A DNA stretch of 64,000 bases from the sequence record OU509535.1; one strand, 5' to 3'. The notes beneath the pieces are model-generated. The model searched no databases. It saw only the letters and a program-made list of their open reading frames with translations, and was not told where the DNA came from. Numbering within the stretch: the stretch's first letter is position 1; the number at the start of each line of letters is the position of its first letter. Positions 1 through 64,000 of this stretch are shown here, one piece after another. A program made the position numbers and the translations under genes.

Positions 1-103
1 TAAAAGAAAAAATATCGTACTACATTATTTCCTTTGGTGTATTGAAATTTATTTGTACAAATTCATTTAGTATACAATACTTCGGCGACTGGTGTCAATT
101 ATT

Positions 104-403
104 ATGACTAAAGAAGAATATATGAAAGTTTTGTTCATTAAAGAAATTTTTGTCCAAATGGTATTGGGTACTGATTATTTGTACAAAAATGCATTCATTA
201 ACATTCTTGAAGTACTACAAGATGATTTTGATTCAAAGTATAATGGAATGAAGATAAATTACAAAACATATAATCAGGATTATATTAAAATTATCAAAAA
301 ATATACAATTAATTTAAGTTCTGTAAATTTTGAAACTGCACTTGGTATGAAGTTTAAACATTTTGATTATTATTTAATTCCAATTGGATTTAAAGATGAA
401 TAA
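104..403 (+). CDS. Hypothetical protein, paralog family A (~100 aa)
   Basis: ORF track 92..403; ATG104 follows GGTG; LQDDFDSKYNG motif. Confidence 0.7.
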   Translation: MTKEEYMKVLFIKEIFVQMVLGTDYLYKNAFINILEVLQDDFDSKYNGMKINYKTYNQDYIKIIKKYTINLSSVNFETALGMKFKHFDYYLIPIGFKDE

Positions 404-701
404 ATTCGAATACCAATCAATACAATTAATTAAAGAGTATTCAAATTCTTTACATAGTTCTTTTATTTTAAAAAATAATAATTATTCCACTAAAATTTGT
501 GATATAATTAATAATTATTTTAAATGTATATCTAAAGAATTTTCTACAAAATATAAGAATAAAAATATAAAAACCGATGTAGATGTTTTTGTAATAGTGG
601 GTTTCATTATACAACAAGATTTATGTGTTGTAAAATCACTAGCGAATAGTACTAATTATTTCTTTAATTGTAAATCCCTTATAGAAGGTGAACTTTTGTG
701 A
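396..701 (+). CDS. Hypothetical protein, family A
   Basis: ATG396 overlaps upstream stop; ISKEFSTKYKNK motif. Confidence 0.75.
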   Translation: MNKFEYQSIQLIKEYSNSLHSSFILKNNNYSTKICDIINNYFKCISKEFSTKYKNKNIKTDVDVFVIVGFIIQQDLCVVKSLANSTNYFFNCKSLIEGELL

Positions 702-1030
702 ATAAACCAAACATTTATCTGGAATTTGATAACAGCATAAAGCAAGTTAATATGTTGAGATCAATTTTGAGAGATTGTTATATAGAAGCATATTACTACA
801 AGAACTGGAATACTAAAATGTATTCTAATACATTATATTACTCATTCAATGAATATTTAGATTACATTTCCGAAGAATTCAATGAAAAATATAATTCAAT
901 TGTACTTACCTATAATTCAAAAAAGCATGTACTGAATAATATAGAAATGAGTTTGAAATTTATCACATTACATTTATCCAGTTCAGAATTACCAACGACA
1001 ATTATTATACATCCTTCATATCTGGAATAA
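698..1030 (+). CDS. Hypothetical protein, family A
   Basis: GTGA overlap; YLDYISEEFNEKYNS motif. Confidence 0.75.
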   Translation: MNKPNIYLEFDNSIKQVNMLRSILRDCYIEAYYYKNWNTKMYSNTLYYSFNEYLDYISEEFNEKYNSIVLTYNSKKHVLNNIEMSLKFITLHLSSSELPTTIIIHPSYLE

Positions 1031-1036
1031 AATATA

Positions 1037-1240
1037 ATGAATGATTTGGATTCCATGTTGTGGTATACTTTATCCGTTCTTTCATTTGAACGCGATAAAC
1101 ACAAAGTACAAGCATCAAAAAATCCAGATATATTACAGAAAAAGAAAGAATACGCATTAGTGTATTCTTTGGAAAAAACATTTATTTCTATGCATCTGGA
1201 ATACAGAGAATACATAACATCAAATGGTATTAAAAAATGA
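1037..1240 (+). CDS. Hypothetical protein
   Basis: 67 aa, tiles with neighbours. Confidence 0.65.
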   Translation: MNDLDSMLWYTLSVLSFERDKHKVQASKNPDILQKKKEYALVYSLEKTFISMHLEYREYITSNGIKK

Positions 1241-1572
1241 AATATAAATCCATAGTACACAAAAGATTTAAGTCAATATATTACACGGAAATTAATGTTC
1301 ATAAAAAAGTAAAAGGTATTGATTTTTATATTGATAAAGTATATCTGGATTATGATGTAGTTACTAATACATTCGAATGCACAGATCTCTTTGATTCAAT
1401 ACCAGTACCTAACTTGGCTGAATTAAGTGAAGAAGAAGAATTTCAGTACTCACTAGTATATGAAGATATATGGGGATTTAAATGGGATTATTATCGAATG
1501 GTGTCTTATCAAAAAGCACTAATATCCTCTATAAAAAAACAAAATTACTTATTAATTAATCTGGAATATTAA
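1237..1572 (+). CDS. FQYST-family protein (short member)
   Basis: SEEEEFQYSLVY motif; ATGA overlap. Confidence 0.75.
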   Translation: MKYKSIVHKRFKSIYYTEINVHKKVKGIDFYIDKVYLDYDVVTNTFECTDLFDSIPVPNLAELSEEEEFQYSLVYEDIWGFKWDYYRMVSYQKALISSIKKQNYLLINLEY

Positions 1573-1573
1573 T

Positions 1574-2107
1574 ATGCAAAACAAGTACAATTATAATGAC
1601 CCCGAATTTGCTACACTCGCATATGATATAGCAAAAATGGTAAAAGATTTAAAGGAATGTGCTATTGGTACAAAGGATATCAGTACTGTGATGAATACCG
1701 ATGTAAATTTTAAGAAAGAATTACAGGTAACTGATTCGACAAATCCTTTGGCTGCATTCAAGAATTGTGTGGTAAATTACTATGGTGTAGTACAATGTAA
1801 CATCGGATATAAATCCCACGAATGTAATATAGTAACTTTTGATGCATATGGAAATCTCCATGAAATTGATATTTATAAGGGTCAAAAATTAATCATTAAA
1901 TTCATGGATAGATACCTATTTACCAAATCATATCATTTCGAATTACCAAAAATTGATGGTGCATTCATTGATAATTATGATGCTTATATTTTTCAGTTAA
2001 GCACTACAAATGAATATTACAGTATCATTGATTTTGTACTTAGAATGAAAATGAAATTCCAGAGTAATTTGTACTTAAAAGGAAGTATCCTTGATCTGGT
2101 GTTATAA
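1574..2107 (+). CDS. FQYST-family protein
   Basis: YDAYIFQLSTT motif near C-terminus. Confidence 0.7.
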   Translation: MQNKYNYNDPEFATLAYDIAKMVKDLKECAIGTKDISTVMNTDVNFKKELQVTDSTNPLAAFKNCVVNYYGVVQCNIGYKSHECNIVTFDAYGNLHEIDIYKGQKLIIKFMDRYLFTKSYHFELPKIDGAFIDNYDAYIFQLSTTNEYYSIIDFVLRMKMKFQSNLYLKGSILDLVL

Positions 2108-2112
2108 AATAT

Positions 2113-2298
2113 ATGAAAATTTTAACAAAAGAAGAAGTACAAAAACGATTAATTGTACAACAAGATTATACAACAATGCATAGATTTCTTGAGCTTCGTT
2201 TATTGAATTTTATTGGTACAGATTATCAGAATTATTGTGTAGATTTTTATATCAAAATGCTTGAATCCGAAATTAAACTAAAATTAAAATTAAAATGA
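2113..2298 (+). CDS. Small protein, paralog family B (GT-N/D-x-Q)
   Basis: ELRLLNFIGTDYQ. Confidence 0.75.
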   Translation: MKILTKEEVQKRLIVQQDYTTMHRFLELRLLNFIGTDYQNYCVDFYIKMLESEIKLKLKLK

Positions 2299-2471
2299 AA
2301 CACATTAATAGTATTCAGTACCTTAAATTGTACAAAAAAGCACTTGATAATTCCAGTACAATGTTGGAGTTTAATGAAAACTTTTTCATATACGTATTGG
2401 GAACTAACTATCAAGAAAAGTTAATGCTTCCATATTTGGAAACTCTCTGCTATTCAATGAAGAAAAAATGA
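2295..2471 (+). CDS. Small protein, family B (58 aa, not in ORF track)
   Basis: Hand translation MKHINSIQYL...YVLGTNYQEKLMLPYLETL...KKK*; ATGA overlaps at both ends. Confidence 0.75.
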   Translation: MKHINSIQYLKLYKKALDNSSTMLEFNENFFIYVLGTNYQEKLMLPYLETLCYSMKKK

Positions 2472-2659
2472 AAATGTTAACTCCAACTGAATATGACAAT
2501 GTAATAAGTTTAGTATATGTTTCTTTACCACGAAAATGTAATTCTATCAGAAAATTTGAATTATATTTAAAAGCGGTTCTTGACACCAATTATCAGGCAC
2601 AAATTGCAAATATATACATTTCCAGACTTATTCTACATATGCAAGGAAAAATTATATGA
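2468..2659 (+). CDS. Small protein, family B
   Basis: ELYLKAVLDTNYQ. Confidence 0.75.
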   Translation: MKMLTPTEYDNVISLVYVSLPRKCNSIRKFELYLKAVLDTNYQAQIANIYISRLILHMQGKII

Positions 2660-2673
2660 TTTATTTGAATCTG

Positions 2674-2696
2674 AACCCTCTTAATTGAGGGTTTTT
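2674..2696 (+). terminator. Intrinsic terminator
   Basis: AACCCTC-ttaatt-GAGGGTT then T tract. Confidence 0.75.
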
Positions 2697-2700
2697 GTGA

Positions 2701-2729
2701 TTGACTTTCTCTATAATTTAATGTACAAT
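2701..2729 (+). promoter_or_regulatory. sigma70-type promoter
   Basis: TTGACT-17 nt-TACAAT. Confidence 0.7.
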
Positions 2730-2764
2730 AACAATAAATGTTAATAACATAGGGGTATTATGTT

Positions 2765-3088
2765 TTGAAAATCACACTAGGCGAAGATAAGTATATCAAA
2801 TTTTTAATCAATTTATATCAATCATTTAATTCAATACCAGGAGATACTGAATATGATAGGAATATAAAATTGATTTCTATAATTATGTTAGATACCATAT
2901 GTGAACCACATATTGAGTATTTGAACAAAAAATACAAAAACAAAAGAGTAACAGACAGATTTAATCATCCATATTATATTGGATATTTCAAAAGCACCCC
3001 ACTGGCCTTCTTTGCTTATACATTTACTGTTAATTTTCATATGTTCAGTCTTAAAGATTTGTATTTAACTGAGGAGACTTTCGCGTGA
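2765..3088 (+). CDS. Hypothetical protein, family A
   Basis: TTG start after AGGGG; HIEYLNKKYKNK. Confidence 0.7.
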   Translation: MKITLGEDKYIKFLINLYQSFNSIPGDTEYDRNIKLISIIMLDTICEPHIEYLNKKYKNKRVTDRFNHPYYIGYFKSTPLAFFAYTFTVNFHMFSLKDLYLTEETFA

Positions 3089-3378
3089 GTATGTATGAAC
3101 GAATAGATAAAACAGTACTAAAAACTTTACAAATGATTTATCGATTGACTAATTCAAGACACAAATACACTGAAATATTCACTTATACATTTATTGAATA
3201 TCTTAATTCCAGATACGAATATTGTACTATAAATGATGATACATTCAGGGTGGTGGAATTTAAGATTGGGCTATTTGGTATTTTATGTGTGATTAATTGT
3301 GAAAGAACCGGTAGAAATGAATACATTTATACACATGATTTAGGTGATGTAGATTTTGTTGTACAAAAAACATCATAG
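3085..3378 (+). CDS. Hypothetical protein, family A
   Basis: GTGA overlap; FIEYLNSRYEY. Confidence 0.75.
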   Translation: MSMYERIDKTVLKTLQMIYRLTNSRHKYTEIFTYTFIEYLNSRYEYCTINDDTFRVVEFKIGLFGILCVINCERTGRNEYIYTHDLGDVDFVVQKTS

Positions 3379-3388
3379 AGATAATATA

Positions 3389-3706
3389 ATGAAACTATCA
3401 GAAGACAAATATTATTGTACTTTAGATTTAATTACTGAATTATTTCTTGATAATAAAATACGAAAAACATATGCTTCTTATACATTGAGTAAATTGCGAG
3501 GCATTCATTATGAAGAATATATTCAGTACTTATCTATGAAATACAAAAATTCAGTATGTGATGTTTATTCTCATGGAGAAAGTGTCATTCTTGAATTTTC
3601 ATATGATCAATTTGGTATTTTAATTTATTGTACTAACAATTCATACGGGTTTTGTACTAGATTGGATTTTGTGGAAATATCTTCTTATGAAAAAACTGAA
3701 AAATAG
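3389..3706 (+). CDS. Hypothetical protein, family A
   Basis: Start moved to ATG3389; YIQYLSMKYKNS. Confidence 0.75.
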   Translation: MKLSEDKYYCTLDLITELFLDNKIRKTYASYTLSKLRGIHYEEYIQYLSMKYKNSVCDVYSHGESVILEFSYDQFGILIYCTNNSYGFCTRLDFVEISSYEKTEK

Positions 3707-4013
3707 TATAGTACACAAAACAATAAAAATGATTAATACTTCTATCATTTATACAGATTTTGTATATTGCTCACAAACATATAAAAATTTATTTGATTTA
3801 CTAATGGAACCGTATATTGAATATTTGAGAGAAAAATATATCAACAAACAAGGTTCAAGTTCTTACGGTGTTTCTATGAATTATTTTATAAACATAGTTG
3901 AAATAAATTCAGATCACGACTGGTTAGTTATTATTAAAGGTCAAAATAGCACTTTATGTTCCCAAAATTATGTATATTTCTCAATTGATGATTTTATTAT
4001 AAAAGATGAATAA
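3687..4013 (+). CDS. Hypothetical protein, family A
   Basis: YIEYLREKYINK. Confidence 0.75.
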   Translation: MKKLKNSIVHKTIKMINTSIIYTDFVYCSQTYKNLFDLLMEPYIEYLREKYINKQGSSSYGVSMNYFINIVEINSDHDWLVIIKGQNSTLCSQNYVYFSIDDFIIKDE

Positions 4014-4302
4014 AGAAAAAACACAAAGAACAATAGATTATATAGAAAAATTACTTATTGATGATTTGTATATGGGTAATATTATTCCACACAATGGTTC
4101 GTTTTTATATGATATAACATATGAAATATTAAAACCATTTGCGGATTATCTTTCAGAAAAATATTCAGGAAAATTATGCTTAATTAATTCTCTTAATACC
4201 TGTTCATATATCACTTCAGTTGAAATAAGAGTTGTTGTTGGTATTGTATTCCTAACCAATTCAGAAAATAGTTACAAAATGAAGGATATAACAATAATAT
4301 GA
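4006..4302 (+). CDS. Hypothetical protein, family A
   Basis: FADYLSEKYSGK. Confidence 0.75.
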   Translation: MNKEKTQRTIDYIEKLLIDDLYMGNIIPHNGSFLYDITYEILKPFADYLSEKYSGKLCLINSLNTCSYITSVEIRVVVGIVFLTNSENSYKMKDITII

Positions 4303-4508
4303 AAAAGATATCAGATTTGGTATATTATGAAATTTTTTATAAGTACTTTGACAGATTCACTAATACTATTCTGGATAAACCGTACAGAAAATATGAAATT
4401 GAATTATTGGCGTTTATAGGAACAGATCAACAACAACAATGCCAAGATGATTATATACTATCATTGATTCGATACATGAGATTTTACCAAAATGATGAAG
4501 AATATTAA
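4299..4508 (+). CDS. Small protein, family B
   Basis: EIELLAFIGTDQQ. Confidence 0.75.
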   Translation: MKKISDLVYYEIFYKYFDRFTNTILDKPYRKYEIELLAFIGTDQQQQCQDDYILSLIRYMRFYQNDEEY

Positions 4509-4686
4509 TATATTCGAAGCAGAAAAACTTCTAAACAAATATGAAAATGAATACAAATACAACCAATGTGATAAATTAAGAAAATCCGAAATTCATTTTT
4601 TTGCGTTACTTGGTACTAATTTTCAGGATAACGTTTATAATTTTTATTTCGGTAATTTACTTAACAAAGCGAGGAATATAAATTAA
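4492..4686 (+). CDS. Small protein, family B
   Basis: EIHFFALLGTNFQ. Confidence 0.75.
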   Translation: MMKNINIFEAEKLLNKYENEYKYNQCDKLRKSEIHFFALLGTNFQDNVYNFYFGNLLNKARNIN

Positions 4687-4687
4687 T

Positions 4688-4870
4688 ATGAAACAGATTA
4701 CTTTAATGGATTTATCTACCAGAAGAATAGTTGCAAGAAGATCAATGACCGAATATAATGAAATTAGATATCATGAATTAAATTTGTTTGCATCACTTGG
4801 TACTAATTTTCAGGAAAATCACAATCAGATTTATATTACTGCTTTAAAAGATTCATTAAAGGTAAAATAA
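4688..4870 (+). CDS. Small protein, family B
   Basis: ELNLFASLGTNFQ. Confidence 0.75.
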   Translation: MKQITLMDLSTRRIVARRSMTEYNEIRYHELNLFASLGTNFQENHNQIYITALKDSLKVK

Positions 4871-4890
4871 AAATAATTTTTAATTTAAAC

Positions 4891-4918
4891 TTGACATTTG
4901 TTAATTTTGTGATATAGT
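4891..4918 (+). promoter_or_regulatory. sigma70-type promoter
   Basis: TTGACA-16 nt-TATAGT with extended TG. Confidence 0.7.
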
Positions 4919-4996
4919 ATTAAAATGAAATTCAAGTACTGGATTTTGCACTGAAAATATTTTATCAAATTAAATCGACTCATTGGGGTTAATAAA

Positions 4997-5206
4997 ATGA
5001 AATACACCGTTATTGGTATTCTGGGTTCAGATATTTGTAGTACTAACACCTCACTGGAAGCAGTACAAGTTGTATTGAAACAGATTCCTTTGAGTGAAAA
5101 AAATGCGAAAAAGTTTGAAAATCGATTACAAAATGCAAAAGAAGGCTCCACGATTTATATTGAATATGGTGGAGCTTCATGTGCTGTTAAAGTTCACAAG
5201 AATTAA
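4997..5206 (+). CDS. Hypothetical protein
   Basis: 69 aa, GGGG upstream, follows promoter. Confidence 0.7.
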   Translation: MKYTVIGILGSDICSTNTSLEAVQVVLKQIPLSEKNAKKFENRLQNAKEGSTIYIEYGGASCAVKVHKN

Positions 5207-5214
5207 GGGTTACT

Positions 5215-5487
5215 ATGAAATTAATTAAAAATATTTTATTCTTTTTTATTTTTAGTATATGTATTACAAATAATGTATATGCCATACAAATGAATTGTGT
5301 CAATGTACAGGACAATAAATTTTGCACAAGTACAGATGAAAATGGTAATACAGTACGTACCAACATTTATCGTGTTGGTAATATAGAAACCATCGAATCA
5401 TCCGATACTGATTCTAATGGTAATACTTTTATCAACAAGTGTACTGTAATAAAATTGGATAATTATAGTACTATTAATTGTAATTAA
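5215..5487 (+). CDS. Putative exported small protein
   Basis: Signal-peptide-like N-terminus (MKLIKNILFFFIFSICITNNVYA), four further Cys. Confidence 0.65.
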   Translation: MKLIKNILFFFIFSICITNNVYAIQMNCVNVQDNKFCTSTDENGNTVRTNIYRVGNIETIESSDTDSNGNTFINKCTVIKLDNYSTINCN

Positions 5488-5495
5488 GGTACACT

Positions 5496-5891
5496 ATGTC
5501 ATTTATGAAAGATAAAGAATATGCTGACATAATAATTAAAATTATAAAACATTTAAAACAACAAAATTCTGATCTAGGAACTTCAAATTTTAATGAATAT
5601 GCCAGCTTTGGATATTTGTGTTATAATTATAATGAACCAACATTGACTTATTTTTATGATAAAAAAGACAAAGATTTCGACAAGTTTTCAACTAAACTGG
5701 AAGTACTTTCATTTGATATCAATACAGAAGAAGGTTATTTTCAGGCATCTTTGATGTATCCAGATTCACAAATGCGAGTAATGTTTTTATTTGCAGAATT
5801 GAAAAAGAATTTTAAAAATGATTCATTTGTTATTCCCATGAAGTTACTAAATGATTATTTAATATATAAAGGTTATAACTGTTATGTCTGA
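5496..5891 (+). CDS. FQYST-family protein
   Basis: TEEGYFQASLMY. Confidence 0.8.
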   Translation: MSFMKDKEYADIIIKIIKHLKQQNSDLGTSNFNEYASFGYLCYNYNEPTLTYFYDKKDKDFDKFSTKLEVLSFDINTEEGYFQASLMYPDSQMRVMFLFAELKKNFKNDSFVIPMKLLNDYLIYKGYNCYV

Positions 5892-6273
5892 ATTTGAAAA
5901 AATTATTAAACGTTGTGAAATATATTTTTCTCATATTATAAAGAATATAGGAAAAACAAAAAAATCTACAGTTATAAATTGTGAATACAAAGATAATGGA
6001 TTTATTTGTTATACACCAGAAAATAATGAATGTTATTTTTATTTCCCAGATCCAGAATTTGGTTCTTCTGGTATAAAAACAGAAATACCAGATGATGTTC
6101 TAACTGAAGAAGGTTATTTTCAGTACTCAACTATTTTTGATGATGAAAAATTATTCAGTATGGTGTTAATGAAATATTTTAAAGATAATTGTGATTTTGG
6201 ATTTTCTGTAGAGGCTCCTGATTGTCTTTTTGACTTCCTACAACGAACCGTATACAATGAAAATACTAACTGA
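5884..6273 (+). CDS. FQYST-family protein
   Basis: TEEGYFQYSTIF. Confidence 0.8.
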   Translation: MSEFEKIIKRCEIYFSHIIKNIGKTKKSTVINCEYKDNGFICYTPENNECYFYFPDPEFGSSGIKTEIPDDVLTEEGYFQYSTIFDDEKLFSMVLMKYFKDNCDFGFSVEAPDCLFDFLQRTVYNENTN

Positions 6274-6451
6274 GAGTGATTGCTACAGAATATGTTCTGA
6301 AGTATCTTTAAACTCAATCAATAAAAATAAAGTACAACGTGCAGAACTAATATTAGTAAGATTTATGGGTACAAACTTTGAAGGAATTGCTTTGTATAAT
6401 TATATGAATTGTTTAATGGAATATTGTAATGAGTTACATAACAGAAAGTAG
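6257..6451 (+). CDS. Small protein, family B
   Basis: MKILT start like 2113; ELILVRFMGTNFE. Confidence 0.7.
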   Translation: MKILTESDCYRICSEVSLNSINKNKVQRAELILVRFMGTNFEGIALYNYMNCLMEYCNELHNRK

Positions 6452-6851
6452 TTACGAAAGAGATATTTTTATGTGTTCAGAAATAATGAGAATTCATGAA
6501 CGATTTATTGGTCTTGATTCTTTGGTGTGGAGTTTTAGAGAGGATGCATATTTAATTTTCAGTCCAGGAACTAAAAATTATATACAATACCATCTTTCAT
6601 CACAAGAACAAAACGAGTTATTTTTTAAAGGATCTACTGTACTGAGTTCAATCGATCTTGATTATCCTCTTAAAGAAGACATTGATTTGTGTACAGAAGA
6701 AGGTTATTTTCAGGGTTCATTAATTCTTGACAAAAAATATTTAACAGTATATACTATTTTTCAGTTCCTTGATAAAAATTGTAATTCTGCGTTCTCTATT
6801 GATATGGTACCTTTTTTGAAGGGGTTTAGACGAAAATATGAAAATAGTTGA
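6429..6851 (+). CDS. FQYST-family protein
   Basis: TEEGYFQGSLIL. Confidence 0.8.
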   Translation: MSYITESSYERDIFMCSEIMRIHERFIGLDSLVWSFREDAYLIFSPGTKNYIQYHLSSQEQNELFFKGSTVLSSIDLDYPLKEDIDLCTEEGYFQGSLILDKKYLTVYTIFQFLDKNCNSAFSIDMVPFLKGFRRKYENS

Positions 6852-7233
6852 TTATGATTACCAAAGGGATCTAGCTATATCTAATATCATTTTGGAACTC
6901 TGTGAAGATGATCCTTATTATACTGTAGTTCGAGGATATAGTAATAATGAATACAAAAGTGATGGGTTTTTGGTTTATTCCAATGGAACACCCGTAAATG
7001 AAATTCTTGTATTTCCAAGGTTCAATGAAGTACTACAAAAGAACATGGTACCAAATAAACTTGTTAAATTAGTCCAAACTGATTTGTTGTCCGAAGAATC
7101 ATATTTTCAACATAGTACTTTATATGATGCATTCGAATTGCATGTTATGTTTATTTTTCAATACTTAATGAAATATAGTACACATTCAGTATCAATGCCA
7201 ATGAGATCAATCTGGAATGAATATGAAAAATAG
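6838..7233 (+). CDS. FQYST-family protein
   Basis: SEESYFQHSTLY. Confidence 0.8.
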   Translation: MKIVDYDYQRDLAISNIILELCEDDPYYTVVRGYSNNEYKSDGFLVYSNGTPVNEILVFPRFNEVLQKNMVPNKLVKLVQTDLLSEESYFQHSTLYDAFELHVMFIFQYLMKYSTHSVSMPMRSIWNEYEK

Positions 7234-7750
7234 TTATATCTATGATGAAAAAGAAAACAAAGGTGAATTAATTCAACACATGACTATACAAGAATGTTTT
7301 GAATACGCTGATAAAGTAATTGATTTATATAATATCTTACATAATAAACCAAAAATCAAAATACTCAATTTAGCTGAACTATCGTCGGATAAATCTTTTG
7401 AATACACAAGCAATGATAATTTAAATGATTTAGTTTATTCAGAAGATAATCATTATTTTATAGGTACTTCATTTATTGAGATTTATTCAGGAATACGATA
7501 TATTCCAGAGAGTGTTCATAAAATATTAGGTATAACATCAGGTGGTGGAACATCCAACCTCATTGATATCGGTGATGTTATCATTGAAAACACGGAAGAG
7601 GATATCTTTCAGTACAGTACTGTTTATAGTGAACACGAATTAAAGCATTTGATTATTTTAAGTGCAATTAAAAAGAATAAGTGTAGAGAGTTCTTTATGG
7701 ATTTGAATTATTTGGAATTTTTATTAGATTATCATTATAACTTAAATTAA
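7217..7750 (+). CDS. FQYST-family protein
   Basis: TEEDIFQYSTVY. Confidence 0.8.
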   Translation: MNMKNSYIYDEKENKGELIQHMTIQECFEYADKVIDLYNILHNKPKIKILNLAELSSDKSFEYTSNDNLNDLVYSEDNHYFIGTSFIEIYSGIRYIPESVHKILGITSGGGTSNLIDIGDVIIENTEEDIFQYSTVYSEHELKHLIILSAIKKNKCREFFMDLNYLEFLLDYHYNLN

Positions 7751-7759
7751 AAAAATATT

Positions 7760-8281
7760 ATGAAATCAATTTATACTGAAAGTATTAAAATCATTAATGA
7801 CATTAATGATTTCTTTAAATATGTAAATTCAAATTCTTATTATGCACTTCATAATTTGAATATACTAATTTTTGATCATCCAGGTTCTGTTATTTCTGCA
7901 TTTGAACCTAAAAATTTTTATCAAATCTGTTTAATTAGAGATAATGTCCAGGAATCAATTTTTAAGGTATCATTGAATACGAGATATGAATACTGGAACG
8001 AATCAAAAATGTTCTATTTTGACGCGAGCAGAAATGAATTTTCAATATGTGAAAAAACAAAAATCCAAAATACTGTTGATATTTTGGAATATGATAACAA
8101 TATAGAAGAGTTAGCATTCCAGTACAGTACTGAAGTACAACTGGAATTTGTTCCTGTTTGTGTATTGGCTTCGTACTTAAAGAAGAATCACGACCCGAAA
8201 TACCCATTATTTAAACTGATACTCAACGATGTTGATTTTTTATTAAAACGATTCAAGGAAATAGAAGATTATGATTGGTAA
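7760..8281 (+). CDS. FQYST-family protein
   Basis: IEELAFQYSTEV. Confidence 0.8.
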   Translation: MKSIYTESIKIINDINDFFKYVNSNSYYALHNLNILIFDHPGSVISAFEPKNFYQICLIRDNVQESIFKVSLNTRYEYWNESKMFYFDASRNEFSICEKTKIQNTVDILEYDNNIEELAFQYSTEVQLEFVPVCVLASYLKKNHDPKYPLFKLILNDVDFLLKRFKEIEDYDW

Positions 8282-8762
8282 TTTAATCGATTTTAATTCG
8301 GTATTAAAATTCTCAGAGAATTTAATTAAAATTCACAAAGCATTTACTGATGATTTCTTTTTGAAAGTACCGAACTTTTGTACTAAACGAGAAGAAGCAC
8401 CTGGTGAGTATGAATATTCAGTTAATCAACCAATAAAATGTTCACAAATGTATACAAGTTTAACTGAAGAATATATTATTGATATTAATGATATATATTT
8501 TATATCTTTTATTCCCGATTCGATGCTTGAAATATATATTAATGTTATTAAATCAAAAGAACTTAGCACAAAAGATGTGAATTCATTTGATATATCAGAA
8601 GAGGCGTATTTCCAGGGAAGCACGATTTATGAACCAGTAATGTTAAATTCTATTTTAGTGGCATCTGTACTAAATCGAAGTGATTGTGATAAATTTTATT
8701 TTGATTTAGATTATTATGATCTTTGTGTTGAGTATATGGAAAAATATAATTATGTTCGATAA
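8271..8762 (+). CDS. FQYST-family protein
   Basis: SEEAYFQGSTIY. Confidence 0.8.
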   Translation: MIGNLIDFNSVLKFSENLIKIHKAFTDDFFLKVPNFCTKREEAPGEYEYSVNQPIKCSQMYTSLTEEYIIDINDIYFISFIPDSMLEIYINVIKSKELSTKDVNSFDISEEAYFQGSTIYEPVMLNSILVASVLNRSDCDKFYFDLDYYDLCVEYMEKYNYVR

Positions 8763-9246
8763 ATGCATTAGGACTGCACAAGAAATTATTCAAATAATAG
8801 TAGCAATAGAATCTACTGATGTAAAGTATGATGATTTCAAAAGTAATTTTACAGAAAAATATGTACAGGACTCAGATTTTATTCAGTACTATATTAAAGG
8901 TGAAGAATCTGTAATATTCTATGCAAATGAAACATATATTTGTGATTATGACAATTCTTCTAGATTTAATTACATCTGTTTTATTCCAAAATCAAATATT
9001 ATAGTATTTCGCCTTTCTGATGAATTCGAAACAATATATGAATATGAACTATTTAAAGATTTTTCAGAAGAACTGGCATTTCAGTACAGTACATTGTACA
9101 ATTATGATATAATTGAAATGATGATTATGTTCTGGTATTTTAACCAGATCTACAATGGCTCTTTTTATATTAATATGAATTTATTTGAAAAAGCCAAAAA
9201 AATATATGAGAGATATCATGACTTCGAATACAAATCCATTAATTGA
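8752..9246 (+). CDS. FQYST-family protein
   Basis: Start moved to ATG8752; SEELAFQYSTLY. Confidence 0.8.
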   Translation: MFDKCIRTAQEIIQIIVAIESTDVKYDDFKSNFTEKYVQDSDFIQYYIKGEESVIFYANETYICDYDNSSRFNYICFIPKSNIIVFRLSDEFETIYEYELFKDFSEELAFQYSTLYNYDIIEMMIMFWYFNQIYNGSFYINMNLFEKAKKIYERYHDFEYKSIN

Positions 9247-9808
9247 ACACGATAGTCAATTTTTTTACGAAAAAATAACTAATAGTATAGAATTATTAAA
9301 AAATATAGTCACTTATTTAAACCAAAATGATATGGAATATGTTGCTCATAAAACTGGCGATTTGTATTTTTATATTACAAATGAAAACCCTCGTATTATG
9401 TCATTCCACACTGGTGAATATTCTTTTATGGATTTTTATACTAGTACAGAAAAGAAAGATGGTAGAAATTCAGTAGACATATTCAATAATAAAAAGAAAA
9501 CGTGTATAGATTTTAATATACTACAAAATACTGATTCTTTTTTTCTCTCAGATTCCAGAAATGGTGCAGCGAATGTAATTGATGCGTCAAAAATAATCGA
9601 ATTGCCTATAATTAAAGTTCAAACAGAAGAAGAAAGATTTCAGTACAGTACTGTGTATAATGATATTGAATTGCGTAGTATTGAATTGTATTATAAATTT
9701 ATGAAAGAACAATTGTATTTTTACGTTACATTAGATGGTGTTGAAGAAATTCAAACTGTACTTCAAACAATACATAATGATTTACCAAAATATATAAGGA
9801 AAAAATAA
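9218..9808 (+). CDS. FQYST-family protein
   Basis: Start uncertain (9185/9218); TEEERFQYSTVY. Confidence 0.8.
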   Translation: MTSNTNPLIEHDSQFFYEKITNSIELLKNIVTYLNQNDMEYVAHKTGDLYFYITNENPRIMSFHTGEYSFMDFYTSTEKKDGRNSVDIFNNKKKTCIDFNILQNTDSFFLSDSRNGAANVIDASKIIELPIIKVQTEEERFQYSTVYNDIELRSIELYYKFMKEQLYFYVTLDGVEEIQTVLQTIHNDLPKYIRKK

Positions 9809-10305
9809 TGAATAGTGAATATAAAAAATCTAAACACATCACGGATTCGTTGGTAAAATTAATCAAATCAATACTGAATGGTGCAATCGATGGACGACTA
9901 ATCTATGATGACAGTGATGACACCATTAATGTTACATTAAAATCCAACAAAAAAAGTTATAGAAATCTATTTACTACTGGGTGGTATTATAGTGAGTACT
10001 TACTTGAAGACAACTCTTCATTGGGATATTCAGAAACTAATTATTTTGCTTTTGACCCAAATGATAGTTCTCTTGTTGTGACTATTCGACAATGTAATGG
10101 TAAAAGAACAAGAGAGAAAATTAATACATCTGGACTTAATATAGATACAGAAGAAGGGTGGTTCCAGTACAGTACTTTATATAATGATACTGAACTATTT
10201 TCTATTATGTTATGGTGTGCATTTAAGAAAGAAAACTTCCCATCATGTTTAGTGGAATTTTCAGAATTTTTCAAATATTTGGAAGAAACAAATGATATTA
10301 TCTGA
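9808..10305 (+). CDS. FQYST-family protein
   Basis: TEEGWFQYSTLY. Confidence 0.8.
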   Translation: MNSEYKKSKHITDSLVKLIKSILNGAIDGRLIYDDSDDTINVTLKSNKKSYRNLFTTGWYYSEYLLEDNSSLGYSETNYFAFDPNDSSLVVTIRQCNGKRTREKINTSGLNIDTEEGWFQYSTLYNDTELFSIMLWCAFKKENFPSCLVEFSEFFKYLEETNDII

Positions 10306-10873
10306 TATCAAATCTTTTGGTACTGAACTGGATGTAATTAAAAATATCATTATTAAGATGATTGAAATTCACAGAACTAAAAGACGATGTACGTCTTTTA
10401 GCGAAGAAGGTTTTGAACTTGAGCGTGGATTGTTTCATATTGATTTGATGATTAGTGATTATGAATGTATTTTTAGTTTAAGAAACGATTCGTCTCAAAT
10501 GAAAAATACTGGGATTGATTTATCCATTATTCCACATCATCAAATTATACTTGGTGGTTCTGGAAACGTATACATTTCACCCTTCGAATCTGGATTTAGT
10601 AGAAGTATAGCTTTACCAAAAAATGAAGGTAGTGAACCTTACATTTTAATTAACGATGATGCACTTGATGAATGGAAATTTCAGTTAAGTACATTATATG
10701 ATCCAATAATCGTTGATATAATCAACCTAGAAGAAGAACTAAGAGAGCACTTAGCCTCTTTGGAGCACAACAATAATGTATATGCACCTTTGTTATTGGT
10801 TGTTGATTTAAAATGTTTAGAAAAGAAAAAACACGATTTGAATTCTATGCTTGAATTTTTAGAGAACATATAA
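10292..10873 (+). CDS. FQYST-family protein
   Basis: LDEWKFQLSTLY. Confidence 0.8.
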   Translation: MILSDIKSFGTELDVIKNIIIKMIEIHRTKRRCTSFSEEGFELERGLFHIDLMISDYECIFSLRNDSSQMKNTGIDLSIIPHHQIILGGSGNVYISPFESGFSRSIALPKNEGSEPYILINDDALDEWKFQLSTLYDPIIVDIINLEEELREHLASLEHNNNVYAPLLLVVDLKCLEKKKHDLNSMLEFLENI

Positions 10874-10876
10874 AAC

Positions 10877-11485
10877 ATGAAATTAGAATATTTCCCAAAT
10901 TTAGAATACAAACATTGTATTGCTTATTCAATGTTTGTGGAAGATTTAATTAATGCATTACATGATTCAGAAATACGAAGAGAATGTGGAATTATAAGAA
11001 TAGAAAATAATAGATTTTATATCAACACTGGAATTAGAAAAATAGATCTGGATATATTAAGTGTAGATACAACCTCTACACCAACATTGATTTCTTCCAG
11101 AGTTGGTAATTTCGAATTTTACTGGACTCACTGTTATGAATTCAATAAAGATTCTAAACATGATTTTATGATAGATGGTGATTTGTGCGAAAAAATTAAG
11201 TACAGTTGTGACTATACAGAAGAAATGTTCTTTCAAAACAGCTTATTATACAAAAACTGTGATTTGTTTTATATTATATTGTTCAATTATTTAAAATGTA
11301 ATTTAAATCATTCATTCTGTATGGCATCTGCACCCATCCCTGAAGATTTTTTTAAATTAATTCCAAAATTACTTTACATTGCTACAGAAAAGGGGTATTA
11401 TGGTGATCTGTTAGAGTTGATGAAAAATATTCATCCAAATAACAACGATAAAAGTTCATATCTATCAGGATTTATCAATCTATGA
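10877..11485 (+). CDS. FQYST-family protein
   Basis: TEEMFFQNSLLY. Confidence 0.8.
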   Translation: MKLEYFPNLEYKHCIAYSMFVEDLINALHDSEIRRECGIIRIENNRFYINTGIRKIDLDILSVDTTSTPTLISSRVGNFEFYWTHCYEFNKDSKHDFMIDGDLCEKIKYSCDYTEEMFFQNSLLYKNCDLFYIILFNYLKCNLNHSFCMASAPIPEDFFKLIPKLLYIATEKGYYGDLLELMKNIHPNNNDKSSYLSGFINL

Positions 11486-12045
11486 CATACGAAGAATACA
11501 AAAAGACAATACCAGTACTCGCTGAAATTGTTTCATTACTAAAAAATCATCTAAGTAAAAGAACCATATACAACGATAGATTCTTCACCTTACCCAAATC
11601 CAATTTTTATATAAAACAAATCAATGATGCTGATATTGACATAAGAATTTCAAAAAATAGTGATTCCATTATTCGCGTTGCAAAAGAATCTCAGTGTTTT
11701 GATGGAGAGATCCCTATGTTACTTCGTCAGTTCGGTGATGTATATTGTTCATCCAGAAAACACCCAGGGTACATTAAAATATATTCAAGTGAAAGTGACA
11801 TAGATTTACTGGATGTTGACTGCCAAGAAGAGCAATTATTTCAATACAGTACAATTCTTTCTAATATAGATCTTATCGTACTTGAACTTGAGTTAGAACT
11901 TCAAAAAGTACTGGACGAAAATGTTTACTGTGTAATTACATTATTCTATGATAATGATTACTACAGTGAATGTGCTTCATACAATGATTATGTAAATCTA
12001 CGAGATGATTTAAAAGATGAAAAAAGAACATGGGAACATTATTAA
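11482..12045 (+). CDS. FQYST-family protein
   Basis: QEEQLFQYSTIL. Confidence 0.8.
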   Translation: MTYEEYKKTIPVLAEIVSLLKNHLSKRTIYNDRFFTLPKSNFYIKQINDADIDIRISKNSDSIIRVAKESQCFDGEIPMLLRQFGDVYCSSRKHPGYIKIYSSESDIDLLDVDCQEEQLFQYSTILSNIDLIVLELELELQKVLDENVYCVITLFYDNDYYSECASYNDYVNLRDDLKDEKRTWEHY

Positions 12046-12601
12046 TAACTTAAAAGTTATTAAAGAATTAAGCACTGCTATGATTTTGTTGTACAAAAAT
12101 ACAGACAAAATTAATGCTGATAATTATATTCTAAGTACAACAAGATTAAATCCATACGAAAATGGGACATTGTACTTGAGATCAAAAGCATCTCAAAATA
12201 TCATTGGAATTATGAATGAATCAGTTTGCTTGGAAGAATATGCACACAAAGATGAAGAGGTACCTGGTAATTACAGGGTTATTATACGAGATTCGGCATT
12301 CTTCTTATGTAGTCCGATGAATCCATTTTTCAATAAAATATATGCTGATTTTAATTATACAAATGGTGTTGAAACTTTTCCTATTCCCAGTGAAGATACA
12401 TGGGAAGAAGAGATGTTTCAACTATCATTAGTAGTACCAAATATGGTATGTTCCGAAGTACTGGAATTATATAAAGAAATACACAATAATATTGAAAGTC
12501 ATTTTTATATTTCATATGAATATGAAAATTATGATACCACATTATTAAAAGATGCATTAAATGACGTTAAAAAATTTATCAAGCACTACATCAACAAATG
12601 A
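12017..12601 (+). CDS. FQYST-family protein
   Basis: WEEEMFQLSLVV. Confidence 0.8.
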   Translation: MKKEHGNIINNLKVIKELSTAMILLYKNTDKINADNYILSTTRLNPYENGTLYLRSKASQNIIGIMNESVCLEEYAHKDEEVPGNYRVIIRDSAFFLCSPMNPFFNKIYADFNYTNGVETFPIPSEDTWEEEMFQLSLVVPNMVCSEVLELYKEIHNNIESHFYISYEYENYDTTLLKDALNDVKKFIKHYINK

Positions 12602-13139
12602 TACTGAAATGTACTTATTGTACAAAAATATTTTACTTGAATTAAAAAGATTGTTGCATACTGATAATGTACGCGATAATTATCTACATCAAGATATAAA
12701 TGGTGAAATTTATTGTATAATTTCTGATGGTAAAATCGCATTATATGCTAATTCCGAAAATATAGCATTCACTTATGTTTTATTTGCTTATTCGTTTAAT
12801 TCACCAAATTACGTATCAGAAAAATATAGAGTAGAATATGATTCATATGTATACCTTGATCGTGATAATTCAACTAATGAATATATGATTAATCACGAAA
12901 CAAATAATATCATCCAATTGATTAAAGAAAATGAGTTGAGTTCAGATGAATTAGAAAGTTTATTATTCCAACACAATACATTGCATTCAGATGAAGATAA
13001 ATTTTGTATTTGGATGGATTATTATATCAGAGATTACATTGAAGATAAACATTATTTCTGTGTAAACTATAACAAATTAAATGAATTCAGTACTGATATA
13101 TATGAAAATATTCTATTGGAATTAAAGAAATATGATTGA
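12561..13139 (+). CDS. FQYST-family protein
   Basis: LESLLFQHNTLH; start uncertain (12561/12609). Confidence 0.75.
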   Translation: MTLKNLSSTTSTNDTEMYLLYKNILLELKRLLHTDNVRDNYLHQDINGEIYCIISDGKIALYANSENIAFTYVLFAYSFNSPNYVSEKYRVEYDSYVYLDRDNSTNEYMINHETNNIIQLIKENELSSDELESLLFQHNTLHSDEDKFCIWMDYYIRDYIEDKHYFCVNYNKLNEFSTDIYENILLELKKYD

Positions 13140-13743
13140 ATTAAAATTTAAAATACAAGAACTAAAAGAACTGGTAATTCACTTAAAGAATGTAAATGAT
13201 AAATTCCATCTCTCAGAAAATTTCATGATTTATATTCCAGGTACCGAATCAACACTCATTCACGAAATGTCAACAAAAGGGATATATTCCAATATTACAT
13301 TGAAATCAAGAGATTACAAAACTAATATCTATTACAACACCATCTCTTTAATCAGGAGTTCAGATCCCTCTGAAGAACGTATCAGGAAATCTAAAACAGT
13401 AGGTTCAATTTATAGTAGTTCATGTAATATATATTCTTTATCCGATAATACCAAAATGCAGATTGGTATATATGAAAACTATCATAGAAAGTGTGATACC
13501 AGTGAAAATGGAACTATTGAATTGCCTGATTATGTAAAAGATTCTGATGAATTTGAAGCATTATTATTTCAATACAGTACAGAGAGTGATATTAAGTACA
13601 ACAGATTATTAAAAATGCGTATCATAAAAGAAATATATGATGTACTTCAATATGAAGAAATATCAATCGATGATACATTATTTGATTTGGATTCAAATGA
13701 TTTGAAAACAATTATACAGGAATTGAAATTAAAATTATGCTAA
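13132..13743 (+). CDS. FQYST-family protein
   Basis: FEALLFQYSTES. Confidence 0.8.
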   Translation: MIELKFKIQELKELVIHLKNVNDKFHLSENFMIYIPGTESTLIHEMSTKGIYSNITLKSRDYKTNIYYNTISLIRSSDPSEERIRKSKTVGSIYSSSCNIYSLSDNTKMQIGIYENYHRKCDTSENGTIELPDYVKDSDEFEALLFQYSTESDIKYNRLLKMRIIKEIYDVLQYEEISIDDTLFDLDSNDLKTIIQELKLKLC

Positions 13744-14300
13744 CATTGTCCGAAATTCTGGAATACGATAATAAAATTATCAATCTCTTGGGTGATATAT
13801 ACTTTGAATTCAACAAAAAAGAAGATAAAAACACCAATAAAGCCACTATACTGAAAGTAAATGATAGTGAATTAGTTGTATTAGAAAATAATCTTCATTT
13901 TTATTCTGTTGTACTTAAAGTGTATAATGGTATGTCAGAAACTCCGTGGTATATGGTGAAAAACACAGATGATTATGATACATTTCGTGGTATTAAACCA
14001 TTCATCAACGAGTATGGTATTTTTTGTACTGCAAATGATTACGATGTATTATATGATGAATACGATCAATTCGGTACTGTTCATAACGTATTCACAGAAG
14101 AACAATATTCCTGTATAGAAAGTACTGCTTTTCAGTTAAGTACAGAGTTTGATTTACAAGTAGTAAGAGCATTAGCAATGCAAACCAATTTGTATTACAA
14201 CAAAAGACACTATCAAATAATGTGTAATACAAAAATCCAGGATCATTTATATAATCCAAAATTAATTTTAAATCTAGAAAAATATCTGGAAACACTATGA
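13737..14300 (+). CDS. FQYST-family protein
   Basis: IESTAFQLSTEF. Confidence 0.8.
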   Translation: MLTLSEILEYDNKIINLLGDIYFEFNKKEDKNTNKATILKVNDSELVVLENNLHFYSVVLKVYNGMSETPWYMVKNTDDYDTFRGIKPFINEYGIFCTANDYDVLYDEYDQFGTVHNVFTEEQYSCIESTAFQLSTEFDLQVVRALAMQTNLYYNKRHYQIMCNTKIQDHLYNPKLILNLEKYLETL

Positions 14301-14788
14301 AAGAAATTATTGAATTAATAGAATTGATGCAGTCAAGTATAAGTTCATGTAAACTTGCAACCGGTGAACATAATTTGAATGCTGATTTTGATTTAGTAGT
14401 CAATAATCAAAAGAAATGTATTCACTTGATTAAAAAATCCAGTACTAAAGCAATCAAACATACAGCACTCATGATAGCTTCTTCACATCCTGCTAAAAAA
14501 TATAATTCAAATATTGCTAATATAAGTTCACTGTACAAACCAGAAAGTACATCTTCATATATCAGTTCAATTAAAAGTGAATTAGATTTTCATAAATGCA
14601 CTTTGGCTTCTTATGAAGAATTAGAATTTCAGTACAGTACGGTGATTACACGAAGTGATATTTTTATAATTCAATGCTTGTTATATTCAATTGATTTTAA
14701 AGATATTGTGTACATGACAAATGATTTTATGAAATATAATTATATTGAAATACTCAGATCATTAAAGGACAAATTATGCCAAAATTAG
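14297..14788 (+). CDS. FQYST-family protein
   Basis: YEELEFQYSTVI. Confidence 0.8.
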   Translation: MKEIIELIELMQSSISSCKLATGEHNLNADFDLVVNNQKKCIHLIKKSSTKAIKHTALMIASSHPAKKYNSNIANISSLYKPESTSSYISSIKSELDFHKCTLASYEELEFQYSTVITRSDIFIIQCLLYSIDFKDIVYMTNDFMKYNYIEILRSLKDKLCQN

Positions 14789-15369
14789 ATGCACAGTACT
14801 GTGATAAATTACTGAATGCATTGATTACTATACAGAAGAATATAAAAAAAGAAAAGAGTATTCAAATTTACTATAATGACAGTTATATTCTCGTACAATG
14901 CAACCCAGATGGTAATTACGTAGAGTTCAGTTTTAAGAAAGAAGATGTTCATGATTGCATTAGTATTGATTTGCATGAAGCAACACCACATCAAAGTTTA
15001 AAAAATATTATTAAAGCATATAAAAGAACTACTTATGCATTTGACACTTTAGTTCACAGATATAAAACATTTTATTGTATGTTTGATACAGACGAATATG
15101 ATTTCAATTTAGTAGGATTTGATGAAAATAACATCATTAACATTCCTTATGATTTTGATGATGAATTATATTTTCAGTACAGTACTTTATATAGTTTACC
15201 ACCACAGAGTGATCTTGAGCTTCACAAAAGTATTCATAAAAAATGCAAAAATGAACTACCAAATAAAAGTGTAGTTAGAATTTCATATCTATCCATCGAA
15301 TTAGATCAAAACGAAATGGATGAAATTTTGGAATCTTTGTATTCATTGGTTCCTGTGTTTAAGCATTAA
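14776..15369 (+). CDS. FQYST-family protein
   Basis: DDELYFQYSTLY. Confidence 0.8.
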   Translation: MPKLDAQYCDKLLNALITIQKNIKKEKSIQIYYNDSYILVQCNPDGNYVEFSFKKEDVHDCISIDLHEATPHQSLKNIIKAYKRTTYAFDTLVHRYKTFYCMFDTDEYDFNLVGFDENNIINIPYDFDDELYFQYSTLYSLPPQSDLELHKSIHKKCKNELPNKSVVRISYLSIELDQNEMDEILESLYSLVPVFKH

Positions 15370-15372
15370 AAT

Positions 15373-15393
15373 CCCCTTGACTGGGGTTTTTTT
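15373..15393 (+). terminator. Weak intrinsic terminator overlapping a promoter -35
   Basis: CCCC-ttgact-GGGG then T7. Confidence 0.55.
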
Positions 15394-15405
15394 ATTTGTT
15401 ATAAT
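15377..15405 (+). promoter_or_regulatory. sigma70-type promoter
   Basis: TTGACT-17 nt-TATAAT. Confidence 0.75.
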
Positions 15406-15425
15406 AAAAAAATAGAGAATATAAA

Positions 15426-16052
15426 ATGAAAAAAGAATCATATAACATACTTCGTGTATGTGAAAATTTAATATTATTACTACTGTCTTATAAGAAAAAT
15501 GTAAATTTAAGCATGAAAATTCTTGATTATCATATTAATATTAATATTGCATGTAGTACTCATATTTCAATATATTTAAATATTAGTAATTTTGGTTCTA
15601 TTACAACCACATCATCCAATATCATTTCATTTAATGCTGATAATATTCAACCAGTTGAATTAAATTTACCAATTGAAGATATTAAAGGTGAAATGATTTA
15701 TTTTGATGACCGATATTGTGAATATGATGTTAATAGTCCGAATTTAGTCGGAGCGTATTTAAAAAAATATGATCCTGATATTGATGGATACAATGAAACA
15801 AACTGTCATGAAGTAATGGAAAGAACGTATGATGAATGGGCTTTTCAGTACAGTACATTATATGATTTTGTTCCAGATAAAGAAGATTATTTTTACTTGA
15901 AAAATTTCATGCATAAATTGGGTAACGAATTCGATTATACATATTCAAATATTTTATTTGAATCAAAAGTGGATATTGTGAATCTAAAATCTGCAATTGA
16001 TATATGTACCGAAACTGTTAAAAGGAAGATTGATGAAAACTCCGATATTTGA
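15426..16052 (+). CDS. FQYST-family protein
   Basis: YDEWAFQYSTLY. Confidence 0.8.
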   Translation: MKKESYNILRVCENLILLLLSYKKNVNLSMKILDYHININIACSTHISIYLNISNFGSITTTSSNIISFNADNIQPVELNLPIEDIKGEMIYFDDRYCEYDVNSPNLVGAYLKKYDPDIDGYNETNCHEVMERTYDEWAFQYSTLYDFVPDKEDYFYLKNFMHKLGNEFDYTYSNILFESKVDIVNLKSAIDICTETVKRKIDENSDI

Positions 16053-16548
16053 AAAATCAAAGAAATATGCACAACGTATATCTGATTGTATTGAACTTAT
16101 ACAATTTATGAGAAAAACTTTTTACGTAAATCACAAAGGTTCTTTTCGATATCAACATGAAAATAATGGACTTATTACCATGAGCAGAGGCAAATCACCC
16201 TTTGGTGAGGTTATATTAACATATGTACCAGATAATATTCATATTCCGTTCAATGATAATTATCTAATAGAAATATCAAATTATATTCCAGTACTAGATT
16301 ATACAGAAGAAACCGAATTTCAATATAGTACTTTGTATAATAATGAAGAATTGTTAATGCATTATATATATTCCATTCTATGGAATTTGAACATCAAAGG
16401 GAAAATTTATATAAACCAAAATATAAATTTAAGAACATATACAATGGCATTGAAAAATATCAATAGTTATTTTCAGGACACAAATTATAATTTATATAAA
16501 GAATTGTGTAATAAAAAATTCAAATCAATGGAAATAAACTACTTATGA
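16033..16548 (+). CDS. FQYST-family protein
   Basis: AAGGAAG upstream of ATG16033; TEETEFQYSTLY. Confidence 0.8.
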   Translation: MKTPIFEKSKKYAQRISDCIELIQFMRKTFYVNHKGSFRYQHENNGLITMSRGKSPFGEVILTYVPDNIHIPFNDNYLIEISNYIPVLDYTEETEFQYSTLYNNEELLMHYIYSILWNLNIKGKIYINQNINLRTYTMALKNINSYFQDTNYNLYKELCNKKFKSMEINYL

Positions 16549-17129
16549 TTGAAAGATATGAGTTTAGTACAAGAATATTAAATGAAGCACTCAAAAAAGT
16601 GCCATCAATTGTGGAAAAACATAGTAAATTATATTCTAAGTACAATAGTAATAGTACATTCAATGTTGGTATTAAAAATCAGAATTATGAAACTAACATT
16701 GATGATAGTTCCATTGAATATGGTTCAGCAAATGGTTCTTCATGGACAATTGAATTTGACAATTCACTCCATGATTATTATAACTGGACACCAGAATATA
16801 ATGAATTTAGCTTTAATACATCATCTGTTGCTTTTTTGGTTAGTAGTGAACATATGTTGTACGCTCTTTATGATTTTAATACTGAAATTTTTATAATCGA
16901 AGACACCGATTTATCTTTTGAAGTAAATTGCATAGATTCGCTACGTGAAATGATTTTTACATTACAACTGGAGTACTCAGATATTATTGAGACTGAATTA
17001 CTATGGAGTATGCTATCACCGATGATTGAGTTTAAAAAGCTGTTGACACCTGACAAAGATGTTGCTATTATATTTGAACCATATAGACAAGAGTTTTTAG
17101 AATTAAACCCAGAGATACCAAACGTATGA
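16545..17129 (+). CDS. Hypothetical protein, possibly divergent FQYST member
   Basis: LREMIFTLQLEY at the equivalent position. Confidence 0.7.
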   Translation: MIERYEFSTRILNEALKKVPSIVEKHSKLYSKYNSNSTFNVGIKNQNYETNIDDSSIEYGSANGSSWTIEFDNSLHDYYNWTPEYNEFSFNTSSVAFLVSSEHMLYALYDFNTEIFIIEDTDLSFEVNCIDSLREMIFTLQLEYSDIIETELLWSMLSPMIEFKKLLTPDKDVAIIFEPYRQEFLELNPEIPNV

Positions 17130-17536
17130 TTCTATATCACTGTAGTACTGTAAAAATTGACAGCTTTTATATCCCCTTTGGTGGCTTACATTTTGGTGGT
17201 ATTAATAGTGCTTTAGAAGCGGCGTTACGTAAGCTGAGAAGCCCACGAAACACGTTGGATCACAAGGAGATACATATCCATAAATGTTTCGTGGAACTCG
17301 GTAAAACACAGCACAGTGAGGATTTGGGTGGTGAGGATTCGTGGAGAGCGGTGATCGATGAATGCTCACGATTAGGATTTAATTCAGTACAATATAAGAA
17401 TGTATATGAACCTGATTCAGTACCTAGCTATATGATTTGGGACGCCAGTAGAGTAAAAATCATAGAAGTGGATTGTATTCATATGGATGACGCCGAACAA
17501 ATACTGGAAGAATTTTATGATTCATATTGTACTTAA
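17126..17536 (+). CDS. Putative ADP-ribosyltransferase-fold protein (polyvalent-protein-associated ART-like)
   Basis: LYHCS...GLHFG...AALRK at N-terminus and GFNSVQYKNVYE...SYMIWDASRVKI at C-terminus match the pattern I recall for this family; visibly higher GC than neighbours. Confidence 0.55.
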   Translation: MILYHCSTVKIDSFYIPFGGLHFGGINSALEAALRKLRSPRNTLDHKEIHIHKCFVELGKTQHSEDLGGEDSWRAVIDECSRLGFNSVQYKNVYEPDSVPSYMIWDASRVKIIEVDCIHMDDAEQILEEFYDSYCT

Positions 17537-17556
17537 ACTAATACAGGTAACGATTC

Positions 17557-18108
17557 ATGTCAGAACCAATAGAATATTTTAAAGCATGTTCTCGTTTGGT
17601 TAATTCAATTTCAAAGGATTTTTTATCAAGAAAACCAAAAGAGTATATTGATAACGTACTTGGATATAATTTTATATTATATTATGGTTTTAGTTCATTA
17701 AGAATTTCAGTTGATGATGAAAACGAAACACCAGTACTTACAATTTTTAATGTTGATTACATCACATGCAACCCAGAAGTATTTCATGAACCACATTGGT
17801 CTCTACATAATATAGTTAACAGTGGTATACAATGTGGTTTTGTGAAAAAAATTGACCACCGTTTTTATTCAGGTGATGAACTCATTGATCATGAGATTGA
17901 TTTTAGTTCCAAATTATTCTCTAATACTTTAACTGAAGAAGAATTTTTCCAGTACAGTACGGTACTGAAATTAAACACATTGGAATATTATCTGGAATGG
18001 AATAAAACTATAATGCAAGACAATTCAAATGAAAAAGTTGTTTGGCATTGGTATTATGGTGATTTCATTACAAAAGAAGCCATTGATGAATTATCAAAAA
18101 GAATATAA
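17557..18108 (+). CDS. FQYST-family protein
   Basis: TEEEFFQYSTVL. Confidence 0.8.
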   Translation: MSEPIEYFKACSRLVNSISKDFLSRKPKEYIDNVLGYNFILYYGFSSLRISVDDENETPVLTIFNVDYITCNPEVFHEPHWSLHNIVNSGIQCGFVKKIDHRFYSGDELIDHEIDFSSKLFSNTLTEEEFFQYSTVLKLNTLEYYLEWNKTIMQDNSNEKVVWHWYYGDFITKEAIDELSKRI

Positions 18109-18120
18109 TAAGGATTAAAA

Positions 18121-18609
18121 ATGATGCTTGACATTATCGGAAATTTAGATATAGTTAATCAAATCATTCAATCAGCAATTGATGATATTAAGAAGAAGGA
18201 GATTGAGGTACGATGGAATTTTTTATCGTCTGATATTGGATACCTTGTTGATATTAGTGAACCAACAAAGAAACAAATGGTTGTACAAATCAATGCACTA
18301 AGTAACAGGCAATCTCTCTGTAAATTTTATATTACAAAGAATGGTATAATTCTCAGATATAATAATAAATTGTTGTTTGAATACAAAAACAGTACTAAAA
18401 CATTCATTACAAATTTATTTGATGAACCATTTTATATTGATGATTTAGAAAGTACTTTCTTTACTCAAAGATGTTTAAATTCGTTTGGTTCACTGGATAA
18501 TATAGTATTTGATTATGATATCATGACTGAAACATTAAAGAAAACACAGGATTTATATTATGCCTACTTGGTGTTTACCCAAAAACGAGAAAATGCTAAC
18601 ACAGCCTGA
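18121..18609 (+). CDS. Hypothetical protein, possibly divergent FQYST member
   Basis: AAGGA SD; LESTFFTQRCL. Confidence 0.7.
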   Translation: MMLDIIGNLDIVNQIIQSAIDDIKKKEIEVRWNFLSSDIGYLVDISEPTKKQMVVQINALSNRQSLCKFYITKNGIILRYNNKLLFEYKNSTKTFITNLFDEPFYIDDLESTFFTQRCLNSFGSLDNIVFDYDIMTETLKKTQDLYYAYLVFTQKRENANTA

Positions 18610-19039
18610 CGATAGCGTATATAAGTGTATTGAGCATTTCGATTATTTTATTAATTCAAACAAAGAATTTATTGTGGTCGATTGTATACCATTGTATTTC
18701 ATTAAATCCGATTCAAATACAATCAAAGAATTTAATATGTACTATGGTAGTGAATTTATATCAATTAAATTAATCAATAAATGTTTGAAAAATTCTTATT
18801 CAATTGAAAGTTATTACAATGGAATATTTTTGCTCGGTATTAGTAATGAGTACATAAATTCAGTACTATTAAAATCAAACACAAATGAACCAGTTTATGC
18901 TGATCGAGAAGCATTCAATGAAATCGATTTCTTCCAGTATACATGTGGCGATGCTTATATACCATTACGCACCAATACGATGTGTTTAGTTAAAGATAAA
19001 TTGTTGGAGATTGAAAATGATTTCAAAAAATACTATTAA
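18593..19039 (+). CDS. Divergent FQYST-family protein
   Basis: FNEIDFFQYTC. Confidence 0.7.
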   Translation: MLTQPDDSVYKCIEHFDYFINSNKEFIVVDCIPLYFIKSDSNTIKEFNMYYGSEFISIKLINKCLKNSYSIESYYNGIFLLGISNEYINSVLLKSNTNEPVYADREAFNEIDFFQYTCGDAYIPLRTNTMCLVKDKLLEIENDFKKYY

Positions 19040-19508
19040 AACTGGAATGCAATGTTTGATTGATTATTTTGAAAATCCAAAACCATACACTGAGGTACTG
19101 AAAGGTGATCACACATTTCATTACTACGGTGATGATATTCAGATTATAGTTGGATTTCATACATTAAAACTTTGTATTATTGATAATAAAAATTCAAATT
19201 GTTTTATTTTCTCTCCAGTAAAAATGCGAGAAGATGATATTTGCACCGAATTCGGTACTATTGTTGCTGTAATTGATGATGATGGTAGAAAAACACATGT
19301 ATACGATACACTATTCATTGAAAGTTCTACTTTGTTTCAATTGAGTTTAATTCATGATATTAATATTGATGGATTGGATATATTGATGTATAAGTATGGC
19401 GAATTACTTGAATTACTAGGGAAATCTAAAATTAATCACAATACTAAATACATTAAAGAAGCATGTGAAAATTTATCAAAAGCTCACGTGCAATACTCTA
19501 ACGAATAA
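19017..19508 (+). CDS. FQYST-family protein
   Basis: GGAG SD before ATG19017; IESSTLFQLSLIHD. Confidence 0.75.
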   Translation: MISKNTIKTGMQCLIDYFENPKPYTEVLKGDHTFHYYGDDIQIIVGFHTLKLCIIDNKNSNCFIFSPVKMREDDICTEFGTIVAVIDDDGRKTHVYDTLFIESSTLFQLSLIHDINIDGLDILMYKYGELLELLGKSKINHNTKYIKEACENLSKAHVQYSNE

Positions 19509-19510
19509 GA

Positions 19511-19535
19511 CACTTCAGGAAGAAGTGCATTTTTT
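19511..19535 (+). terminator. Probable intrinsic terminator
   Basis: CACTTC-aggaa-GAAGTG then CATTTTTT. Confidence 0.5.
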
Positions 19536-19549
19536 GGAAAGGATGCCCC

Positions 19550-20026
19550 ATGGAAAAGACCAGCATCATCGAAAATGGTGATATTAACGATATTTTATCT
19601 TTGAACGGATTTAAAATTCATGATATAATGTTTTCAGTGAGAGACATAATTCAGTGCTTATTTTTATGTAGTAAAACAATGTATGATTATTATCATAGTG
19701 ATTTATGCAATATGTTTGTCATTACTATCAGTACTGAAAACTCTTTTATATTATCTTTTCCAATGAATACCAATGAAGAATTCATTCAAGCAGTACTAAG
19801 AAATGATAATGTAACTAATGCACAAACTGAAGTTCATAGAAAGAAGAATACTTATACAATTAAAGATGATAAAATCATTATGTTTGTTAGTAAAGGTTTT
19901 ATCATGGATAACTTCATTGTTAAAGAATCTTATCATGATTTTAAAATTGAACCTGATAGTTCTAAAGTTATGATTTATGCTAGTGATATTGAATCAATTA
20001 CAGTATCTGATCCTGAACTGGAGTAA
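19550..20026 (+). CDS. Hypothetical protein
   Basis: AAGGA SD, 158 aa. Confidence 0.7.
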   Translation: MEKTSIIENGDINDILSLNGFKIHDIMFSVRDIIQCLFLCSKTMYDYYHSDLCNMFVITISTENSFILSFPMNTNEEFIQAVLRNDNVTNAQTEVHRKKNTYTIKDDKIIMFVSKGFIMDNFIVKESYHDFKIEPDSSKVMIYASDIESITVSDPELE

Positions 20027-20030
20027 TATT

Positions 20031-20171
20031 ATGTCAAAGAAAAATAAAGTAAACAACTACGTTGCAAAGTACTGCAATGAGTTCAATAAAGCTCAAACTC
20101 ACGTAGATCGTAAAAAAGAATTCAAAAAGGGTAAAATCAAACACAAAGGCGGGAGTGAATACTTCCGCTAA
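20031..20171 (+). CDS. Small basic phage protein
   Basis: GGAG SD; MSKKNKVNNYVAKYCNEFNKAQTHVDRKKEFKKGKIKHK resembles a widespread small myovirus protein (N-x-VAK...FNK...DRKK...KHK), from memory. Confidence 0.7.
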   Translation: MSKKNKVNNYVAKYCNEFNKAQTHVDRKKEFKKGKIKHKGGSEYFR

Positions 20172-20176
20172 TTTTT
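20149..20176 (+). terminator. Probable intrinsic terminator
   Basis: GCGGGAGT-gaat-ACTTCCGC then TAATTTTT. Confidence 0.55.
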
Positions 20177-20205
20177 CGCCTAAATTTCGAGAAGAATAAC
20201 ATAAT

Positions 20206-21099
20206 ATGAAAGACTTTTTAAATTTCTCTGTACTATCTGTAAAAGAGCACTTTGATATAATTAAAGGAAGCTCTTTAAGCAATCCACCATTTAATTCAAT
20301 TCATAAAAAAACTTATAGAAATGCAATAATTTATGAACTAATGGACTATGATATTTGTTTTTATAAACACGACGGTGATAGTACTGAATTTAGTATTCAG
20401 GATCATTCATTTAATCTACCGTGTTATTCATTAGTTGAATCAAGAAATTATAGTTCTTATTGTTCACATGATTATTCGTACAGAAAAGATTTATACACAA
20501 ATGAATTGTCTTACAAACAATTCACATTAAATGGTATTGATTATGCAAAAAACACATTTAATGCAAGTGTAAGATATCATAGTATTTCTGATAAAATCAA
20601 ATACAATCGAATTCTTACTGACTATAATTACTGCATTCGTTCATTATATAGTGATATCAATAATATAAGTGCAACTGCAATTGAATCAGAATTCTTCAAC
20701 AGAAATTTTCAAATTTTAGAAAAATCTAAAATTAGTACTGGATTTGTATTCGAATCTAATTTTGATATTAGTATACCAAAAGAAAATAATAATAAATTAT
20801 TAACAAGTGTTCACGTTAATCTAAAGAAAGAAACAAAAGATAGTAACACATTATTTGAAATGAAATGGAATTATGATGATAGATTGGTATTTGAATTAGA
20901 TACACCAGATGCAAGTATTATACATTTATATAATACACTATACACATTTCAATCTGAATTGTTGTTTGGTAAAACCGATTATTATCATTTTAAAAATTCA
21001 TTAATTTATCTGGAAAAAATATTAGAGTATTATAAATCAGAATTACCCATAATCAGTATTGTGTTAGAAAATATTAAGAGGAACAAAGATGGAAACTAA
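20206..21099 (+). CDS. Hypothetical protein
   Basis: 297 aa intact ORF, no motif recognised. Confidence 0.75.
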   Translation: MKDFLNFSVLSVKEHFDIIKGSSLSNPPFNSIHKKTYRNAIIYELMDYDICFYKHDGDSTEFSIQDHSFNLPCYSLVESRNYSSYCSHDYSYRKDLYTNELSYKQFTLNGIDYAKNTFNASVRYHSISDKIKYNRILTDYNYCIRSLYSDINNISATAIESEFFNRNFQILEKSKISTGFVFESNFDISIPKENNNKLLTSVHVNLKKETKDSNTLFEMKWNYDDRLVFELDTPDASIIHLYNTLYTFQSELLFGKTDYYHFKNSLIYLEKILEYYKSELPIISIVLENIKRNKDGN

Positions 21100-21397
21100 T
21101 TTTAAAATTGTATTCAAGGAATTTTTAATTCCATACCTTGGAAAGAGATTTATTCCTTATAATGCAAAGAAAGTACAACACCCAGATGGTACTGAACTGT
21201 ATTTGGTTGAAAGTACAGAACAAGATGCACTTGATTTATTCCTAATGCATATCAAGAATGCAAATTCAGACGTTTATAACAAATATTTTGAGTACTTGTA
21301 TAATGAATATATTCTTGAATTCCAGGATGAAAATATGTTCAGATTAGCAATGAGTGATTATTCTGAATGGTCAAATATCGTAATTGGAACAAACTAA
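21089..21397 (+). CDS. Hypothetical protein
   Basis: GAGGA SD; 102 aa. Confidence 0.75.
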   Translation: METNFKIVFKEFLIPYLGKRFIPYNAKKVQHPDGTELYLVESTEQDALDLFLMHIKNANSDVYNKYFEYLYNEYILEFQDENMFRLAMSDYSEWSNIVIGTN

Positions 21398-21420
21398 ACT
21401 AAACAAGAAGGATTAAAATT

Positions 21421-21807
21421 ATGCGTGATGAAAAGACAAGTAAAATTCTAAAAGCAATCGGTGGTGTTCTTATTATTGATGTAAAAGGAGAACCAAAACT
21501 TTGTGCTATGGAAGATCTAAAAAAATCAAAATTCTTTGATATTGGTTCACTCTTCAATGCTATCCGAGTGCTGAATAATAAAGAAGTTGAAGATTATGGT
21601 CTTAAATGGCCTACATACCGTGATGCTTCAGGTGAAATCAGCAATTCATGGAAAACAATTCAGGAAGTACACAGTCGTTCTGATAATGATTGGGACTTTA
21701 TCGTTGCTGTCTGTGAACAACTAAATGAAGAAGTACCTGAAGTACTGGAGAAATATATTGTATTACAAAATCTGGATAGTTTTCGTAATGGAACTTTGCA
21801 GTACTAA
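21421..21807 (+). CDS. Hypothetical protein
   Basis: AAGGA SD; 128 aa. Confidence 0.75.
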   Translation: MRDEKTSKILKAIGGVLIIDVKGEPKLCAMEDLKKSKFFDIGSLFNAIRVLNNKEVEDYGLKWPTYRDASGEISNSWKTIQEVHSRSDNDWDFIVAVCEQLNEEVPEVLEKYIVLQNLDSFRNGTLQY

Positions 21808-21837
21808 TTAACAAAAAAAACATAAAGGAATATAATA

Positions 21838-22125
21838 ATGAAAGAACAAGATATGGATATGGAATACGATTTTATTAAAATTGAAGAAGGTGAAGAGAGT
21901 GAACAAGTAAGTACACAACTTGTTGCTAATACAAAACGTTCAATGATCGCCCGCAAACCAACCAGAACGCAGGAGGAATATGAATCGTTTATTGAATCAA
22001 AATACACAGAAGTCCATTATATGCAAGATGGTACACCATATGACGTCACCGTTACAGTACTGAAACCTGAAGTTAATGATCTTGAAGGTTTAAAACAGTG
22101 CTACGCATACCAAACACGTAGTTAA
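21838..22125 (+). CDS. Acidic hypothetical protein
   Basis: AAGGA SD; 95 aa. Confidence 0.75.
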   Translation: MKEQDMDMEYDFIKIEEGEESEQVSTQLVANTKRSMIARKPTRTQEEYESFIESKYTEVHYMQDGTPYDVTVTVLKPEVNDLEGLKQCYAYQTRS

Positions 22126-22134
22126 TATATTAAA

Positions 22135-22163
22135 GGCAGAGATGTACTTCTCTGCCAATTTTT
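22135..22163 (+). terminator. Intrinsic terminator
   Basis: GGCAGAGA-tgtact-TCTCTGCC then AATTTTT. Confidence 0.75.
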
Positions 22164-22194
22164 AATTTAAAACAAAATAAGGTTTAGTAGATAT

Positions 22195-23055
22195 ATGAAA
22201 TTATATTTTTTATTTTCTTTTGCTGAAGATATGTATGGATTTGCAGAAGTTGCAGAAAGTGATGGAATCTCATCACATACCAGGCATCAAAAACACCCGC
22301 ATGAGTTTTATAATAATTTATTCATGTTTATGCAATATAAAATTTTCTCATCTGAATTTGATAATTTAGATCACCCATGGGAATTACCTTTAATTGATAT
22401 TCCAGACGAATACGTATTTCAGTTCATGTTAATGGGTCTGGAAGACTATGACTTAGTTGTTTATAACTACAGAACTAAACGCATTATGCTTGGAACTCAC
22501 GATAGTTCCATTGTATATGTTTCAAGTACTAATGATGAGTTAGCGTCTGATGAAGGTAATTATAGAAAATCTTATGGTTATATAGAAAATGATAATGATT
22601 TTATTTTAGATTTTCGTGTATCAGAAGAAGAAAGAAGAAAAAGAGAAACTTATCAAGTGGAGTTAAAACCAGATAATGGTTATAATGAAATTTTGGAAGT
22701 ACTTAAACCATACTACCTTGATATTGTTTATAAGAAATATAAACGCCTGCTAAATCATCTTAGCGAAAAAGAACCAATTGGTTTTGAAACCAATTCATTA
22801 CGTAATAGCATCATATTTCCACCTAGAGTAATGAAATATGGTGAAGTTTCTAAACACAAGATGAAACTATATCCCGATGATATTGAAGTTCTATATCATT
22901 CGTGGTTGAATAATGATGAACTATATGTAGAAAATAAAAAGTTAATGCGTATAAGTAATAATGATGATAGATTGCTACAAGCGTGGTATAATGATTCATA
23001 TTCTGCATTTACTGACAGTAATTCTGAGTATTGGAAGAACACAGGACAAAATTAA
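22195..23055 (+). CDS. Hypothetical protein
   Basis: 286 aa; PDEYVFQFML loosely echoes the FQYST module. Confidence 0.75.
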   Translation: MKLYFLFSFAEDMYGFAEVAESDGISSHTRHQKHPHEFYNNLFMFMQYKIFSSEFDNLDHPWELPLIDIPDEYVFQFMLMGLEDYDLVVYNYRTKRIMLGTHDSSIVYVSSTNDELASDEGNYRKSYGYIENDNDFILDFRVSEEERRKRETYQVELKPDNGYNEILEVLKPYYLDIVYKKYKRLLNHLSEKEPIGFETNSLRNSIIFPPRVMKYGEVSKHKMKLYPDDIEVLYHSWLNNDELYVENKKLMRISNNDDRLLQAWYNDSYSAFTDSNSEYWKNTGQN

Positions 23056-23058
23056 ACC

Positions 23059-23086
23059 AAGGACGGCGTAAAACCCGTCCTTTTTT
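23059..23086 (+). terminator. Intrinsic terminator
   Basis: AAGGACGG-cgtaaaac-CCGTCCTT then T tract. Confidence 0.8.
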
Positions 23087-23122
23087 AATACATAAATATC
23101 TGAACGAAAAATAGATTTAAGA

Positions 23123-23137
23123 TATAATGTTTATAAT
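23123..23137 (+). promoter_or_regulatory. Two tandem -10 boxes upstream of the non-coding element
   Basis: TATAAT at 23123 and 23132; -35 poor. Confidence 0.45.
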
Positions 23138-23138
23138 T

Positions 23139-23771
23139 ACAAGGATGTTGGATGCACAGGATGTGCATACACTAAAAACCTGATCCACTCGAAACAAGTA
23201 GAGGGCAGATGAGTATACCAACAATACGCCGTGTAGAGGATACCCGTTTAGGCGAGTCGACACGTTAAAGGGCAAAGGTAGCACGATTGCCCCAATCTCT
23301 CAGGAGATTGATAGGACGCGAATCCAGTTAAGTCTGGACATTAAGTGTAAAAGGGAGATTATTTTCTTTTAGATATTTTGGAAATAATCACAGTATTGAA
23401 TTGCTTGAATAGTTCGGTACTGAAGTGCAAGTATGTTTAAACTTGTGACCGTTGCATGTGACTGCGATAAGGGGAAACCGGGCAACCCGCCTCTGCCTAA
23501 TAAATTAAATTTATTAGAATTCGCAATTCAAGGAATTTCGACAGCTACGAGCTTCAAGGCTTAGCTTTTTATTTCTCTTCCCCTCCCTGTGGGGGGATGA
23601 AAATATCTCGTGCAAACGCCTTCAAGTATTGAAATTCACGAAGTGAATTGAAATTACTTGGTTCTGTAGTCGAACGACAGTGAGACGTGAGAACAAGTAA
23701 TTTCTGCATGTATCAACGAAGTGACAACGAGTTGATACATAGCACTTTAAAACATTATTGAATTCAATAAT
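23139..23771 (+). ncRNA. Candidate large structured non-coding element (ncRNA or replication origin)
   Basis: 740-nt gap with no ORF of 60 aa or more, GC well above flanks, many perfect hairpins (see findings). Confidence 0.5.
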
Positions 23772-23795
23772 TAATATTATTATGGTTTTAAAGAA

Positions 23796-24407
23796 ATGAA
23801 TTTAGAAGAACAGAAGAAAATCGCTTCAAGAAAACAAAAGAAAGGGATTGATATTAAGTACTTGAATAAGGAATTTCAAATAGTTCATAATCCAGATAGT
23901 TCTTTTTGTGGTTACAGAATACGAACAGAACAAAATACATTATCTAATATAAGCGAGTATGAAAATGGTACTGAAATAGGAATTATTCATTTCAGACCAA
24001 CTCAAACTCCAACAATACTCGGAGCTAGATATAAACAATATTTTGAAGAGAGATATACCAATGGAAACATTTCTATTCATTATACATTTTATAAAAGTGT
24101 ATTAATTGGTGAATACAAGAAATATGATTCAGATGGGAATTTAACACTAAGAGAATTCTATGATGGAAATGGTGATTGTACTAAAGAAATAAAAGAATTC
24201 ATTGGTTTTAATGGAACCGATGAGGAATTTATGCATTACGAATTTAAAGAAGATGAAGAATTTAATATATTAATGCGATATGGTTCTCACTTCAAATTAA
24301 TAAAAGAAATAAAGTTTAAAACAGAATATTTTAATTACGTATATGAAAATTGCCTCAAACGTGGCTATATACGCAATGATTTAAATAAAAAGAAATACAA
24401 ACACTGA
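23796..24407 (+). CDS. MORN-variant/YwqK-like repeat protein
   Basis: YENG, YTNGN, GEYKKYDSDGNL..EFYDGNG repeats. Confidence 0.55.
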   Translation: MNLEEQKKIASRKQKKGIDIKYLNKEFQIVHNPDSSFCGYRIRTEQNTLSNISEYENGTEIGIIHFRPTQTPTILGARYKQYFEERYTNGNISIHYTFYKSVLIGEYKKYDSDGNLTLREFYDGNGDCTKEIKEFIGFNGTDEEFMHYEFKEDEEFNILMRYGSHFKLIKEIKFKTEYFNYVYENCLKRGYIRNDLNKKKYKH

Positions 24408-24430
24408 GTTCAAATAAGGAAAACGATTTC

Positions 24431-24949
24431 ATGGAAAAGAATAAAAATAAACACGCGGTGCATTTCAGTACAAGAAAAAATGATCTATGGACAACACCAA
24501 AACCATTGTTTGATAAACTAAATGCTTTGTGGAATTTTACAGTAGATGTTGCTTGCAGTCATGAAACAGCTTTGTGTCTTAAACACTACACACCAGAAGA
24601 TGATGGTTTATCACAGGACTGGAGTAACGAAACATTTTGGTTAAATCCACCTTATAGTGATTTATCTCCTTGGTTATCAAAAAGCGTTGAAGACTATAAC
24701 AGAGGTGCTACTGGTTTGATTTTGGTTCCAGCAAGAACTGATACCAGAGCTTTTCAGAATTTTGCTTCTCCTTTTTGTGATGCTATGTGTTTTATAAAAG
24801 GAAGGCTTAAATTTGGTAATCCACTAAAACCGAATGATAAACTATCATCAGCACCATTCCCTTCTTGCATTATAGTACTGGATAAGAATCTAACACAAGC
24901 GAAAATAGATTGCCTAAAATCTTTAGGAAACACTATGGTTAACATATGA
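24431..24949 (+). CDS. dam: DNA N6-adenine methyltransferase (phage Dam family)
   Basis: WTTPKPLF..L, DVACS, EDDGLSQDW, WLNPPYS catalytic motif, LVPARTDT, FIKGRLKF. Confidence 0.9.
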   Translation: MEKNKNKHAVHFSTRKNDLWTTPKPLFDKLNALWNFTVDVACSHETALCLKHYTPEDDGLSQDWSNETFWLNPPYSDLSPWLSKSVEDYNRGATGLILVPARTDTRAFQNFASPFCDAMCFIKGRLKFGNPLKPNDKLSSAPFPSCIIVLDKNLTQAKIDCLKSLGNTMVNI

Positions 24950-25482
24950 ATAAATGTATAATTACTTTTGGTAGAATAAACCCAATTCATTTAGGTCATG
25001 GGATTTTATTCAACAAAGTACAAGATATTAGTACTGAATTAAATGCAGATTTTCGAATTTATCTCAGTACTACACAAGATCCAAAGAAAAATCCACTTCC
25101 ACCTAATCTAAAACAATATTACACTTCAAATTTTTATCCAAACATTAAAGATGTATTGAGTACTGAAAGTAATGTAACTAATATTATGCAAGATTTGGAT
25201 TCTCAGTACAGTGATATTATTTTTGTTTGTGGATCAGATCGAATAAATTCCTTTAAAAAAGCACTTGACAGTGCCAATGGAAAATTATATAATTTCGATT
25301 CAATAGAAGTAATTCAGGCTGGGATTGAAAGAGAATGTAGCAAATATAGTAGTACTGCAATGCGTTCGTATGCACTTGATGGTGATTACAACTCATTTAG
25401 TACCTTTTTACCCGGAAAAGATGTTTATTTAAAAGAACAGCTATTTGAAGATGTTCGACTGTATTTGGGAGCACAAAAATGA
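24946..25482 (+). CDS. Cytidylyltransferase-like HIGH-motif nucleotidyltransferase
   Basis: TFGRINPIHLGH, KKNPL, VCGSDR, SSTAMR. Confidence 0.8.
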   Translation: MNKCIITFGRINPIHLGHGILFNKVQDISTELNADFRIYLSTTQDPKKNPLPPNLKQYYTSNFYPNIKDVLSTESNVTNIMQDLDSQYSDIIFVCGSDRINSFKKALDSANGKLYNFDSIEVIQAGIERECSKYSSTAMRSYALDGDYNSFSTFLPGKDVYLKEQLFEDVRLYLGAQK

Positions 25483-25769
25483 TTCTGTTTAACACCAATG
25501 CACTACATTGGGATGAAAATGAAAAAACTGGATTCAGAAAAATTTCAGTACTGTATAAATCAAACAATGTATTGAATATTATTGCAAATAAAACGAATAA
25601 TCAATGGATGACACAAGTGGTACCTATGGGTTATTCATATACAAAAGATGAAGTTGAATTTCTTGTTGAATTGTACAAAATTATAGTACCTGTTATGGAT
25701 TTTTTAGAACAAGATATCGTAATTACACATTCCGATGTTCTTGATTTTCTGGAATCCATAAATGTCTAA
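25479..25769 (+). CDS. Hypothetical protein
   Basis: ATGA overlap, 96 aa. Confidence 0.7.
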   Translation: MILFNTNALHWDENEKTGFRKISVLYKSNNVLNIIANKTNNQWMTQVVPMGYSYTKDEVEFLVELYKIIVPVMDFLEQDIVITHSDVLDFLESINV

Positions 25770-26022
25770 AATAGATATTTCATCTATATTCAATGAATCA
25801 TGGCTTGAGCTTCGAGATGAACTTGCTATCATTGAAAGTACCGAATTGTGGTTAATCAAGAGCCAAAAAAAATTCTCAGTAGAATTAAAACATAAATTAT
25901 ATCACGCATATAAAAATTCTCTACCTTGCACCATTAAAACACAAAACATTAATTACGATGGTAAAATAATATACTTAGACGATGGTTGTATATTTTATCT
26001 GTTAAAAATTGAATACATTTAA
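25762..26022 (+). CDS. Hypothetical protein
   Basis: 86 aa. Confidence 0.7.
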   Translation: MSKIDISSIFNESWLELRDELAIIESTELWLIKSQKKFSVELKHKLYHAYKNSLPCTIKTQNINYDGKIIYLDDGCIFYLLKIEYI

Positions 26023-26031
26023 GGAATAAAA

Positions 26032-26637
26032 ATGAATACTAATAGTAATACTTATTTTCGTTATCTACGTCTGGGTCTATCACTTCGTCCAGTACGTGGT
26101 TATTGTGATGATCTGGAAGATTTCGAATACGCGTGGGCAGTTCATTGTGAAAATGTACAATACGTACTTAATGATTTTGGTGAATTTGAAAAAGATAATG
26201 ATTCAACTTCAATGATGAATGCGATTGACAATCTTGATTGTATTGCTAATTCAGATCGTCATGAAACAGTACTTGCAGTACAGAAATATATTGAAAGCAA
26301 TCTGAGCAAGCCAGTTTGGTGCATGGTAAGCACTGAAGAACAACTTGGAATTACTTTTGGTACTGAAGATGGTTATGTTGCACAATTAATTATGGATTTC
26401 AGTACTGAAGAAAAATTCATTTCTTATCGTGATAAAATTTATCAAGCACTATTACGCAGTGGTATCAGTGAAGATCAAGTACCAGAAATTGCACCAATGA
26501 AAGATTTCTTCCTTATCCCAAGTGATGAAAAATATGATGCAATGTTTTATAAAATGAATGTACCTGGTGTTATTGTTGAACATTTTGATGATGATAATAC
26601 TGAGTGGTTGGACTTGGGTGATGACGAAGACGATTGA
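26032..26637 (+). CDS. Acidic hypothetical protein
   Basis: AAGGA SD, 201 aa, CGT/GGT-rich codons. Confidence 0.8.
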   Translation: MNTNSNTYFRYLRLGLSLRPVRGYCDDLEDFEYAWAVHCENVQYVLNDFGEFEKDNDSTSMMNAIDNLDCIANSDRHETVLAVQKYIESNLSKPVWCMVSTEEQLGITFGTEDGYVAQLIMDFSTEEKFISYRDKIYQALLRSGISEDQVPEIAPMKDFFLIPSDEKYDAMFYKMNVPGVIVEHFDDDNTEWLDLGDDEDD

Positions 26638-26785
26638 TGATTTTTATTGCTTTATAGAAAATACAACTGCACTACTGGAGTATTTTGACAATACTCCTTA
26701 TCATAAAATAATAGTGCAGGTTTATGATGACCTTTTTTATGAATATGGTAACTATTTTGATTGGTTCGCACATCTTAGTACATAA
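26621..26785 (+). CDS. Small hypothetical protein
   Basis: MTKTIDD... portion of ORF 26558..26785. Confidence 0.45.
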   Translation: MTKTIDDFYCFIENTTALLEYFDNTPYHKIIVQVYDDLFYEYGNYFDWFAHLST

Positions 26786-27050
26786 CTTTTTATTACTTCT
26801 TAATAATAAAATACAAATTAACTATATTTTCAGAGATGATCCTTTATATAAAAATGAAATCTCTGATATATACAAAAATATGTTAACTGAAATCTATCAT
26901 TATTACATGAATAAAAAATTCAAGTGCTATTATATCAAAGCAATTGTAAAACCAGCAAGGTTATATATATGCACTAAAAATGATATGGTTAGTAAAGTTA
27001 TAGATATCAAAGATTTAAAAGATGAGGTTCTTAGGGATGAATGGTACTGA
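26724..27050 (+). CDS. Hypothetical protein, probable family A
   Basis: YHYYMNKKFKC; start uncertain. Confidence 0.55.
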   Translation: MMTFFMNMVTILIGSHILVHNFLLLLNNKIQINYIFRDDPLYKNEISDIYKNMLTEIYHYYMNKKFKCYYIKAIVKPARLYICTKNDMVSKVIDIKDLKDEVLRDEWY

Positions 27051-27354
27051 ATGTGTGAAAAAGAAAATAGAATTTATACAAATGACATGTAAGGCAATTT
27101 TCGATTTAGCACACAATACCAATATGCCAACCTTGTTCAAAGAAGAATTATTATTAAGTACTGAGATTATTTTTGAAGAATATTTCAGTACTAAATTGTA
27201 TTTAAAATATGGAAACTTTTACAAAATTCACGGCTTTACTATAAGTAGTTCAAATGGAATTGTCCATATTACAACTTCATACGGCTATTTCGAATTAACA
27301 GAAAGTACTGTAAAAAATTTATATGAATATCCATCAAAAATGAGAGTAAATTAA
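27037..27354 (+). CDS. Hypothetical protein, probable family A
   Basis: IFEEYFSTKLY. Confidence 0.65.
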   Translation: MNGTECVKKKIEFIQMTCKAIFDLAHNTNMPTLFKEELLLSTEIIFEEYFSTKLYLKYGNFYKIHGFTISSSNGIVHITTSYGYFELTESTVKNLYEYPSKMRVN

Positions 27355-27554
27355 TGAAAAAATGTTCGTGTTGTGGATCTACTCAAATTGCACGTTTTCG
27401 ATTAGATTCTGATTGGGCCGTTGGTTGTGGTGATTTCTACCCAGTTAATGATGATTCAGAATATACTGAAGAACAACTGAAAGATTTTGATAATAGTTGG
27501 AGACCAGATTTTGAGTTTCTATATTGTTTGAATTGTAATTCGGTACAGGAATGA
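27354..27554 (+). CDS. Small Zn-ribbon-like protein
   Basis: CSCC and CLNC cysteine pairs. Confidence 0.65.
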   Translation: MKKCSCCGSTQIARFRLDSDWAVGCGDFYPVNDDSEYTEEQLKDFDNSWRPDFEFLYCLNCNSVQE

Positions 27555-27814
27555 TTAAACCATATTATCATGAAATATATTATCTGTATAATTTCTGTAA
27601 TGAAATTTCAGAAAAATACAACGGACAATATTTTTATGCTATCAAATCCATCGTGAGAAACATAGAAAATGATATTGGAATTATACATACTGAGTTTACA
27701 ATAGAAGAACAAAGATATAAAGTTAAAAACTTTATATTTGATTCAAGAGGTTTTTTGTATGTGATATCAATGGGGAATAGTTGTCATCTGGTTTTTAACA
27801 CGGATTTATCATGA
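27551..27814 (+). CDS. Hypothetical protein, probable family A
   Basis: EISEKYNGQ; similar to next gene (IKSIVRNIEND / IRSILDNIEDE). Confidence 0.65.
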   Translation: MIKPYYHEIYYLYNFCNEISEKYNGQYFYAIKSIVRNIENDIGIIHTEFTIEEQRYKVKNFIFDSRGFLYVISMGNSCHLVFNTDLS

Positions 27815-28080
27815 ACAAACAATTATTATATTGTAAAGTGGTTTATTACTTGACTAATTCAGTACTGAATATGAATAACACACATTTTAACTATTCACTA
27901 TGTATTAGAAGTATTCTAGATAACATAGAAGATGAACTAAATGTGTTATATACTGGAAAAACATTCACAAAAAACAATATCCGACACAAATGTAATGGTA
28001 TTGTTATAACATATGGGCGTATATTTGCTTTATACGGTATACGTTACACTTGCTATTTTCATAGGGCCAAATTTAAATGA
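27811..28080 (+). CDS. Hypothetical protein, probable family A
   Basis: EDELNVLYTGK. Confidence 0.65.
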   Translation: MNKQLLYCKVVYYLTNSVLNMNNTHFNYSLCIRSILDNIEDELNVLYTGKTFTKNNIRHKCNGIVITYGRIFALYGIRYTCYFHRAKFK

Positions 28081-28694
28081 AAACAGATTATTCAAAACTA
28101 AGAACAAAACTTTATGGAATTATAGAGGGGTTATCTCTAATCGATCCAAAGTACTATGAATTACGTCGTTTACTTGCATTCGCCGAACAATATCATTGTA
28201 ATACACGCAAAGATGGTTCTGAAGAATTCTCTCATCAATTACAAATGCTTGGATTGGCTCTTACGCTTCATGAATCGATGTGTAAGCCGTTTGAAGTATA
28301 CATGGCAATTGTATCTCATGATTTAATCGAAGACTATCCAGAAGCTTCTGAAACGCTTGAGATGTTATTCCCTGATGTAATCCAATATAGTCGCAAACTG
28401 GCTAAATTTAAAGATTCAAATACTGATGAAGATTCGTACTATGGATACTTTAATCAGATTGCTAATTGCCAAGTATGTTCAATTGTAAAACTCGTAGATA
28501 GAGTTCACAATTTGAGTACCGCACCTGGTGTATTCAGTACTGAAAAAATTATAAGTTATTGTGATGAAACTGATAAGTATTTCTTTGATATGATAAAAAA
28601 ATCCAAAGTTATGTTCAATCAACGTTCAGCATATGAAGTTCTAAAATTCATGTTGAATACCGAAGTCAGTACTATCAGGAATTTATTAAAATGA
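28077..28694 (+). CDS. Stand-alone HD-domain (p)ppGpp hydrolase-like protein (SpoT/Mesh1 family)
   Basis: HCNTRKDGSEEFSH, HDLIED, VKLVDRVHNL motifs. Confidence 0.8.
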   Translation: MKTDYSKLRTKLYGIIEGLSLIDPKYYELRRLLAFAEQYHCNTRKDGSEEFSHQLQMLGLALTLHESMCKPFEVYMAIVSHDLIEDYPEASETLEMLFPDVIQYSRKLAKFKDSNTDEDSYYGYFNQIANCQVCSIVKLVDRVHNLSTAPGVFSTEKIISYCDETDKYFFDMIKKSKVMFNQRSAYEVLKFMLNTEVSTIRNLLK

Positions 28695-28897
28695 AAATAG
28701 TTTTAGAATTTGCATTTATTATTTTTGGTTTCATTTGGTTCACTGCTATTTCAATTTTTGCTGGATATCTCATTATTAAACCGGATATGTTGATTTTCTA
28801 CTGGATTTTGACTTTAATTGCATTCATCAGTGTTGTCTATTTGTCTTATAAACTGGTATATCTATATGCAGATGAAATCAAAAAATATAACACTTAG
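28691..28897 (+). CDS. Small membrane protein
   Basis: Two hydrophobic segments. Confidence 0.7.
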   Translation: MKIVLEFAFIIFGFIWFTAISIFAGYLIIKPDMLIFYWILTLIAFISVVYLSYKLVYLYADEIKKYNT

Positions 28898-28930
28898 TTG
28901 GTTTTATGTTGAAAAGATTTAAAATCGATA

Positions 28931-28960
28931 TTGAATAAACATTTCTCCTTGTGATATAAT
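28931..28960 (+). promoter_or_regulatory. sigma70-type promoter
   Basis: TTGAAT-18 nt-TATAAT with extended TG. Confidence 0.6.
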
Positions 28961-29004
28961 ACTATATGTAAAAGGATTTTACATAAGCACAAGGAGAGTC
29001 AAAG

Positions 29005-29733
29005 ATGATAGATAATTTAGCATTTGCATCCGAAATGGCTAATCAGTTGAACATGAGTAATTTTCAGAGTCTTACGCCAGTGATGGCGGAATATGCTGTT
29101 GCTCATGCCACCTGTGGTGAACAAGTTGGATCAGCAAATTTATTGGCTGATGTATTCAGTACTGTACAAAGTACCCAATACAGTGTTAAAATGTATAGGG
29201 ATAAGTTTGTACAGTTGTATATGCTTGATGTAATAAAAGAAGAACCAGAATGGACTGATTTTATTATTGAACGTAGGATTAGTGGTGTTTCTAATCCAGA
29301 TAAAGATGCAGTACAAGTATTTGATGAAATACTTCAAGATGTATATAGTAATGAACAAAAAAGTCTAAATCAATACAATGTACGTTCTACCAAGACAGTG
29401 CTCGTGGGATTTGATGAAGATGAAGAATATTACTATTTTCGTTGTACTGAAGTAGATTTTAAATACGAAACTCCCAGTACAGTTAAAGTTAAAGAATTTA
29501 CTGAAAAGAGTAAAAACTTCAAAAAACATTCTTCTAATATTAGTAATATAGTTGGTTATAATAAAGATGGTATTGACATATATCAATGGGTACACCCAAA
29601 TAACTCAACTTATACCAGATGTTTAAAGAAACGTTATAATTTAAAACAAGAAGAATCATTTTATTTTAAGATAAAGAAGCATTCCTATCAACGACCTGAT
29701 GAATCAGTGTTACTTGGTATGATTTACTTCTGA
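29005..29733 (+). CDS. Hypothetical protein
   Basis: AAGGAG SD, 242 aa, own promoter and terminator. Confidence 0.8.
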   Translation: MIDNLAFASEMANQLNMSNFQSLTPVMAEYAVAHATCGEQVGSANLLADVFSTVQSTQYSVKMYRDKFVQLYMLDVIKEEPEWTDFIIERRISGVSNPDKDAVQVFDEILQDVYSNEQKSLNQYNVRSTKTVLVGFDEDEEYYYFRCTEVDFKYETPSTVKVKEFTEKSKNFKKHSSNISNIVGYNKDGIDIYQWVHPNNSTYTRCLKKRYNLKQEESFYFKIKKHSYQRPDESVLLGMIYF

Positions 29734-29741
29734 TTTTAGTC

Positions 29742-29774
29742 GTCCAGTACAATATAAGTACTGGACATTTTTTT
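29742..29774 (+). terminator. Intrinsic terminator
   Basis: GTCCAGTAC-aatataa-GTACTGGAC then T tract. Confidence 0.75.
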
Positions 29775-29787
29775 AAGGTAAAAAAAA

Positions 29788-30066
29788 ATGAATATATTAC
29801 AAAAAGTTAATCTATTTGGAAAAGCGTATACAAATGCTTTTTATGGTATTGATAAACGTTATGAATATGTTAATTTTTTAAATAAAGAAATTGAATTTAG
29901 TGGAATGAATAGGTTATTGTCTGGTAAACGAGTAACTATTGTTTTTAATGGTTATCAGGGATATATTAATCAAATTCGTCATCTAGATGAGGAAATTTTT
30001 GCATACGTTTATACTAATAATGGAAATTTATTGATTAATTTATCTTTTTTGGAATTGATTGAATGA
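29788..30066 (+). CDS. Hypothetical protein, family A-like
   Basis: LLSGKRVTIVFNGYQGYINQI. Confidence 0.7.
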   Translation: MNILQKVNLFGKAYTNAFYGIDKRYEYVNFLNKEIEFSGMNRLLSGKRVTIVFNGYQGYINQIRHLDEEIFAYVYTNNGNLLINLSFLELIE

Positions 30067-30347
30067 AATTAATAGACCAAGTTATTCTTTATAAGAAAGT
30101 ATTTGATTATATGGAAGATTTTCTTGATGGTACACATTATGAATGTTGTATTTATGTTACATGGAAAATGAATGTAATGGAAATAGAAAAAGCTACCATT
30201 TCTAAAATAGTGCGTATAAAAAGCCTTGATACTATTGGTACTATTATTGAACTTAATATAGGAAGATATTTTGCATTTTTTGGTGTAAAAGTACCTGAAA
30301 ACGATTTTGCTCTTATAATTTCATTAGATGATATTGAGTTTCTTTGA
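30063..30347 (+). CDS. Hypothetical protein, family A-like
   Basis: N-terminus MKLIDQVILYKK parallels neighbours. Confidence 0.7.
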   Translation: MKLIDQVILYKKVFDYMEDFLDGTHYECCIYVTWKMNVMEIEKATISKIVRIKSLDTIGTIIELNIGRYFAFFGVKVPENDFALIISLDDIEFL

Positions 30348-30376
30348 GTTTTATCTATTTGGTAATATAAAATATT

Positions 30377-30688
30377 ATGGATAAATTACACAAAGCAGTA
30401 TTATTTTTAAAAGCATATAGCTATGAGTACTTACAAAGTCATGGAAAATGGAATGGTAGTTATAAGGATTTGTATTCATCTGTTTTTCTTAATGAAGTAA
30501 ATCTTGTGATATCAGAAGTACAAAAATTATATGAAAGAAAACTTGTGCATACGAGATTTGGTATTGGAATTATTATTAGTATATTTTGCTTCACATACGG
30601 TTCCTTTTTAGTCGCAATAGAAACAATAGTAGAAGGCAAACCACAAACAATAGTATTAAAATTAAGTGAGATATATCTGGATGAATGA
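30377..30688 (+). CDS. Hypothetical protein, family A-like
   Basis: EVQKLYERKLVHTRFGIGII. Confidence 0.7.
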   Translation: MDKLHKAVLFLKAYSYEYLQSHGKWNGSYKDLYSSVFLNEVNLVISEVQKLYERKLVHTRFGIGIIISIFCFTYGSFLVAIETIVEGKPQTIVLKLSEIYLDE

Positions 30689-30953
30689 ACATTTTAATAG
30701 AATACAATTAATTACCCAACTTCTACAAATGGTTGATGACACATTTGATGAATTAAAAAATAATCTTATGAATAAGAAAATCAAATGTAAGGTATATATG
30801 AATGATGGTGATTATTTCGATATGCGTGAAGTTGAAGTAACTGGAATTGTTACTAATATTACTTTGTATGAATATGATCTAACTATTACAGTGAAAATCG
30901 ACGAAGGTCGTGAATATTACGTTTGTAATCAACATATTGAGGTGGTTGAATGA
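30681..30953 (+). CDS. Hypothetical protein, family A-like
   Basis: DELKNNLMNKKIKC. Confidence 0.7.
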   Translation: MNEHFNRIQLITQLLQMVDDTFDELKNNLMNKKIKCKVYMNDGDYFDMREVEVTGIVTNITLYEYDLTITVKIDEGREYYVCNQHIEVVE

Positions 30954-32095
30954 GTTTAGTAGAAATCTATAATGATTTAATGAATTTAGTACAAAATAAT
31001 GAAGCATTTGAATATAAAGATCAGCGTTCAATTGGTGGTGGTTTGTATAGAATCTTTTCTTATCGAATGGCCTCATATACTGATTTCTGTGAACCTAATG
31101 CCAAAGAAACACGAGGTTCAATGTGGGAAATCAATGAAGATGGTACTATGATTCGTTGTGCAGCACGTACTATGAATAAATTTTTTAACGCATATGAAAA
31201 CCCATTCACAATGTTTGATAAAAATATGCTTAGTACTGAAATTGAAGTGGCGATGGATAAACGAGACGGTTCTATTATCAGTACTTTCAGAGATAATGAC
31301 GGAATTATTCGTTGTAAATCTCACACTTCTCTATCTTCAGAACACGCAATTAATAGTAATGCTATCATGCGTCCTGGTTCTAGTTTATATCAATACGTAG
31401 AAGAAGCTGAACTTCAACAATATACCGTGAACCTCGAATATACTTCACCTGAATATCGTATTGTATTGCCATACCAGAGCGAGAAACTGACTGTATTGAA
31501 CGTTCGTCATCGAATCACTGGTGAACTACTGTGTGGTGAAAAACTGCGTCAGAAGTTTCCTATGCTCTCTATGCGTAGCACTAATATGATAAATGGTCAG
31601 AACATTGCCAGTAATTTTCCAATGCGTACTACAGTACTTGAAACTGTGGAAGCAGTAAAAGGAATGCGAGACATTGAAGGATTTGTGGCAGTACTGAAAG
31701 ATGGCACAATGTTTAAAATTAAAACAGATTGGTACTGTGCTTTGCATTTTAATAAGGATAGTATTAATGTTGATTCTAGACTTTATGAATCAGTGCTACA
31801 AGGTGCAAGTGATGATTTAAGACAAATGTTCTCTAATGATCAGTATTGTCTTGATAAGATTAAAAGGATGGAAGATTTAGTATTCAGTACTTATAATTCT
31901 TTTGAAAAATTTGTTAATGATTTTTACAATGAATTTAAACATTTAGAACGCAAAGAATATGCACTAAAAGTACAGAAACTTCTACCAAAAGAATTAAATC
32001 ATCAGGGTTATGCTTTCTCTTTGTATAACAATAAACCGTTTGATTTAAAGGAAAACATGATCAAATACAGCAAAGAAGTATTAAAAGATTTCTAA
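30950..32095 (+). CDS. rnlA: RNA ligase 1 (T4 Rnl1-like)
   Basis: MNKFFN, motif I KRDGS, NLEY, EGFV, FKIKTDWY. Confidence 0.9.
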   Translation: MSLVEIYNDLMNLVQNNEAFEYKDQRSIGGGLYRIFSYRMASYTDFCEPNAKETRGSMWEINEDGTMIRCAARTMNKFFNAYENPFTMFDKNMLSTEIEVAMDKRDGSIISTFRDNDGIIRCKSHTSLSSEHAINSNAIMRPGSSLYQYVEEAELQQYTVNLEYTSPEYRIVLPYQSEKLTVLNVRHRITGELLCGEKLRQKFPMLSMRSTNMINGQNIASNFPMRTTVLETVEAVKGMRDIEGFVAVLKDGTMFKIKTDWYCALHFNKDSINVDSRLYESVLQGASDDLRQMFSNDQYCLDKIKRMEDLVFSTYNSFEKFVNDFYNEFKHLERKEYALKVQKLLPKELNHQGYAFSLYNNKPFDLKENMIKYSKEVLKDF

Positions 32096-32107
32096 TAAGG
32101 ACACCAA

Positions 32108-32281
32108 ATGAAGAAAAGGAATTCGTGGAGTACTCCTGAAGAATATAGGAAGATTCAGTGTTATTTTGATACAATACACAAAGAAAAATCCAGTTCAGGA
32201 GTACGAAAAAACAGAAATAAAATTAATACTAAAAAGAAAGAACGTATATATTCTTTAGAACGCCATACAAGAGAAGCTTAA
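32108..32281 (+). CDS. Small basic protein (57 aa, not in ORF track)
   Basis: AAGGA SD then MKKRNSWSTPEEY...HTREA*. Confidence 0.55.
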   Translation: MKKRNSWSTPEEYRKIQCYFDTIHKEKSSSGVRKNRNKINTKKKERIYSLERHTREA

Positions 32282-32294
32282 ACGGGAGATTATT

Positions 32295-32507
32295 ATGAAA
32301 GTACAAATTCAGCACAGTATTGTTCAAGACATGTCAGTGGTTAAATTTAACAATCTTCATGATTTTTTTAGATGTATTGACTTTCTCGATAATTCATGTT
32401 TAGAATATGATATGATAAAATACAGTTCAGTTCTTGATACTGCCAGTATCAGAGTGAATGAATTGGTACTACATAAATTTAGCAAACGTTTCGGGATTGG
32501 GAAATGA
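32295..32507 (+). CDS. Hypothetical protein
   Basis: GGGAG SD, 70 aa. Confidence 0.7.
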   Translation: MKVQIQHSIVQDMSVVKFNNLHDFFRCIDFLDNSCLEYDMIKYSSVLDTASIRVNELVLHKFSKRFGIGK

Positions 32508-32770
32508 TTATGTATGAAAAATTTATATCAACTAAAGAAATGCTTCAAAGGTTGATTGACGATAATGACAAAGAAATTATAAGGTATTACACTGGAAAAA
32601 AAGTAAAAATTTCTGCTGAACTCCTTGAGGAACTCGAATTGGAATCGGATGATGATATTGTATGGACTATATATGCAGTCACTGTATTCGATGATTGCCT
32701 ATTTTTTGATGTAGAACACGGTGATGATGATTTACAAGATTTAGAAATAGATGATCTTATATTTCTTTGA
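32504..32770 (+). CDS. Hypothetical protein, family A-like
   Basis: IIRYYTGKKVKI. Confidence 0.7.
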   Translation: MIMYEKFISTKEMLQRLIDDNDKEIIRYYTGKKVKISAELLEELELESDDDIVWTIYAVTVFDDCLFFDVEHGDDDLQDLEIDDLIFL

Positions 32771-32778
32771 GAATAAAA

Positions 32779-33045
32779 ATGAATACAGAACAAGCTATTA
32801 GTACTATTGAAAATTTAAATAACACTTTAGGAATTCTTGAAAAAATTAAGTTAGATGTTGAATATCAAGTACAAAATTTATTTTTGAATAAGAAAGCATT
32901 ATTCAAGGATGGCACGGAAGGATATATTGTCGAGTTGTTTTCTGAAAATGTAAACCTACCTTATGATTTTCAATTTCTTGTTCGTTCAGAAGGTGGATAC
33001 TTAGATTATATATATGAGGTAAAAGATTTTGTGCAATTCATCTAA
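32779..33045 (+). CDS. Hypothetical protein, family A-like
   Basis: QNLFLNKKALFKDGTEGYIVEL. Confidence 0.7.
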   Translation: MNTEQAISTIENLNNTLGILEKIKLDVEYQVQNLFLNKKALFKDGTEGYIVELFSENVNLPYDFQFLVRSEGGYLDYIYEVKDFVQFI

Positions 33046-33271
33046 AATAATTAAGCAGTACGAACAATACGTAACTATGCTTGAAACCATGAATGCGGAA
33101 TTAGAAGTTTCTGCATTTAATTCTGTACATAGATACTTTATAAATCGTCCAGTGTTATATAAAAACAATGAATATAAAATTCAAAATGTATTCAGAGATG
33201 AAGAAAGTACTATAATTTTCCTACTGTATAATAATATATATGTGGATTATACTGAAGTAACGTTTATTTAA
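33029..33271 (+). CDS. Hypothetical protein, family A-like
   Basis: HRYFINRPVLYK. Confidence 0.65.
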   Translation: MCNSSKIIKQYEQYVTMLETMNAELEVSAFNSVHRYFINRPVLYKNNEYKIQNVFRDEESTIIFLLYNNIYVDYTEVTFI

Positions 33272-33282
33272 AGGACATAATA

Positions 33283-34227
33283 ATGCCAACAATCACATTA
33301 ACAGTTGGACTTCCCGGATGTGGCAAGACTACATGGGCTGTTGAAGAAGTTCGAAGATCTAAAAGTAAAACAGTAAACATCAACCGTGATGATATGCGAG
33401 AAAGCATGGCTGGTTCTCATGAGAATTATAAGTTCAAAGATGATAATGAGAAGTACATAGACGCTATGCAAATTGCAGCAGCAGATACAGCAGCAAAGAA
33501 TAAGTGGAATATTATTATTTCAGATACCAACCTAAAGTTATCTATCCGAAAGAAATGGAAAGATTGGGCTAAAGCCAATGGCTATGATTACAAAGAAAAG
33601 AATTTCTTTGATGACTTTGTAGCAAAAAGTACTTCAGGTGCAGATGTTCATCAGTACTTTAAAATTAAAGAATTTGTAAAACAATGCAAAGACTATAATT
33701 TACTTCGCTACAAATCAGTACCTGAATCAGTAATTGATAATATGGCCGATTCTTATTTGTATAGCACTATGCCCATTCCTTCAGTACAGAAAGATTCGAT
33801 GTATGATTTTAATACTGAATATATCATTGTTGATATTGATGGTACTTTAGCACATAGGGGAAATCGCAACCCATATGATGAAAGTACTGTACTGGAAGAT
33901 ACACCAGATCTTGAAGTTATTCGTTCAGTACTGGCTGAAGTGAACCATCATAAACGAAAGGTTATTATCATGAGTGGTCGTCATGAAACTTGTGCAAAAG
34001 ACACTCGTTTGTGGCTCCATGAAAATGGAGTTCCATTTGAATATCTTTTCATGCGTTCAGAAAATGACAATCGTCCAGATGATGTGGTAAAGTACGAATT
34101 GTACATGAAACATGTTGCCCCATATTATAATGTTGTTAAAGTTTATGATGACCGACAACAAGTGTGTACGATGTGGCGTAAATTACTGAAATTGAAAGTT
34201 TTTCAAGTTGATGTTGGAAATTTTTGA
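33283..34227 (+). CDS. pseT: Polynucleotide 5'-kinase/3'-phosphatase
   Basis: P-loop GLPGCGKTT, NRDD, HAD motif DIDGT, SGR, DDR..VCTMWR. Confidence 0.95.
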   Translation: MPTITLTVGLPGCGKTTWAVEEVRRSKSKTVNINRDDMRESMAGSHENYKFKDDNEKYIDAMQIAAADTAAKNKWNIIISDTNLKLSIRKKWKDWAKANGYDYKEKNFFDDFVAKSTSGADVHQYFKIKEFVKQCKDYNLLRYKSVPESVIDNMADSYLYSTMPIPSVQKDSMYDFNTEYIIVDIDGTLAHRGNRNPYDESTVLEDTPDLEVIRSVLAEVNHHKRKVIIMSGRHETCAKDTRLWLHENGVPFEYLFMRSENDNRPDDVVKYELYMKHVAPYYNVVKVYDDRQQVCTMWRKLLKLKVFQVDVGNF

Positions 34228-34235
34228 TGATTATT

Positions 34236-34268
34236 GAAGGGGAACACTTGATCCCCTTCTCTTCTTTT
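34236..34268 (+). terminator. Hairpin/terminator overlapping a promoter -35
   Basis: GAAGGGGA-acacttga-TCCCCTTC then pyrimidine tract. Confidence 0.6.
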
Positions 34269-34276
34269 GATAAAAT
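34248..34276 (+). promoter_or_regulatory. sigma70-type promoter
   Basis: TTGATC-17 nt-TAAAAT with extended TG. Confidence 0.55.
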
Positions 34277-34326
34277 AGAACTACAAATAGAAAAATAATC
34301 AAGACTCGGTACTTGGGATAAGAAAA

Positions 34327-34596
34327 ATGAAACAATTTTATGAGCACTGGAAAATGTTATTTAATAGTACAGAGTCGTTGTACTGGAATAGATATTATTT
34401 CGGTTGTATCAATGAATTGTATAATCATTTTTTATATGAAGCTAATTCATCATTAAAAGGACAAACAGTTAAACACAATGCCTACGGTGAGTGCAGAATT
34501 GCAAGAGTTTATTCTTTTTATGATGATGATGAACTATTTTGTACAACATATTCGAATTTATACAGAATGGATGTAAAATTGCGAGATTTAATTTAA
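34327..34596 (+). CDS. Hypothetical protein, family A-like
   Basis: EANSSLKGQTVKH. Confidence 0.7.
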   Translation: MKQFYEHWKMLFNSTESLYWNRYYFGCINELYNHFLYEANSSLKGQTVKHNAYGECRIARVYSFYDDDELFCTTYSNLYRMDVKLRDLI

Positions 34597-34898
34597 TGAA
34601 TTTATCAGAATACATAAAATTGACTAAATTTTCAGATTCAGTGAATGATCGTATGTTTGAGGAATTTTGTGATAATACTGAATATTTAAATATAGTAATG
34701 GGTATTTTGCATAAACATCTAAATGGATACGTTGATGAACTTAATAAAAAATTAAAAAACAGAGAACTTTTCGTGTATGGTTTAGGTTATTGTGTAATTT
34801 ATGATGTTTATCGTTCGATACACGGTGAATTAAAATGTACAGTAACATTTGAAAATGAATATCATAATGTCTATATGAAATACTCAAAACTTGTATGA
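34596..34898 (+). CDS. Hypothetical protein, family A-like
   Basis: TAATG overlap; DELNKKLKNRELFV. Confidence 0.7.
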   Translation: MNLSEYIKLTKFSDSVNDRMFEEFCDNTEYLNIVMGILHKHLNGYVDELNKKLKNRELFVYGLGYCVIYDVYRSIHGELKCTVTFENEYHNVYMKYSKLV

Positions 34899-35188
34899 AT
34901 AAAATAAAATCACTTGATATTGCTTATACCCTATTTTATATCAAAGATCATATAGATGACTCTTTTTACAAAGTTATAGTCGATTATACAGAGAATTTAA
35001 TACAAGAACTTAACACAATACTTATAGGTAGTAGTTGTATTGTTAAACCATCTGGTGTTGAATTCAAAGCTACAATTGATTCAATATTGTTTAGTTCTAT
35101 TTCTGGTTTAGTATATAAAGTAACTGAAAATACTAAATCATTTTATAGTTATCGTTATGTTAATCCATTAAAAATTGAGTTCTTATGA
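34895..35188 (+). CDS. Hypothetical protein, family A-like
   Basis: QELNTILIGSSCIV. Confidence 0.7.
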   Translation: MNKIKSLDIAYTLFYIKDHIDDSFYKVIVDYTENLIQELNTILIGSSCIVKPSGVEFKATIDSILFSSISGLVYKVTENTKSFYSYRYVNPLKIEFL

Positions 35189-35460
35189 AATCACTCAAAG
35201 AAGATATTAATTTCAAATTATTATCAGTACTGAAAGAACATACTTTTAGTAACCCACTTTGTCAAGATTTACTTAATTCAATATATTATAATAAAATTAC
35301 CAAATATGTTGATAATAAATGTTATTTTATTCATGATGAAGAAAAATTATACTCAACCATAAATGGGTTTTTTGTATCAAAAAACGGTGATGTTTTATGT
35401 TATTTGTATCATAATAAAACATACAATTTTATAGAATTAAAGGATGTATATATTGAATAA
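35185..35460 (+). CDS. Hypothetical protein, family A-like
   Basis: ITKYVDNKCYFI. Confidence 0.7.
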   Translation: MKSLKEDINFKLLSVLKEHTFSNPLCQDLLNSIYYNKITKYVDNKCYFIHDEEKLYSTINGFFVSKNGDVLCYLYHNKTYNFIELKDVYIE

Positions 35461-35737
35461 TATACAGGATGATATAGAAAGGAGAATATACTTCATTGTA
35501 GTGTGTTATAAAAGAAAATACACTACACAGTACTATAATTTCTGGAATGCAAGATTAAATTTGGAAATTAAAAACATATTATACTACCAGAGGATATTGT
35601 ATGGATTCTTATTTAGATGAATTGATTATTGATTTACTAGTTTCTTCAGTACTATCACGTCGCGGTGAACAAAAAGAACGCAAATACAATAAAGAAAAAT
35701 TTGATGATTATTTGCGTGGTTTTCTGGGAAGATTCAG

Positions 35738-35923
35738 ATGAATCAACATAAAGATTACAAATATCATAAGCTGCTTGATGAATTCACAGAAAACATAAAA
35801 ATGTATGGGGTGCTAAAACAAATAGAAACAAAACATAAAACAGGAGACTATTTCAATAAAAGATGTAATTCAATTATAAAGAGATTTGTTACAGAAAGTA
35901 ATTTTATTATTAAAGGAAAATAA
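35738..35923 (+). CDS. Small hypothetical protein
   Basis: 61 aa; region 35453-36080 also holds several ORFs under 60 aa. Confidence 0.55.
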   Translation: MNQHKDYKYHKLLDEFTENIKMYGVLKQIETKHKTGDYFNKRCNSIIKRFVTESNFIIKGK

Positions 35924-36130
35924 TTTATGGATATTGATGATACGTATTTATATAATCTTGAATTAGTGAGAGTTGGTGTATTATTGACCACTTATTATAC
36001 TAACTACAAATGTATTAATTCTGTTATAAATTCTATACTTGATTCATGGGTATATTATAGTTCCAGATTACTATAAAGATTAATTTAAATTTAAGTTACA
36101 AAACACATAACTTCGAAAGTATAAAATTTG

Positions 36131-36430
36131 ATGAATAAAATAAATGTTGCATACCATACTTGGGAAATGCTTTTTGACTTAACTGATGATTTTTATCCAA
36201 GTAACTATTCAAATGTTTATTATGAAGTATATAAAAATTATTATTCAGAACTTAATAATTATGTCAAAGGAACTAAAGTTGAACTTATATTATTATATTC
36301 AGTGAGTCCTTCAAAACTAGGAACTGTTAATTCAATAAATGTGACACCATTTGGATTACACTTTGAAATAGAACTGTGCCATAATTCAGTAATCGTTTTC
36401 CGTGAATATTGTGAAATAAAAGAATGTTAA
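36131..36430 (+). CDS. Hypothetical protein, family A-like
   Basis: SELNNYVKGTKVEL. Confidence 0.7.
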   Translation: MNKINVAYHTWEMLFDLTDDFYPSNYSNVYYEVYKNYYSELNNYVKGTKVELILLYSVSPSKLGTVNSINVTPFGLHFEIELCHNSVIVFREYCEIKEC

Positions 36431-36444
36431 TATGTGGGGTTATC

Positions 36445-36705
36445 ATGAATTTAAAAACTGATATAGAATATTTCAATTTACTTATGTCATTAGTAAATGA
36501 ACAATTGGAGCACATGAATAATACTTATAAAAATACCAATGTATTAATAGATTCATATAAACAAAATTTATATGATGAAGAGGGAAAAATTTTATTATTT
36601 GATATTTCGGATAAAGACGCTACATTAATGATAAGTGTTCAGTACAGTAACAGTTGGTTTGGTCATTTAAACTCAGAATATCATGATTTTGTGATCAAAA
36701 AATAA
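36445..36705 (+). CDS. Hypothetical protein, family A-like
   Basis: GGGG SD; EHMNNTYKNTNVLI. Confidence 0.7.
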   Translation: MNLKTDIEYFNLLMSLVNEQLEHMNNTYKNTNVLIDSYKQNLYDEEGKILLFDISDKDATLMISVQYSNSWFGHLNSEYHDFVIKK

Positions 36706-36715
36706 CAAAAAAATA

Positions 36716-36810
36716 TTGCAATGGCTTATATTGTGTTGTATAGTCTGTGTATCAGTATCACTGATGGATGTAAAATAAAAATTGAATATTTTTCGTATCA
36801 ATGATATAGT
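36716..36810 (+). promoter_or_regulatory. Tandem sigma70-type promoters
   Basis: TTGCAA-17-TATAGT (36716-36744) and TTGAAT-17-TATAGT (36782-36810). Confidence 0.7.
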
Positions 36811-36839
36811 GTTATAAACATATAAAAGAGGAAATAAAA

Positions 36840-37511
36840 ATGATCGCTATCTGGTTTATTATGGTTATTCTTGTCGGTGTTTGGGCTAATGCATGGGGTC
36901 GTAGTGGTATTTTATTCGGTCTGCTGTCACTAATTTTATCACCACTGATTGGTGCAATTGTGCTTCTTTGTGCTGGTAAAAAAGTTGTTGCAACACAACC
37001 ACAAAATATGCAACCAATTCAGAACATCGTAATTCATACCAACGGTACTACTCCACCAGAAGTACAAGTGACAACTGATACTACTGTACTGGAAAAAGAA
37101 GACGAATCTGATAAAAAAAAAGATCAAAGTCTTGAACCCGTAGAAGCAACCGAAGTATCTGAAGTAGTAAATGAGGTTGTTGAATCTTCTCCAAAAGAAG
37201 ATAATACGAATCCAGTACCAGTTACTAAACAAAAGAGAGCACAACAAGCGAAAAAAGCACGCACTGTTAAAAAGAAATCAAATACTGTTGGTGCAACTAA
37301 ACAAACAAAAACAACTAAAACTGTTGTCGATGATTCCAGTACTAAAAATACATCAAACAACAATGATAGTATTGATAGTACTTCAATCGTGCCTGGCGTA
37401 GCCGCTGCTGTTATTACAACCCAAATCCTAACGGAGAGTAGTTCAGTGGATAGTAGCTCTTCATACGATTCTGGAAGTTGTGACAGTTCTTCAAGTTCTT
37501 CATGTGATTAA
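36840..37511 (+). CDS. Membrane protein with low-complexity tail
   Basis: Two N-terminal TM helices (AWGRSG..FG..SLILSPLIG), charged linker, Ser/Asp/Cys-rich C-terminus; strong SD AGAGGA. Confidence 0.8.
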   Translation: MIAIWFIMVILVGVWANAWGRSGILFGLLSLILSPLIGAIVLLCAGKKVVATQPQNMQPIQNIVIHTNGTTPPEVQVTTDTTVLEKEDESDKKKDQSLEPVEATEVSEVVNEVVESSPKEDNTNPVPVTKQKRAQQAKKARTVKKKSNTVGATKQTKTTKTVVDDSSTKNTSNNNDSIDSTSIVPGVAAAVITTQILTESSSVDSSSSYDSGSCDSSSSSSCD

Positions 37512-37516
37512 TAAAC

Positions 37517-37545
37517 AAAAGAAGCCCAAATAAGGGCTTCTTTTT
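37517..37545 (+). terminator. Intrinsic terminator
   Basis: AAAAGAAGCCC-aaataa-GGGCTTCTTTT. Confidence 0.85.
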
Positions 37546-37573
37546 ATTTAAGTAAAATATATTAAGGATTAAT

Positions 37574-38320
37574 ATGAGACATTATTTACAAGTAACCGTA
37601 CCGGATGAGAAGGAATTATATATTGTTGGTGATATTCATGGCAATGCAAGACTATGGGATTTAACTAAAAAAGAATTTGGAATCACTGATAATGATATAG
37701 TATTCAGTCTAGGCGATATTGTGGATCGTGGTAAAAATAATTCCAAATTACTATTTGAATTTCTTTTTCAAGACAATCGTTATATGATTAACGGTAATCA
37801 CGAATCAATGCTCGTTGATGGATTGACTAATCGTGAATGGTATCATTGTCATATGAGTAATGGTGGAGACAAACTATACGAAGAACTTGGTCATACTGGT
37901 GTAGAATTCTTTGCTCAGTACTTAAAAGATTTACCCATGATCATAGAAATACGTTATCGTGGTATGAAAATTGGATTAGTACACGGTTGCTGTCCTTTAC
38001 GTTATACAGACTGGAACGAATTTTTAACTGATAGTTCAACGTTATCTCCAAAAATTGTTGAAGAATGTATTTGGTCCAGAAATGATTTTGACTATGTAAA
38101 ACAAAACAACACTTATCATTCACCAAGAATTTCCAATATTGATTATGTTATTTCAGGACATTCCCCTGTATTTGATCCACTAATTTATGGAAACCGATGG
38201 TGGATTGATTCACAATTTAGTACTGGAGATTTGACTGTAGTACAACCAAACAGTGGGAAACTGAGATATTTTAGAAGAGAAAAGGATGCATATTCTTTTG
38301 ATCGTAAACGTGGTTATTAA
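37574..38320 (+). CDS. Ser/Thr protein phosphatase (NinI/PphA-like metallophosphoesterase)
   Basis: GDIHG, GDIVDRG, GNHE, GHSP motifs. Confidence 0.9.
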   Translation: MRHYLQVTVPDEKELYIVGDIHGNARLWDLTKKEFGITDNDIVFSLGDIVDRGKNNSKLLFEFLFQDNRYMINGNHESMLVDGLTNREWYHCHMSNGGDKLYEELGHTGVEFFAQYLKDLPMIIEIRYRGMKIGLVHGCCPLRYTDWNEFLTDSSTLSPKIVEECIWSRNDFDYVKQNNTYHSPRISNIDYVISGHSPVFDPLIYGNRWWIDSQFSTGDLTVVQPNSGKLRYFRREKDAYSFDRKRGY

Positions 38321-38332
38321 TAAGGATAAAAT

Positions 38333-38770
38333 ATGAAACTATATATATTAGTTAACAGTTATTGTACTGGTAAACAAGCATATATTCAGGCAATGCACGC
38401 TGGTTTTGATCTACTCATGAAATATCATGATGATTCAACCTATGGTACCAAATGTGTTGATATGATCACCGATTGGTACAATAATCATAAAACAGTAGTA
38501 GTACTGAATGCTGGTAATTCAGATATGCTTCATTATTATGAGACCATTCTTGACGCACAACAAACAGTTCCATACGATGTTTTCTGTGAACCTGGACTGG
38601 ATGGTGCCATGACTGCAATCGCAGTACTCGCAAGTACTGAAATGGTGGAAGATATGAAACATATGCGTGATGGTTTATATGATGATGTTCCTGGGTTTTT
38701 TGGTGTAAAATACGGGTGTGAATTAGAAGAAATCCTAACTGACATTAGTACCATGAGAACTGTGGATTAA
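38333..38770 (+). CDS. Peptidyl-tRNA hydrolase 2 (Pth2)-like protein
   Basis: YILV....GKQAYIQAMHA...W....KTVVVL...EPGLDGAMTAIAV pattern. Confidence 0.7.
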   Translation: MKLYILVNSYCTGKQAYIQAMHAGFDLLMKYHDDSTYGTKCVDMITDWYNNHKTVVVLNAGNSDMLHYYETILDAQQTVPYDVFCEPGLDGAMTAIAVLASTEMVEDMKHMRDGLYDDVPGFFGVKYGCELEEILTDISTMRTVD

Positions 38771-39441
38771 TGAAAATTTATAATAAAGAAACTAAACTTT
38801 ATAATAATGTTATAAAATTATATAATTCGGAAATTAATTACTTAAAAAGCAAAGTCAAGAAACTCAAAAATAACCCAGTACTTAGAAATGAAATAAAAAG
38901 AACCAACGAACTATATACAAAAAAAGCAAAAACAGTATTACCAAAAGAACATTACGAAGCCAGTAGTGCATGGATGGAAGCATCCATGCATGTAAACAAA
39001 ATAAAAAACAATTTGGGAATAAAAAGTTATTCACAACTAATAATAGATTTAGAAACACAAAAGGAATTTGTATTAAAAGAAATAGAAAACCATTTAGGTT
39101 CAGTTTTATTTCATTTGTGTGAATTAGATGGTAATTCCTCAACGCATTATTCTTTCTTTAGTATGAATGGTGTATATATTTGGATTACCAACATTGCAAC
39201 AACATATATTTTATATGATAATTTTGATTATTACAGTACTGAATTATTTGAGGAACTTATAAAGTACCTTCCCAAGAAAAATTCTGAACTGAAATTCATT
39301 TTGCATGGTAAAAATAAGCATATAATTGTAAAAGATGATATTTTTATTCTTTTTGATGAAGTAAATTTTAACCATTTTAGTACAGGATCACTACAGGAAC
39401 TATTTGAAGAAATTATAAGGATTAATAATGAGTATACCTAG
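38770..39441 (+). CDS. Hypothetical protein
   Basis: TAATG overlap, 223 aa. Confidence 0.75.
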   Translation: MKIYNKETKLYNNVIKLYNSEINYLKSKVKKLKNNPVLRNEIKRTNELYTKKAKTVLPKEHYEASSAWMEASMHVNKIKNNLGIKSYSQLIIDLETQKEFVLKEIENHLGSVLFHLCELDGNSSTHYSFFSMNGVYIWITNIATTYILYDNFDYYSTELFEELIKYLPKKNSELKFILHGKNKHIIVKDDIFILFDEVNFNHFSTGSLQELFEEIIRINNEYT

Positions 39442-40642
39442 TAAATTATACGTAGCACGTTCATATGCTGGAACAGATAAAATAAATGGAAGTATAATCG
39501 ATGCAACAAAAGATCATACTAAAGCATATCAGGATAAAAAATCCAGAGTAGATCAACGCCACCGACATAATACACTGGCTTCACTTGAACTGGATAATGT
39601 CCCAACAAAGGGGTTCAGCGTAGTCAAACAATATAGTTATGTCAGCCGTGAATGTTTTTTTTCTATTCATCACCCAAGAGGTTTTGAATTTAGTATTTCA
39701 GTACAAAATATGATTGATTTGATTGCTAACAATAATATCATCAATGGTTCATTTGTTGATGAAATGTACTTCGATGATAAATTACAACTAATCAACAGTA
39801 ATACTGAAGCGTTTGAAAAAATGAAAAAACGCGAAGAAATCAAAGAGAAGAACAAAAATACAAAAGAAAATCTTAAATGTGGTAGTGGTTTTGTTTATCT
39901 GAAAAATGAATTCTATTACTGTGGTAAAGTTCATGCAATTAGTGTTCATGCAAACAAAGATTATGCATTAACTGATAAAAGTCGTTCATATGATTTAGTA
40001 TATGATATTGGCAAGAAACTCTATTCTTTGTGTAATGATTTGAGTAAGTACCAAATTGAACAAAGAGCACTTCTTAATACAAAAACTGATTTAGAAACAG
40101 AAGTACAGAAAGCAAATACATATTTTCAAAGTACAGTCAAAAAAGAATATGCACCTCTTTCCGACCAAAGAGAACCAGTACTAATTCATACCAAATCATT
40201 CAAGAAATCCGACTTACGTATTCAGTACAATGATATTTCTTATTCAGAAATGTCAAACGGTGTAAATTATTTTTGTTCTAATTTATTATACTTAGCAGAA
40301 TATAATAATAACACATATAGAGTGTTCTTTGGTCTTAATAAAAACTATAAGCCAGGTGTATACCGACATTATAGTAATGATTATGATATAATCAATTCTG
40401 GTAATTTTGAGATTTACTGTGCATACCCATGTACTGTGTCAGAAAATACATTAGAAATGGATGTTGACATTAATAGTCATTATTCTTTTGCTATGTGGGG
40501 TGTATATAAATCACCATTCTATCCACCATCCAAGCGTTATGACGCACATAGTACCAGTTATAAAAACAAAAAGGAACTAATTCATCTTGATCCATCTAAT
40601 ACAGTACTAAAAGTTGGTCGTTATTATCTACAAGGAAAGTAA
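39428..40642 (+). CDS. Hypothetical protein
   Basis: 404 aa intact ORF; function not recognised. Confidence 0.8.
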   Translation: MSIPSKLYVARSYAGTDKINGSIIDATKDHTKAYQDKKSRVDQRHRHNTLASLELDNVPTKGFSVVKQYSYVSRECFFSIHHPRGFEFSISVQNMIDLIANNNIINGSFVDEMYFDDKLQLINSNTEAFEKMKKREEIKEKNKNTKENLKCGSGFVYLKNEFYYCGKVHAISVHANKDYALTDKSRSYDLVYDIGKKLYSLCNDLSKYQIEQRALLNTKTDLETEVQKANTYFQSTVKKEYAPLSDQREPVLIHTKSFKKSDLRIQYNDISYSEMSNGVNYFCSNLLYLAEYNNNTYRVFFGLNKNYKPGVYRHYSNDYDIINSGNFEIYCAYPCTVSENTLEMDVDINSHYSFAMWGVYKSPFYPPSKRYDAHSTSYKNKKELIHLDPSNTVLKVGRYYLQGK

Positions 40643-40644
40643 AA

Positions 40645-42048
40645 ATGAGCATTCTGTCCATTCTAAATGAAATTAAAAATACCAGCAGTACTAATGCAAA
40701 AAAAGATATCCTAAGAGAAAATAAAAATAATATTTTACTACAAAAGGTAATCAAATACGCATTGGATCCTCTTAAAGTTTATGGATATAAAAAGCTTCCA
40801 GAACCAGTCTCAGACGGTTTCAAAATGAGCCTTAATGATGCACTGGACGCACTTGACCGTATTGCTAGTCGTGAATTTACTGGTCATGCTGGCCGTGATT
40901 TTATTGCATCAGTCCTTGGTTCAGTTAATGAAGATGATGCTGAAGTACTACGTAAAGTATTGGTTAAAAATCTAGATAATGGTATTCAAGCAAAAATGGC
41001 AAATGCTGTTTTTGGTAATATCGTTCTCGATGAAAGTTATATGCGTTGTGATCTACTTACTGCAAAAACAGCAAAAAAAATTAATTTTAAAAAGTTTGGT
41101 TATGCAGTTAGTGAATTAAAACATGATGGTCAATATCTTTCGCATATTATCAAAGATGGAAAAGTCACCAGTACCAGTCGTAACTCTAAAATATATGACT
41201 TTTATGGAACCAAAGATGATGATATGCTAAAACTTGCTGAACTTATTCAAAGTTCAGACTCTCGTTTTAGTTCCGGTGTTGTTGTGATGGGTGAAGCATT
41301 GGTATACAGTACTGACATGATTAACCCAGAACCACGAACTACTGGTAATGGTATTATTCAGAAATTTGGTAAAAATGGCGGTACTATTGACGAAGCCCAC
41401 AGGGTATTCTTTAAACTATGGGATGTTGTTCCATATGATGCGTTCATTGAAGGTGAGTGGGATGTTATTAGAAAGGAACGCCGAGAACTATTAGAAAATA
41501 CATTAAATGAATTAAATTCTAACTTTGTTAAAATGACTGAGTACAGAATCGTTCATTCATTTAAAGAAGCATTTGATTATAATACAGAAGTGATGACACA
41601 AGGTTCCGAAGGTACTATCATCAAGTCTGAAGACAATATTTTCAAATCACATACATCACCAACACAACTTAAAGTCAAACTCAAGATGGAAGTTGATTTG
41701 AAAATTGTTGGATTTGAAAAAGGTGTAGGAAAACGTAAAGGAACACTTGGTTCTATTATTCTACAAAGTGATGATGGTCAATTAGTGACCAACTGTGGGA
41801 CTGGTTTCACTGATAAAATGCTTGACGAAATCTGGAAAAACAGAGATAATCTTCTTTACAAAATCGTAGCAGTTGAAGCAAATGATATAGTACTGGATAA
41901 GCGTACAAAAGTTCCAAGTTTATTCTTACCAGTATTTGTGGAAATTCGTGAAGATAAAGATACTGCTGATACTTATAGTAGAATTCAAGAAATTAAAGAA
42001 AGTAGTATTGAAGTATTCAGTACTAAACTGTTAGAATCAATCAAATAA
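40645..42048 (+). CDS. lig: ATP-dependent DNA ligase
   Basis: Motif I ELKHDG, VMGEA, FKLWD, EGTIIK, KVK, OB-fold GTGF, SLFLPVF..IREDK. Confidence 0.95.
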   Translation: MSILSILNEIKNTSSTNAKKDILRENKNNILLQKVIKYALDPLKVYGYKKLPEPVSDGFKMSLNDALDALDRIASREFTGHAGRDFIASVLGSVNEDDAEVLRKVLVKNLDNGIQAKMANAVFGNIVLDESYMRCDLLTAKTAKKINFKKFGYAVSELKHDGQYLSHIIKDGKVTSTSRNSKIYDFYGTKDDDMLKLAELIQSSDSRFSSGVVVMGEALVYSTDMINPEPRTTGNGIIQKFGKNGGTIDEAHRVFFKLWDVVPYDAFIEGEWDVIRKERRELLENTLNELNSNFVKMTEYRIVHSFKEAFDYNTEVMTQGSEGTIIKSEDNIFKSHTSPTQLKVKLKMEVDLKIVGFEKGVGKRKGTLGSIILQSDDGQLVTNCGTGFTDKMLDEIWKNRDNLLYKIVAVEANDIVLDKRTKVPSLFLPVFVEIREDKDTADTYSRIQEIKESSIEVFSTKLLESIK

Positions 42049-42056
42049 GGTATATT

Positions 42057-42350
42057 ATGAAAATTAAATCACTAATTGCAGGTTTTTCATTGGCATCTAT
42101 TATTTTCATTACTGGTTGTACTGATGCAACTCAATCACAAATCATGTCACTTGGTAATATTCATCAAGTTAAATGTTATAGTGGTGGAGTAGAAATCTTT
42201 AATGATTACAGTACTGGTAAAGTGAATGATGAAAGTGGTAATGGTATTGGATATGAATCTTACTATACTAAACAATATGTAAACACATATGCAGATTGTA
42301 TTGTACATACTATGCCAAATAATTTTGTACCTCCTTCTAAATCAGAATAA
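42057..42350 (+). CDS. Putative lipoprotein
   Basis: Lipobox-like FITGC after hydrophobic leader. Confidence 0.7.
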   Translation: MKIKSLIAGFSLASIIFITGCTDATQSQIMSLGNIHQVKCYSGGVEIFNDYSTGKVNDESGNGIGYESYYTKQYVNTYADCIVHTMPNNFVPPSKSE

Positions 42351-42363
42351 GGAATATTAAAAT

Positions 42364-42389
42364 AGAGCACTTTGTGCTCTCTAATTTTT
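42364..42389 (+). terminator. Probable terminator
   Basis: AGAGCAC-ttt-GTGCTCT then T-rich. Confidence 0.5.
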
Positions 42390-42785
42390 ATGTACATAAA
42401 AATGCTAAATTTTAGTAATAATGATTTTATATTTACATCAACTGCATCACCACAGTCGTATTTGAATATGAATAATCTACCTTATGGTATTATGTATCAT
42501 TGTGATGTATCTACAATTTTTGATTCCAATAATCCTGAATTTCATTTCGTTGAAAAATCAAGATATAATAACAATGTTGGTATTATCAATGGTGGATTAT
42601 ATGAATATGCATTTGATTACGATAAAAATTATTATGTAGCAATACCAAATAGTAGTTTAGTGTATTCATATATGCTGACTGATATAATTGGATTACCATT
42701 CAGTACTAAATTATTGAAATTTGATTTGAGGGTGATTGAACCAGTACTATTATGGGATTTTATTTTTGCAATGAAATCGCTTTAA
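42390..42785 (+). CDS. Hypothetical protein
   Basis: Start uncertain (42390/42402), no clear SD. Confidence 0.55.
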   Translation: MYIKMLNFSNNDFIFTSTASPQSYLNMNNLPYGIMYHCDVSTIFDSNNPEFHFVEKSRYNNNVGIINGGLYEYAFDYDKNYYVAIPNSSLVYSYMLTDIIGLPFSTKLLKFDLRVIEPVLLWDFIFAMKSL

Positions 42786-42788
42786 TTC

Positions 42789-42817
42789 TTGACAAATGTG
42801 AAAATTTGTGATATAGT
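42789..42817 (+). promoter_or_regulatory. sigma70-type promoter
   Basis: TTGACA-17 nt-TATAGT with extended TG. Confidence 0.8.
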
Positions 42818-42929
42818 GATTGTAATGATTGCAGTATTAAAATACGTATATGTAAAATGGAGAATATATACTATGATTAATTTGACATAAGAAGAAACTG
42901 CTGTTATTATAAAAAAAAATAATCAATAA

Positions 42930-42953
42930 GCTCACCATAAGGTGAGCATTTTT
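42930..42953 (+). terminator. Intrinsic terminator
   Basis: GCTCACC-ataa-GGTGAGC then ATTTTT. Confidence 0.8.
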
Positions 42954-43002
42954 GTCTCAAAATACTTACAATTTAATAGATTAAAATATACAAAGGATTT
43001 GT

Positions 43003-43827
43003 ATGAAAGTAACAGGAAAGGGAAATCAGAAGGATGACCTATTTCATATAGATAAGTTTTTAAATACTGGTAAATTTTTACCAGGAACAATATTTTCTCG
43101 TTCAACTACTAGACAAAAGAACAATAAAGGTGTAATATCATATCCATATTGGAATTATAAATGCCCCAAATGTTCACATGATGAATTTGTTGAACATGGT
43201 TTATGTTCTGGTGTATTCGAAGGTGAATGTCAAAAACTAAAATTAGGAAAACGTAATTGTAGATGTGCTCCGACATATAGGTGGACACAAGAACAACGAG
43301 AATATCAAATACAAAAAGAAATCGATGAACGTGGTCTAGAAAATTATTTTATTGGATGGGTTGATCCTGAAGGATATAAAAATAATGGAAGTAAAATTAT
43401 AATTGGATGTATAAATTCAGATGATGATGGTACCCAACATAAAAGTTATACTATAGCAATAAATGATTTTCTCCATGGTCATAAAGGTTGTGCTAAATGT
43501 GCTGGTCAAACACAAAAACATGCATATATAAATGTTGTATATAATGAAAATAAACCAGTAGCTATAAAATTTGGAATTGCAAATGCACCACACATAAGGA
43601 TTGAATTTCAAAATAGTAAAAATTTATATAAGATGGTTCAAACGCACATTTACAAATTTTTCAGTACTGAACAATGTAAAGATGCTGAACGATATTGTAA
43701 ATCAATTTATAAAAATGTTTTAACAAAAGAACAGCTATTTGATGGTTATACTGAAACCACACTATTGGAAAATATAGAAAATATTATTCAAATCTATGAA
43801 AAATATGGTGGAATCAGAACAAAATAA
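43003..43827 (+). CDS. Putative free-standing homing endonuclease (Zn-ribbon + GIY-YIG-like C-terminus), copy 1
   Basis: CPKC, CRC, GCAKC, YINVV...IKFGIA...RI; clear paralog of 55630..56949. Confidence 0.6.
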   Translation: MKVTGKGNQKDDLFHIDKFLNTGKFLPGTIFSRSTTRQKNNKGVISYPYWNYKCPKCSHDEFVEHGLCSGVFEGECQKLKLGKRNCRCAPTYRWTQEQREYQIQKEIDERGLENYFIGWVDPEGYKNNGSKIIIGCINSDDDGTQHKSYTIAINDFLHGHKGCAKCAGQTQKHAYINVVYNENKPVAIKFGIANAPHIRIEFQNSKNLYKMVQTHIYKFFSTEQCKDAERYCKSIYKNVLTKEQLFDGYTETTLLENIENIIQIYEKYGGIRTK

Positions 43828-43830
43828 TGA

Positions 43831-43858
43831 TTGACATTTTATTTGTTTATGTTACAAT
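43831..43858 (+). promoter_or_regulatory. sigma70-type promoter of clpP
   Basis: TTGACA-16 nt-TACAAT with extended TG. Confidence 0.65.
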
Positions 43859-43896
43859 GTCTCTATAAATTGATTAATAAACACGAGGAAATACAA

Positions 43897-44598
43897 ATGC
43901 TAGATCAATTCACATTCGGTGGTTACTCATCCGGTACACAAATTACTAACTACAGTGTTCCAATTGTGGTAGAAAAAGAAAATGGGCAAGAGCGTTCTTA
44001 TGACTTGTCTTCTCGTATGATGAAAGAACGTATTATTTTCATCGATTCTGATTTCAATCCACAAATGGCACACATTCTAAAAATGCAACTACTTTGGCTT
44101 GACTCACAGGATGATGCACCAATTGTATTGTATGTATCATCGCCTGGTGGTTCTGTTCATGATGGTCTAGGTATTGCTGACGTTGCGAAATACTGTCGCT
44201 CTCCAATTCGTACTATTGTAATGGGATATGCCGCCAGTATGGGTGCGTTTACGCAAAGTACAGTAGGTACTCCAGGTCATCGTTTTGCTGGCGAATCTGC
44301 TATGATTATGTGTCACCAAGTATCTTCAGGCACTAAAGGTCTAATTACTGATCAGAAGATTGCTCTAAAGCATACTGAACGCCTTAATGAACTACTGATG
44401 AAACGCATTGCTGAAAGTGTTGGTGTTTCATATGAACAACTACTTGAAGATGCTGACCGTGACTTGTGGCTAAATGCTGAAGAGTCACTAAATTATGGTA
44501 CTAAAGGTTTCATTGATGGTATTATTCTTAGTGCTAAAAATGAAAAAGGTGAATTCCTAGTTCGTCGCCGCGGTGGCGTAGAAGAGTGGGTCAAATAA
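43897..44598 (+). CDS. clpP: ClpP protease proteolytic subunit
   Basis: GAGGA SD; VPIVVE..ERSYDLSSRMMKERII, SPGGSV, AASMG (Ser), MCHQ (His), DRD (Asp). Confidence 0.95.
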   Translation: MLDQFTFGGYSSGTQITNYSVPIVVEKENGQERSYDLSSRMMKERIIFIDSDFNPQMAHILKMQLLWLDSQDDAPIVLYVSSPGGSVHDGLGIADVAKYCRSPIRTIVMGYAASMGAFTQSTVGTPGHRFAGESAMIMCHQVSSGTKGLITDQKIALKHTERLNELLMKRIAESVGVSYEQLLEDADRDLWLNAEESLNYGTKGFIDGIILSAKNEKGEFLVRRRGGVEEWVK

Positions 44599-44618
44599 TT
44601 TAGTACTGAATAATTAAA

Positions 44619-44641
44619 ACCCTCCAATTGGAGGGTATTTT
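44619..44641 (+). terminator. Intrinsic terminator
   Basis: ACCCTCC-aatt-GGAGGGT then ATTTT. Confidence 0.7.
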
Positions 44642-44655
44642 GTATAGAGAGTAAT

Positions 44656-44937
44656 ATGAAACAATTAATTCGAAACAATACAAATGAAGAATCCGAAATT
44701 CTAGATGATACTGAATTTCTCAGTACTGCATTAGAACAGATCAGTACTACTGCATTAAATCTCAAAGAAGTTGATGCAACTGATAAATTGCTTGATGGTT
44801 TTTCAGATATTCTTGAACTTCTTAGTGAAGTACTTCTTAAAAATAATATCAATCCAAAAAATGCTTTTATTCATGCAGAAAATCTACGTCAAGAAAAGGG
44901 AACTTTTCATGACAAGAAAGCAATTAATAAAGACTAA
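44656..44937 (+). CDS. Hypothetical protein
   Basis: 93 aa. Confidence 0.7.
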   Translation: MKQLIRNNTNEESEILDDTEFLSTALEQISTTALNLKEVDATDKLLDGFSDILELLSEVLLKNNINPKNAFIHAENLRQEKGTFHDKKAINKD

Positions 44938-44960
44938 CATCAATTAAAAGGAATTAGAAT

Positions 44961-45425
44961 ATGTCACAACAAGAACAATATGAACTAGGTAAAGTATCTT
45001 TCAACAACGGTATTGTATATACTCAGGAAGAACTTAAACAATGTAATCCACTATTTCGAACTGGATATAAGGCTGCACAACAAGCAGCGATGCTACGAAA
45101 TAACAACATTTTCCCCACTGTACTCTTCGATGTTCCAAAACGTCCAGAAATTTTCAAACCAACATGGGTTGATATCATGAGTGCAATGAAACGCCCGCGA
45201 TACCATCGCTTACATAGTAATGAAGGCCGTTGGTTGATGTTTGGTATTGCTAAGCATATTGAAACACGTACAAGTGAAATCAAGCGTTATAAAGACGTGC
45301 TCACTATGGTGGATGAAGCATTTGACTATGTTCTCCAATATGGTTATGATGAAGGTGTATTAACGGCACAGGATTGTGAGCAATATAATTACACACCAAA
45401 GCCAGTAATTGCAAATAAAGAATAA
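44961..45425 (+). CDS. Hypothetical protein
   Basis: AAGGA SD, 154 aa. Confidence 0.75.
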   Translation: MSQQEQYELGKVSFNNGIVYTQEELKQCNPLFRTGYKAAQQAAMLRNNNIFPTVLFDVPKRPEIFKPTWVDIMSAMKRPRYHRLHSNEGRWLMFGIAKHIETRTSEIKRYKDVLTMVDEAFDYVLQYGYDEGVLTAQDCEQYNYTPKPVIANKE

Positions 45426-45474
45426 AATAGATCCAGTACTACACTCTATGTGGTATTTTTGAGGTAATTGTAAT

Positions 45475-45834
45475 ATGCGTAAAATTATTTGTGTTGATAT
45501 GGATTATTCCGCTGATCCTCTGTGGTTAGGAATTGAAGATGTAGATGAACCAGAAAGTATTTCATTCATCAATGAATGTTTGACTGATTACGAGGATGTT
45601 TTGAGTAATGAAGTACTACACAGTTTAACTCTATTCCAATCCACATGGGAAAGTTTTCACAGTTCAAAATACAAATCGGTATTTTCTGCATATTCTTTTC
45701 CTGGATCATTCAGTACCAAAGAATACCTGAGTACTTTAGCTTTTTTGTGTGCTTCACAAATTAAAAAAGAACACCCAGAATGGCGTGTATTTTATACCTC
45801 AATGTATGATTATGAAAGGACTGAATTAAAATGA
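45475..45834 (+). CDS. Hypothetical protein
   Basis: GAGGT SD, 119 aa. Confidence 0.75.
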   Translation: MRKIICVDMDYSADPLWLGIEDVDEPESISFINECLTDYEDVLSNEVLHSLTLFQSTWESFHSSKYKSVFSAYSFPGSFSTKEYLSTLAFLCASQIKKEHPEWRVFYTSMYDYERTELK

Positions 45835-46379
45835 AATTAAAAAATGCAGATGTAAAAAACATTAGTACTAAAATTGAATACTTGCATAAGCGTAGAATTG
45901 AACTTGCATATGAAATTAGTACTAAAGCATATAATTTAGTTAAAGGGTTATATGCCGAATATGAAAAAAATTTCAAATATAGTATTTTAAATACACTTCA
46001 ATTCAAACCACAATCTTTTGATAGTTTTGAGAAAGATTTGTTTGGTGGTGGAGGATTCTATAGTACCAAAAAGAAAATTGTACTTGATGTAGTTAATCAG
46101 ACCAATCCAGGTGTTACTAGGGTGATATTTGTTGATGCTTTGTGGTTTAAAGTCAAATATACTATAACCAACGAAAAGGATGATGATTTTATTCATCGTG
46201 CTGATACAGTAGGTCAAATTTTTGTAGATCATAATAAAGACTTTGATTTTTATAAAAAATTCCGTATTATTTCTGAATTGGGTGATATAGAATATGAAGA
46301 TTCAGATTTATCCCGAATTACACGTTGGGAAAGAGAGATTGATAATATGGAATCAATTTTAGCGGATTACAATAAATGA
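45831..46379 (+). CDS. Hypothetical protein
   Basis: ATGA overlap, 182 aa. Confidence 0.75.
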   Translation: MKLKNADVKNISTKIEYLHKRRIELAYEISTKAYNLVKGLYAEYEKNFKYSILNTLQFKPQSFDSFEKDLFGGGGFYSTKKKIVLDVVNQTNPGVTRVIFVDALWFKVKYTITNEKDDDFIHRADTVGQIFVDHNKDFDFYKKFRIISELGDIEYEDSDLSRITRWEREIDNMESILADYNK

Positions 46380-46903
46380 TATATCATTTAACTGAAGAAC
46401 AAAGTACTGAATACTTTAACAATTTAGAAGCAGTTCTGGACTATCATAAAAAAATTCATACAGATGCATGTAATATTTTAAATTCTTGGTATACTTTTTA
46501 TAAACTGAATTTTAATAACCTACCGTGGTATATGAAATTTGGTGTTTTATCATATAAAAAGTTTTTAGCATCTATTGCTAATGATACTGGGTTAGAAATC
46601 AGAAATAAAATGTATCAATATGTAACACCACGTAATATGTCTGGATGGGTTTATAAATTAAAAATTAATAAAATCCAAAAATTAACTGGTATTGATTTAA
46701 GTACCGAAAGTATAAATTTAGTAATTCATGCAATGCATTTTGGTTTACAATATGATAGTATGTATGATTTGTATAGAACATTAGAAAAAATAAAAAAATA
46801 TGGTTCAATTCCATATACTATTGATGAATATGATTTGAAAATTTTCGAACATGTATCATTTTTAGTACAACATTATAATATAGAGAAATATAATGAAGCA
46901 TAA
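46376..46903 (+). CDS. Hypothetical protein
   Basis: ATGA overlap, 175 aa. Confidence 0.75.
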   Translation: MIYHLTEEQSTEYFNNLEAVLDYHKKIHTDACNILNSWYTFYKLNFNNLPWYMKFGVLSYKKFLASIANDTGLEIRNKMYQYVTPRNMSGWVYKLKINKIQKLTGIDLSTESINLVIHAMHFGLQYDSMYDLYRTLEKIKKYGSIPYTIDEYDLKIFEHVSFLVQHYNIEKYNEA

Positions 46904-47363
46904 AACATGGTTAAATATTGCTAAAGCGGTTGCTGAGGAAAGTAAATGTATTTCACATAAAGTTGGTGCAGTAATTGTAAAGAATAACAGGATTCTAAGT
47001 ACTGGGTATAATGGTACAAGTTCTGGTGCAGTTAATTGTTGTGATGCGAATAGTCATTTAATTCATAATAATGAATTTCAAAATTGGGTATCAGATGAAG
47101 CTAAACATGAACATCATGAGTGGAGTAATATTCATGAAATTCACGCAGAAATGAATGCTTTATTGTATAGCTCTCCACAAGAACGACAGGGTGCAACTCT
47201 TTATAGTACAATGCAACCCTGCTATACCTGTTCTAAATTAATTGCAGGAAGTGGTATTACTAATGTAATTTATGAAAAAGAATACCCACGTACACCACCC
47301 GAAGCAATTGAAGTTTTAAAAGATGCTGGTATTACAGTTAATAAATTGTCAGATTTGGAATAA
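46893..47363 (+). CDS. cd: dCMP deaminase
   Basis: SKC...VGAVIV...ILSTGYNG, HAEMNAL, PCYTC. Confidence 0.92.
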   Translation: MKHKTWLNIAKAVAEESKCISHKVGAVIVKNNRILSTGYNGTSSGAVNCCDANSHLIHNNEFQNWVSDEAKHEHHEWSNIHEIHAEMNALLYSSPQERQGATLYSTMQPCYTCSKLIAGSGITNVIYEKEYPRTPPEAIEVLKDAGITVNKLSDLE

Positions 47364-47433
47364 TTATTTTAACATAATAAATGTACTTTTTGAATTATAT
47401 GTAATTAGTATCTTTTGAGTTAAAATAATAAAA

Positions 47434-47465
47434 AAGGAGAACAGCAACGTTCTCCTTAATTTTTT
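47434..47465. terminator. Bidirectional terminator between convergent genes
   Basis: AAGGAGAAC-agcaac-GTTCTCCTT with A-run upstream and T-run downstream. Confidence 0.75.
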
Positions 47466-47468
47466 AAA

Positions 47469-48107
47469 TTATTCTACTGTGACTTCAACAGTATCAGTTT
47501 TGTTTCCATCATTGGTGGTTACAGTTATAGTTGCAGTACCAGTAGCTACATATGAAACTAGTCCAGTACTATCTACAGTACAAACACCCACTGCACTGGA
47601 AGACCATGTAACAGATTTATCGGTTGCATCCAATGGTAGTACTGAGATACTCAATTGTTCAGTACCACCTACAGCACCAGTAAGAGTTTTTGGTGAAACA
47701 GTAACGCTTTCTACATGAACGATTGGTGGTTTTACGTTAGTGCGTCTAAAGATAAATCCACCATTATCCAACTTGACTTTGTTGAGTTGGTAGAGTATAC
47801 TGAATCCCTCGACACCGGTTTTTGGGTCAGATTCTTTGATACAAAAGGTATTTACTGCTAGTGAATCAGCAATATCTTCGTCAGCATCGGAATATTTTAG
47901 TGCTACCAGATTTGAATCGCGGTGAACTAGTCTAATAAATGTATAAACAGTTCCATCTGTGGAAATCAAATCATACACATCAAAAGTTCTTTGTTTGTAT
48001 ACAAATAGGTCGCCAACATGAACTGTACCATTAACATTTGCCGCAGTGACTTTCAATCCATCAACAACAAACGGATAATGGTTTTGTTTTGCGATAACAC
48101 GTGCCAT
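47469..48107 (-). CDS. Ig-like (Big_2) domain protein, probably virion-associated
   Basis: VESVTVSP..L.GAVGGTEQLS..VLP.DATDKSVTWSSS..GV.TVD..G.V.....GTATITVTT.DGNKT; GGGAG SD on - strand. Confidence 0.85.
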   Translation of the reverse strand: MARVIAKQNHYPFVVDGLKVTAANVNGTVHVGDLFVYKQRTFDVYDLISTDGTVYTFIRLVHRDSNLVALKYSDADEDIADSLAVNTFCIKESDPKTGVEGFSILYQLNKVKLDNGGFIFRRTNVKPPIVHVESVTVSPKTLTGAVGGTEQLSISVLPLDATDKSVTWSSSAVGVCTVDSTGLVSYVATGTATITVTTNDGNKTDTVEVTVE

Positions 48108-48206
48108 TATTTTCTCCCTTTTATAAAAACTTGTAAACGTTATTAAATTTATGTTTATTATAAAATTTTATATAACCTTACTATTATTTACCAATTTAGA
48201 GGAAAT

Positions 48207-48803
48207 ATGTTTATTGTACTAAAAGAATTTTTATATAATACATTAATTGCTTTTTCACTTATTTTCCCATCACATGATATTCAACAGAATGTAACTGTAA
48301 ACGATAGTAACGTATTAATTTTTAATACGAAAATAAACGACGAATCAGTACAAAGAGCAGAAACATTATATAAGAAATATAAGTACAAAACCATTTCTAT
48401 TACCTCACCTGGAGGTGATGTGAATTCTAGTTTTGAATTAGCAGTCTTTGCTTCTGACCATAATATTAAAGTTCATGTACCACAGTACTGTGCTAGTGCA
48501 TGTACAGTTATATTTTTTGCTGCTGATAAACAAAACAGGGTTATGGATAAAGATGCTATTATCGCTATTCATAATGTTTCGGTTGTGGCTAATAATGATA
48601 TTTCTGGTAATGAAACCATATCTATCAATACTGCCATGGATTTAATGAAAGATACATCAGAAATCGTAGCATCTATGTATAGTTTATATGCATATGTTGG
48701 TATTCCAGGTGAAATCCTGATGAGAACAAGCACTATGCACGGATCTGATTCTTATCAAATAACAAAAAAACAACTCCAAATGTGGGGCATTTTAGAAAAA
48801 TAA
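48207..48803 (+). CDS. Exported ClpP/crotonase-fold protein
   Basis: Hydrophobic leader, TSPGGDV, CASAC, IAIH. Confidence 0.6.
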   Translation: MFIVLKEFLYNTLIAFSLIFPSHDIQQNVTVNDSNVLIFNTKINDESVQRAETLYKKYKYKTISITSPGGDVNSSFELAVFASDHNIKVHVPQYCASACTVIFFAADKQNRVMDKDAIIAIHNVSVVANNDISGNETISINTAMDLMKDTSEIVASMYSLYAYVGIPGEILMRTSTMHGSDSYQITKKQLQMWGILEK

Positions 48804-48825
48804 ATCTGTACAAGAATATCATTTG

Positions 48826-48834
48826 TGATATAAT
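48826..48834 (+). promoter_or_regulatory. Extended -10 promoter for nadM-nadV
   Basis: TG-a-TATAAT. Confidence 0.5.
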
Positions 48835-48842
48835 AATTAAAC

Positions 48843-48890
48843 AGAGAGTGATGTAGCTCTCTTTTATATAGCTTAGGGAGTACTAAGACA
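48843..48890 (+). promoter_or_regulatory. Two-hairpin 5' leader of nadM
   Basis: AGAGAG/CTCTCT hairpin then CTTAG-GGAGTA-CTAAG enclosing the SD. Confidence 0.5.
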
Positions 48891-49955
48891 ATGAAAGAAA
48901 AAGTTTATGTATATATTGGACGTTTCCAAATTCCACATATTGGTCATGAAGAAGTCCTCAAACATGCAATCAAAATTGCAGATCGTGTTATCATTCAGGT
49001 AGGTTCAAGTGAACTGGCTCGTGATCCAAAAAACCCATTCACGTTTGAAGAACGTAAGTCAGTACTAGAAGAAATTACAAAACGTGTAGCTCAAGATGAA
49101 TGGAATAAAGGTCGAACTGTTAAAATCGATATTATGCCATTACATGATTATGTATATGATAATAATGCATGGCTAAAAGAAGTACAGGATAATGTTAAAA
49201 CATGTACTTCAAGTAATGATATTACTATTACCGGTTGTCGTAAAAATGGTGATACCAGTACTGAATATCTTAACTATTTTCCTCAATGGAAAAATGACTT
49301 CATTAACGAAGTACAAAGTAATGCAAAGGGTACTATTAGTAGTACTGAACTACGCGAAGCTTTTTTTGTCTCTGGTAAAGTTCCAACTGAATTTGTTTCA
49401 AAAGAAACAACAGAATTTCTAGAAAATTTTGTCAGTACTAAACCGGATGTATTCGATAATCTTATTAAAGAATATGAATTCATTAATCGTTATATTGAAC
49501 AAATGAAAGAAGCACTACCTTATGATATTCCATTTTTAACAGCAGATAACATCGTCGTCAGTTGTGGTCACGTTCTTCTTATTCGTAGAAGAACATATCC
49601 AGGAAAAGGATTATTAGCTATGCCGGGTGGATATTTTCAATGTTGGGATGATAAAGACCAGATTGATACTGCAATTCGTGAATTAAAAGAAGAAACTAAA
49701 ATCGATGTACCTGAAAAAGTACTTCGTGGTAATATTGTTAGTGCAACAGACTTTACTGACATGAATAGAAGTCTTCGCTGGCGAATTCTAACTAAAGCTG
49801 TTCATATTCAATTACCTGACGTCACTCTACCTAAAGTTAAAGGAAGTGATGATGCAGAAAAAGCTCAGTGGATTCCACTAAGCGATGTAGAAAAATATCG
49901 TGATCAGTTCTTTGAGGACCATTATTCTATTTTGGCTTCAGTACTGAAACTATAA
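48891..49955 (+). CDS. nadM: Bifunctional NMN adenylyltransferase / ADP-ribose pyrophosphatase (NadM-Nudix)
   Basis: GRFQIPHIGH, KNPF, ISSTELR, MPGGY...DTAIRELKEET Nudix box, SDDAEKAQW, FEDH. Confidence 0.92.
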   Translation: MKEKVYVYIGRFQIPHIGHEEVLKHAIKIADRVIIQVGSSELARDPKNPFTFEERKSVLEEITKRVAQDEWNKGRTVKIDIMPLHDYVYDNNAWLKEVQDNVKTCTSSNDITITGCRKNGDTSTEYLNYFPQWKNDFINEVQSNAKGTISSTELREAFFVSGKVPTEFVSKETTEFLENFVSTKPDVFDNLIKEYEFINRYIEQMKEALPYDIPFLTADNIVVSCGHVLLIRRRTYPGKGLLAMPGGYFQCWDDKDQIDTAIRELKEETKIDVPEKVLRGNIVSATDFTDMNRSLRWRILTKAVHIQLPDVTLPKVKGSDDAEKAQWIPLSDVEKYRDQFFEDHYSILASVLKL

Positions 49956-49984
49956 AGAATTATTACACAGAGTAATAATAAATC

Positions 49985-50030
49985 AGAGAACGTAGTAGTT
50001 CTCTAACTTAAACTAAGGGAGTCTTAGAAA
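49985..50030 (+). promoter_or_regulatory. Two-hairpin 5' leader of nadV
   Basis: AGAGAAC/GTTCTCT hairpin then CTAAG-GGAGT-CTTAG enclosing the SD. Confidence 0.5.
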
Positions 50031-51503
50031 ATGAAAAACGTAAATCCAAATGTAAACTTTATTCTAAATGCCGATTCATATAAAGTTGGTCATCGCAAAA
50101 TGCTTCGCAAACATGTTGATGGTTATTACAGTACTATTGTACCTCGTAAAAGCTCTCCACATAGCAACCATGTAGTTGTGGCTGGTTTGCAATACACAAT
50201 TAATACCTATATCAATATTCAGATTACCAAAGAAGATGTTGATGAAGCTGAAATTGAAATTCGTGAACAAGGTTCGCGTTTTGATAGAACTATTTGGGAT
50301 AAAATCGTCAATGAGTTTGGTGGTAAAGTTCCAGTAAAAATTAGTGCTATTAAAGAAGGTACAGTTGTTCCAGTTCAATCAGTAGTTTGTGTTGTTGAAG
50401 CTAAAGATGAGTTTGCATTTTTGGCTAGTTATATTGAAACTTGTATTCAACGTGGTGTATGGTATAGCAGTACTGTAGCATCTGAATGTCGTGCAATGAA
50501 AAAAATTCTTGCTGATGTAATGCAACGTCATGCTGGTCATAAGAATGTAGATTACCATTTCCATAACTTTGGAGATCGTAGTGCAACTTGTTTTGAACAT
50601 GCATATGTAGCTGGTATGGCACATGCAATTATGTTCAATGGTTCGGATAGTTTAACTTCCAATCGTTATATTAAAGCTCACTATAATACTACCAAAGCAT
50701 ATCTGAGTTCAGTTGACGCTACTGAACATAGCGTTATGTGCAGTAATAGTGATGCTGAACATCGCAATGATTATGGTGCAGCAGTAATGGCGGTAGATCA
50801 TTGGGAAGAACAAGTTACAATGTGGGAAGAAGATGGATTAGGTGTACCAGTAACTTCATGTGTTATTGATACTTATAATGATTATCGCTTTGTCCGTGAC
50901 TTTATCGGTACTAAATTAAAAGACCGTATTGTTGAAATTGGCAAACGAGGTGGTCGCTTTGTTCTTCGTCCTGATTCACGAATTCCTAAAGAAATTTGCA
51001 TTGACGTAATCGAAATTCTAATGGAAAAGTTTGGTTATACTATTAACGAACATGGTTACAAAGTACTACCACCATATATTGGAGTAATTCAAGGTGATGG
51101 TGTTAATTTCGATAGTATTCACGAAATTCTAGATATTCTTGATGAAAAGAAATTATCCCTTGAAAACATTGTATTTGGTTGTGGTACCAAATTGGTTAAC
51201 CCTGAACGTGGTCGTGATCTTTATAGTTGGTCAATGAAAGGTACTGCACAACATGTCGAAGACGAACGTGAATGGCAAGACCTATTCAAAGATCCAGCAG
51301 GTGAACCAGGCAAACGTTCACATAAAGGGCGTGTAGTAACCTGGAAATGCAAAGTATCTGGTAAGATTTTTGTTGATCGTGATGATCTTGATAAAGTTAA
51401 TCATTTCATTGAAAATCTACTTGTACCAATGTATGACTGCGGTAAAATTATGAATTTCAGTACTTTTGATGAAGTTCGTGAGCGTGCTAACGCAGGTATC
51501 TAA
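50031..51503 (+). CDS. nadV: Nicotinamide phosphoribosyltransferase (NAMPT)
   Basis: ADSYKVGH, HNFGDRS, ATEHS, VIDTY, LRPDS, IQGDGV, FGCG, KDP..KRSHKG. Confidence 0.93.
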   Translation: MKNVNPNVNFILNADSYKVGHRKMLRKHVDGYYSTIVPRKSSPHSNHVVVAGLQYTINTYINIQITKEDVDEAEIEIREQGSRFDRTIWDKIVNEFGGKVPVKISAIKEGTVVPVQSVVCVVEAKDEFAFLASYIETCIQRGVWYSSTVASECRAMKKILADVMQRHAGHKNVDYHFHNFGDRSATCFEHAYVAGMAHAIMFNGSDSLTSNRYIKAHYNTTKAYLSSVDATEHSVMCSNSDAEHRNDYGAAVMAVDHWEEQVTMWEEDGLGVPVTSCVIDTYNDYRFVRDFIGTKLKDRIVEIGKRGGRFVLRPDSRIPKEICIDVIEILMEKFGYTINEHGYKVLPPYIGVIQGDGVNFDSIHEILDILDEKKLSLENIVFGCGTKLVNPERGRDLYSWSMKGTAQHVEDEREWQDLFKDPAGEPGKRSHKGRVVTWKCKVSGKIFVDRDDLDKVNHFIENLLVPMYDCGKIMNFSTFDEVRERANAGI

Positions 51504-51510
51504 TATATTT

Positions 51511-51540
51511 TGGAGAGTCATTATGGCTCTCCATTCTTTT
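51511..51540 (+). terminator. Intrinsic terminator
   Basis: TGGAGAGTCA-tta-TGGCTCTCCA then TTCTTTT. Confidence 0.7.
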
Positions 51541-51566
51541 TAATTAAAGTAATAAAGGTATATAAT

Positions 51567-51743
51567 GTGTTTATTGGTTTTAAAATAGTTATTATCTTCT
51601 TTATATGGTTTATTACATATCAAATAATTGAAGAAATCAGTACTAATTTCTCTTCAGATAATATCTTAGTAGACGTTTGTTTATTATCGATTGCAGTACT
51701 GGGATTTTTGATCATACCATTTATATTTTCATATTTTATATGA
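51567..51743 (+). CDS. Small membrane protein
   Basis: GTG start after AAGG; two hydrophobic segments. Confidence 0.5.
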   Translation: MFIGFKIVIIFFIWFITYQIIEEISTNFSSDNILVDVCLLSIAVLGFLIIPFIFSYFI

Positions 51744-51749
51744 AAAATG

Positions 51750-51778
51750 TTGACATTTTTTTCTTCATAAGATATAGT
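51750..51778 (+). promoter_or_regulatory. sigma70-type promoter
   Basis: TTGACA-17 nt-TATAGT. Confidence 0.75.
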
Positions 51779-51811
51779 ATAGATATCAACAATTAATAAC
51801 GGATATCAAAA

Positions 51812-52078
51812 ATGTTCCAACATCTTTTGGATTTTTTCTGTACCGTAAACATTGAAAAACAAGCTAAGTTCATTATTGCAGAACTGGTATGGTTTTACTT
51901 AGGTGGCCTGGTAATTACAATGTGTGCATTTTTACATAGTGATATTAATCTTGGTATTTCCTATGCAAAAAGTGAGAATAAATCATCATTACTACTCAAG
52001 TTTATTAGATGTTTATTGTACTTAGCGTATATCTTATATATTGTTGGATTTTTTGGTGTATATTATGTAATTCATTAG
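51812..52078 (+). CDS. Small membrane protein
   Basis: Two hydrophobic segments. Confidence 0.7.
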   Translation: MFQHLLDFFCTVNIEKQAKFIIAELVWFYLGGLVITMCAFLHSDINLGISYAKSENKSSLLLKFIRCLLYLAYILYIVGFFGVYYVIH

Positions 52079-52088
52079 GAATCGATTG

Positions 52089-52826
52089 ATGATTAGTACT
52101 AAATTCATTAAAAAAGCTGGTGATAAAAGATTACTAATCATTTCTGGAAATGGATTGTCAATAGAGAGTGGTTTTGATTTATATGATATTCCTGATAATT
52201 TTCAGATAAATGATGTATGTAATATTGCCAGTTTAGGTACAAAATATCACGTAGTTCATTCTTATTATAATACTCTTAGAGTTAAATTAAAAGATATTGA
52301 ACCAAACGAAATGCATTACTATATTAAATCATTACAAGATGAGTATGGTGATAACTTTTTACACATGACCAGTAATGTAGATGATTTATATACAAGAATT
52401 GGTGGCACTGAATTAAAATTGCATGGTAATATTAAAGAGGTTATAGAAAACTACACCGCTGATGGTTCTGAAATAGAAATAAAAGAATTAGGTTATGAAC
52501 CATATATTCCATGTAGTGGTATTTTTTCTAAACCCGGTGTTACATTAATTGGTGAGTTCCATAGTTATTTTTATGGATATAAAACCCCAATTTATGAAGA
52601 ACGAAATGAAATACTAAAATCATTAAATGAAAATGATACTGTAGTAGTAATTGGAAGTTCTGATTCAGTACTGAAATGGAGCCATTTAATAAATGAGAAA
52701 TGTTACACAGTACTAATCAATATAAGAAAAAATGAAAACGATCATCGTTTCAATGAACGAATTTATAAATCTTGTTCCAAATCTGTATTAGATTTATCTG
52801 GAATAATTTCAAAAAGGATGATATAG
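52089..52826 (+). CDS. Divergent Sir2/sirtuin-family protein
   Basis: ISGNGLSIESG, TSNVDDL..R.G, KLHGNI, KPGVTLIGE, VVIGSS. Confidence 0.8.
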   Translation: MISTKFIKKAGDKRLLIISGNGLSIESGFDLYDIPDNFQINDVCNIASLGTKYHVVHSYYNTLRVKLKDIEPNEMHYYIKSLQDEYGDNFLHMTSNVDDLYTRIGGTELKLHGNIKEVIENYTADGSEIEIKELGYEPYIPCSGIFSKPGVTLIGEFHSYFYGYKTPIYEERNEILKSLNENDTVVVIGSSDSVLKWSHLINEKCYTVLINIRKNENDHRFNERIYKSCSKSVLDLSGIISKRMI

Positions 52827-53380
52827 TGGAAAAAATTGATTTCGGTAAAAGAAGTACCAGAGCCGATTTTGCTTTTTGTTGGATTTTTGCCAGAGATTGT
52901 ACTCCATACTCTGGATATGATGATCAACTTGGAATTGATAAAGTAAATTTAGTACTAGCACAATTACGTTTTGATGGTTGCATTGGGGCGTGTGGTGGTA
53001 TGGTGGAAAGTGATGATAAATCATTAGAAGAAGCTGTACAGCGTGAAGTACTGGAAGAAATTGGTTATACTGTTGATTTAACACATTTAAAACCACTTCT
53101 AAGTTTGCGTTTACCATCAGGCAGCCATTGTCATAGCTATAGTTATGAAGTTGATTACAATGAATTACAAAGCATTAGAGATGGTGCTTATAGAGGAATG
53201 CATTTCAATCCAGAATGTGCTGGTGTGAATCTTTTACATATTTCAAGATACACAAAAGGTTATGGAAATGAATGTGGATATAATGTATTATTAGAACAAC
53301 ACTGGAGTGGTACATCAAAAGAAGAATTTATGTACCTTGTAGAGACAGAAAATCTATTAATTAGTTATTTGAAGGAATGA
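52826..53380 (+). CDS. Nudix hydrolase
   Basis: Nudix box GGMVESDDKSLEEAVQREVLEEIG; GTG start after AAGGA. Confidence 0.85.
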   Translation: MEKIDFGKRSTRADFAFCWIFARDCTPYSGYDDQLGIDKVNLVLAQLRFDGCIGACGGMVESDDKSLEEAVQREVLEEIGYTVDLTHLKPLLSLRLPSGSHCHSYSYEVDYNELQSIRDGAYRGMHFNPECAGVNLLHISRYTKGYGNECGYNVLLEQHWSGTSKEEFMYLVETENLLISYLKE

Positions 53381-53712
53381 TAATGGGATACCAGTTATTT
53401 TTAGATGATATTCGTGACCCATCAAAATATTATAGTACTGAAATGGTACTATGTAGATCTTATGATGAAGCTGTCAAATATGTAGAAGAACATGGAATTC
53501 CAGAATTTATCAGTTTTGACCATGACCTTGGAGATACTTCTGATAATGAAAAAACTGGTTATTCATTTGCTAAATTTTTGATTGATTATATGATTGATAA
53601 TGGTATCAGTACTGAATTCAAATATAATATTCATAGCTCAAATCCAGTAGGTGCAGATAATATCGATTCTTATCTAAAAGCTGGTTTTAAATATCTAAGA
53701 GAAAATATGTAA
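53377..53712 (+). CDS. Cyclic-phosphate-processing receiver-like domain protein
   Basis: LFLDDIRDP, ISFDHDLG, TGY, IHSSNPVG. Confidence 0.75.
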   Translation: MIMGYQLFLDDIRDPSKYYSTEMVLCRSYDEAVKYVEEHGIPEFISFDHDLGDTSDNEKTGYSFAKFLIDYMIDNGISTEFKYNIHSSNPVGADNIDSYLKAGFKYLRENM

Positions 53713-54035
53713 TGAGTATTAGTAATCATATTTTTGCATGTTTTATTAGTATATGCATATGTTCTGTTGTTGGTGGATTGTGGTATAATTCAATGAGGTA
53801 CGAAAAACACAATATTAGATATAATTCAGTTAAAGTTGTTGGTATTGGTCAATGTTCTAATAAAAGAAAAAGTTCGAGTGCCGAGTGTGCTTTTTGGTAC
53901 AAAGATGGAAATTCTACGCAATTTGCAATTTCAGATAATCCAGTTTCAATTGGTCAAATTGTTTATCAAATGTGCTGGACAGAAAAGGCTCGTGGTGATA
54001 GATGTTATGTAAATTACCAAACGAGTAAGCAGTAA
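53712..54035 (+). CDS. Membrane-anchored hypothetical protein
   Basis: N-terminal TM, Cys-containing periplasmic part. Confidence 0.7.
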   Translation: MSISNHIFACFISICICSVVGGLWYNSMRYEKHNIRYNSVKVVGIGQCSNKRKSSSAECAFWYKDGNSTQFAISDNPVSIGQIVYQMCWTEKARGDRCYVNYQTSKQ

Positions 54036-54110
54036 AAAAGTTGTATTTTAGCAGTTCTAAATACATATGAGAGTCTAAAGATACTCTCCCCTAACAAATA
54101 AGGATATTTT

Positions 54111-55556
54111 ATGTCGAATTATCTACTAGACACAAACATTGTTTTGGCAGACCCACAGTCAGTTGTTGCATTTGATGGACATACTGTAATTATTCCATTC
54201 ACAGTACTACAAGAACTGGATAATATCAAATCAAAAACACTTGATATTTCTAAAGATGCCAGAGTAGCAATTCGTTTAGTTGAAAGTATTATTAAAGATT
54301 CTTCATATGAAGATATTAGTATTAATGGTGTTGATTTAACAAAGACCCATCGTTTTCTTAGTCCAGGTAGTAAACTACGTATTGTCACAGAAGAACAAGT
54401 AAATAAACTAATTCATGATAAGGAACTTGAGTTAGATTATAAATCCCTGATCGAAAGTACTGTACCGGATGATAAGATTATTCTTTCCGCAGCAGCGACT
54501 GATTCAGTTTTGGTTAGCCGTGATATCAACGCCCGCCTGAAGGCTATGAGTTTTGGTATTGAAGTGCAAGATTACCGCCACGATAAGGTAATCGACGATA
54601 CCGATTACATGCATAATGGGTCTCATGAATTAGATTTTGATTTCTGGAAAACCTTAGAAACAATTGATGGAATTGATATCACAAGTAATCAGGAAGGCAA
54701 GCGTTTATATCATTATATTCCAGTACTACAAATCGAACACCTAATGCCAGAAAATCTATATCCAGGTGATTACATCTATGACAACGATGAAGGTGATGTA
54801 TTATTTGTATATCATGGTATTGCAGATCGTGAAATGCAGGACGGTAGTACTGAAGGAGTTGCTTATTATAAATTTGAAGATATTGGCAAATCCAAAGCAA
54901 TGAAACTAAAAGCATGGGACATTAAGCCTAAGAATCTTCATCAGGCAATGTGTATGCAAGCACTAATGGATAATGAAGTAGAATTGGTAATTATTCTTGG
55001 TCCAGCAGGGTCTGGTAAAACTCTTCTAACTACAGCATGTGCATTAGAACAAACAATGGAAAAACCAGCATACAACCAAATTGTATATACTCGTTCACAG
55101 GAAGATTTGGGGCGTGATACTGGATTTTTACCTGGTAATTTGCATGACAAACTAGCTCCGTGGTGTGGTGCAATTTTTGATAGTTTAGATTACTTACACA
55201 AAGACGATAAAGATCCGAAAGGAAGTATTGAATATATTTTCGAAAAACAACTTATTACTCTACAAAGTCTAAACTATGTTCGCGGGCGTTCTTACCAAAG
55301 TACTTTTTTGATCTGTGATGAGTATCAAGATCTGACTGCACATATGAGCAAGTCTTTGACTACTCGTATTGCACAGACTTCAAAGAAAGTTGCATTGGGG
55401 AACCTCAAACAACAAGACTCAAAATATCTAACAGCAAATAGTAGTGGTCTAACATATTTGGTTGAAATTATGAAACATTATTCTAACTGTCGAATTATTC
55501 AGTTAGAGGGTGTACAACGCGGTGGGCTGGCTGAGTACGCAGAAGAAAATATGTAA
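54111..55556 (+). CDS. phoH: PIN-PhoH ATPase/RNase (PhoH2 type)
   Basis: PIN LLDTN, VLQELD, DDKI, SRDIN; P-loop GPAGSGKT, GFLPG, RGRS, DEYQ. Confidence 0.92.
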   Translation: MSNYLLDTNIVLADPQSVVAFDGHTVIIPFTVLQELDNIKSKTLDISKDARVAIRLVESIIKDSSYEDISINGVDLTKTHRFLSPGSKLRIVTEEQVNKLIHDKELELDYKSLIESTVPDDKIILSAAATDSVLVSRDINARLKAMSFGIEVQDYRHDKVIDDTDYMHNGSHELDFDFWKTLETIDGIDITSNQEGKRLYHYIPVLQIEHLMPENLYPGDYIYDNDEGDVLFVYHGIADREMQDGSTEGVAYYKFEDIGKSKAMKLKAWDIKPKNLHQAMCMQALMDNEVELVIILGPAGSGKTLLTTACALEQTMEKPAYNQIVYTRSQEDLGRDTGFLPGNLHDKLAPWCGAIFDSLDYLHKDDKDPKGSIEYIFEKQLITLQSLNYVRGRSYQSTFLICDEYQDLTAHMSKSLTTRIAQTSKKVALGNLKQQDSKYLTANSSGLTYLVEIMKHYSNCRIIQLEGVQRGGLAEYAEENM

Positions 55557-55561
55557 TACCA

Positions 55562-55597
55562 AAAAATGGTAGTACTGGTTAAAGTACTACCATTTTT
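55562..55597 (+). terminator. Intrinsic terminator built on two AGTACT sites
   Basis: AAAAATGGTAGTACT-ggttaa-AGTACTACCATTTTT, 15-bp stem. Confidence 0.85.
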
Positions 55598-55624
55598 ATA
55601 TAAAGGGATTTTTATATAAAGGGA
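55593..55624 (+). repeat. 16-bp tandem direct repeat at endonuclease gene boundary
   Basis: TTTTTATATAAAGGGA x2 (55593-55608, 55609-55624). Confidence 0.85.
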
Positions 55625-55629
55625 TTTTT

Positions 55630-56949
55630 ATGAAAGTATCAATGTTATATTACATAGATCCAAAAATAAAAGAAGTAATCGAATTATCAAAAACGAATAA
55701 TGCATTAGAAATAACAAAAAGAATATTTCGAGATAAGTATAGTCATTGGTTAGATGTAGATAATTTGGATTTTAAAAATTTACTACAAGATGAATTTTGT
55801 ATTGACAATATAATTGGATATACAAGACACCCAACAAGAAATAAAATGTATTTCAAGTTATGTGATATATGCTCTAAAAACATTGAAATGAATGGGCTTG
55901 GAATATATTTGTTTTCTAAAAAAGATATCAAGAGTGGCGTTAAGTGCTGTAATTGTTCAAAATCAACAAAATACACACATTATCAAAATATTATCAGATT
56001 TAATAAAATAGCATTACTTAATAATTTAGAATTGTTAAATTACAATCACAGTTCTAAAATCATAACTTACATATGCAATAAAAACAACCATAAAATTGTA
56101 CAATCATCTAAAGTTGATTATTTTTTAGTATTAAAACATTTTTGTAAAAAATGCATTTTTGAGAATAAATCAAAAACACACTCTGTTGATGATGAAATAC
56201 ACATAAAAGAATTCATGAGTACTGGTAATTTTCTAGAAGGAACTAAGTTCTGGCGTTCAGATAGAAGAACTACAAGTGGGTTATTAAATTTCTGGTATTA
56301 TGAATGCCCCAAATGTTCATATGATGAGTATGTACAAAATGGATTATGCGATGGTAAATTTGAAGTTAATATTGGTAATTTAAAATTAGGAAATCGTGCA
56401 TGTAGATGTGAAAGTAGATACAGATGGACACAGGATCAAAGAGAATACCAATTAAATAAAAACTTATCTTCAAGAAATATTACACAAAAATTTCTGTACT
56501 GGGATAATGGTTTTTATGAAAATGCATTTAGTTATGCATGGGTGGAGTGTTCTATACCTGAACATGAGAATTACAAAAGTACATGTGACAATCTTCTTAG
56601 GGGTAGAGGGTGTGGGCAGTGTCGTGGTCATTCACAGCGACAGTGTTACATTAATTTAGTACTTGACAATGATATTCCAATTGCGTTAAAATATGGCATT
56701 GCAGTTGAACATGAATCTAGAGTACAAAATCAATGTAAAAAATCAATATATGATATAAAAAATTATGGTGTATGGGAATTTGATGGTGTATACTCATGCA
56801 AATCAGCAGAATCTGAGTGTAAGAGGACATTTACCAGAGTACTGGAAAAACGAGAAATGCAAGATGGCTTTACTGAAACCACCGAAGTTTTAAATCTAAA
56901 TAAAATTATTGAGATTTATGAAAATTGGGGTGGTATTCGTATAAAATAA
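55630..56949 (+). CDS. Putative free-standing homing endonuclease, copy 2 (N-terminally extended)
   Basis: Extra Cys clusters, then CPKC, CRC, GCGQC, YINLV...LKYGIA; paralog of 43003..43827. Confidence 0.6.
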   Translation: MKVSMLYYIDPKIKEVIELSKTNNALEITKRIFRDKYSHWLDVDNLDFKNLLQDEFCIDNIIGYTRHPTRNKMYFKLCDICSKNIEMNGLGIYLFSKKDIKSGVKCCNCSKSTKYTHYQNIIRFNKIALLNNLELLNYNHSSKIITYICNKNNHKIVQSSKVDYFLVLKHFCKKCIFENKSKTHSVDDEIHIKEFMSTGNFLEGTKFWRSDRRTTSGLLNFWYYECPKCSYDEYVQNGLCDGKFEVNIGNLKLGNRACRCESRYRWTQDQREYQLNKNLSSRNITQKFLYWDNGFYENAFSYAWVECSIPEHENYKSTCDNLLRGRGCGQCRGHSQRQCYINLVLDNDIPIALKYGIAVEHESRVQNQCKKSIYDIKNYGVWEFDGVYSCKSAESECKRTFTRVLEKREMQDGFTETTEVLNLNKIIEIYENWGGIRIK

Positions 56950-56971
56950 TATATTTGGGGATAACTCTATT

Positions 56972-57427
56972 TTGAAATCATTTAAATTATATAATTCAGA
57001 AAATACAAATGAATGGACATGGGTCATTGATGATAATGAATTCATTTATCTATTAGTTGAGATTTTTGGATTTATGAAAATGAAATACAATGGTGATGGT
57101 GATAAAACATTAGATACTTCATACAGTTGGGTTGATGACCCAAATGAAGAAGAATATCCAGAAATTTATCAAGAATTATTGAATTTGTGGAAAAATGAAC
57201 ACCCACCAGAGAAAGAAAATTCAATGCTTGAAATGCTAAATGAACGTTGTAATGATGATTCACCTGGAATTCCAGTACTCGGGGATACATTAGAACAAAT
57301 CAAAGAATGCATGTCAGCGATGATGGATTCAAGATATGGTGATAATGGATATCCACAAACATGGCAAGAATTTGAAGATTGGAAAATTAAAAATAATTGG
57401 AAATTTGAAAAAATAGTTGACAAATGA
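56972..57427 (+). CDS. Acidic hypothetical protein
   Basis: TTG start after GGGGA, 151 aa. Confidence 0.7.
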   Translation: MKSFKLYNSENTNEWTWVIDDNEFIYLLVEIFGFMKMKYNGDGDKTLDTSYSWVDDPNEEEYPEIYQELLNLWKNEHPPEKENSMLEMLNERCNDDSPGIPVLGDTLEQIKECMSAMMDSRYGDNGYPQTWQEFEDWKIKNNWKFEKIVDK

Positions 57428-57445
57428 TTTAAAATCACCTATAAT
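57417..57445 (+). promoter_or_regulatory. Consensus sigma70 promoter
   Basis: TTGACA-17 nt-TATAAT. Confidence 0.85.
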
Positions 57446-57492
57446 AATCTCATCAACACGAAACACAGAAACAATAAAAGAGGAAATAAAAA

Positions 57493-57789
57493 ATGGCTAA
57501 ACAAGCAAAGAAAAAAGTTCAAGAAGCTCCAGTTAAAGTTAAAAAAGCAAAAACCGAAAAACTGTCCAAAGAAGAACGCGTAAGTGCACTGTACAAAGCC
57601 GAAGCACAAACAACTCTCCAAACCCTACGTAAGAAAGGTGTGCTGACCCGCCGCCAACAACGCATGATTGCGTACACAAAAGGTCTTGGTGGTGTCAAAG
57701 GTGTACCACTGGTAAATACCTATGAAGTGGAGAAAAAAGGCGACAAAAAAGTTGTAGTTCACAAACTCCAACAATGGCATCGTATCTAA
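57493..57789 (+). CDS. Lys-rich small protein, probably highly expressed
   Basis: AGAGGA SD; 98 aa, very basic; CGT/CTG/GGT codons. Confidence 0.8.
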   Translation: MAKQAKKKVQEAPVKVKKAKTEKLSKEERVSALYKAEAQTTLQTLRKKGVLTRRQQRMIAYTKGLGGVKGVPLVNTYEVEKKGDKKVVVHKLQQWHRI

Positions 57790-57832
57790 TATAATTTTAT
57801 AGTACTGTAATTATATTACAATACTTCACATC

Positions 57833-57857
57833 AAATCCCCACAAAAGTGGGGATTTT
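57833..57857 (+). terminator. Intrinsic terminator
   Basis: AAATCCCCAC-aaaa-GTGGGGATTT. Confidence 0.8.
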
Positions 57858-58081
57858 CCTTATATAAGGACAATGAGTATGCACCATTTATTTGAAGCTT
57901 TTTTGGATATTGTTACCTGTGTTATTCCATCTACTAAGAAAAGTACTATCATTTTTCTTGGTATTATCCTATTATTGACAATTGGCTATTTCCTCACTGC
58001 ATAAGGAGTTATAATGAAAAAATTAATCAGAGGTAGAATGACATTTCATTAAGTTAGTTTAACTTAATGGAGATCATATAC

Positions 58082-58630
58082 ATGTTTTTCAACCAAACTT
58101 TCGTTTTGTATCATGACAACGGTAATGTAGAAATTACTGATGATTTATTAAAAACAGTAAAGAAATATGGTGGTTCAGAAAAATTTCATAGTCTAATGAA
58201 ATTTAATTTAGGTTCTTTTGAAGAACGAAAAAGAAAGTATTATCGTCCTAACGGATATTTTGATTATGAATTCACAAATCATATAGGATTTTTTCTTTGT
58301 AATGAAAAAGGATTACTTATTTCTCCTGATTTATTTTATGGCGAATATGAAGTAATCTGGAATAAGTACTGGGAACAGAGAAATCACACTCGTACTATGC
58401 ATTTCAAACATAATAGATCATGGGTTCATAAACACAATAGCACTCGTTATAAACACCCGCAAACAATGAATGCTCGCAGAGCATCATGTGCAGTAATAAA
58501 AGAAGAAGGTGAACCTGAATTTCGAGGTAAACGAAAGGTACGTTCTATTCCAACGTTGTGGGATGATAAGAAAACTCGTCACAGTACCGGATGGAAGTAT
58601 AGTACAAAACGAAAACATCAATACAAATAA
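58082..58630 (+). CDS. Basic hypothetical protein
   Basis: GGAG SD before ATG58082; Arg/Lys/Trp-rich C-terminus. Confidence 0.75.
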   Translation: MFFNQTFVLYHDNGNVEITDDLLKTVKKYGGSEKFHSLMKFNLGSFEERKRKYYRPNGYFDYEFTNHIGFFLCNEKGLLISPDLFYGEYEVIWNKYWEQRNHTRTMHFKHNRSWVHKHNSTRYKHPQTMNARRASCAVIKEEGEPEFRGKRKVRSIPTLWDDKKTRHSTGWKYSTKRKHQYK

Positions 58631-58633
58631 TTC

Positions 58634-58662
58634 AAAAGGAGAACATTCACGTTCTCCTTTTT
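58634..58662 (+). terminator. Intrinsic terminator
   Basis: AAAAGGAGAAC-attcac-GTTCTCCTTTT; same stem as 47434. Confidence 0.75.
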
Positions 58663-58678
58663 CTATTGGACAATATCA

Positions 58679-59032
58679 ATGTCAAAATATAAAAAGAAAA
58701 TTTTATCAAAAATAATCCATACTGAATCACTTGAAGATGATAATTTGGATGATATTATTTCAGTACTATTACACTGGAAAGAACAATACCCAAATGAAGA
58801 ATTACGTGTTGAATATGGTTCTTGTGGTTTAGACCCTTATGGTGGATATGATGAATATTATATTATCCGTGATTGTTTAGAAACTGATGAAGAATTTAAT
58901 ACAAGAGTTCAGTACGAAGAAGATAAATTAAGAACTAAAGAACAAAAAGAAATGGAACGTTTATTAAGATGTAAAACTTTAAACGAATCAAACAAAGAAA
59001 AGTTAATCAAATATATCGAGAAATATAAATGA
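58679..59032 (+). CDS. Hypothetical protein
   Basis: 117 aa. Confidence 0.75.
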   Translation: MSKYKKKILSKIIHTESLEDDNLDDIISVLLHWKEQYPNEELRVEYGSCGLDPYGGYDEYYIIRDCLETDEEFNTRVQYEEDKLRTKEQKEMERLLRCKTLNESNKEKLIKYIEKYK

Positions 59033-59889
59033 ATCATATTACTGAAGAAAAAATTCTATATCACGCATTACATAATGGAACATTTACTTTACAAAGTTGT
59101 GATTATATTGGTCATACTCAGACATGTATTGATAATCTTTTGAAGTGTAAATTTCTTACATGGGAAACTAATAGTTTATGGAGTGATTATAAGCATAATG
59201 ATAGTTCTGAATATTATGACATAGCATTTCATCAGTATAAAATCACCGAAACAGGTGAAGTTCGTTTAGCCATTTATCGTTTAGCTTATGCACATAAGAA
59301 TCATAGAGATACTTCTAAACATACGAAAAGAATGGAACAATTAACAAAAGTATTGAAACAGTATTCTCTGGATATTGATAACTTCAAAAAGAATTGTACT
59401 AAAAATGAAGTGAAAGCAATTAATTATTATAAAGAAAACTATAATAAAACGGTTGATATTGAAGAAGCAAAAGCTGTCGGTGATGCATTAAAACAAGCTA
59501 TTCATCCAGTATTCAGTACTGAAAAAATTCAATCCAAAAATTCTCATCTAAATGATATTGATTTCGGTGATGTAGTACTTAATAATATGTTCCAAATGAG
59601 TTCTATGCTTGGTGAAAAAGGTTATGATAAATCCAGAACATGGGATTATGTTCTTCGTAAAATTAATGAAGAATTAGGTGAAATGACACTTGAAATGAAT
59701 GTAGCAGATGGGTTATCATATAAAGAAGCAGGGAAAGATGGCGTAAAAGGTGAAGCCGTTGATTTAGCAATTTGTGCTATGGATATGTTTGCGTTAGAAT
59801 GTCCTGGTATGAGTGCTGATGAAATTGAGCGTGAATTTTTAACATACATGAACATCAAACTAGCTAAATGGAGAAAATCAATACAATGA
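59029..59889 (+). CDS. Protein with C-terminal MazG-like NTP pyrophosphohydrolase domain
   Basis: KINEELGEM...EAVDLAICAMD (EExxE...ExxD). Confidence 0.65.
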   Translation: MNHITEEKILYHALHNGTFTLQSCDYIGHTQTCIDNLLKCKFLTWETNSLWSDYKHNDSSEYYDIAFHQYKITETGEVRLAIYRLAYAHKNHRDTSKHTKRMEQLTKVLKQYSLDIDNFKKNCTKNEVKAINYYKENYNKTVDIEEAKAVGDALKQAIHPVFSTEKIQSKNSHLNDIDFGDVVLNNMFQMSSMLGEKGYDKSRTWDYVLRKINEELGEMTLEMNVADGLSYKEAGKDGVKGEAVDLAICAMDMFALECPGMSADEIEREFLTYMNIKLAKWRKSIQ

Positions 59890-60188
59890 ATAAATTTATT
59901 TTTGGCATGGTCTTGATTGGTACAGTACTGTTAAGTGGTTGTGTTAGTTATTTTGAATGTGATACTTATACACAATACTTACCATTTAGTGCTAATGCAC
60001 CGGAAAATTGTTATCTTGTGAATAGTGAGATTACTGTCATTAATGGTATTCCTTCATTTGAATATATTTGCAATAAAGGAGAAGAATTACAAGAAGGTTC
60101 ATCTCGTTCTCAATATTTAACTGGTTCTACACCATATAAATGGCCGGTAAGTACTGAAGATATTATATTCATAGGTGGAAAAGAATAA
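59886..60188 (+). CDS. Putative lipoprotein
   Basis: ATGA overlap; lipobox LLSGC. Confidence 0.7.
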   Translation: MNKFIFGMVLIGTVLLSGCVSYFECDTYTQYLPFSANAPENCYLVNSEITVINGIPSFEYICNKGEELQEGSSRSQYLTGSTPYKWPVSTEDIIFIGGKE

Positions 60189-60562
60189 TGCGTAAAATTG
60201 ATTATGTAGCATTTTTATTAAAGGATGGTACAGTAATTGAAAAGCATATTATTCGTATGCCAGCGTATAATGAGAAGGGATGGTATAATAGTGTAGTTAG
60301 TATTGATGCATTCAACAATCGTGAGTCCGAACGATTTTATCAAATTAGATGTGTTAAAAAGAAACCACTTCTTGGTTTATTGTGTCATTTATATCGATTA
60401 ACTGAATGGGAACGTGATACACAGTTATCAACTAATCGTATGAAAAAATATGATCCTTCATATGAACATCCTTACAATTTAGTACCATGCATTGAGCATC
60501 AAAATGTGTTTGACTTTTATAAACACATCGGGTATGATTATAAAAAGAAGCGATACATTTAA
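60188..60562 (+). CDS. Hypothetical protein
   Basis: TAATG overlap, 124 aa. Confidence 0.75.
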   Translation: MRKIDYVAFLLKDGTVIEKHIIRMPAYNEKGWYNSVVSIDAFNNRESERFYQIRCVKKKPLLGLLCHLYRLTEWERDTQLSTNRMKKYDPSYEHPYNLVPCIEHQNVFDFYKHIGYDYKKKRYI

Positions 60563-60573
60563 AGGTAAATTTA

Positions 60574-61773
60574 ATGAAACTTTGTAAGCATTGCCAGAAA
60601 CCAAAATTCAAACATCAACGTGAAACACTGAATTGTCCAAGTCCAACTCGTTCATTGGCTGCGAATTTTAATAGTACAACTGTATATGATGAATATGAAT
60701 CCGATCCAGTACATTATGCTATTGCACAAGTACAATTGAAAGCTGATATTGCTGAAATTACTGCTGGTCTTGATGAACTTCTTGCTAAAGGTGATATTAA
60801 CGAACAGTCGTATAAAATGAATTTAGCAAATGCAACTGCTAATCTTACTCGTATTGCTGAAAATAGTAAACGCGAAGAATTTGAACCTAATGCAGTACTG
60901 TATGTTTCTTTTAACGATGTGGTGTATTTTTATGATGCACAATGGGAAGGAAATGCAGTACTAGAAGGTGAAAAAGCAGTAGAAGATTTATATTTTTCTG
61001 ATAAATTCAAAGAATATTATGATGCTGGTATTGTACCAGTATTAGAAGTGTTGGATAATGAAAGTACTGAAATGATTAAAGTAATTTATAATGCAGAACG
61101 TGCTGAATTTATTTCTGATATTAGTCGTGATAAACATTTGAAAGAAAAAGATACAAAACAAGAAGAAGTATCTTTATCTGATTTGAATAATGATGATTTT
61201 GTACTTCCATTGCATGATAAACAATGGGTACTAAATACTATTCGAAAAAATTCTGACGATGATTGTGATGTTGAAGAACTTGAATGTGCATTGAAAAGCT
61301 GTGATGGATCTATTGTTCTTGGTAAACCAGATACAGAAAACGATGGAACTTATCTAATGCTTGGTATGAAAACCAACGATGGTTTCCTTGAAAATGATTA
61401 CTGTCTTCTTGATAACATTTTGCTTAAAGATTGGAGTGTACTTGAAAATTCAGGGTTGATTGAAATTGGTACTTTTGAAAGCCACATTGACATTGATGAA
61501 AGCAAAAATAAAGGTATTACTACTTTTATGTCTGAAGTAATTGCACGTTCATTATTCAGTACTGAAGCATTGGATATGAAAAGTACGGGTGATTGTAAAG
61601 CATTCTTGAAATCAGAATACAATGTACAAAAAGCAAAACGCATCAAGAAAGAAAAATGGGGTAAAATTGAGTACCGAATCTTTGAAGATGATAATGGTGA
61701 ACAGTATACTATTGTCACTTACTGTGATAAGTTGATTTCACATTATCCATTTGCTTACAATGAGGATTATTAA
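60574..61773 (+). CDS. Acidic hypothetical protein with N-terminal CxxC...H...C
   Basis: 399 aa intact ORF. Confidence 0.8.
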   Translation: MKLCKHCQKPKFKHQRETLNCPSPTRSLAANFNSTTVYDEYESDPVHYAIAQVQLKADIAEITAGLDELLAKGDINEQSYKMNLANATANLTRIAENSKREEFEPNAVLYVSFNDVVYFYDAQWEGNAVLEGEKAVEDLYFSDKFKEYYDAGIVPVLEVLDNESTEMIKVIYNAERAEFISDISRDKHLKEKDTKQEEVSLSDLNNDDFVLPLHDKQWVLNTIRKNSDDDCDVEELECALKSCDGSIVLGKPDTENDGTYLMLGMKTNDGFLENDYCLLDNILLKDWSVLENSGLIEIGTFESHIDIDESKNKGITTFMSEVIARSLFSTEALDMKSTGDCKAFLKSEYNVQKAKRIKKEKWGKIEYRIFEDDNGEQYTIVTYCDKLISHYPFAYNEDY

Positions 61774-61991
61774 TGATCATCTATGCTGTTCAGGAAATTG
61801 ATTTTTATACTGAAGAATACGACAATCAAAAAATTCGTAAATTATTTTTAAATTTAGACGCTGCACTTAATTATGTAAAAACTACATATGATATTAAAAT
61901 TACTAACGTTAATACATGTAAAACATATATCGAAAATGATGAAGAACGTGGAGAAGTTTCCGTTGGTATTTATGAAATGAGTGTGTTATAA
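61773..61991 (+). CDS. Hypothetical protein
   Basis: TAATG overlap, 72 aa. Confidence 0.7.
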   Translation: MIIYAVQEIDFYTEEYDNQKIRKLFLNLDAALNYVKTTYDIKITNVNTCKTYIENDEERGEVSVGIYEMSVL

Positions 61992-61992
61992 T
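61984..61992 (+). promoter_or_regulatory. Extended -10 promoter
   Basis: TG-t-TATAAT. Confidence 0.5.
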
Positions 61993-62013
61993 TAAATAGT
62001 TTTTAACAAACAA

Positions 62014-62132
62014 GAAAGTACTGTCACCGTGCATCTGGGTAAAATCAGTATAAGTCCGTAAAGCACAATGCCAATACTCAACAATCTCCCTACTCCTTGA
62101 GATCTACCAAAGTTGAGGGTGGTAGTACTTTC
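62014..62132 (+). ncRNA. Candidate ~120-nt structured RNA
   Basis: 15-bp closing stem with two G-U pairs plus internal stems (see findings). Confidence 0.55.
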
Positions 62133-62142
62133 ACCTTTTTAG

Positions 62143-62394
62143 ATGAGAAACATTATGATTTTATTAATTATTACTACAGTACTGTTAGGATTATTCAATT
62201 GCTGGATTTATTCAAGAATTGAAAAGAAAGAAGGATATTGCTTTCATAGTACAAAAGATGGTCAATTGGTTTCAATGTTTAGTTTAGAAACCCCATCAAT
62301 TTGTAAATTCTTTATTCTTTTACAATTCATCCCGTTTGTTAATATTGTTTTCGCACTTTTATATTTCGTAGATATTCTTAATGGACATTTATAA
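62143..62394 (+). CDS. Small membrane protein
   Basis: Two hydrophobic segments. Confidence 0.65.
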   Translation: MRNIMILLIITTVLLGLFNCWIYSRIEKKEGYCFHSTKDGQLVSMFSLETPSICKFFILLQFIPFVNIVFALLYFVDILNGHL

Positions 62395-63050
62395 TGAATA
62401 TTAAAACAACCGCAGATAAGTACTGGTTCATTATGAACCACCCAAAGTTTTTAAATAAAAATTTCATCACACCAAAAATTGAAATTGAACCACATAACGT
62501 ATGTCCACAAACCAACAGAATTGAACCGTATGAATATTTGAATACAAAAGTCCAGTACTGGATTGAATTTTTTATCCCAGTACATGAGGATGGAAAGTGG
62601 GATATTGCACATGATTACAAACATGATTGTGGTGGTGATACAATAGATGAAGCAATTGACTGCTTATACAATTCAGTACTAAATGAATATGGAAATTATA
62701 CACAAGAAGAATTAGACAAAAAAGAAGATGAAGTATATGATTACAAAAAATTCAAGGTTGGTGGTGCAACAATGTCATATATTTTATCTAAAATTCATGA
62801 AGACCTGTTTGAATACGCAAATGATAAAATTGTAACAGATGAAGAAGCAGAACCCTATAATAACAACACAGTTGGTTATTATGAAAACAAAATTAAAGAA
62901 TTAAAAGGAACTTTAAATTCATTAATCGAATTCAAAAGAAATTCACCAAAAGAAATGCACAAAGTAATTGACAAAGACATAAAAAACGTAGAACATGACA
63001 TTTTTGCGAATGAAATGAGTATTAAATTTATGGTGGATTTGGATCTATGA
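62394..63050 (+). CDS. Hypothetical protein
   Basis: TAATG overlap, 218 aa. Confidence 0.75.
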   Translation: MNIKTTADKYWFIMNHPKFLNKNFITPKIEIEPHNVCPQTNRIEPYEYLNTKVQYWIEFFIPVHEDGKWDIAHDYKHDCGGDTIDEAIDCLYNSVLNEYGNYTQEELDKKEDEVYDYKKFKVGGATMSYILSKIHEDLFEYANDKIVTDEEAEPYNNNTVGYYENKIKELKGTLNSLIEFKRNSPKEMHKVIDKDIKNVEHDIFANEMSIKFMVDLDL

Positions 63051-63415
63051 ATAAAGATCTTTCAAAATTAGTTGAAGACCTGCGGCAGTTGCCGAAAGTT
63101 GAACAAGTTGGGTCGTTTAAACGTTTTTTGGTTATTGCACGTGCATTAGATAAAAAGGGACGTGTACTTAGTACCAAAACTAATTCATACACACAAACAC
63201 ATCCAGTACAGAAGAAGTTTGCAGTTAAGGCTGGACGGTGTGAAGCTGTATGGCTCCATGCAGAAATTCGTTGTTTGTTAGCTGCAAGAAAAGATGTTCA
63301 TACATTACTAATTGCCAGAATTAACAAAGAAGGTCTTCCTGTTCCCGCAAAGCCATGTTCTGTTTGTGAACTGGCTATAAAAGAATATGGTGTAAAAAGG
63401 GTGATTTATACATGA
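63047..63415 (+). CDS. Cytidine/dCMP-deaminase-fold protein
   Basis: HAEIRCL and PCSVC Zn motifs. Confidence 0.8.
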   Translation: MNKDLSKLVEDLRQLPKVEQVGSFKRFLVIARALDKKGRVLSTKTNSYTQTHPVQKKFAVKAGRCEAVWLHAEIRCLLAARKDVHTLLIARINKEGLPVPAKPCSVCELAIKEYGVKRVIYT

Positions 63416-63585
63416 AAAATATTTTTAAAAAAGAATATGATGGTGAAAGCCTTTGTGATATTCAACGAGATGTTGTTGAAGCATTCAGTACAGTATTCAA
63501 TCCAGAAATGATTGATATTCCAGTCGATGAATATGGATTCCAAGAAGGTACATTTGTTGTAAGTATTAAATGGAAGCCAGAATAA
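63412..63585 (+). CDS. Small phage protein (57 aa, not in ORF track)
   Basis: ATGA overlap; MKNIFKKEYDGESLCDIQRD...GFQEGTFVVSIKWKPE*. Confidence 0.7.
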   Translation: MKNIFKKEYDGESLCDIQRDVVEAFSTVFNPEMIDIPVDEYGFQEGTFVVSIKWKPE

Positions 63586-63713
63586 TGCGTGATCTTATTA
63601 TGTTCTTTTCTGCAATCATAGGACTATGTACTTATTATTTTTCCAATCATTATATTATAGCTATGGTATTTGCAATTATATATATTGCACTTTACAGTAC
63701 TGACGACGAATAA
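63585..63713 (+). CDS. Small two-TM protein (42 aa, not in ORF track)
   Basis: TAATG overlap; hydrophobic; ends at terminator. Confidence 0.55.
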   Translation: MRDLIMFFSAIIGLCTYYFSNHYIIAMVFAIIYIALYSTDDE

Positions 63714-63735
63714 AAGCACCCCAGTGGTGCTTTTT
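63712..63735 (+). terminator. Intrinsic terminator
   Basis: AAAAGCACC-ccagt-GGTGCTTTT. Confidence 0.8.
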
Positions 63736-63770
63736 GTATTTGTACAAAATATAATCTAAGTGACTTTTTA

Positions 63771-63812
63771 TTGATTTAAATCAAGAATAAAATCACCTTT
63801 TAGTGATATAAT
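63771..63812 (+). promoter_or_regulatory. FNR-box (class II) promoter of nrdD
   Basis: TTGAT-ttaa-ATCAA at 63771-63784; TG-a-TATAAT at 63804-63812; box centre at -41.5. Confidence 0.75.
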
Positions 63813-63867
63813 ATGTTACGTAGCATTTAAATAAATCTACCACATAATAAAAAATCAAGGAAGAAAA

Positions 63868-64000
63868 ATGAATTCAAATAAATTATATGAAGATATTGAA
63901 AATTTTATTAATAATACAAATAAAGATATTACTACTGAAAATGCTAATAAAGATGCCAAAGTAGTTAATACACATAGAGATTTATTTGCTGGTATCCTTT
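63868..64000 (+). CDS. nrdD: Anaerobic ribonucleoside-triphosphate reductase, N-terminus (truncated by window end)
   Basis: AAGGA SD; MNSNKLYEDIENFINNTNKDITTENANKDAKVVNTHRDLFAGIL matches T4-type NrdD start (NKD...ENANKD...RDL.AGI). Confidence 0.85.
   Translation, partial: MNSNKLYEDIENFINNTNKDITTENANKDAKVVNTHRDLFAGIL

Follow-up and report, generated by a model that had tools for sequence, protein, structure and literature searches.

The palindrome AGTACT occurs at about 10 times chance frequency in a Klebsiella jumbo phage and across the whole RaK2-like clade. The window, a stretch of 64,000 nucleotides from record OU509535.1, is part of a 347-kb Klebsiella RaK2-like genome and contains 166 dispersed copies (positions 211–63701, approximately one per 385 bp), 149 inside ORFs and 17 between them. 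The expected number was 21.0 from base composition, 12.9 from an order-1 Markov model and 30.9 from an order-2 model. The enrichment is genome-wide, with 945 copies in the 347 kb and approximately 2.3–2.7 sites per kb across the genome. No published account of this over-representation was found.

Enrichment of AGTACT at the DNA level

Codon-aware nulls were used to separate the motif from the proteins encoded around it. Shuffling synonymous codons in the window gave 62.6 ± 5.5 copies (z 19), shuffling third positions while keeping dinucleotides gave 121.5 ± 5.6 (z 8), and shuffling whole codons gave 36.6 (z 30). Under each null tried, CAGTAC and AGTACT held ranks 1–2 among the 4096 hexamers of the window, a comparison with other hexamers that had been named beforehand, and AGTACT was the only strongly over-represented 6-bp palindrome. 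AGT-ACT is also the most over-represented codon pair of all in the window (76 versus 10.9 expected). Even with codon pairs preserved, a test set by the original prediction, the two out-of-frame classes of AGTACT numbered 73 against an expectation of 43.6. That prediction, made from the sequence alone, had put about 40 copies in the first 20 kb, where 39 were counted. It had also anticipated that related words would be common (AGTACA 85, AGTACC 30, and GGTACT 31 in the window) and that the density would be sustained to the window end, which it is, at 8–17 per 5 kb.

As had been claimed, the word is found in all three frames (AGT|ACT 75, xAG|TAC|T 18, xxA|GTA|CTx 52) and in non-coding DNA (17). 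Densities are 2.26 per kb in coding and 2.31 per kb in non-coding DNA, flat along genes and the same for genes on either strand. Codon choice depends on context, with the Ser codon AGT used 78% of the time ahead of ACT versus 30% elsewhere, and the Ser-Thr dipeptide occurs 161 times versus 74 expected (56 for the reverse, Thr-Ser). The enrichment pressure acts on the DNA itself, not on codons or proteins, as had been proposed. An origin in codon usage, amino-acid content, or paralogous or repeated sequence was given virtually no weight. Although protein sequence and codon usage alone lift the expectation from approximately 13–31 to 63, the observed number exceeds all codon-aware nulls and the codon-pair expectation, coding and non-coding densities are equal, the sites lack an extended common context, and T4, of similar G+C content, is without the enrichment. 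This artefact is regarded as already refuted.

Outside the genome under study, AGTACT ranks first among hexamers in 121Q, GAP32, one Salmonella phage and XaC1 of Xanthomonas, and likewise in uncultivated relatives. The phages in which it ranks first, uncultivated ones aside, infect Klebsiella, E. coli, Salmonella, Cronobacter and Xanthomonas. T4, Atu_ph07 and E. coli carry it at about the frequency expected by chance. This distribution points to a reader of the word that is phage-encoded rather than host-encoded. Relative to 121Q, 26% of AGTACT sites are conserved in position, compared with 10% of hexamers in general. Tail-fibre genes common to unrelated Klebsiella phages carry 1–4 copies per 5 kb; these motif-poor genes are recent acquisitions, and sites probably build up with time. 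Density, rather than particular sites, appears to be under pressure. The original comparison with highly iterated palindromes was apt, the word being dispersed and frame-independent, with a density that persists from genus to genus despite the turnover of individual sites.

The full word and its fixed positions

The original prediction had named GTAC as the core of the palindrome. GTAC alone is not the enriched unit, since without either preferred flank it is at 1.17 times expectation, and the real word is wider. With one good flank the ratio rises to 2.8, with A..T flanks to 11.9, and with CA..TG to 80. The full enriched word reads (C/A)AGTACT(G/T). Among the AGTACT sites, 35 in the window (positions 1681–63702) extend to the palindromic octamer CAGTACTG, versus 0.44 expected at order 1, 1.9 at order 2 and 4.6 ± 1.9 after synonymous shuffling. 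The full palindrome shows approximately 2-fold synergy over independent halves. Complementarity of the flanks reaches ±3 only, and with no sequence information past that point the sites are not copies of a longer repeat. Graded, symmetric recognition of this kind is typical of a dimeric binding protein.

Approximately 25 early promoters with the arrangement AAAAGTAC-TTGACA-N10-CAGTACTG-TATAAT lie at L001:32–49 kb. They are of σ70 type, are located in the terminal-repeat region, and carry two AGTACT 20 bp apart, one fused to the −35 hexamer and the other abutting the −10. A distance of 20 bp between paired sites was counted 23 times. The same architecture is seen in divergent contigs (L016, L019 and L030), in which AGTACT is invariant at both positions while the flanks and spacer vary, a pattern that indicates function. 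A tandem AGTACT array phased at 10 bp is found at L001:30172–30258. Inside the window only the dispersed class is present, the promoter arrangement being elsewhere in the genome. The motif had also been placed in three hairpin stems, two of which stood. The intrinsic-terminator-like hairpin at 29742–29766 (+ strand; −14.8 kcal/mol, z −4.0) has 9-bp arms GTCCAGTAC and GTACTGGAC with GTAC in each, followed by a T-run, and that at 55562–55597 (+ strand; −20.1 kcal/mol, z −4.1) has AGTACT in both arms, ATGGTAGTACT and AGTACTACCAT, at 55571 and 55583, again followed by a T-run. The stem at 62014 was not significant (z 0.26).

A proposed symmetric DNA-binding factor and its rivals

The explanation that fits the evidence best, though a tentative one, is that AGTACT is the site of a putative clade-specific, symmetric DNA-binding factor and is kept dense by weak selection; the alternatives originally offered included binding by a nucleoid protein or some other protein of this kind. 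Such a factor would be dimeric, with a footprint of approximately 12 bp and a preference for C/A to the left and G/T to the right of AGTACT, and its gene would belong to, and be conserved in, the RaK2/121Q/GAP32/XaC1 jumbo-phage clade. The paired promoter sites, two helical turns (20 bp) apart, would have the geometry of a double operator, serving for example in early transcription shut-off, and a weak, position-independent pressure on density would hold the word genome-wide. With AGTACT approximately 40 times denser in phage than in host DNA, the factor could selectively coat or mark phage DNA. We infer the reading protein, its phage origin and the purpose of coating from these patterns; that the word acts as a self-mark is conjecture. 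Counting against this model, no protein that binds AGTACT was found, and approximately 945 sites inside genes are left unexplained by a regulator. No helix-turn-helix regulator was recognisable in the window. One candidate nucleoid-type protein, an H-NS-like early protein at L001:35725–36222, gave tblastn matches in Alcyoneusvirus and Asteriusvirus alone and none in GAP32 or XaC1, and there is no known reason for it to prefer AGTACT.

The strongest competitor, although itself unlikely, is a drive in which phage replication, repair or gene conversion turns near-cognates into (C)AGTACT(G), sites accumulating with residence time and bringing no benefit, and promoter and terminator use being secondary. 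Among three Alcyoneusviruses, gains from one-mismatch neighbours numbered 12 versus 4.5 in controls (2.7-fold, p 0.002) and losses 31 versus a neutral expectation of 31.4, although these counts are small and short-term comparisons overcount mildly deleterious losses. The gain-per-neighbour rate was the highest among 894 hexamers. Simple uniform weak selection should have produced fewer losses, and on this point a mutational or conversion drive fits better. The identical density in coding and non-coding DNA, flat along genes, and the poverty of recently acquired tail-fibre genes in the motif also count in favour of a drive. However, no one-mismatch neighbour is depleted, transition neighbours included, in contrast to what very-short-patch repair leaves at CTAG/CCWGG, and a non-exhaustive search found no Vsr-type or other candidate enzyme. 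A drive must also account for AGTACT fixed at two early-promoter positions in divergent phages and for a force sufficient to double Ser-Thr dipeptide frequency. Of the biased repair originally suggested, the neighbour-depletion signature was not found, whereas the excess of gains leaves a drive alive. An asymmetric half-site, (C)AGTAC, read single-stranded or one-way by a replication or recombination enzyme (for example as the start signal of a primase, or in the manner of Chi for a phage nuclease), is improbable. Here the palindrome would be the cheapest placement of the signal on both strands. Lone half-sites are enriched 2.8-fold (A-GTAC) to 7–8-fold (CA-GTAC), strand counts are equal (CAGTAC 614, GTACTG 658), sites are evenly spaced every few hundred bp, the gaps in the window (CV 0.80) being a little more regular than random, and genes for a T4-type primase-helicase and for recombination are carried by the clade itself. 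Against this, known primases of that type read trinucleotides, the full palindrome exceeds the independent-halves prediction, the flanks are symmetric out to ±3, and the paired promoter palindromes and 10-bp-phased arrays resemble duplex-DNA operators.

It is similarly improbable that AGTACT or GTAC is the target of a phage-encoded methyltransferase, the sites being enriched as a methyl self-mark or by methylation-linked repair, as proposed for HIP1. Only one enzyme with DNA sequence specificity could be recognised in the window, a small DNA N6-adenine methyltransferase (24431–24949, + strand; 172 aa, NPPY motif; Pfam PF05869 Dam, E 1.5e-27; PHROG 111), orthologous to RaK2 'dam' (gp447/gp088) and conserved in 121Q (gene 417). 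Methyltransferases of S. aureus phage P954 and of lactococcal 936-type phages are 44–45% identical to it, and enzymes 45% identical can drift apart in specificity. The closest characterised relative in this small Dam family, M.Phi93DAM, has been shown experimentally to make G6mATC (PMC4190342), and the predicted specificity is GATC, not AGTACT. RaK2 DNA is reportedly methylated, the modification being at CpG (PMC3622015), and RaK2 gp194, the group's only other methyltransferase, is a C5 enzyme resembling DNMT3. When every ORF of the genome was screened for motifs, no further methyltransferase emerged, although the screen also missed the gp194 orthologue and so was non-exhaustive. Bare GTAC is not enriched and near-cognates are graded, unlike an all-or-none restriction-modification site. 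The originally suggested link to a cognate methyltransferase was not supported.

The hosts in Klebsiella, E. coli, Salmonella and Cronobacter belong to the enterobacteria, a group in which SlmA occurs. Mimicry of the host nucleoid-occlusion site GTGAGTACTCAC, blocking or titrating cell-division control, nonetheless appears very improbable. The six central bases of the published site are AGTACT, but G-T-purine is needed before AGT (PMC3020112), and the phage sites have G at −1 in only 7% of cases and C at +1 in only 5%, both under background. GAGTACTC accounts for 7 of the 945 sites, and the full consensus occurs twice in 347 kb. The sole window match to the E. coli consensus GTRAGYRCTYAC, GTGAGTACTTAC at 9992–10003, serves as a control for this rival. 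The Xanthomonas phage is also enriched, with yet other flanks, and no SlmA homologue was found among the phage genes.

Comparison with known systems

The SlmA site shares with AGTACT its hexamer, a 12-bp symmetric footprint and genome-dispersed marking for a protein (PMC3020112), but its required flanks are disfavoured in the phage. HIP1 of cyanobacteria (GCGATCGC) is likewise a palindromic octamer far above Markov expectation, dispersed in all frames and in non-coding DNA, and with a density shared by related genomes while individual sites turn over. Unlike HIP1, the AGTACT word is carried by a lytic jumbo-phage clade, is AT-rich, has no evident matching methyltransferase, and takes a fixed place in early promoters. 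Chi (GCTGGTGG; 0 copies in the window), neisserial DUS and Haemophilus USS are short words made dense by weak selection through which a dedicated protein tells 'own' DNA, and here too density is better conserved than individual sites. These words are asymmetric with known readers (RecBCD, ComP), whereas AGTACT is palindromic and viral, and its reader is putative.

Bacillus phage SPO1 encodes TF1, an abundant DNA-binding protein that favours phage DNA, attaches at early promoters and aids early shut-off, and it is the closest functional analogy to the proposed factor. TF1 recognises phage DNA by the modified base hydroxymethyluracil, whereas here phage DNA would be picked out by how densely a sequence word occurs. 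The analysis identified no homologue of TF1/HU. The rest of the window is typical of phage palindrome avoidance: it lacks GCGC along with many 6-bp palindromes rich in G+C, and is depleted in CTAG, GATC and ACTAGT. AGTACT, in 12-fold excess, runs counter to it.

Strength and form of the AGTACT enrichment

The enrichment of AGTACT is real, strong and clade-wide. The window holds 166 copies, against 21.0 expected from base composition and 12.9 or 30.9 from order-1 or order-2 Markov models. Of these, 39 lie in the first ~20 kb, which agrees with the hand count of about 40 in the original prediction, and the words AGTACA, AGTACC and GGTACT, which it described as common, occur 85, 30 and 31 times. 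Also as it had proposed, the site was found in all three frames (75, 18 and 52 copies) and in intergenic DNA (17 non-coding copies). Two of the three hairpin stems said to carry the motif, at 29742–29766 and 55562–55597, are terminator-like structures (z about −4), whereas the one at 62014 is not a significant hairpin (z 0.26). The whole genome contains 945 copies in 347 kb, against 80 (order-1) or 179 (order-2) expected, and every 50-kb piece of the rest of the genome carries 97–261 copies where 10–35 are expected. No report of this enrichment was found in the searchable literature, and it is absent from the CBB and RaK2 genome papers.

To set expectations that respect the genes, synonymous codons were shuffled per gene (62.6 ± 5.5 copies expected, z 19), third positions were shuffled with all dinucleotides kept (121.5 ± 5.6, z 8), and whole codons were shuffled (36.6, z 30). 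CAGTAC and AGTACT ranked first and second of 4096 hexamers in all three shuffles. A codon-pair-preserving expectation fixes the in-frame class by construction, such that only the two out-of-frame classes are informative, and these hold 73 copies against 43.6. An artefact of codon usage or protein sequence is ruled out by the three shuffles and the codon-pair expectation, and by the same results neither of the outcomes named as fatal to the original prediction, loss of the enrichment when codon pairs are preserved or parity with other AT-rich hexamers, was observed. The most over-represented codon pair is AGT-ACT (76 versus 10.9), and the next, CAG-TAC and GTA-CTG, are the same word in other frames.

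Position-specific counts widen AGTACT to CAGTACTG, which occurs 35 times in the window against fewer than 2 expected from the Markov models and 4.6 from the synonymous shuffle. The original prediction had named GTAC as the core of the palindrome; genome-wide, GTAC is enriched 11.9× with both a left A and a right T, 2.8× with a single preferred flank and 80× within CA..TG. With neither preferred flank it stands at 1.17×, and therefore GTAC is not the enriched unit. Variants of AGTACT that retain GTAC are enriched 2–3.8×. Lone half-sites are enriched too, and full palindromes are ~2 times commoner than independent halves predict. The left and right flanks tend to be complementary only up to ±3, which corresponds to a symmetric footprint of ~12 bp, and information content is about 0 outside ±3 bp of AGTACT. 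A dispersed repeat or miniature mobile element, which would share sequence beyond the core, was thereby ruled out; the sites are not copies of a longer repeat, because they have no longer shared context.

The force is exerted at the DNA level. Coding and non-coding sequence outside the early region carry 2.26 and 2.31 AGTACT per kb, with no gradient along genes and no difference between genes of the two strands. Codon choice shifts around the word: Ser is encoded by AGT in 78% of cases before ACT and 30% elsewhere, Tyr by TAC in 64% after ..AG and 22% elsewhere, Val by GTA in 86% within A-GTA-CT and 44% elsewhere, and Gln by CAG in 62% before TAC and 22% elsewhere. Protein sequences are marked by the word as well, with the Ser-Thr dipeptide found 161 times in all window genes against 74 expected and Thr-Ser (56) not raised.

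Other words are also biased. Under codon-aware nulls, TAAATA (22 versus 64–82), its complement TATTTA (31 versus 70–99) and AAAAAA are the most depleted hexamers of the window. A late promoter ATAAATA, similar to the T4 late promoter TATAAATA, is proposed for these phages in the CBB paper, and the TAAATA depletion suggests that chance late promoters are kept out of genes. GCGC is absent from the window (16 expected) and CGTACG from the whole genome (12.9 expected), as are many G+C-rich 6-bp palindromes; CTAG (0.49×), GATC (0.63×) and ACTAGT (0.39×) are depleted, and CCAG and CTGG are enriched about 2.2–2.4×. The GCGC, CTAG and similar biases amount to the usual avoidance of palindromes, with a CTAG/CCAGG pattern like that of E. 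coli added. In 121Q (190–240 kb), the over-represented words TGCTGGTG (10 versus 1.0) and TGCTGG (28 versus 5.9) both overlap E. coli Chi, GCTGGTGG, of which this stretch contains 2 full copies and the window 0.

Distribution across relatives and site turnover

The window matches OU509535.1 at 100% identity, with window position 1 at position 62001 of this record, a circular assembly of 347.5 kb labelled "Klebsiella pneumoniae phage". By megablast, the Klebsiella phages RCIP0023, K64-1, Muenster and RaK2 (genus Alcyoneusvirus) are 97–99% identical to the window, and Escherichia phage 121Q is a distant relative; the sparse annotation of RCIP0023 was of no help. The window has a G+C content of 29.5% and ~118 ORFs, nearly all on the + strand, with no tRNA genes. 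An RNA-repair set occupies 30950–34227 and neighbouring sequence, with a T4-type RNA ligase 1 (30950–32095) and a polynucleotide kinase-phosphatase (33283–34227) placed by the RaK2 annotation; CapR-homology and cREC_REC domains were also matched within the window (Pfam). Other window genes include NAD-salvage genes, two ClpP-like proteases, Sir2, a PIN domain and PhoH, the last of which was dropped as a probe for relatives for being too widespread. Six adjacent ORFs of 130–207 aa at 5496–10305 form a small paralogue family (~35% identity), and no further paralogy was detectable among the many ORFs of like size that follow as far as 20 kb. The ~180-aa ORFs at 7–20 kb include only small paralogue clusters in place of a tandem array, and the motif count is unaffected by them.

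AGTACT is the top hexamer in 121Q (149 in 50 kb versus 14), Salmonella phage SD-6_S16, Cronobacter phage GAP32 (114 versus 13) and Xanthomonas phage XaC1 (150 in 41 kb versus 15), the last of which prefers different flanks, AAGTACTT. Enrichment was also seen in three uncultivated jumbo-phage contigs. There was none in T4 (5 versus 5.2) or in the Agrobacterium jumbo phage Atu_ph07 (2 versus 4.4), and a 50-kb sample of E. coli K-12 contains 3 copies, ~40-fold sparser than the phage. Confinement to one phage clade with different hosts argues for a phage-encoded cause.

Density varies along the genome. At the low end, a 10-kb tail-fibre stretch beyond the window (L002:5000–15000, record 131–141 kb) has 1–4 AGTACT per 5 kb. 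Its tail-fibre genes are shared at ~82% identity with unrelated 55-kb Klebsiella phages and were therefore recently acquired, and in these phages motif density could date or mark recent acquisitions. At the high end, record 30–50 kb carries 5–9 AGTACT per kb among many tiny ORFs, and this region is part of the terminal repeat in the annotation of phage Muenster.

In genes aligned with those of 121Q, which share 61% nucleotide identity, 26% of AGTACT sites keep their position, against ~10% of hexamers generally. Turnover was followed among the window genome, K64-1 and RaK2, which differ by 3% or less. In these three Alcyoneusviruses, AGTACT was lost as fast as hexamers of matched composition (31 versus 31.4 expected) and gained from one-mismatch neighbours 12 times against 4.5 (2.7× controls, p 0.002), the highest per-neighbour gain rate among 894 hexamers. 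It is concluded from these losses and gains that turnover, not frozen sites, keeps the density up. The per-site force is weak, and no signal of density homeostasis, by which gains would fall into wide gaps and losses close to another site, was seen among the 12 gains and 31 losses.

Early promoters and candidate DNA-binding proteins

Beyond the window, ~25 putative sigma70-like promoters on the + strand at L001:32–49 kb, in the early region, follow the pattern AAAAGTAC-TTGACA-N10-(T/C)CAGTACTG-TATAAT. Its two AGTACT copies, one fused to the −35 hexamer and the other adjoining the −10, lie 20 bp apart, and AGTACT pairs at this distance occur 23 times genome-wide. The same architecture of putative promoters was found in three divergent contigs (L016, L019 and L030), in which AGTACT is invariant and the flanks and spacer vary. 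A palindrome fixed at −35 and −10 in many putative promoters, as expected of an operator, was thus found outside the window only. A pattern search returned 0 such putative promoters on the + strand of the window and one match on its − strand (~3546); the window holds essentially just the dispersed class of AGTACT. The CBB genome paper notes RpoD-like early promoters in this group, and not their AGTACT elements.

Perfect 18–22-bp palindromes centred on GTAC lie directly downstream of several of the putative promoters. At the edge of the early region (L001:30172–30258), at least 6 copies of TTCAGTACTA are arrayed in tandem at intervals of exactly 10 bp. Phasing with the helix in this way is typical of arrays that bind a protein at an origin, packaging or regulatory site.

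Known binding sites and candidate proteins were compared with the word. The E. coli site bound by SlmA, GTGAGTACTCAC, also has AGTACT at its centre, and SlmA requires G-T-purine before AGT, with the mirror image opposite (PMC3020112). It was rejected on its flanks, with G at −1 in only 7% of phage sites; the SlmA consensus has 2 full matches in 347 kb, and half-site matches occur at 23 of 945 AGTACT sites. The phage encodes no SlmA homologue, and no helix-turn-helix regulator was found when all 118 ORFs of the window were searched with Pfam. A resemblance to the LexA box (TACTG/CAGTA halves) was dropped informally, as the base after CTG is more often A than T and no CTGT-N8-ACAG arrangement was present among the promoter copies inspected. 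An H-NS-like early protein of 166 aa (K64-1 gp430; L001:35725–36222) matches PF22470, the H-NS N-terminal oligomerisation domain, with a score of 27.1 bits (cutoff 24.5). Alcyoneusvirus and Asteriusvirus share this protein, at ~34% identity in 121Q-like phages, and by its domain match it is a candidate genome-coating protein, with no tie to AGTACT.

Methylation, alternative readings and known systems

HIP1 is reported to co-occur with a methyltransferase whose site falls inside the palindrome, and a cognate methyltransferase had likewise been proposed for AGTACT. The window encodes a Dam-family adenine methyltransferase of 172 aa (24431–24949, + strand; PF05869, E 1.5e-27), whose closest relatives beyond the jumbo-phage group are in S. 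aureus phage P954 and lactococcal 936-type phages (44–45% identity). M.Phi93DAM, the characterised member of that set, makes G6mATC (PMC4190342). For RaK2, two methyltransferases (gp194 and gp447) are named in its genome paper, which reports mCpG by bisulfite sequencing and digestion solely by enzymes insensitive to Dam, Dcm, CpG and EcoKI methylation (PMC3622015). RaK2 gp194 is a compact C5-cytosine methyltransferase of 297 aa (L035:8708–9601, the gp194 locus outside the window). Among solved structures it matches the mammalian DNMT3A/B catalytic domains best (E about 2e-22), far ahead of bacterial M.HhaI and M.HaeIII, in agreement with the CpG methylation reported for RaK2. Regular-expression searches of all genome ORFs followed by Pfam and PHROG, screens that missed the gp194 orthologue, found only the Dam-family gene.

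The two methyltransferases of the group, one of a GATC-type family and the other DNMT3-like with reported mCpG, are not predicted to act on AGTACT. Nor does the enrichment have the strict site of a restriction-modification system or orphan methyltransferase, being graded (11.9×, 2.8×, 1.17×). With family evidence pointing to GATC and CpG, the proposed cognate link is not supported, and it is improbable that AGTACT is a methylation target, for which no positive evidence was found and against which stand the graded enrichment and the unenriched bare GTAC. In SD-6_S16 the motif is enriched despite a broken methyltransferase gene; this phage was set aside as a natural knock-out, since ORFs are fragmented in its record and the break may be a sequencing artefact. 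Biased repair had also been suggested. The signature of its very-short-patch type, depletion of the transition neighbour as in the CCWGG case, was not found, since no one-mismatch neighbour of AGTACT is depleted (AATACT/AGTATT 1.40× at order-1 and 0.91× at order-2; AGCACT/AGTGCT 1.92× and 1.68×). A gain-biased mutational drive of some kind would account for 12 gains against 4.5 with losses at the control rate (31 versus 31.4), and fits slightly better than simple uniform selection, on small numbers; the absence of neighbour depletion tells against its very-short-patch form, and such a drive is a live rival, though on the whole rather unlikely. A replication or recombination enzyme reading an asymmetric half-site would explain why half-sites are enriched alone, but not why the full palindrome occurs at ~2 times the independent-halves prediction, and is about as improbable as a methylation target.

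The best-supported reading, which we favour tentatively and at somewhat less than an even chance, is that AGTACT is the symmetric site of a clade-specific DNA-binding factor. Pairs of sites would serve as a double operator in early promoters, and weak selection would hold the word at high density genome-wide. Short palindromes are usually avoided in phage genomes; a clade that does the opposite, reshaping codon choice and dipeptide content, implies conserved machinery that reads the word. Oligonucleotides of CAGTACTG provide a handle for finding this factor. AGTACT density is also a simple signature of RaK2-like phage DNA and of recently acquired genes inside it, and the word is a defined element of putative early promoters in phages used against Klebsiella and E. 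coli.

Like HIP1-type highly iterated palindromes, AGTACT is a word of 6–8 bp that lies far above Markov and codon-aware expectation, is dispersed genome-wide in coding (all frames) and non-coding sequence, and has a density common to relatives (121Q, SD-6_S16, GAP32 and XaC1) amid turnover of individual sites. The wider word (C/A)AGTACT(G/T) occurs ~1 time per 400 bp in the phage, against ~1 per 17 kb in the E. coli sample. It is conceivable, though we consider it doubtful, that RaK2-like phages, with ordinary bases bar Dam- and CpG-type methylation, use this density as a self-mark read by a clade-specific protein. Phage and host DNA might then be told apart for early-promoter shut-off, genome coating or protection during attack on host DNA, which would be a new route to self-recognition for a virus whose bases are essentially unmodified. 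T4 and SPO1 use base modifications, of which AGTACT density, if a self-mark, would be the sequence-encoded counterpart.

Follow-up and report, generated by a model that had tools for sequence, protein, structure and literature searches.

Large eukaryotic DNA viruses carry multigene families of single-fold paralogs, each of which binds a different host factor, and in F-box and similar adaptors a short, sharply conserved segment recurs in divergent, multi-copy proteins. Bacillus phage G encodes a zinc-ribbon family of ~35 copies (PMC7824862), and in phage CBB RpoD-like promoters cluster among short hypothetical genes, in what its authors presume to be an early region (PMC5259590).

The window analysed here consists of 64,000 nt of record OU509535.1, from a Klebsiella jumbo phage of the genus Alcyoneusvirus (RaK2/K64-1/Muenster group). 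Twenty-five of its ORFs (111-208 aa; ~110-210 aa in the family) are one protein family of small single-domain proteins, which supplies most genes across >13 kb; with 18 copies elsewhere, the genome holds at least 43. The likeness to the phage G family is that dozens of small one-domain paralogs occur in one jumbo-phage genome, with a function that is read from context only, but the fold here is another one, without known relatives, the proteins lack a Cys/His pattern for metal binding, and several genera share the family, whereas that of phage G is confined to one phage. With the families of eukaryotic DNA viruses it shares one scaffold and many old, clustered paralogs, non-structural and presumed to be host-directed; neither sequence nor fold links the two, and the parallel is one of function only. 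Many paralogs of one fold in one virus clade (25 + 18 copies) make this a lineage-specific multigene family. Unlike F-box adaptors, which it resembles in its conserved segment, it has neither a docking domain that can be separated nor an independent substrate domain, and it lacks a Pfam match. Finally, the co-directional, short, overlapping genes and predicted sigma-70-type promoters recall T4-like early gene clusters and the presumed early region of CBB (PMC5259590), but those are mostly unrelated singletons, whereas here one family dominates. The members in the window are listed below; E-values are those of the iterated family profile.

1237..1572, + strand: member, 111 aa, the shortest; S-E-E-E-E-F-Q-Y-S-L; E 1.6e-07; L002 ortholog at 50% identity
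1574..2107, + strand: weak member, 177 aa; F-Q-L-S-T core only, at the right distance from the C-terminus; E 0.34
5496..5891, + strand: member, 131 aa, short subtype; E 4.8e-22
5884..6273, + strand: member, 129 aa, short subtype; E 3.3e-23
6429..6851, + strand: member, 140 aa, first of 19 consecutive; E 7e-18
6838..7233, + strand: member, 131 aa; E 2.8e-17
7217..7750, + strand: member, 177 aa; E 8.4e-25; L002 ortholog at 50% identity
7760..8281, + strand: member, 173 aa; E 8.1e-20
8271..8762, + strand: member, 163 aa, the modelled protein (AlphaFold2); E 4.6e-24
8716..9246, + strand: member, longest ORF 176 aa; E 1.9e-31 over the full length; Muenster start ~39 nt downstream
9185..9808, + strand: member, longest ORF 207 aa; E 6.9e-20; annotated start in relatives further downstream
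9808..10305, + strand: member, 165 aa; E 8.4e-22
10292..10873, + strand: member, 193 aa, D-E motif variant; E 1.9e-13
10877..11485, + strand: member, 202 aa, with a C-terminal tail of 40 residues by segment lengths; E 2.7e-22
11482..12045, + strand: member, 187 aa; E 7.8e-16
12017..12601, + strand: member, 194 aa; E 5.9e-14
12561..13139, + strand: divergent member, 192 aa; F-Q-H-N-T, E-E pair lost; E 7.3e-06 over the full length; hhalign 93%
13132..13743, + strand: weak member, 203 aa; core motif F-Q-Y-S-T; E 0.27; hhalign 28%, E 6e-4
13737..14300, + strand: divergent member, 187 aa; core F-Q-L-S-T; E 2.2e-05 over the full length
14297..14788, + strand: member, 163 aa; E 2.2e-12
14776..15369, + strand: member, 197 aa; E 4.3e-15
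15426..16052, + strand: member, 208 aa; E 4.5e-10
15997..16548, + strand: member, longest ORF 183 aa; E 3.3e-22; start in relatives 36 nt downstream
17557..18108, + strand: member, 183 aa; E 1e-09
19011..19508, + strand: weak or divergent member, 165 aa, last of the window array; F-Q-L-S-L motif; E 4.5e-3, nearly full length

Membership was judged from the motif and from the profile. The core F-Q-x-[SN]-[TL], at 38-84 residues from the C-terminus, is carried by exactly 25 + strand ORFs between 1237 and 19508; over the whole window it has 27 matches, whereas shuffling the residues leaves 0.81 on average and never more than 4. An earlier note on this DNA had described 25 paralogs with an E-E-x-x-F-Q-Y-S-T module: the number stands for the core, but just 12 ORFs have the complete prefix [TS]-E-E-x-x-F-Q; 17 match E-E-x-x-F-Q, 20 match [DE]-E-x-x-F-Q, and nothing beyond F-Q-x-S/N-T/L is left in five members (1574, 12561, 13132, 13737 and 19011). 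The profile recovers 22 ORFs at E < 1e-4 and leaves those at 13132, 1574 and 19011 as weak members; for 1574..2107, hhalign aligns the C-terminal unit with a probability of 26% (E 7e-4). All 19 members of the consecutive run proposed between 6429 and 16548 do carry the core, and the family is indeed constrained as protein (pN/pS ~0.2). The additional candidates at 16545, 18121, 18560/18593, 21089 and 22195 drop out, with hhalign probabilities of ≤1%.

The AlphaFold model of the member at 8271 (pLDDT 89.4, pTM 0.86) depicts a single compact alpha/beta domain; a model based on paralogs only has a pLDDT of 62.6, and high-confidence modelling is that of one member. The chain starts with an amphipathic helix followed by an antiparallel beta-sheet, the first part of which spans ~19 to 76 residues; it ends with the conserved unit, in which a short helix with [TS]-E-E-x-x-F-Q-x-S is followed by a long helix, then by a strand and one last helix. 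The helix and hydrophobic strand predicted to follow the motif are thus found in the model, at 122-136 and 142-145. Variation in length is confined between helix 1 and the conserved strand, inside the fold. Although the N-termini had been called unalignable, the amphipathic pattern of helix 1 is kept in 90-98% of 125 family sequences, and hydrophobic patterns are conserved in this helix and in two strands. In the member at 6429..6851, the profile of the C-terminal unit aligns a second time, in part, at residues ~50-79.

No Pfam domain was found in the 33 ORFs scanned, and family members have no match in NCBIfam, PDB sequences or PDB folds, in agreement with the earlier note, which recognized no named domain; the PADLOC defence models give one chance-level match (E 0.009, one member) and otherwise nothing. 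The Pfam, NCBIfam and PDB comparisons (sequences and folds) also gave no match to support an ADP-ribosyltransferase identity, which had been considered because of the Ser-Thr of the motif and a neighbouring gene and was rejected. PHROGs hold these proteins already, with function unknown (phrog_12674 for 9 scanned ORFs, phrog_9317 for 8, phrog_22855 for 4; best E 1e-46 to 2e-95), but the family is split there over several clusters without name, function, motif or structure, and its unity, size and fold do not appear; it is undescribed in the literature searched. Named relatives occur only in jumbo phages of Klebsiella, Escherichia, Salmonella, Erwinia, Serratia, Yersinia and Cronobacter: the family is confined to the RaK2-like jumbo phages that infect Enterobacterales.

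The paralogs are old, and each persists, under purifying selection, as a 1:1 ortholog in collinear order. Mean identity among them is 0.17, the distant relative L002 has 18 collinear 1:1 orthologs at 34-58% identity, and pN/pS against three relatives is 0.17-0.24; collinearity with phAPEC6 is partial.

Genes in the array are tightly packed. The Muenster annotation has overlaps of 1-29 nt at 14 of the 18 junctions in the 19-gene run, gaps of 3-11 nt at three and a gap of 56 nt at one. The predicted signals and the genes interspersed among the members are the following.

2673..2729, + strand: terminator-like hairpin, then a sigma-70-like promoter (TTGACT, 17 nt, TACAAT)
4891..4918, + strand: sigma-70 consensus promoter (TTGACA, 16 nt, TATAGT, TG), in the gap preceding the transcription unit with members 5496 to 15369
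15368..15405, + strand: terminator-like hairpin overlapping a sigma-70 consensus promoter (TTGACT, 17 nt, TATAAT, TG), in the only sizeable gap (56 nt) of the 19-gene run
16545-17129, + strand: non-member gene, no family-profile or hhalign support
17126-17536, + strand: non-member, putative ADP-ribosyltransferase according to the Muenster authors; phAPEC6 ortholog at 62% identity
18121-18609 and 18560-19039, + strand: two interspersed genes unsupported as members (hhalign probability <1%)
19511..19527, + strand: terminator-like hairpin immediately 3' of the last member

Promoter matches scoring 10-11/12 were recognized in three of the six gaps examined, two of them adjoining terminator-like hairpins, although the total count of promoter-like sites in this AT-rich DNA is not above chance; array gaps of L002 and phAPEC6 hold perfect 12/12 matches.

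These results can be interpreted in terms of a function for the whole set. The family probably consists of early host-interaction proteins, and the explanation that we favor, to which we give about an even chance, is that of an ancient set of non-redundant binders that act early, in the cytoplasm, and are built on one scaffold. We infer early expression because predicted consensus promoters occupy the gaps and because of the parallel with the early region of CBB (PMC5259590), and an early, host-directed role is plausible; a location in the cytoplasm is suggested by the mostly acidic character of the proteins (mean pI 5.2) and their negative hydropathy. The host sigma-70 RNA polymerase would transcribe the array early, from the predicted promoters in the few intergenic gaps, and the message would be translated as tightly packed, often overlapping cistrons. 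In the cytoplasm the paralogs would work as non-redundant binders or inhibitors, the variable sheet and loops of the common scaffold giving each a separate host or phage target. One part of the motif would stabilize the fold, with Thr/Ser as helix N-cap and a buried Phe; the other would be a conserved, exposed Glu/Gln pair, judged only by helical periodicity, that might provide a contact common to all members. A weaker form of the docking idea, in which a single scaffold combines one conserved surface patch with a variable sheet surface, may apply. On the other hand, strong purifying selection with an old, stable gene content is not the usual signature of arms-race effectors, and counts against this explanation.

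The residues of the motif bear on two different readings. It is possible, but we consider it unlikely, that the motif is a structural keystone only, in which helix capping, a buried Phe and internal hydrogen bonds of Glu, Gln and Ser hold the fold together, and that the proteins have no shared partner, their targets being unrelated or their role generic. Typical N-cap residues are in fact found at position 109, where 72% of sequences have Thr or Ser, just ahead of helix 110-116, and at position 121, which is Asp, Ser or Asn and immediately precedes helix 122-136; Phe114 is invariant, with hydrophobic positions 113 and 116 on either side, and the five members without the E-E pair are still kept under purifying selection. 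However, family conservation of Gln (99%), Ser (96%) and Glu (94%), compared with a mean column identity of 10%, goes beyond the usual capping preference, and by helical wheel Glu111 and Gln115 would lie opposite the hydrophobic face. The same grouping of invariant acidic and polar residues in one short segment, together with the putative ADP-ribosyltransferase gene that the Muenster annotation places within the array, could indicate enzymes whose catalytic or metal-binding site is made up of Glu-Glu, Gln and Ser, with substrates that vary from paralog to paralog. We hold this to be very improbable, as the family alignment has no conserved polar residues (His, Lys, Arg, Asp) outside the motif segment, five members lack the E-E pair, and the Pfam, NCBIfam and PDB sequence and fold comparisons are all empty.

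The proposal of the earlier note, a C-terminal docking module of ~50 aa through which unrelated N-terminal specificity domains are recruited to a common partner (ClpP, RNA polymerase or a scaffold, for example), as in F-box proteins, appears quite improbable. It draws on the C-terminal unit being the best conserved, on N-terminal two-thirds that are very divergent and unlinked by single-sequence jackhmmer, and on a phage-encoded ClpP, a gene that is real (43831-44598; 43897 in the note). The modular reading is nevertheless unsupported, because full-length members share one fold without an independent variable domain, which the note itself had named as grounds against it. Helix 1 belongs to the same modelled domain as the C-terminal unit and is conserved family-wide; paralog structures predicted in BFVD, all from the same phage clade, can be superposed from end to end, with TM values of up to 0.74 at 13-27% identity. 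A HMMER search of 1.84 billion representative proteins gave 120 relatives, all of 68-215 aa and aligned over nearly the whole profile, and none of them shows the unit by itself on another kind of protein or fused to another domain. The N-terminal pieces are also detectable: a profile of the N-terminal part alone, made from outside sequences, finds nine window members at E < 1e-3 and no decoys, and with BLAST-detectable relatives removed 5 of 20 members score above every decoy and 15 of 20 below the best one; the piece of 5496..5891 is matched by the outside-only profile even with close relatives removed. Lastly, the motif is short and sharply defined, like a protease-recognition sequence, and the capsid of relatives has an inner body whose proteins are unidentified (PMC7247149), which would fit proteins packaged and ejected with the virion and processed at the motif by a phage protease. 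This we consider extremely improbable, since the motif forms part of a helix within the compact fold and has a Phe that is predicted to be buried, the host-type promoters point to early rather than late expression, and none of gp400c-gp453c, the ortholog region in phAPEC6, a relative in another genus, is among the 62 proteins of its virion proteome (PMC7247149 Table 1).

As to the DNA underlying the motif, the earlier remark that some codons vary synonymously is correct, but with a bias (CAG, TAC, AGT) in favor of a DNA word overrepresented throughout the genome. The palindrome AGTACT is ~13-fold enriched across the genome.

Scanning every window ORF of at least 50 aa with a regular expression for F-Q-x-[SN]-[TL] returned 27 matches, against a residue-shuffled expectation of 0.81 on average and 4 at most. 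Twenty-five of these matches fall between 1237 and 19508, in 25 separate + strand ORFs (111-208 aa), the same count as in the earlier note, and the motif lies 38-84 residues from the C-terminus of these ORFs without exception. The 19 consecutive ORFs at 6429-16548 are, as claimed, all family members; 14 of the 18 junctions in this run overlap, by 1-29 nt, in the annotation of the close relative Muenster. The longer signature [TS]-E-E-x-x-F-Q-x-[SN]-[TL], previously ascribed to all 25 ORFs, holds for its F-Q-x-[SN]-[TL] core; its [TS]-E-E prefix is confined to 12 ORFs (E-E-x-x-F-Q occurs in 17 and [DE]-E-x-x-F-Q in 20), and five members that lack the E-E pair retain F-Q-x-S/N. A profile of the C-terminal unit, iterated over the window ORFs, converged at 20 ORFs, and the full-length profile built from the 125-sequence family alignment recovers 22 at E < 1e-4, with ORFs 13132, 1574 and 19011 (members are named by ORF start) scoring weakly. 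The divergent candidates at 16545, 18121, 18560 (18593 in the earlier note), 21089 and 22195 received no support as members. With these corrections, the original observation stands. All-against-all BLASTP connects only 10 members, and single-sequence jackhmmer with N-terminal pieces linked none; with links this poor, profiles are required.

In member 6429-6851, residues about 50-79 give a second, partial match to the C-terminal-unit profile, pointing to a degenerate half-duplication within this protein. ORFs of 60-70 aa that lie ahead of the main array form two more small paralog groups, 2468/4492/4688 and 2113/4299 (window 2113-4870).

The array had been interpreted as a shared C-terminal docking module that recruits unrelated, mutually unalignable N-terminal specificity domains to one partner. 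We searched the 20-member alignment exhaustively with HMMER against 1.84 billion representative proteins (E <=1e-3) and obtained only 120 relatives, all of them 68-215 aa long, most of which align from near position 5 to about position 150 of the 157-position profile; none of the 120 carries the conserved unit on a larger or differently built protein. Two word-index protein searches yielded just 9 and 4 relatives, and the exhaustive scan is the informative one. Across the 125-sequence alignment the N-terminal helix conserves an amphipathic pattern: the columns corresponding to positions 8, 12, 15, 18, 21 and 25 of the 8271 protein are filled in 90-98% of the sequences, the residue at 18 is hydrophobic throughout, and half of the sequences have Ala at 15. 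Strands 60-61 and 78-80 and the entire C-terminal unit are also conserved. A profile restricted to the N-terminal part, derived from outside sequences alone and cut 16 residues before the invariant Phe, picks out 9 window members by their N-terminal pieces and, at the same threshold (E < 1e-3), no other ORF; when all outside sequences linkable by BLAST to the member under test are removed, 5 of 20 members still outscore every decoy. Homology of the N-termini is therefore demonstrable in part of the family, while in the rest the sequences have diverged too far, and the description of these regions as unalignable does not hold.

The AlphaFold2 prediction for the 8271-8762 protein, calculated with the 125-sequence alignment, has a mean pLDDT of 89.4 and a pTM of 0.86, with five concordant models. 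It consists of a helix at 8-26, six strands within 37-98, helices at 100-104, 110-116 (the motif) and 122-136, a strand at 142-145 and a helix at 146-158, and no separate domains are seen in it; a first run with the window paralogs only was poor (pLDDT 62.6), and the Foldseek matches from that model were noise. When compared with a library of predicted viral structures, the model can be superposed from end to end on uncharacterised proteins from phages 121Q, SP27, RaK2, GAP32, Yersinia fHe-Yen9, Serratia BF and an Erwinia phage, with TM up to 0.74 at 13-27% identity. Length variation among the 25 members resides mainly in the 19-76 residues that separate helix 1 from the conserved strand, with C-terminal tails in a few. 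One fold without a separate variable domain is the very outcome that the earlier note had held to speak against its own proposal of a docking module with independent variable domains, which is contradicted by these results.

The record OU509535.1 is a Klebsiella pneumoniae phage of 347.5 kb. The window, with a G+C content of 25-33%, is 97-98% identical over 6000-20000 to phages Muenster, K64-1, RaK2, KP13-7 and RCIP0023 (all Alcyoneusvirus), and the family genes are labelled "hypothetical protein" in every annotated relative. A piecewise scan of the rest of the record with the full-length family profile (E < 0.01) recovered 18 further members, plus a few candidates with the motif only, which brings the genome to at least 43 members. 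Most of the outside members are found at 2-11 kb before the window or around record positions 318-339 kb, and one cluster ends only ~2 kb before the window start.

Further family members in OU509535.1 outside the window, from the profile scan (L007 to L013 are pieces of the record)
L007 16850-17455: further family member(s)
L007 39050-48137: further family members
L009 44468-44890: further family member(s)
L011 42546-48575: further family members
L012 11299-12759: further family members
L013 8554-9084: further family member(s)

A recent tandem amplification was considered and rejected: paralogs within the window share a mean identity of 17% and at most 32%, and their similarity hardly changes with distance along the array, from which it follows that the duplications predate these genera. 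A metagenomic relative (L002) has 18 one-to-one orthologs, collinear and 34-58% identical, and the array of the Asteriusvirus phAPEC6 is partly collinear. Pooled pN/pS values of the family genes against RaK2, Muenster and KP13-7 are 0.17-0.24, not above those of neighbouring genes. The ortholog of one member differs in length in two relatives, and the protein database holds one truncated copy.

In the 125-sequence alignment the motif positions are T/S in 72% of the sequences, E in 83% (D in a further 12%), E in 94%, F in 100% and Q in 99%, followed by S in 96%, T/L in 99%, an aliphatic residue in 96% and Y in 65%. In the 8271 model the Thr/Ser directly precedes helix 110-116, and an Asp/Ser/Asn directly precedes helix 122-136; these are typical helix N-cap residues. 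By periodicity, Phe114 and the hydrophobic positions 113 and 116 would form a buried face, with Glu111 and Gln115 opposite. The N-cap placement and the predicted buried face together argue that part of the motif is structural, and the conserved Glu/Gln pair, predicted to be exposed, may represent a shared contact.

Codon usage at the motif is skewed: 17 of 25 members encode the Gln with CAG (background 27%), 13 of 14 use TAC for Tyr (background 24%) and 19 of 24 use AGY for Ser (background 39%). This skew is not specific to the family. A DNA-level repeat in place of a protein motif was considered and rejected, as members whose codons differ and do not spell the DNA word still have F, Q and S, and as pN/pS is ~0.2; the persistence of the amino acids without the word shows that the motif itself is constrained as protein, in agreement with the initial claim.

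The word concerned is enriched well beyond the array. The window contains 166 copies of the palindrome AGTACT, one per about 385 bp, versus 12.5 +/- 3.6 expected from dinucleotide shuffles, and 35 copies of the 8-mer CAGTACTG versus 0.4 expected; among hexamers with at least 40 occurrences, over-representation is strongest for CAGTAC and GTACTG. The enrichment of AGTACT extends to all three reading frames and non-coding DNA, to every piece of the genome (about 945 copies over 347 kb), and to the Asteriusvirus and L002 loci. It arises from synonymous codon choice (Ser-Thr pairs outside the family are encoded as AGT ACT 54% of the time versus 15% expected) and is a clade-wide signal at the DNA level, an unusual one in that short palindromes are normally avoided by phages. 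A literature search on the 8-base palindrome returned primer sequences only.

As had been supposed from the sequence, the family corresponds to no named domain: its members have no match in Pfam or NCBIfam and no meaningful one in PADLOC, and in PHROGs they are spread over several clusters of unknown function. The family profile gives only chance matches to PDB sequences (DNA polymerase eta at E 0.24), and a Foldseek search of the PDB with the pLDDT-89.4 model finds no fold match (best E 2.3, TM 0.18). A scaffold without a solved relative is the best-supported conclusion. Publications on RaK2, CBB, phAPEC6, Sharanji and jumbo-phage comparative genomics refer to paralogs only in a general way, and the family is not described in them.

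Promoters matching 10-11 of 12 sigma-70 consensus positions are present in 3 of 6 intergenic gaps examined (1-23 kb), and perfect-consensus sigma-70 promoters occur in the array gaps of L002 and phAPEC6.

Sigma-70-like promoters in gaps of the window, by consensus match
2673-2729: sigma-70-like promoter with adjoining terminator-like hairpin
4891-4918: sigma-70-like promoter
15368-15405: sigma-70-like promoter with adjoining terminator-like hairpin

In the related phage CBB such promoters cluster in a block of short hypothetical genes taken as early by the authors (PMC5259590). Given this parallel and the promoters in the gaps, the family genes are probably expressed early. None of the products of the phAPEC6 array region (gp400c-gp453c) is among the 62 proteins identified by mass spectrometry in the phAPEC6 virion (PMC7247149 Table 1). 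With a mean pI of 5.2, the family proteins are for the most part acidic, and they are hydrophilic.

The interpretation best supported by these results is that this multigene family is old and non-redundant and encodes early, cytoplasmic proteins with a single domain each. Since every paralog has been retained individually across long evolutionary distances, each presumably has a different role. A more specific proposal, to which we give little credence, is that the 40-odd paralogs are a single-fold binder library, all docking through the Glu/Gln/Ser patch on one phage or host machine and each bringing a different host protein. The docking machine would be, for example, the phage ClpP protease, whose presence, already asserted in the earlier note, is confirmed, or the putative ADP-ribosyltransferase-like enzyme encoded within the array.

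Candidate docking machines encoded in the window
17126-17536: putative ADP-ribosyltransferase, 136 aa (Muenster annotation via an HHpred match to a PARP-type structure)
43831-44598: ClpP (Pfam E 2.5e-45)

Such a library, if real, would be to bacterial viruses what substrate-adaptor families are to eukaryotes and eukaryotic viruses, here built on a fold without a solved relative. The gene at 17126-17536 is 62% identical to its phAPEC6 counterpart and conserved far better than its neighbours; its product has no match in Pfam or among PDB sequences, and Muenster's HHpred match was not reproduced.

The family makes up roughly 1/12 of the genes in these 350-kb Klebsiella and E. coli phages, and has no name, no detectable relative of solved structure and no known function. 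RaK2-like phages are under study as therapy for Klebsiella and E. coli infections, and knowing the role of their largest "hypothetical" gene block would matter for understanding host takeover and possibly counter-defence. The definition of the family (motif, profile, model and member list) reduces about 45 separate unknowns in each genome to a single question, open to structure and expression studies.

Several other features of the window were recorded. A CapR homology domain protein directly precedes ClpP (region 43003-44598) and has a paralog at 55630-56949. The downstream genes (30950-34227, 40645-42048, 50031-51503, 54111-55556) include a T4-type RNA ligase 1 and a polynucleotide kinase-phosphatase, which constitute an RNA-repair pair, together with an ATP-dependent DNA ligase, a nicotinamide phosphoribosyltransferase and a PIN-PhoH protein. 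The region's largest non-coding stretch, about 740 bp at 23056-23795, has a G+C content above its surroundings and contains only a 43-aa ORF in the Muenster annotation; an Rfam search of this stretch gave no match even at E 1. As RNA, 23100-23790 folds far better than shuffles (z = -4.5), and the stretch may be an undescribed structured RNA.

Follow-up and report, generated by a model that had tools for sequence, protein, structure and literature searches.

What occupies the longest ORF-free gap in this stretch of jumbo phage DNA? The gap spans positions 23056-23795 of the window, the whole 64,000-nt stretch analysed from sequence record OU509535.1, and is the longest with an ORF cut-off of either at least 60 or at least 80 amino acids. 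It is flanked by ORFs at 22195-23055 and 23796-24407, with no ORF of at least 60 amino acids between them. The gap is 98.7-99.7% identical to RaK2, K64-1, KP13-7, RCIP0023, and Muenster, and the window is therefore a piece of a Klebsiella Alcyoneusvirus jumbo phage of the RaK2/K64-1 type. The GC content of 23139-23758 is 0.41 (up to 0.41-0.43 in the region), compared with 0.295 for the window; this is the most GC-rich 620-nt segment of the 64 kb, and only 0.02% of all 620-nt segments reach 0.41. The region folds far more favorably than its dinucleotide shuffles, with z scores of -5.2 (+ strand) and -6.5 (- strand). A first-pass annotation, made from the sequence letters, had described a GC-elevated element in the longest non-coding gap, insulated upstream by a terminator. 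The ORF scan, the base composition, and the terminator scan agree with this description on all three points. The eight stems that it listed are all present in the sequence, and support from compensatory changes extends to four of them (P6, P6a, P7, and P13 in Table 1). The promoter, the core, the hairpin with its U-run, and the G/C hairpin had been overlooked. Across the alignments, the parts occur in a fixed order: terminator, promoter, body, hairpin with U-run, near-invariant hairpin, linker, and tail hairpins.

Table 1. Positions of the predicted transcription signals and structural parts of the element in the window.
Feature	Position	Strand	Remarks
Intrinsic terminator of the upstream gene (ORF 22195-23055)	23059-23088	+	8-bp stem 23059-23082, then T-run; terminator scan
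Promoter	23101-23128	+	TGAACG box 23101-06; -10 TATAAT 23123-28
5' domain	23135-23269	+	
PK-A	23146-51/23218-23	+	5' domain; UGUUGG with CCAACA
H1	23152-57/23163-68	+	5' domain; variable hairpin
H2	23180-23208	+	5' domain; hairpin with conserved CGAAA...GUAG loop
P3	23213-15/23225-27	+	5' domain
P4	23230-34/23260-64	+	5' domain
Middle hairpins	23270-23389	+	
P6	23270-75/23287-92	+	6 of 6 pairs changed on both sides
P6a	23293-99/23304-10	+	RaK2-specific; compensatory changes between the two RaK2 paralogues
P7	23323-27/23334-38	+	Compensatory changes between the two RaK2 paralogues
Junction AAGGGAG	23351-57	+	Invariant in the 12-sequence alignment
P8	23357-66/23380-89	+	Middle hairpins; variable hairpin
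Conserved pseudoknotted core	23390-23535	+	
P9	23392-99/23414-21	+	Core
PK-B	23404-10/23526-32	+	P9 loop CUUGAAU with AUUCAAG; 7 of 7 pairs changed on both sides
P10	23427-31/23442-46	+	Core
S1	23451-55/23482-86	+	GUUGC/GCAAC; one compensatory G-C to A-U change, in Yen9-04 copy B
Pc	23463-67/23521-25	+	UGCGA/UCGCA; 99-100% paired
S2	23470-74/23490-94	+	AGGGG/CCUCU; 99-100% paired
P13	23497-505/23509-17	+	Core; variable hairpin
Terminator-like hairpin	23543-23574	+	AGCUA 23543-47/UAGCU 23562-66, bulged, then run UUUUAUUU
G/C hairpin P16 and conserved linker	23578-23632	+	P16 (CCCC-UGY-GGGGGG-AUGAA) at 23578-23602; kept in all copies, including that of E. coli
3' tail	23633-23771	+	
Tail hairpin	23633-49	+	
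Tail hairpin	23650-23704	+	Inner GUC 23669-71, loop GAACGACAGUGA 23672-83, GAC 23684-86
Tail hairpin	23708-40	+	
18-bp palindrome	23754-71	+	

BLAST matched the central part of the element at 67-84% identity in ~60 jumbo phages, whose host genera include Escherichia, Salmonella, Yersinia, Erwinia, Pectobacterium, Cronobacter, and Xanthomonas. In 121Q, XbC2, CBB, and fHe-Yen9-04, it falls within an unannotated gap (739-837 nt), and these gaps align in their entirety with that of the window. Full-length homologues fill comparably large gaps in phages of the genera Alcyoneusvirus, Asteriusvirus, Mimasvirus, and Eneladusvirus, and the element also occupies same-sized gaps in GAP32, Kaldavass, Serratia phage BF, 7t3, and metagenomic contigs. 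An exact-pattern scan with a 23-mer of the core (23447-23469) located 13 loci in IMG/VR and 14 in metagenomes. An exact-pattern search of 185,579 species-representative genomes gave no matches, and a search of plasmids likewise gave none.

Every RaK2-like phage that was checked carries two to three diverged paralogues. By a scan for the P16 motif, 121Q and Serratia phage BF have three copies apiece, and CBB, GAP32, and Yen9-04 have two. RaK2 possesses a second full-length copy that is 85% identical to that of the window, with the differences concentrated in helices and compensatory; within the 64-kb window itself, neither BLAST nor nhmmer detected a second copy. In a maximum-likelihood tree, copies located in the early-gene region ("A") and "B" copies form separate, well-supported clades, each of which spans several genera. 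This topology indicates that the duplication is old and that both copies have been retained. The two RaK2 copies cluster together. The B copies of Serratia BF and Yen9-04 adjoin gp46/EndoVII genes, with the baseplate hub on the other side in BF. Copy A of 121Q is found at the equivalent position, yet falls outside the B clade.

The helices were derived from a 24-sequence alignment and a scan for runs of covarying columns. Among 108 base pairs scored in the 24 sequences, with P3, P9, and P10 treated in a separate count, 90.8% of the cells are canonical and 64 pairs have changed on both sides. The alignment of the 3' core is 91.1% paired, as opposed to 83.0 +/- 0.5 in shuffles, and contains 26 pairs changed on both sides, compared with 11.1 in shuffles; slid registers are 32-46% paired. 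The corresponding values for the 5' domain are 89.9% against 73.6% paired and 31 of 39 against 17.1 pairs changed on both sides, with slid registers 29-47% paired. In neither alignment did any of the 500 shuffles reach the observed values. The shuffle control ignores phylogeny, while the slid-register control keeps it, and the slid registers fail equally clearly. Collecting homologues and checking their covariation, as the first-pass annotation had suggested, thus yielded two independently aligned domains that pass both controls. Approximately 20 helices and at least four pseudoknots are backed by compensatory base changes. Among the paired cells, G-U combinations (156) far outnumber A-C combinations (54), which identifies the + strand as the folding strand under selection. 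This pattern of substitution indicates that the element is a folded RNA or, at minimum, a folded + strand.

The most conserved part of the element is the core, with a compact center at 23447-23532. S1, Pc, S2, and PK-B are interlocked there about single-stranded residues that hardly vary. In the 5' domain, one strand of PK-A sits in the loop closed by P3, so that the two together form a pseudoknot. The AAGGGAG junction of the middle region differs in the 24-sequence set in phage 7t3 alone, by one base. In the copies outside RaK2, the P4/P5 internal loop and the strand following P6 covary over three bases (AUG/CAU, AUA/UAU, and ACA/UGU). A long-range P1 helix, pairing the 5' leader with the P13 insert, was considered and set aside; its support is limited to the CBB-type copies and locus L009, and it is absent from the window copy.

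The promoter and the terminators also lie on the + strand. A hairpin with a T-run corresponding to the terminator of the upstream gene is found at the equivalent place in XbC2, CBB, Yen9-04, and metagenomic relatives. From the promoter that follows, transcription is predicted to start near 23135. Its -10 box, TATAAT, does not vary across the 12-sequence alignment, and all copies of the 24-sequence set with a recovered 5' end have it, two truncated metagenomic copies having been left out of this check. Most copies have the form TGnTATAAT, with TGAAACG or TGGAACG upstream at a fixed distance. This promoter belongs to the "divergent RpoD-like" class described for phage CBB as TGAAACG-N13-TGGTATAAT (PMC5259590, Table S6). 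In CBB, 11 of the 18 instances of this class precede a gene block rich in DNA-synthesis functions (PMC5259590). That survey extracted only the 100 bp upstream of ORFs (PMC5259590), which would account for its missing the promoter of the element. A simple sigma-70 scan misses it as well, because the -35 region is not TTGACA-like. A further instance of the TGAAACG class lies at 19602-19629 of the window.

At the other end of the body, nearly all of the 24 aligned copies carry a hairpin that varies in sequence and covaries, with both sides changed in 5 of its 6 pairs, and that is followed by 5-7 U residues. A simple terminator scan did not call the bulged hairpin of the window (23543-23566). The U-run at ~23574 is the predicted 3' end of a short RNA form of ~440 nt. 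Sequence conservation nevertheless runs ~60 nt past the U-run, with a conserved loop motif further downstream, which would be odd if the RNA ended at this terminator. The conserved stretch includes the near-invariant hairpin P16, whose pairing is predicted, with too little variation for covariation to be scored. An indel shifts the reading frame in some copies, indicating that this stretch is not coding; a small ORF starting from the AUG after the G6 run was rejected accordingly, and in 121Q copy B it would read AUG-UAA. The loop motif, GAAYGN(0-3)WGTGA, lies 66-101 nt 3' of P16 in 11 of 26 copies, and its closing stems differ in sequence and covary. It occurs once in the 128 kb of the window (both strands), in the element itself. 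Outside this motif, the tail can be aligned within genera but not between them. We also considered a further promoter downstream of the U-run and ahead of the tail; its spacing, read from the 24-sequence alignment, fits neither the sigma-70 nor the TGAAACG class.

The first-pass annotation had assigned the element to no known family, and comparison with Rfam 15 upholds that position. With membership defined as a score at or above the gathering threshold of a family, no family was detected in the window or in ten homologous loci; the families compared include GOLLD, ROOL, OLE, HEARO, raiA, RNase P, tmRNA, group I and II introns, riboswitches, and CRISPR repeats. When 22900-24000 and the E. coli copy described below were scanned permissively, all matches stayed under threshold (E = 0.14-9.6) and well short of the gathering scores, and ARAGORN found no tRNA or tmRNA in the window. 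We discarded apparent resemblances to 5S rRNA, the CR-V region of RNase P, group I R/S elements, the sarcin-ricin loop, and the hammerhead core, as the covariance models gave no match and the helices differ. No description of the element was found in the literature. We conclude that RaK2-like jumbo phages carry a genuine class of predicted large structured RNA that had so far gone undescribed.

A protein-coding function has been annotated at this locus. The Muenster record places a 43-aa CDS at 23433-23564, and the RefSeq record of K64-1 places four hypothetical proteins in the gap. In most relatives, however, a stop or a frameshift interrupts the 43-aa ORF although the nucleotide sequence is conserved, and no conserved reading frame exists among the homologues. 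Substitutions in the helices are compensatory, which also speaks against chance hairpins in an AT-rich spacer, as do a GC content and a folding energy that are extreme for the window. We accordingly give almost no credence to small protein-coding genes or chance hairpins as an explanation of the locus.

The proposal of a multi-domain RNA made in the first-pass annotation is supported by the occurrence of the element in at least four phage genera, by covariation in two domains, by a predicted promoter and terminator of its own, and by the lack of a conserved ORF. With more than 400 nt, covarying helices and pseudoknots, and invariant unpaired residues, the predicted RNA fits the large ornate phage ncRNAs, a descriptive class rather than a homology family. 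It resembles GOLLD, ROOL, and OLE in its length of several hundred nucleotides, its many helices and pseudoknots, and its invariant unpaired residues (cryo-EM: PMC12286853), as well as in being phage-encoded with sporadic bacterial copies and in forming a stand-alone gene with no obligate protein neighbor. In contrast to these RNAs, the element is found in Gram-negative jumbo myoviruses, with two to three diverged paralogues per genome, and has an internal terminator followed by further conserved hairpins. It matches none of their Rfam models, so that ROOL and GOLLD, which had been named as examples, are analogies rather than relatives.

Among 5,426 complete E. coli genomes, two contain a complete homologue, with 70.6% identity to the 121Q copy and 80.6% to the B copy of Serratia BF; the tree places it inside the B clade. 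Strain LR-29-1 has the homologue in an integrase-bearing island inserted beside ffs, where it occupies an unannotated gap of 1.4 kb, with ~700 nt of non-coding DNA on its 3' side. The island also contains an IS3 element and the candidate defense system PDC-M45 (DuOB, DUF488, and mSLOG/DUF4326). The RNA is the sole part of the island that matches phage DNA; the flanking proteins have no homologue in RaK2-like phages, and one of them gave a single partial match, to an unrelated Pseudomonas phage record. These observations indicate that the RNA travels as a module of its own. Among the phages, the flanking proteins are unrelated between loci, no conserved protein partner was found beside the RNA across the loci, and the 121Q and Serratia BF copies are antisense to both adjacent genes.

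The element constitutes a conserved + strand unit, independent of its neighbors, with several pseudoknots in its fold and transcription signals on either side. We favor, with moderate confidence, the interpretation that 23101-23771 is an independent + strand gene whose predicted transcript, a large structured ncRNA, acts in trans through its pseudoknotted core. In the proposed mechanism, host RNA polymerase, possibly with a phage factor, would initiate at the TGAAACG...TATAAT-class promoter and produce the ~440-nt body, ending mostly at the hairpin and U-run. Some read-through would add P16 and the tail hairpins, yielding a form of ~640 nt. The stable RNA would then act in trans, with the pseudoknotted core as the working surface (a protein or ligand pocket, or a catalytic center) and the length-variable hairpins at the periphery. 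Action in trans is suggested by the variable neighbors, including the antisense arrangement in 121Q and BF, by the E. coli copy that lacks any phage protein gene, by the long retention of the paralogues, and by the precedent of large ornate phage RNAs (PMC12286853). An old multi-copy family in which the paralogue types are kept across genera, together with an island copy without a phage protein gene, also makes the RNA seem free-standing. It seems to rely on host factors or on phage factors encoded at other loci, or else to act without a partner.

The main competing explanation, which we consider rather unlikely, is a replication origin with an RNA II-like primer; a transcription-primed origin with 3' DNA hairpins had been the second proposal of the first-pass annotation. 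A persistent RNA-DNA hybrid around the U-run and the G6 hairpin would prime the leading strand. The + strand, once displaced, would form the downstream hairpins (GAACGAnAGUGA, C-GAA-G loops), which would signal single-strand initiation or primosome loading, and an infecting phage would amplify the E. coli island. ColE1 RNA II is a folded primer of ~550 nt with primosome sites downstream, and the layout of the element resembles that of ColE1: a promoter, a folded RNA of ~450-550 nt, a hairpin with a U-run, and single-strand hairpins no more than ~100-150 nt further on. However, a scan of the element revealed no antisense promoter of the RNA I type, and its fold is far more complex, pseudoknotted, and carried by a phage rather than a plasmid. 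We know of no origin primer with four pseudoknots and invariant loop residues kept from Klebsiella to Xanthomonas phages. An origin would fit the conservation beyond the U-run into the C4/G6 hairpin and the hairpins with the conserved loop GAAYGNnAGUGA, the presence of two to three copies per ~350-kb genome, the TGAAACG promoter class found in CBB mostly before DNA-synthesis genes, and the B-type copy, situated where the coding strand switches, with the gp46/EndoVII recombination genes on one side and the baseplate hub on the other. It fits less well with a hairpin and U7 that resemble a true terminator and with the lack of visible iterons or direct repeats at the element. Cumulative GC skew has no turning point at 23-24 kb of the 64-kb window, which is a weak test because all neighboring genes lie on one strand. 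At T4 oriF and oriG, a transcript from a phage-specific promoter primes replication, and active T4 origins lie at transcription strand switches (PMC3016281). Like these origins, the element has a promoter of a phage-specific class whose -10 box is of the sigma-70 type, occurs at more than one locus per genome, and at one of them coincides with a transcription strand switch. T4 R-loop origins nonetheless require only ~100 bp, consisting of a promoter and an AT-rich unwinding element, and no specific RNA sequence (PMC3016281), whereas ~440 nt of structure-constrained RNA separate the promoter of the element from the first AT-rich stretch. If true, the origin model would provide the first handle on the start of replication in RaK2-like jumbo phages.

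Much less probable is a cis-acting leader, in which the folded RNA, by sensing a signal or modifying RNA polymerase, would control read-through of the hairpin at 23543-23574 into the downstream genes. A long folded RNA, a terminator, and then co-directional genes do occur in this order in the window, XbC2, CBB, GAP32, and 7t3, and conserved sequence extends beyond the terminator. The downstream genes vary by locus, however, those that follow in 121Q and Serratia BF run on the opposite strand, the E. coli copy is trailed by non-coding DNA, and no riboswitch or leader family of Rfam was matched. It is the antisense and bacterial contexts that make this explanation unlikely. We attach slightly less weight still to a decoy or anti-defense RNA, in which the hairpin at 23578-23602 would mimic a type I-E CRISPR repeat or the RNA would sponge a host regulator such as CsrA. 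The G/C hairpin with its AUGAAA flank recalls I-E repeats, a resemblance that we take to be a lead only, and ACAAGGAUGU and CACAGGAUGU at the 5' end of the window copy resemble CsrA sites; the E. coli copy is located in an island with candidate defense genes. The Rfam match to CRISPR-DR37 is weak (18.4 bits, E = 3.4), far under the 40-bit threshold and on the minus strand, and the hairpin is invariant in phages of hosts as far apart as Xanthomonas and Klebsiella. GGA is not enriched (11 occurrences compared with 7.6 +/- 2.4 in shuffles), GGA sites are missing from 121Q copy A, and there is no Rfam match inside the element. Neither the CRISPR-mimic nor the CsrA idea explains the 440-nt pseudoknotted body.

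As a precedent, abundant ncRNAs of ~450 nt are expressed by the related jumbo phage PA5oct (PMC7318152). Its ncRNA001-004 lie in ORF-free regions of ~240-620 nt, and two of them are highly transcribed throughout infection (PMC7318152). Examined by eye as a possible homologue, the sequence of ncRNA002 contained none of the conserved motifs of the family.

The most far-reaching interpretation, which we consider rather unlikely, is a new kind of functional core, either a ribozyme or ligand-binding RNA centered on the multiply pseudoknotted 23447-23532 or an RNA initiator of phage DNA replication captured by the bacterial island. In the former case, the center would perform chemistry needed by jumbo phages; in the latter, the island would be amplified by, or interfere with, infecting RaK2-like phages. 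To our knowledge, large intricately folded RNAs are rare, and new classes (RNase P, group I and II introns, GOLLD, ROOL, OLE, and raiA) have brought biochemistry or puzzles. The present RNA is tractable, as it occurs in cultivable phages of Klebsiella, E. coli, Salmonella, Serratia, Erwinia, and Pectobacterium that are therapeutic candidates, offers natural paralogues with compensatory differences and a bacterial copy in a defense-type island, and has a core small enough for structural work. Its recognition would also correct the annotation of several records that place small hypothetical proteins across the element.

Small CDSs annotated as hypothetical proteins, one to four per record, are drawn over the RNA in the public entries of K64-1 (NC_027399) and Muenster (MT708547). 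Their reading frames are not conserved, and these CDSs probably represent false gene calls.

PA5oct, a related jumbo phage, produces a highly expressed ncRNA of approximately 450 nt, ncRNA002. Since comparison by eye revealed no sequence motifs common to ncRNA002 and the RNA family of the window, jumbo myoviruses may carry several unrelated large ncRNAs.

Within the family, the hairpins P8 and P13 both contain long insertions in 121Q copy B, L020, Turkey5, Escherichia coli LR-29-1, Serratia BF copy B, and 7t3. The insertions in the two hairpins share the same terminal motif of approximately 17 nt, CGUCCAAAAUUUGAGAA or similar, and resemble the duplication of an internal module.

The TGAACG-N-TGATATAAT promoter class occurs a second time in the window, which suggests that this phage-specific type also drives neighboring genes. 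At several loci of the A type, the RNA is followed, at a distance of zero to three genes, by a gene for an ADP-ribosylglycohydrolase, and in the genus of the window an ADP-ribosyltransferase (Muenster gene 123) is encoded about 5 kb upstream; this proximity may be mere synteny. Three otherwise unlike loci encode a DNA adenine methyltransferase at a position one to three genes 3' of the RNA. The homologue in E. coli LR-29-1 (NZ_AP027515.1) resides in an AT-rich island of approximately 10 kb between ffs and ybaA, which also harbors a candidate defense trio, PDC-M45.

Coordinates and content of features associated with the RNA loci
Feature	Location	Content or context
Small CDSs over RNA	window 23433-23564	region corresponding to the annotations
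Second promoter	window 19602-19629 (+)	
ncRNA002	L033:952-1402	PA5oct
ADP-ribosylglycohydrolase	L003:3100-4026; L039:2022-2330	also starts of post-element ORFs in L007, L012, L018
DNA adenine methyltransferase	window 24431-24949; L036:1531-2312; L040:1835-2066	L036, Yen9-04 copy B; L040, 7t3
E. coli island	L034:7752-18646	integrase interrupted by IS3; RNA homologue; three hypothetical proteins; recombinase
Additional non-coding DNA	L034:12550-13257	~700 nt, same island
PDC-M45 trio	L034 island	DuOB, DUF488, mSLOG/DUF4326

Follow-up and report, generated by a model that had tools for sequence, protein, structure and literature searches.

The 30 bases at positions 23139-23168 of the DNA analyzed here (a 64,000-nt stretch of record OU509535.1, referred to as the window) are probably structural parts of a large phage RNA and not a CsrB-like decoy for the host regulator CsrA. 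The preliminary description of this region had read them, from the sequence of the window alone, as CsrA/RsmA-type GGA hairpins at the 5′ end of a phage RNA that binds or titrates host CsrA, or is itself under CsrA control. We found that the segment forms part of a fold that covaries across a family of homologous phage RNAs and that the GGA triplets are not conserved within this family. The RNA matches no Rfam family and appears to represent a new large structured family. Its function as a whole would be independent of GGA.

The window belongs to a Klebsiella jumbo phage of the RaK2/K64-1 type (genus Alcyoneusvirus). It shows 98-99% identity to RaK2 and K64-1, whose genomes are ~346 kb in size, and 100% identity to an unannotated phage record from Klebsiella pneumoniae. 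The GGA motifs are housed in a 740-bp gap (23056-23795) for which the list of open reading frames contains no credible ORFs, bordered by the terminator of the upstream gene (23059-23082) and by the downstream ORF at 23796-24407. The G+C content of the gap is ~42%, versus ~29% genome-wide. No tRNA or tmRNA was found in a dedicated search, and Rfam 15 (4227 families) gave no relevant match, either for the whole window at the gathering score or for 22900-24000 at E ≤ 10. The features of the gap are collected in Table 1.

Table 1. Features of the non-coding gap and of the RNA it would encode, in window positions
Feature	Position	Strand	Remarks
Intrinsic terminator of upstream gene (ORF 22195-23055)	23059-23082	+	8-bp stem followed by a T-run; opens the non-coding gap
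Promoter of the RNA	23101-23128	+	-35-like TGAACG 23101-23106, 16-nt spacer, -10 TATAAT 23123-23128
Single-stranded 5′ leader	23135-23145	+	Putative start; ends in GGA (23143-23145), where other genera have YYC; with 23146-23148 makes up CsrA-like site 1 (first hairpin of the preliminary description, 23139-23148)
P1, 5′ strand (TGTTGG)	23146-23151	+	Long-range helix closing the 5′ domain
P2 hairpin	23152-23168	+	Second hairpin of the preliminary description; GGA 23159-23161 in apical loop; CsrA-like site 2 (CAGGAUG)
P3 hairpin (CUG..CC.CUC / GAG GG CAG)	23180-23208	+	Conserved GAAA-rich loop
P1, 3′ strand (CCAACA)	23218-23223	+	Pairs with 23146-23151
P4 (CGTGT 23230-23234 with ACACG 23260-23264)	23230-23264	+	Encloses a purine-rich conserved junction and the short P5 stem
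Most conserved core	23463-23525	+	Three nested helices
Core helices	23463-67/23521-25; 23470-74/23490-94; 23497-99/23515-17	+	TGCGA/TCGCA; AGGGG/CCTCT; CTA/TAG
C-rich/G6 hairpin (~23577-23601) and CAAAC..CUUCAAG block	23577-23625	+	3′ limit of cross-genus conservation
Variable 3′ tail of hairpins	23626-23771	+	Precedes ORF 23796-24407; without a detected intrinsic terminator

BLAST and nhmmer searches showed that the gap belongs to a family whose members are homologous over their full length. RaK2 carries three copies, of which A is the window copy, B is 85% identical to it and C is far more diverged; searches with copies A and C by BLAST and with the covariance model described below returned these three only. 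Four to five copies each are present in PBECO4, CBB, fHe-Yen9-04, XbC2, Hallingskeid, 7t3 and two IMG/VR genomes; copy number by genus is three in Alcyoneusvirus and four to five in Asteriusvirus, Mimasvirus, Eneladusvirus and the 7t3-like phages. The window and the full-length homologues from 8 further phage genomes comprise 37 distinct copies, all with nhmmer E-values of 1e-70 to 1e-180. We built a covariance model (R1) from the 5′ domain, realigned all 37 copies to it, and obtained a score of 68 bits for the window copy. IMG/VR contributed 18 more distinct 5′ domains; a 16-nt word of the core was found in 11 IMG/VR stretches, and the core word occurs in 60. The conserved body of the RNA is ~500-640 nt long. 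The promoter, the P1-P2-P3 domain, the P4 junction and the core can be aligned over the full length with covariation, which points to a single RNA family that, among the sequences examined, appears restricted to RaK2-like jumbo phages.

The preliminary description placed the motifs just after a -10 box, and this is borne out: the TATAAT at 23123-23128 is the window's version of the -10 box conserved in the family. A second TATAAT (23132-23137) is mutated in K64-1 and Muenster. Because this second box is destroyed in those phages and the conserved -10 is the one at 23123-23128, we infer that the RNA starts near 23135. The arrangement TGRRAC(R), spacer, TG-n-TATAAT precedes 37/37 copies, with -35-like variants (TGAAACG, TGGGACA or TGAACG) and an extended -10. 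In phage CBB, a "TGAAACG + TATA" promoter class lies mostly before DNA-synthesis genes, and a "divergent RpoD-like" class has been reported ahead of DNA-synthesis genes for CBB and GAP32 (PMC5259590). By its sequence, the promoter of the RNA matches the CBB "TGAAACG + TATA" class, is of this "divergent RpoD-like" kind and is likely a phage middle-type promoter.

Transcription of the + strand, on which the CsrA reading depended, is almost certain, as judged from the promoter conserved in 37 copies and from G·U helix pairs that are strand-specific. One column pair of the core (55/76) is G·U in 25/37 copies and would be C·A on the opposite strand, indicating that the + strand is the one that folds. 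Two public libraries contain matching material in the form of contigs, which give no strand, 5′ end or expression level: an RNA library (X14) yielded a single perfect 212-nt contig (23220-23431) and a library labelled RNA-Seq (X5) a single 444-nt contig (23251-23692), with nothing real elsewhere in the 5.9 kb from 20500 to 26400. A third dataset (X1) covers the whole region and is DNA. The contigs weakly suggest that the RNA is abundant or stable. X14 and X5 are wastewater RNA libraries, and their contigs cover the element (23220-23692) but none of the phage genes on either side. Possibly the RNA is exceptionally stable, or is contained in particles.

Across the 37 copies, the positions assigned to P1-P3 are 94.7% paired, and 20 of their 21 base pairs show double-sided changes. 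When the partner strand was slid by 1-3 columns as a control, only 29-39% of positions were paired. The long-range helix P1 is 97.4% paired with covariation at all of its pairs (8/8), P2 is 89.8% paired (5/5 pairs covary) and P3 is 95.4% paired (7/8 pairs covary). Folding the 5′ end of the window by itself, as a single sequence, also yields P1, P2 and P3; in this fold P2 of the window is a 7-bp stem with a GGA triloop. A substitution within P2 in RCIP0023 (C23157T) keeps the pair as G·U. Further downstream, P4 is 98.3% paired with 4 of 5 pairs covarying, and P4 and P5 together are 99% paired. The core helices show many double-sided changes over the 37 copies, and their 13 pairs contain 1 broken cell in 481; the 10 pairs that make up the first two of these helices are unbroken throughout. 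Paralogs A and B have identical 3′ tails, whereas those of other genera are divergent.

The three hairpins originally proposed lie exactly where they had been placed (ACA-AGGA-TGT at 23139-23148, ATGCAC-AGGAT-GTGCAT at 23152-23168 and GTA-GAGGA-TAC at 23233-23243), and their fates differ. The second is real: it is P2, and it covaries in all 37 copies. We rejected the first and third on the family alignments, by pairing and covariation. The ACA/TGT hairpin is 62% paired, a value reached by 85 of 500 shuffles, and shows zero covariation; its 3′ arm, TGT, falls within P1. The GTA/TAC hairpin is 38.9% paired, and its GT is part of P4, whose junction contains the GGA concerned (23238-23240) and has the family consensus AAAAGAAA or AGAUGAAA at this point. 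The P2 loop itself is not conserved: it is mostly GAAA, a GNRA cap, with TAGT, TTGT, AGAA and others in the remaining copies, and paralog B has a different P2 stem without GGA in the loop.

These observations can be assembled into an architectural account of the 5′ end. A phage-type promoter would start the transcript near 23135, with ~11 nt of single-stranded leader emerging first. TGTTGG would then pair with CCAACA ~70 nt downstream and close the 5′ domain, within which ATGCAC and GTGCAT would form the stem of P2 as a peripheral hairpin, followed by P3 and, beyond the domain, by P4 and the conserved core. The GGA triplets would be a genus-specific overlay on the leader and the P2 loop, positions at which the remaining genera show a leader rich in pyrimidines and a P2 with a GNRA cap.

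We noticed several further traits of the copies. About one third open with a strong hairpin and a U-run directly after the promoter (e.g., L038:1426-1460, L011:6728-6760, L035:1430-1462, L045:1433-1462, L037 on the - strand and L026:826-860); such a start, absent from window copy A, resembles an intrinsic terminator or attenuator located at +5 to +35. Some copies also contain an optional module of ~45 nt (consensus around UUGUACAAUAUAGAUCCGUCCAAAAUUUG), for which there are two insertion points: it follows AAGGGAG in, for example, L030, L056 and L043, and the core in L022, L024 and L051. The module seems to act as a transposable structural domain. Paralogs A and B are near-identical over the 3′ two thirds (~23350-23790) and ~65-70% identical in the first 220 nt, a pattern that suggests either that the 3′ part underwent gene conversion recently or that the 5′ domain has been under divergent selection.

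The claimed match to the CsrA consensus holds in part. Site 1 (TTACAAGGATGT) matches RUACARGGAUGU at 11 of 12 positions, and site 2 contains an exact CAGGAUG. However, site 2 carries only the 3′ half of the SELEX word, and words with ≤1 mismatch to RUACARGGAUGU occur twice in the window versus 1.28 expected. Moreover, site 1 inherited some of its likeness to the CsrA word from the family consensus of the leader, AUACAA-YYC-UGNUUG; only the replacement of YYC by GGA is genus-specific. The ACA...UGU context of the first motif likewise comes from family-conserved leader and stem bases. The additional GGA triplets noted downstream are at chance level (12 in 23139-23771 versus 10.9 ± 2.3 expected from dinucleotide shuffles, P = 0.38). 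Three GGA within 23 nt occur in 24% of shuffles, and GGA-loop hairpins with ≥6 bp number 23 on the + strand of the window. At the same time, the + strand of the 64-kb window has only two CARGGATG words, both here and 16 nt apart, and nowhere else in the window do three GGATG fall within 30 nt.

Conservation in related phages had been proposed as a check, and the GGA motifs are missing from most homologous RNAs of the sister genera. For a finer count, we folded the 5′ domains with P1 and P3 fixed and scored a GGA as exposed when both G were unpaired. By this measure, paralogs A, B and C have 2, 2 and 1 exposed 5′ GGA, whereas in other genera 2/34 copies have an exposed GGA and 0/34 have one in a hairpin loop. 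In the window copy, 1 of the 2 exposed GGA of the 5′ domain is in a hairpin loop, and a third GGA lies in the conserved junction. Shuffling the unpaired letters of the variable 5′ part (from the start to P3) gave 0.77 exposed GGA expected versus 5 observed in Alcyoneusvirus, and 4.8 expected versus 1 observed in the other 34 copies. A shuffle of all unpaired letters indicated a stronger depletion in other genera (2 GGA versus 17.5 expected), which we discount because most unpaired G are in conserved blocks; when the variable part alone is considered, these genera are mildly depleted. Paralog C is very different in sequence and nonetheless has GGA in a 5′ hairpin loop. The enrichment in Alcyoneusvirus 5′ ends, the two neighboring CARGGATG words, the loop of paralog C and the L098 copy described below together suggest selection for the motif, which a structural reading alone leaves unexplained. 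Because paralogs A and B inherited site 1 from a common ancestor, the number of independent events is small.

Among the 18 further IMG/VR 5′ domains, one has GGA in the P2 loop (L098, UGGAUG). This copy (L098:3681-3786, from a 357-kb IMG/VR UViG) carries ACAUGGAUGU in the P2 loop; it belongs to an unrelated lineage of another genus and would have acquired the word independently. Alcyoneusvirus copy B has almost this word in its leader.

We also weighed the proposal that the RNA is a sponge that titrates host CsrA like CsrB, CsrC and RsmZ, and so reprograms carbon metabolism and motility. The three copies per genome each have their own promoter and could therefore make the RNA abundant, and the GGA density of copies A and B (~24 per kb) is the highest of the 37 (mean 12.6). 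That density is still under half that of CsrB, which has ~60 GGA per kb, and the total GGA count is what chance predicts. Exposed GGA number only 2-3 per molecule, the rest being in stems or family-conserved blocks, and from so few sites we infer that the RNA is incapable of classical CsrA sponging. The homologues in other phages are without the GGA motifs. The CsrB, CsrC, RsmX/Y/Z and PrrB_RsmZ covariance models gave no match at the gathering score, and none in the element: the sole match at E ≤ 10 was PrrB_RsmZ with 12.9 bits (gathering score 44) at 22971-23089, outside it. With two of the hairpins unreal, GGA unenriched, the motifs missing from homologues and no model match, we regard titration of CsrA as very unlikely.

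Comparison with the known sponges leads to the same assessment. The phage RNA resembles CsrB/CsrC and RsmX/Y/Z in being non-coding, in having its own promoter and in containing words of the CAGGAUG type, including one within an apical loop. However, those RNAs are 100-370 nt long with ~5-22 exposed GGA, whereas the phage RNA has a body of ~500-640 nt and 2-3 exposed. Sponge RNAs end in an intrinsic terminator, and on the + strand between 23083 and 25000 we detected none; their promoters are UvrY/GacA-dependent, and that of the phage RNA is phage-type. Finally, unlike in the sponge RNAs, the GGA motifs are absent from most members of the phage RNA family. The phage RNA thus has neither the many exposed GGA, nor the model match, nor the small size with a terminator that mark a sponge.

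A more limited role for CsrA deserves closer attention. In this alternative, the 5′ end of the Alcyoneusvirus RNA gained two candidate CsrA sites, the leader ACAAGGAUGU and the CAGGAUG of the P2 loop, that serve one host dimer. We consider it unlikely, but not negligible, and being bound or regulated by CsrA is possible for this RNA as a genus-specific add-on. Several features favor it: both + strand CARGGATG words of the window are adjacent here, site 1 fits the SELEX word at 11/12 positions, and the GGA of site 2 is in an apical loop, the context that CsrA prefers. CsrA favors GGA or AUGGA in apical loops and can stabilize RNAs by masking RNase E sites (PMC5207318). Exposed GGA are enriched in the three paralogs and near-absent from the 34 copies of other genera, and copies A and B are without the protective 5′ hairpin (P0) found in many other copies. 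The motifs are also invariant in six Alcyoneusvirus isolates, although these are ~99% identical to one another, so the invariance means little.

Other observations weaken this alternative. E. coli, Salmonella, Yersinia, Erwinia and Pectobacterium, the hosts of the sister genera, also have CsrA/RsmA, and the motifs are not conserved in the phages of these hosts. Paralog B has lost the P2-loop site. About one 11/12 match per window is expected by chance, the window has many hairpins with a GGA loop (the 23 mentioned above), and the paralogs do not count as independent samples, since site 1 of A and B has a common origin. We looked for a phage-encoded CsrA (PF02599) in RaK2, PBECO4, CBB, 7t3 and Hallingskeid and found none.

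The closest parallels to such a dock are the flhDC and glgC leaders, which likewise have two GGA sites near the 5′ end at a spacing that a dimer can bridge, the second in a hairpin loop. A single CsrA dimer is able to span 10-63 nt between two GGA sites, and in flhDC two CsrA sites at the extreme 5′ end block RNase E. The GGA at 23143 and 23159 are 16 nt apart, with the second in the P2 loop, and so have the spacing of the flhDC/glgC type. Their position at the extreme 5′ end would follow from the conserved promoter, and no conserved ORF comes after them. In contrast to flhDC and glgC, the phage RNA has no controlled downstream coding sequence or Shine-Dalgarno, and its "leader" is part of the conserved P1/P2 fold.

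Two variants of docking can be envisaged. Bound CsrA could keep RNase E away from the 5′ end, as in the flhDC leader, or CsrA that favors the ACA/UGU mini-hairpin could compete with P1 and remodel the RNA. As site 1 overlaps the 5′ strand of P1, occupancy would toggle the RNA between a P1-closed form and an open, CsrA-clamped form. The fullest version would have Alcyoneusvirus graft a one-dimer CsrA dock onto the large RNA, with occupancy either switching between the P1-closed and the open clamped fold or setting the half-life, such that the RNA reads the Csr state of the host (carbon, stationary phase); this version we regard as improbable. Should the GGA motifs have any function, it would be to dock a single CsrA dimer at the 5′ end of the copies from Klebsiella phages.

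A third alternative dispenses with an RNA-protein site: AAGGA (23142-23146) would be the Shine-Dalgarno of a 7-codon mini-ORF at 23153-23176, or the 6-5-6 palindrome would be a DNA operator directly behind the promoter. The mini-ORF, an ATG and 6 codons followed by TAA, starts inside P2. AAGGA, 6 nt and ATG make an ideal spacing for translation initiation, and the palindrome would lie at about +18 to +34 from the putative start. But the mini-ORF is missing in paralogs B and C and in all other genera, and in the 37 copies the palindrome is an RNA hairpin that covaries between unrelated sequences, as the operator of a single repressor would not. We therefore hold out very little prospect for either form of this alternative.

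Structural parts of a large RNA thus remain our preferred reading of the 30 bases, and the RNA as a whole invites comparison with two groups of known RNAs. GOLLD, ROOL and OLE are large ornate RNAs of phages and bacteria with structures solved by cryo-EM (PMC12286853). The RNA described here shares with them a phage-borne length of ~0.5-0.6 kb, many covarying helices, GNRA-capped peripheral hairpins and optional modules; it differs in its own promoter class and in having 3-5 evenly spaced copies per genome. No model of GOLLD, ROOL, OLE or other large RNAs among the 4227 families of Rfam 15 matched it. We also considered PA5oct ncRNA004, a 619-nt lncRNA identified by RNA-seq (PMC7318152), and rejected homology: the similarity is weak and confined to 48 nt of a C-rich/G-rich hairpin (E = 0.01 for a 1.4-kb target), and model R1 found nothing in PA5oct. 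A literature search found no described large RNA of jumbo phages and no phage CsrA sponge.

The second group comprises origin-primer transcripts, namely ColE1 RNA II and T4 oriF/oriG, which are likewise promoter-driven, structured, non-coding and several hundred nucleotides long. The T4 oriF/oriG transcripts come from middle promoters. As further parallels, the RNA described here has several copies dispersed around a T4-related genome and a promoter class tied to DNA-synthesis genes (in CBB, PMC5259590). Copies within a genome are all on one strand and ~60-85 kb apart, and this even spacing suggests a position-dependent role, such as at replication origins. In CBB, the copies are at 32, 94, 174, 258 and 336 kb of 378 kb; we calculated that five points placed at random would show a minimum gap of 62 kb with P ~0.001. 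Spaced copies are also seen in records L021, L022, L023, L024, L025 and L026, alongside window positions 23139-23771. Spacing, promoter class and size may thus recall origin-priming transcripts and the ornate fold GOLLD and ROOL, as resemblances only, and the likeness to origin primers concerns the whole RNA and not the GGA motifs.

The case of this 5′ end illustrates that a close match to a protein consensus can be mostly a by-product of RNA architecture. Should CsrA bind the genus-specific GGA sites, the RNA would be a rare example, from a lytic phage, of an RNA wired to a global RNA-binding regulator of the host, and CsrA pull-down would provide a handle for isolating it. In either case, RaK2-like jumbo phages keep a large ornate RNA in 3-5 evenly spaced copies of their genomes.
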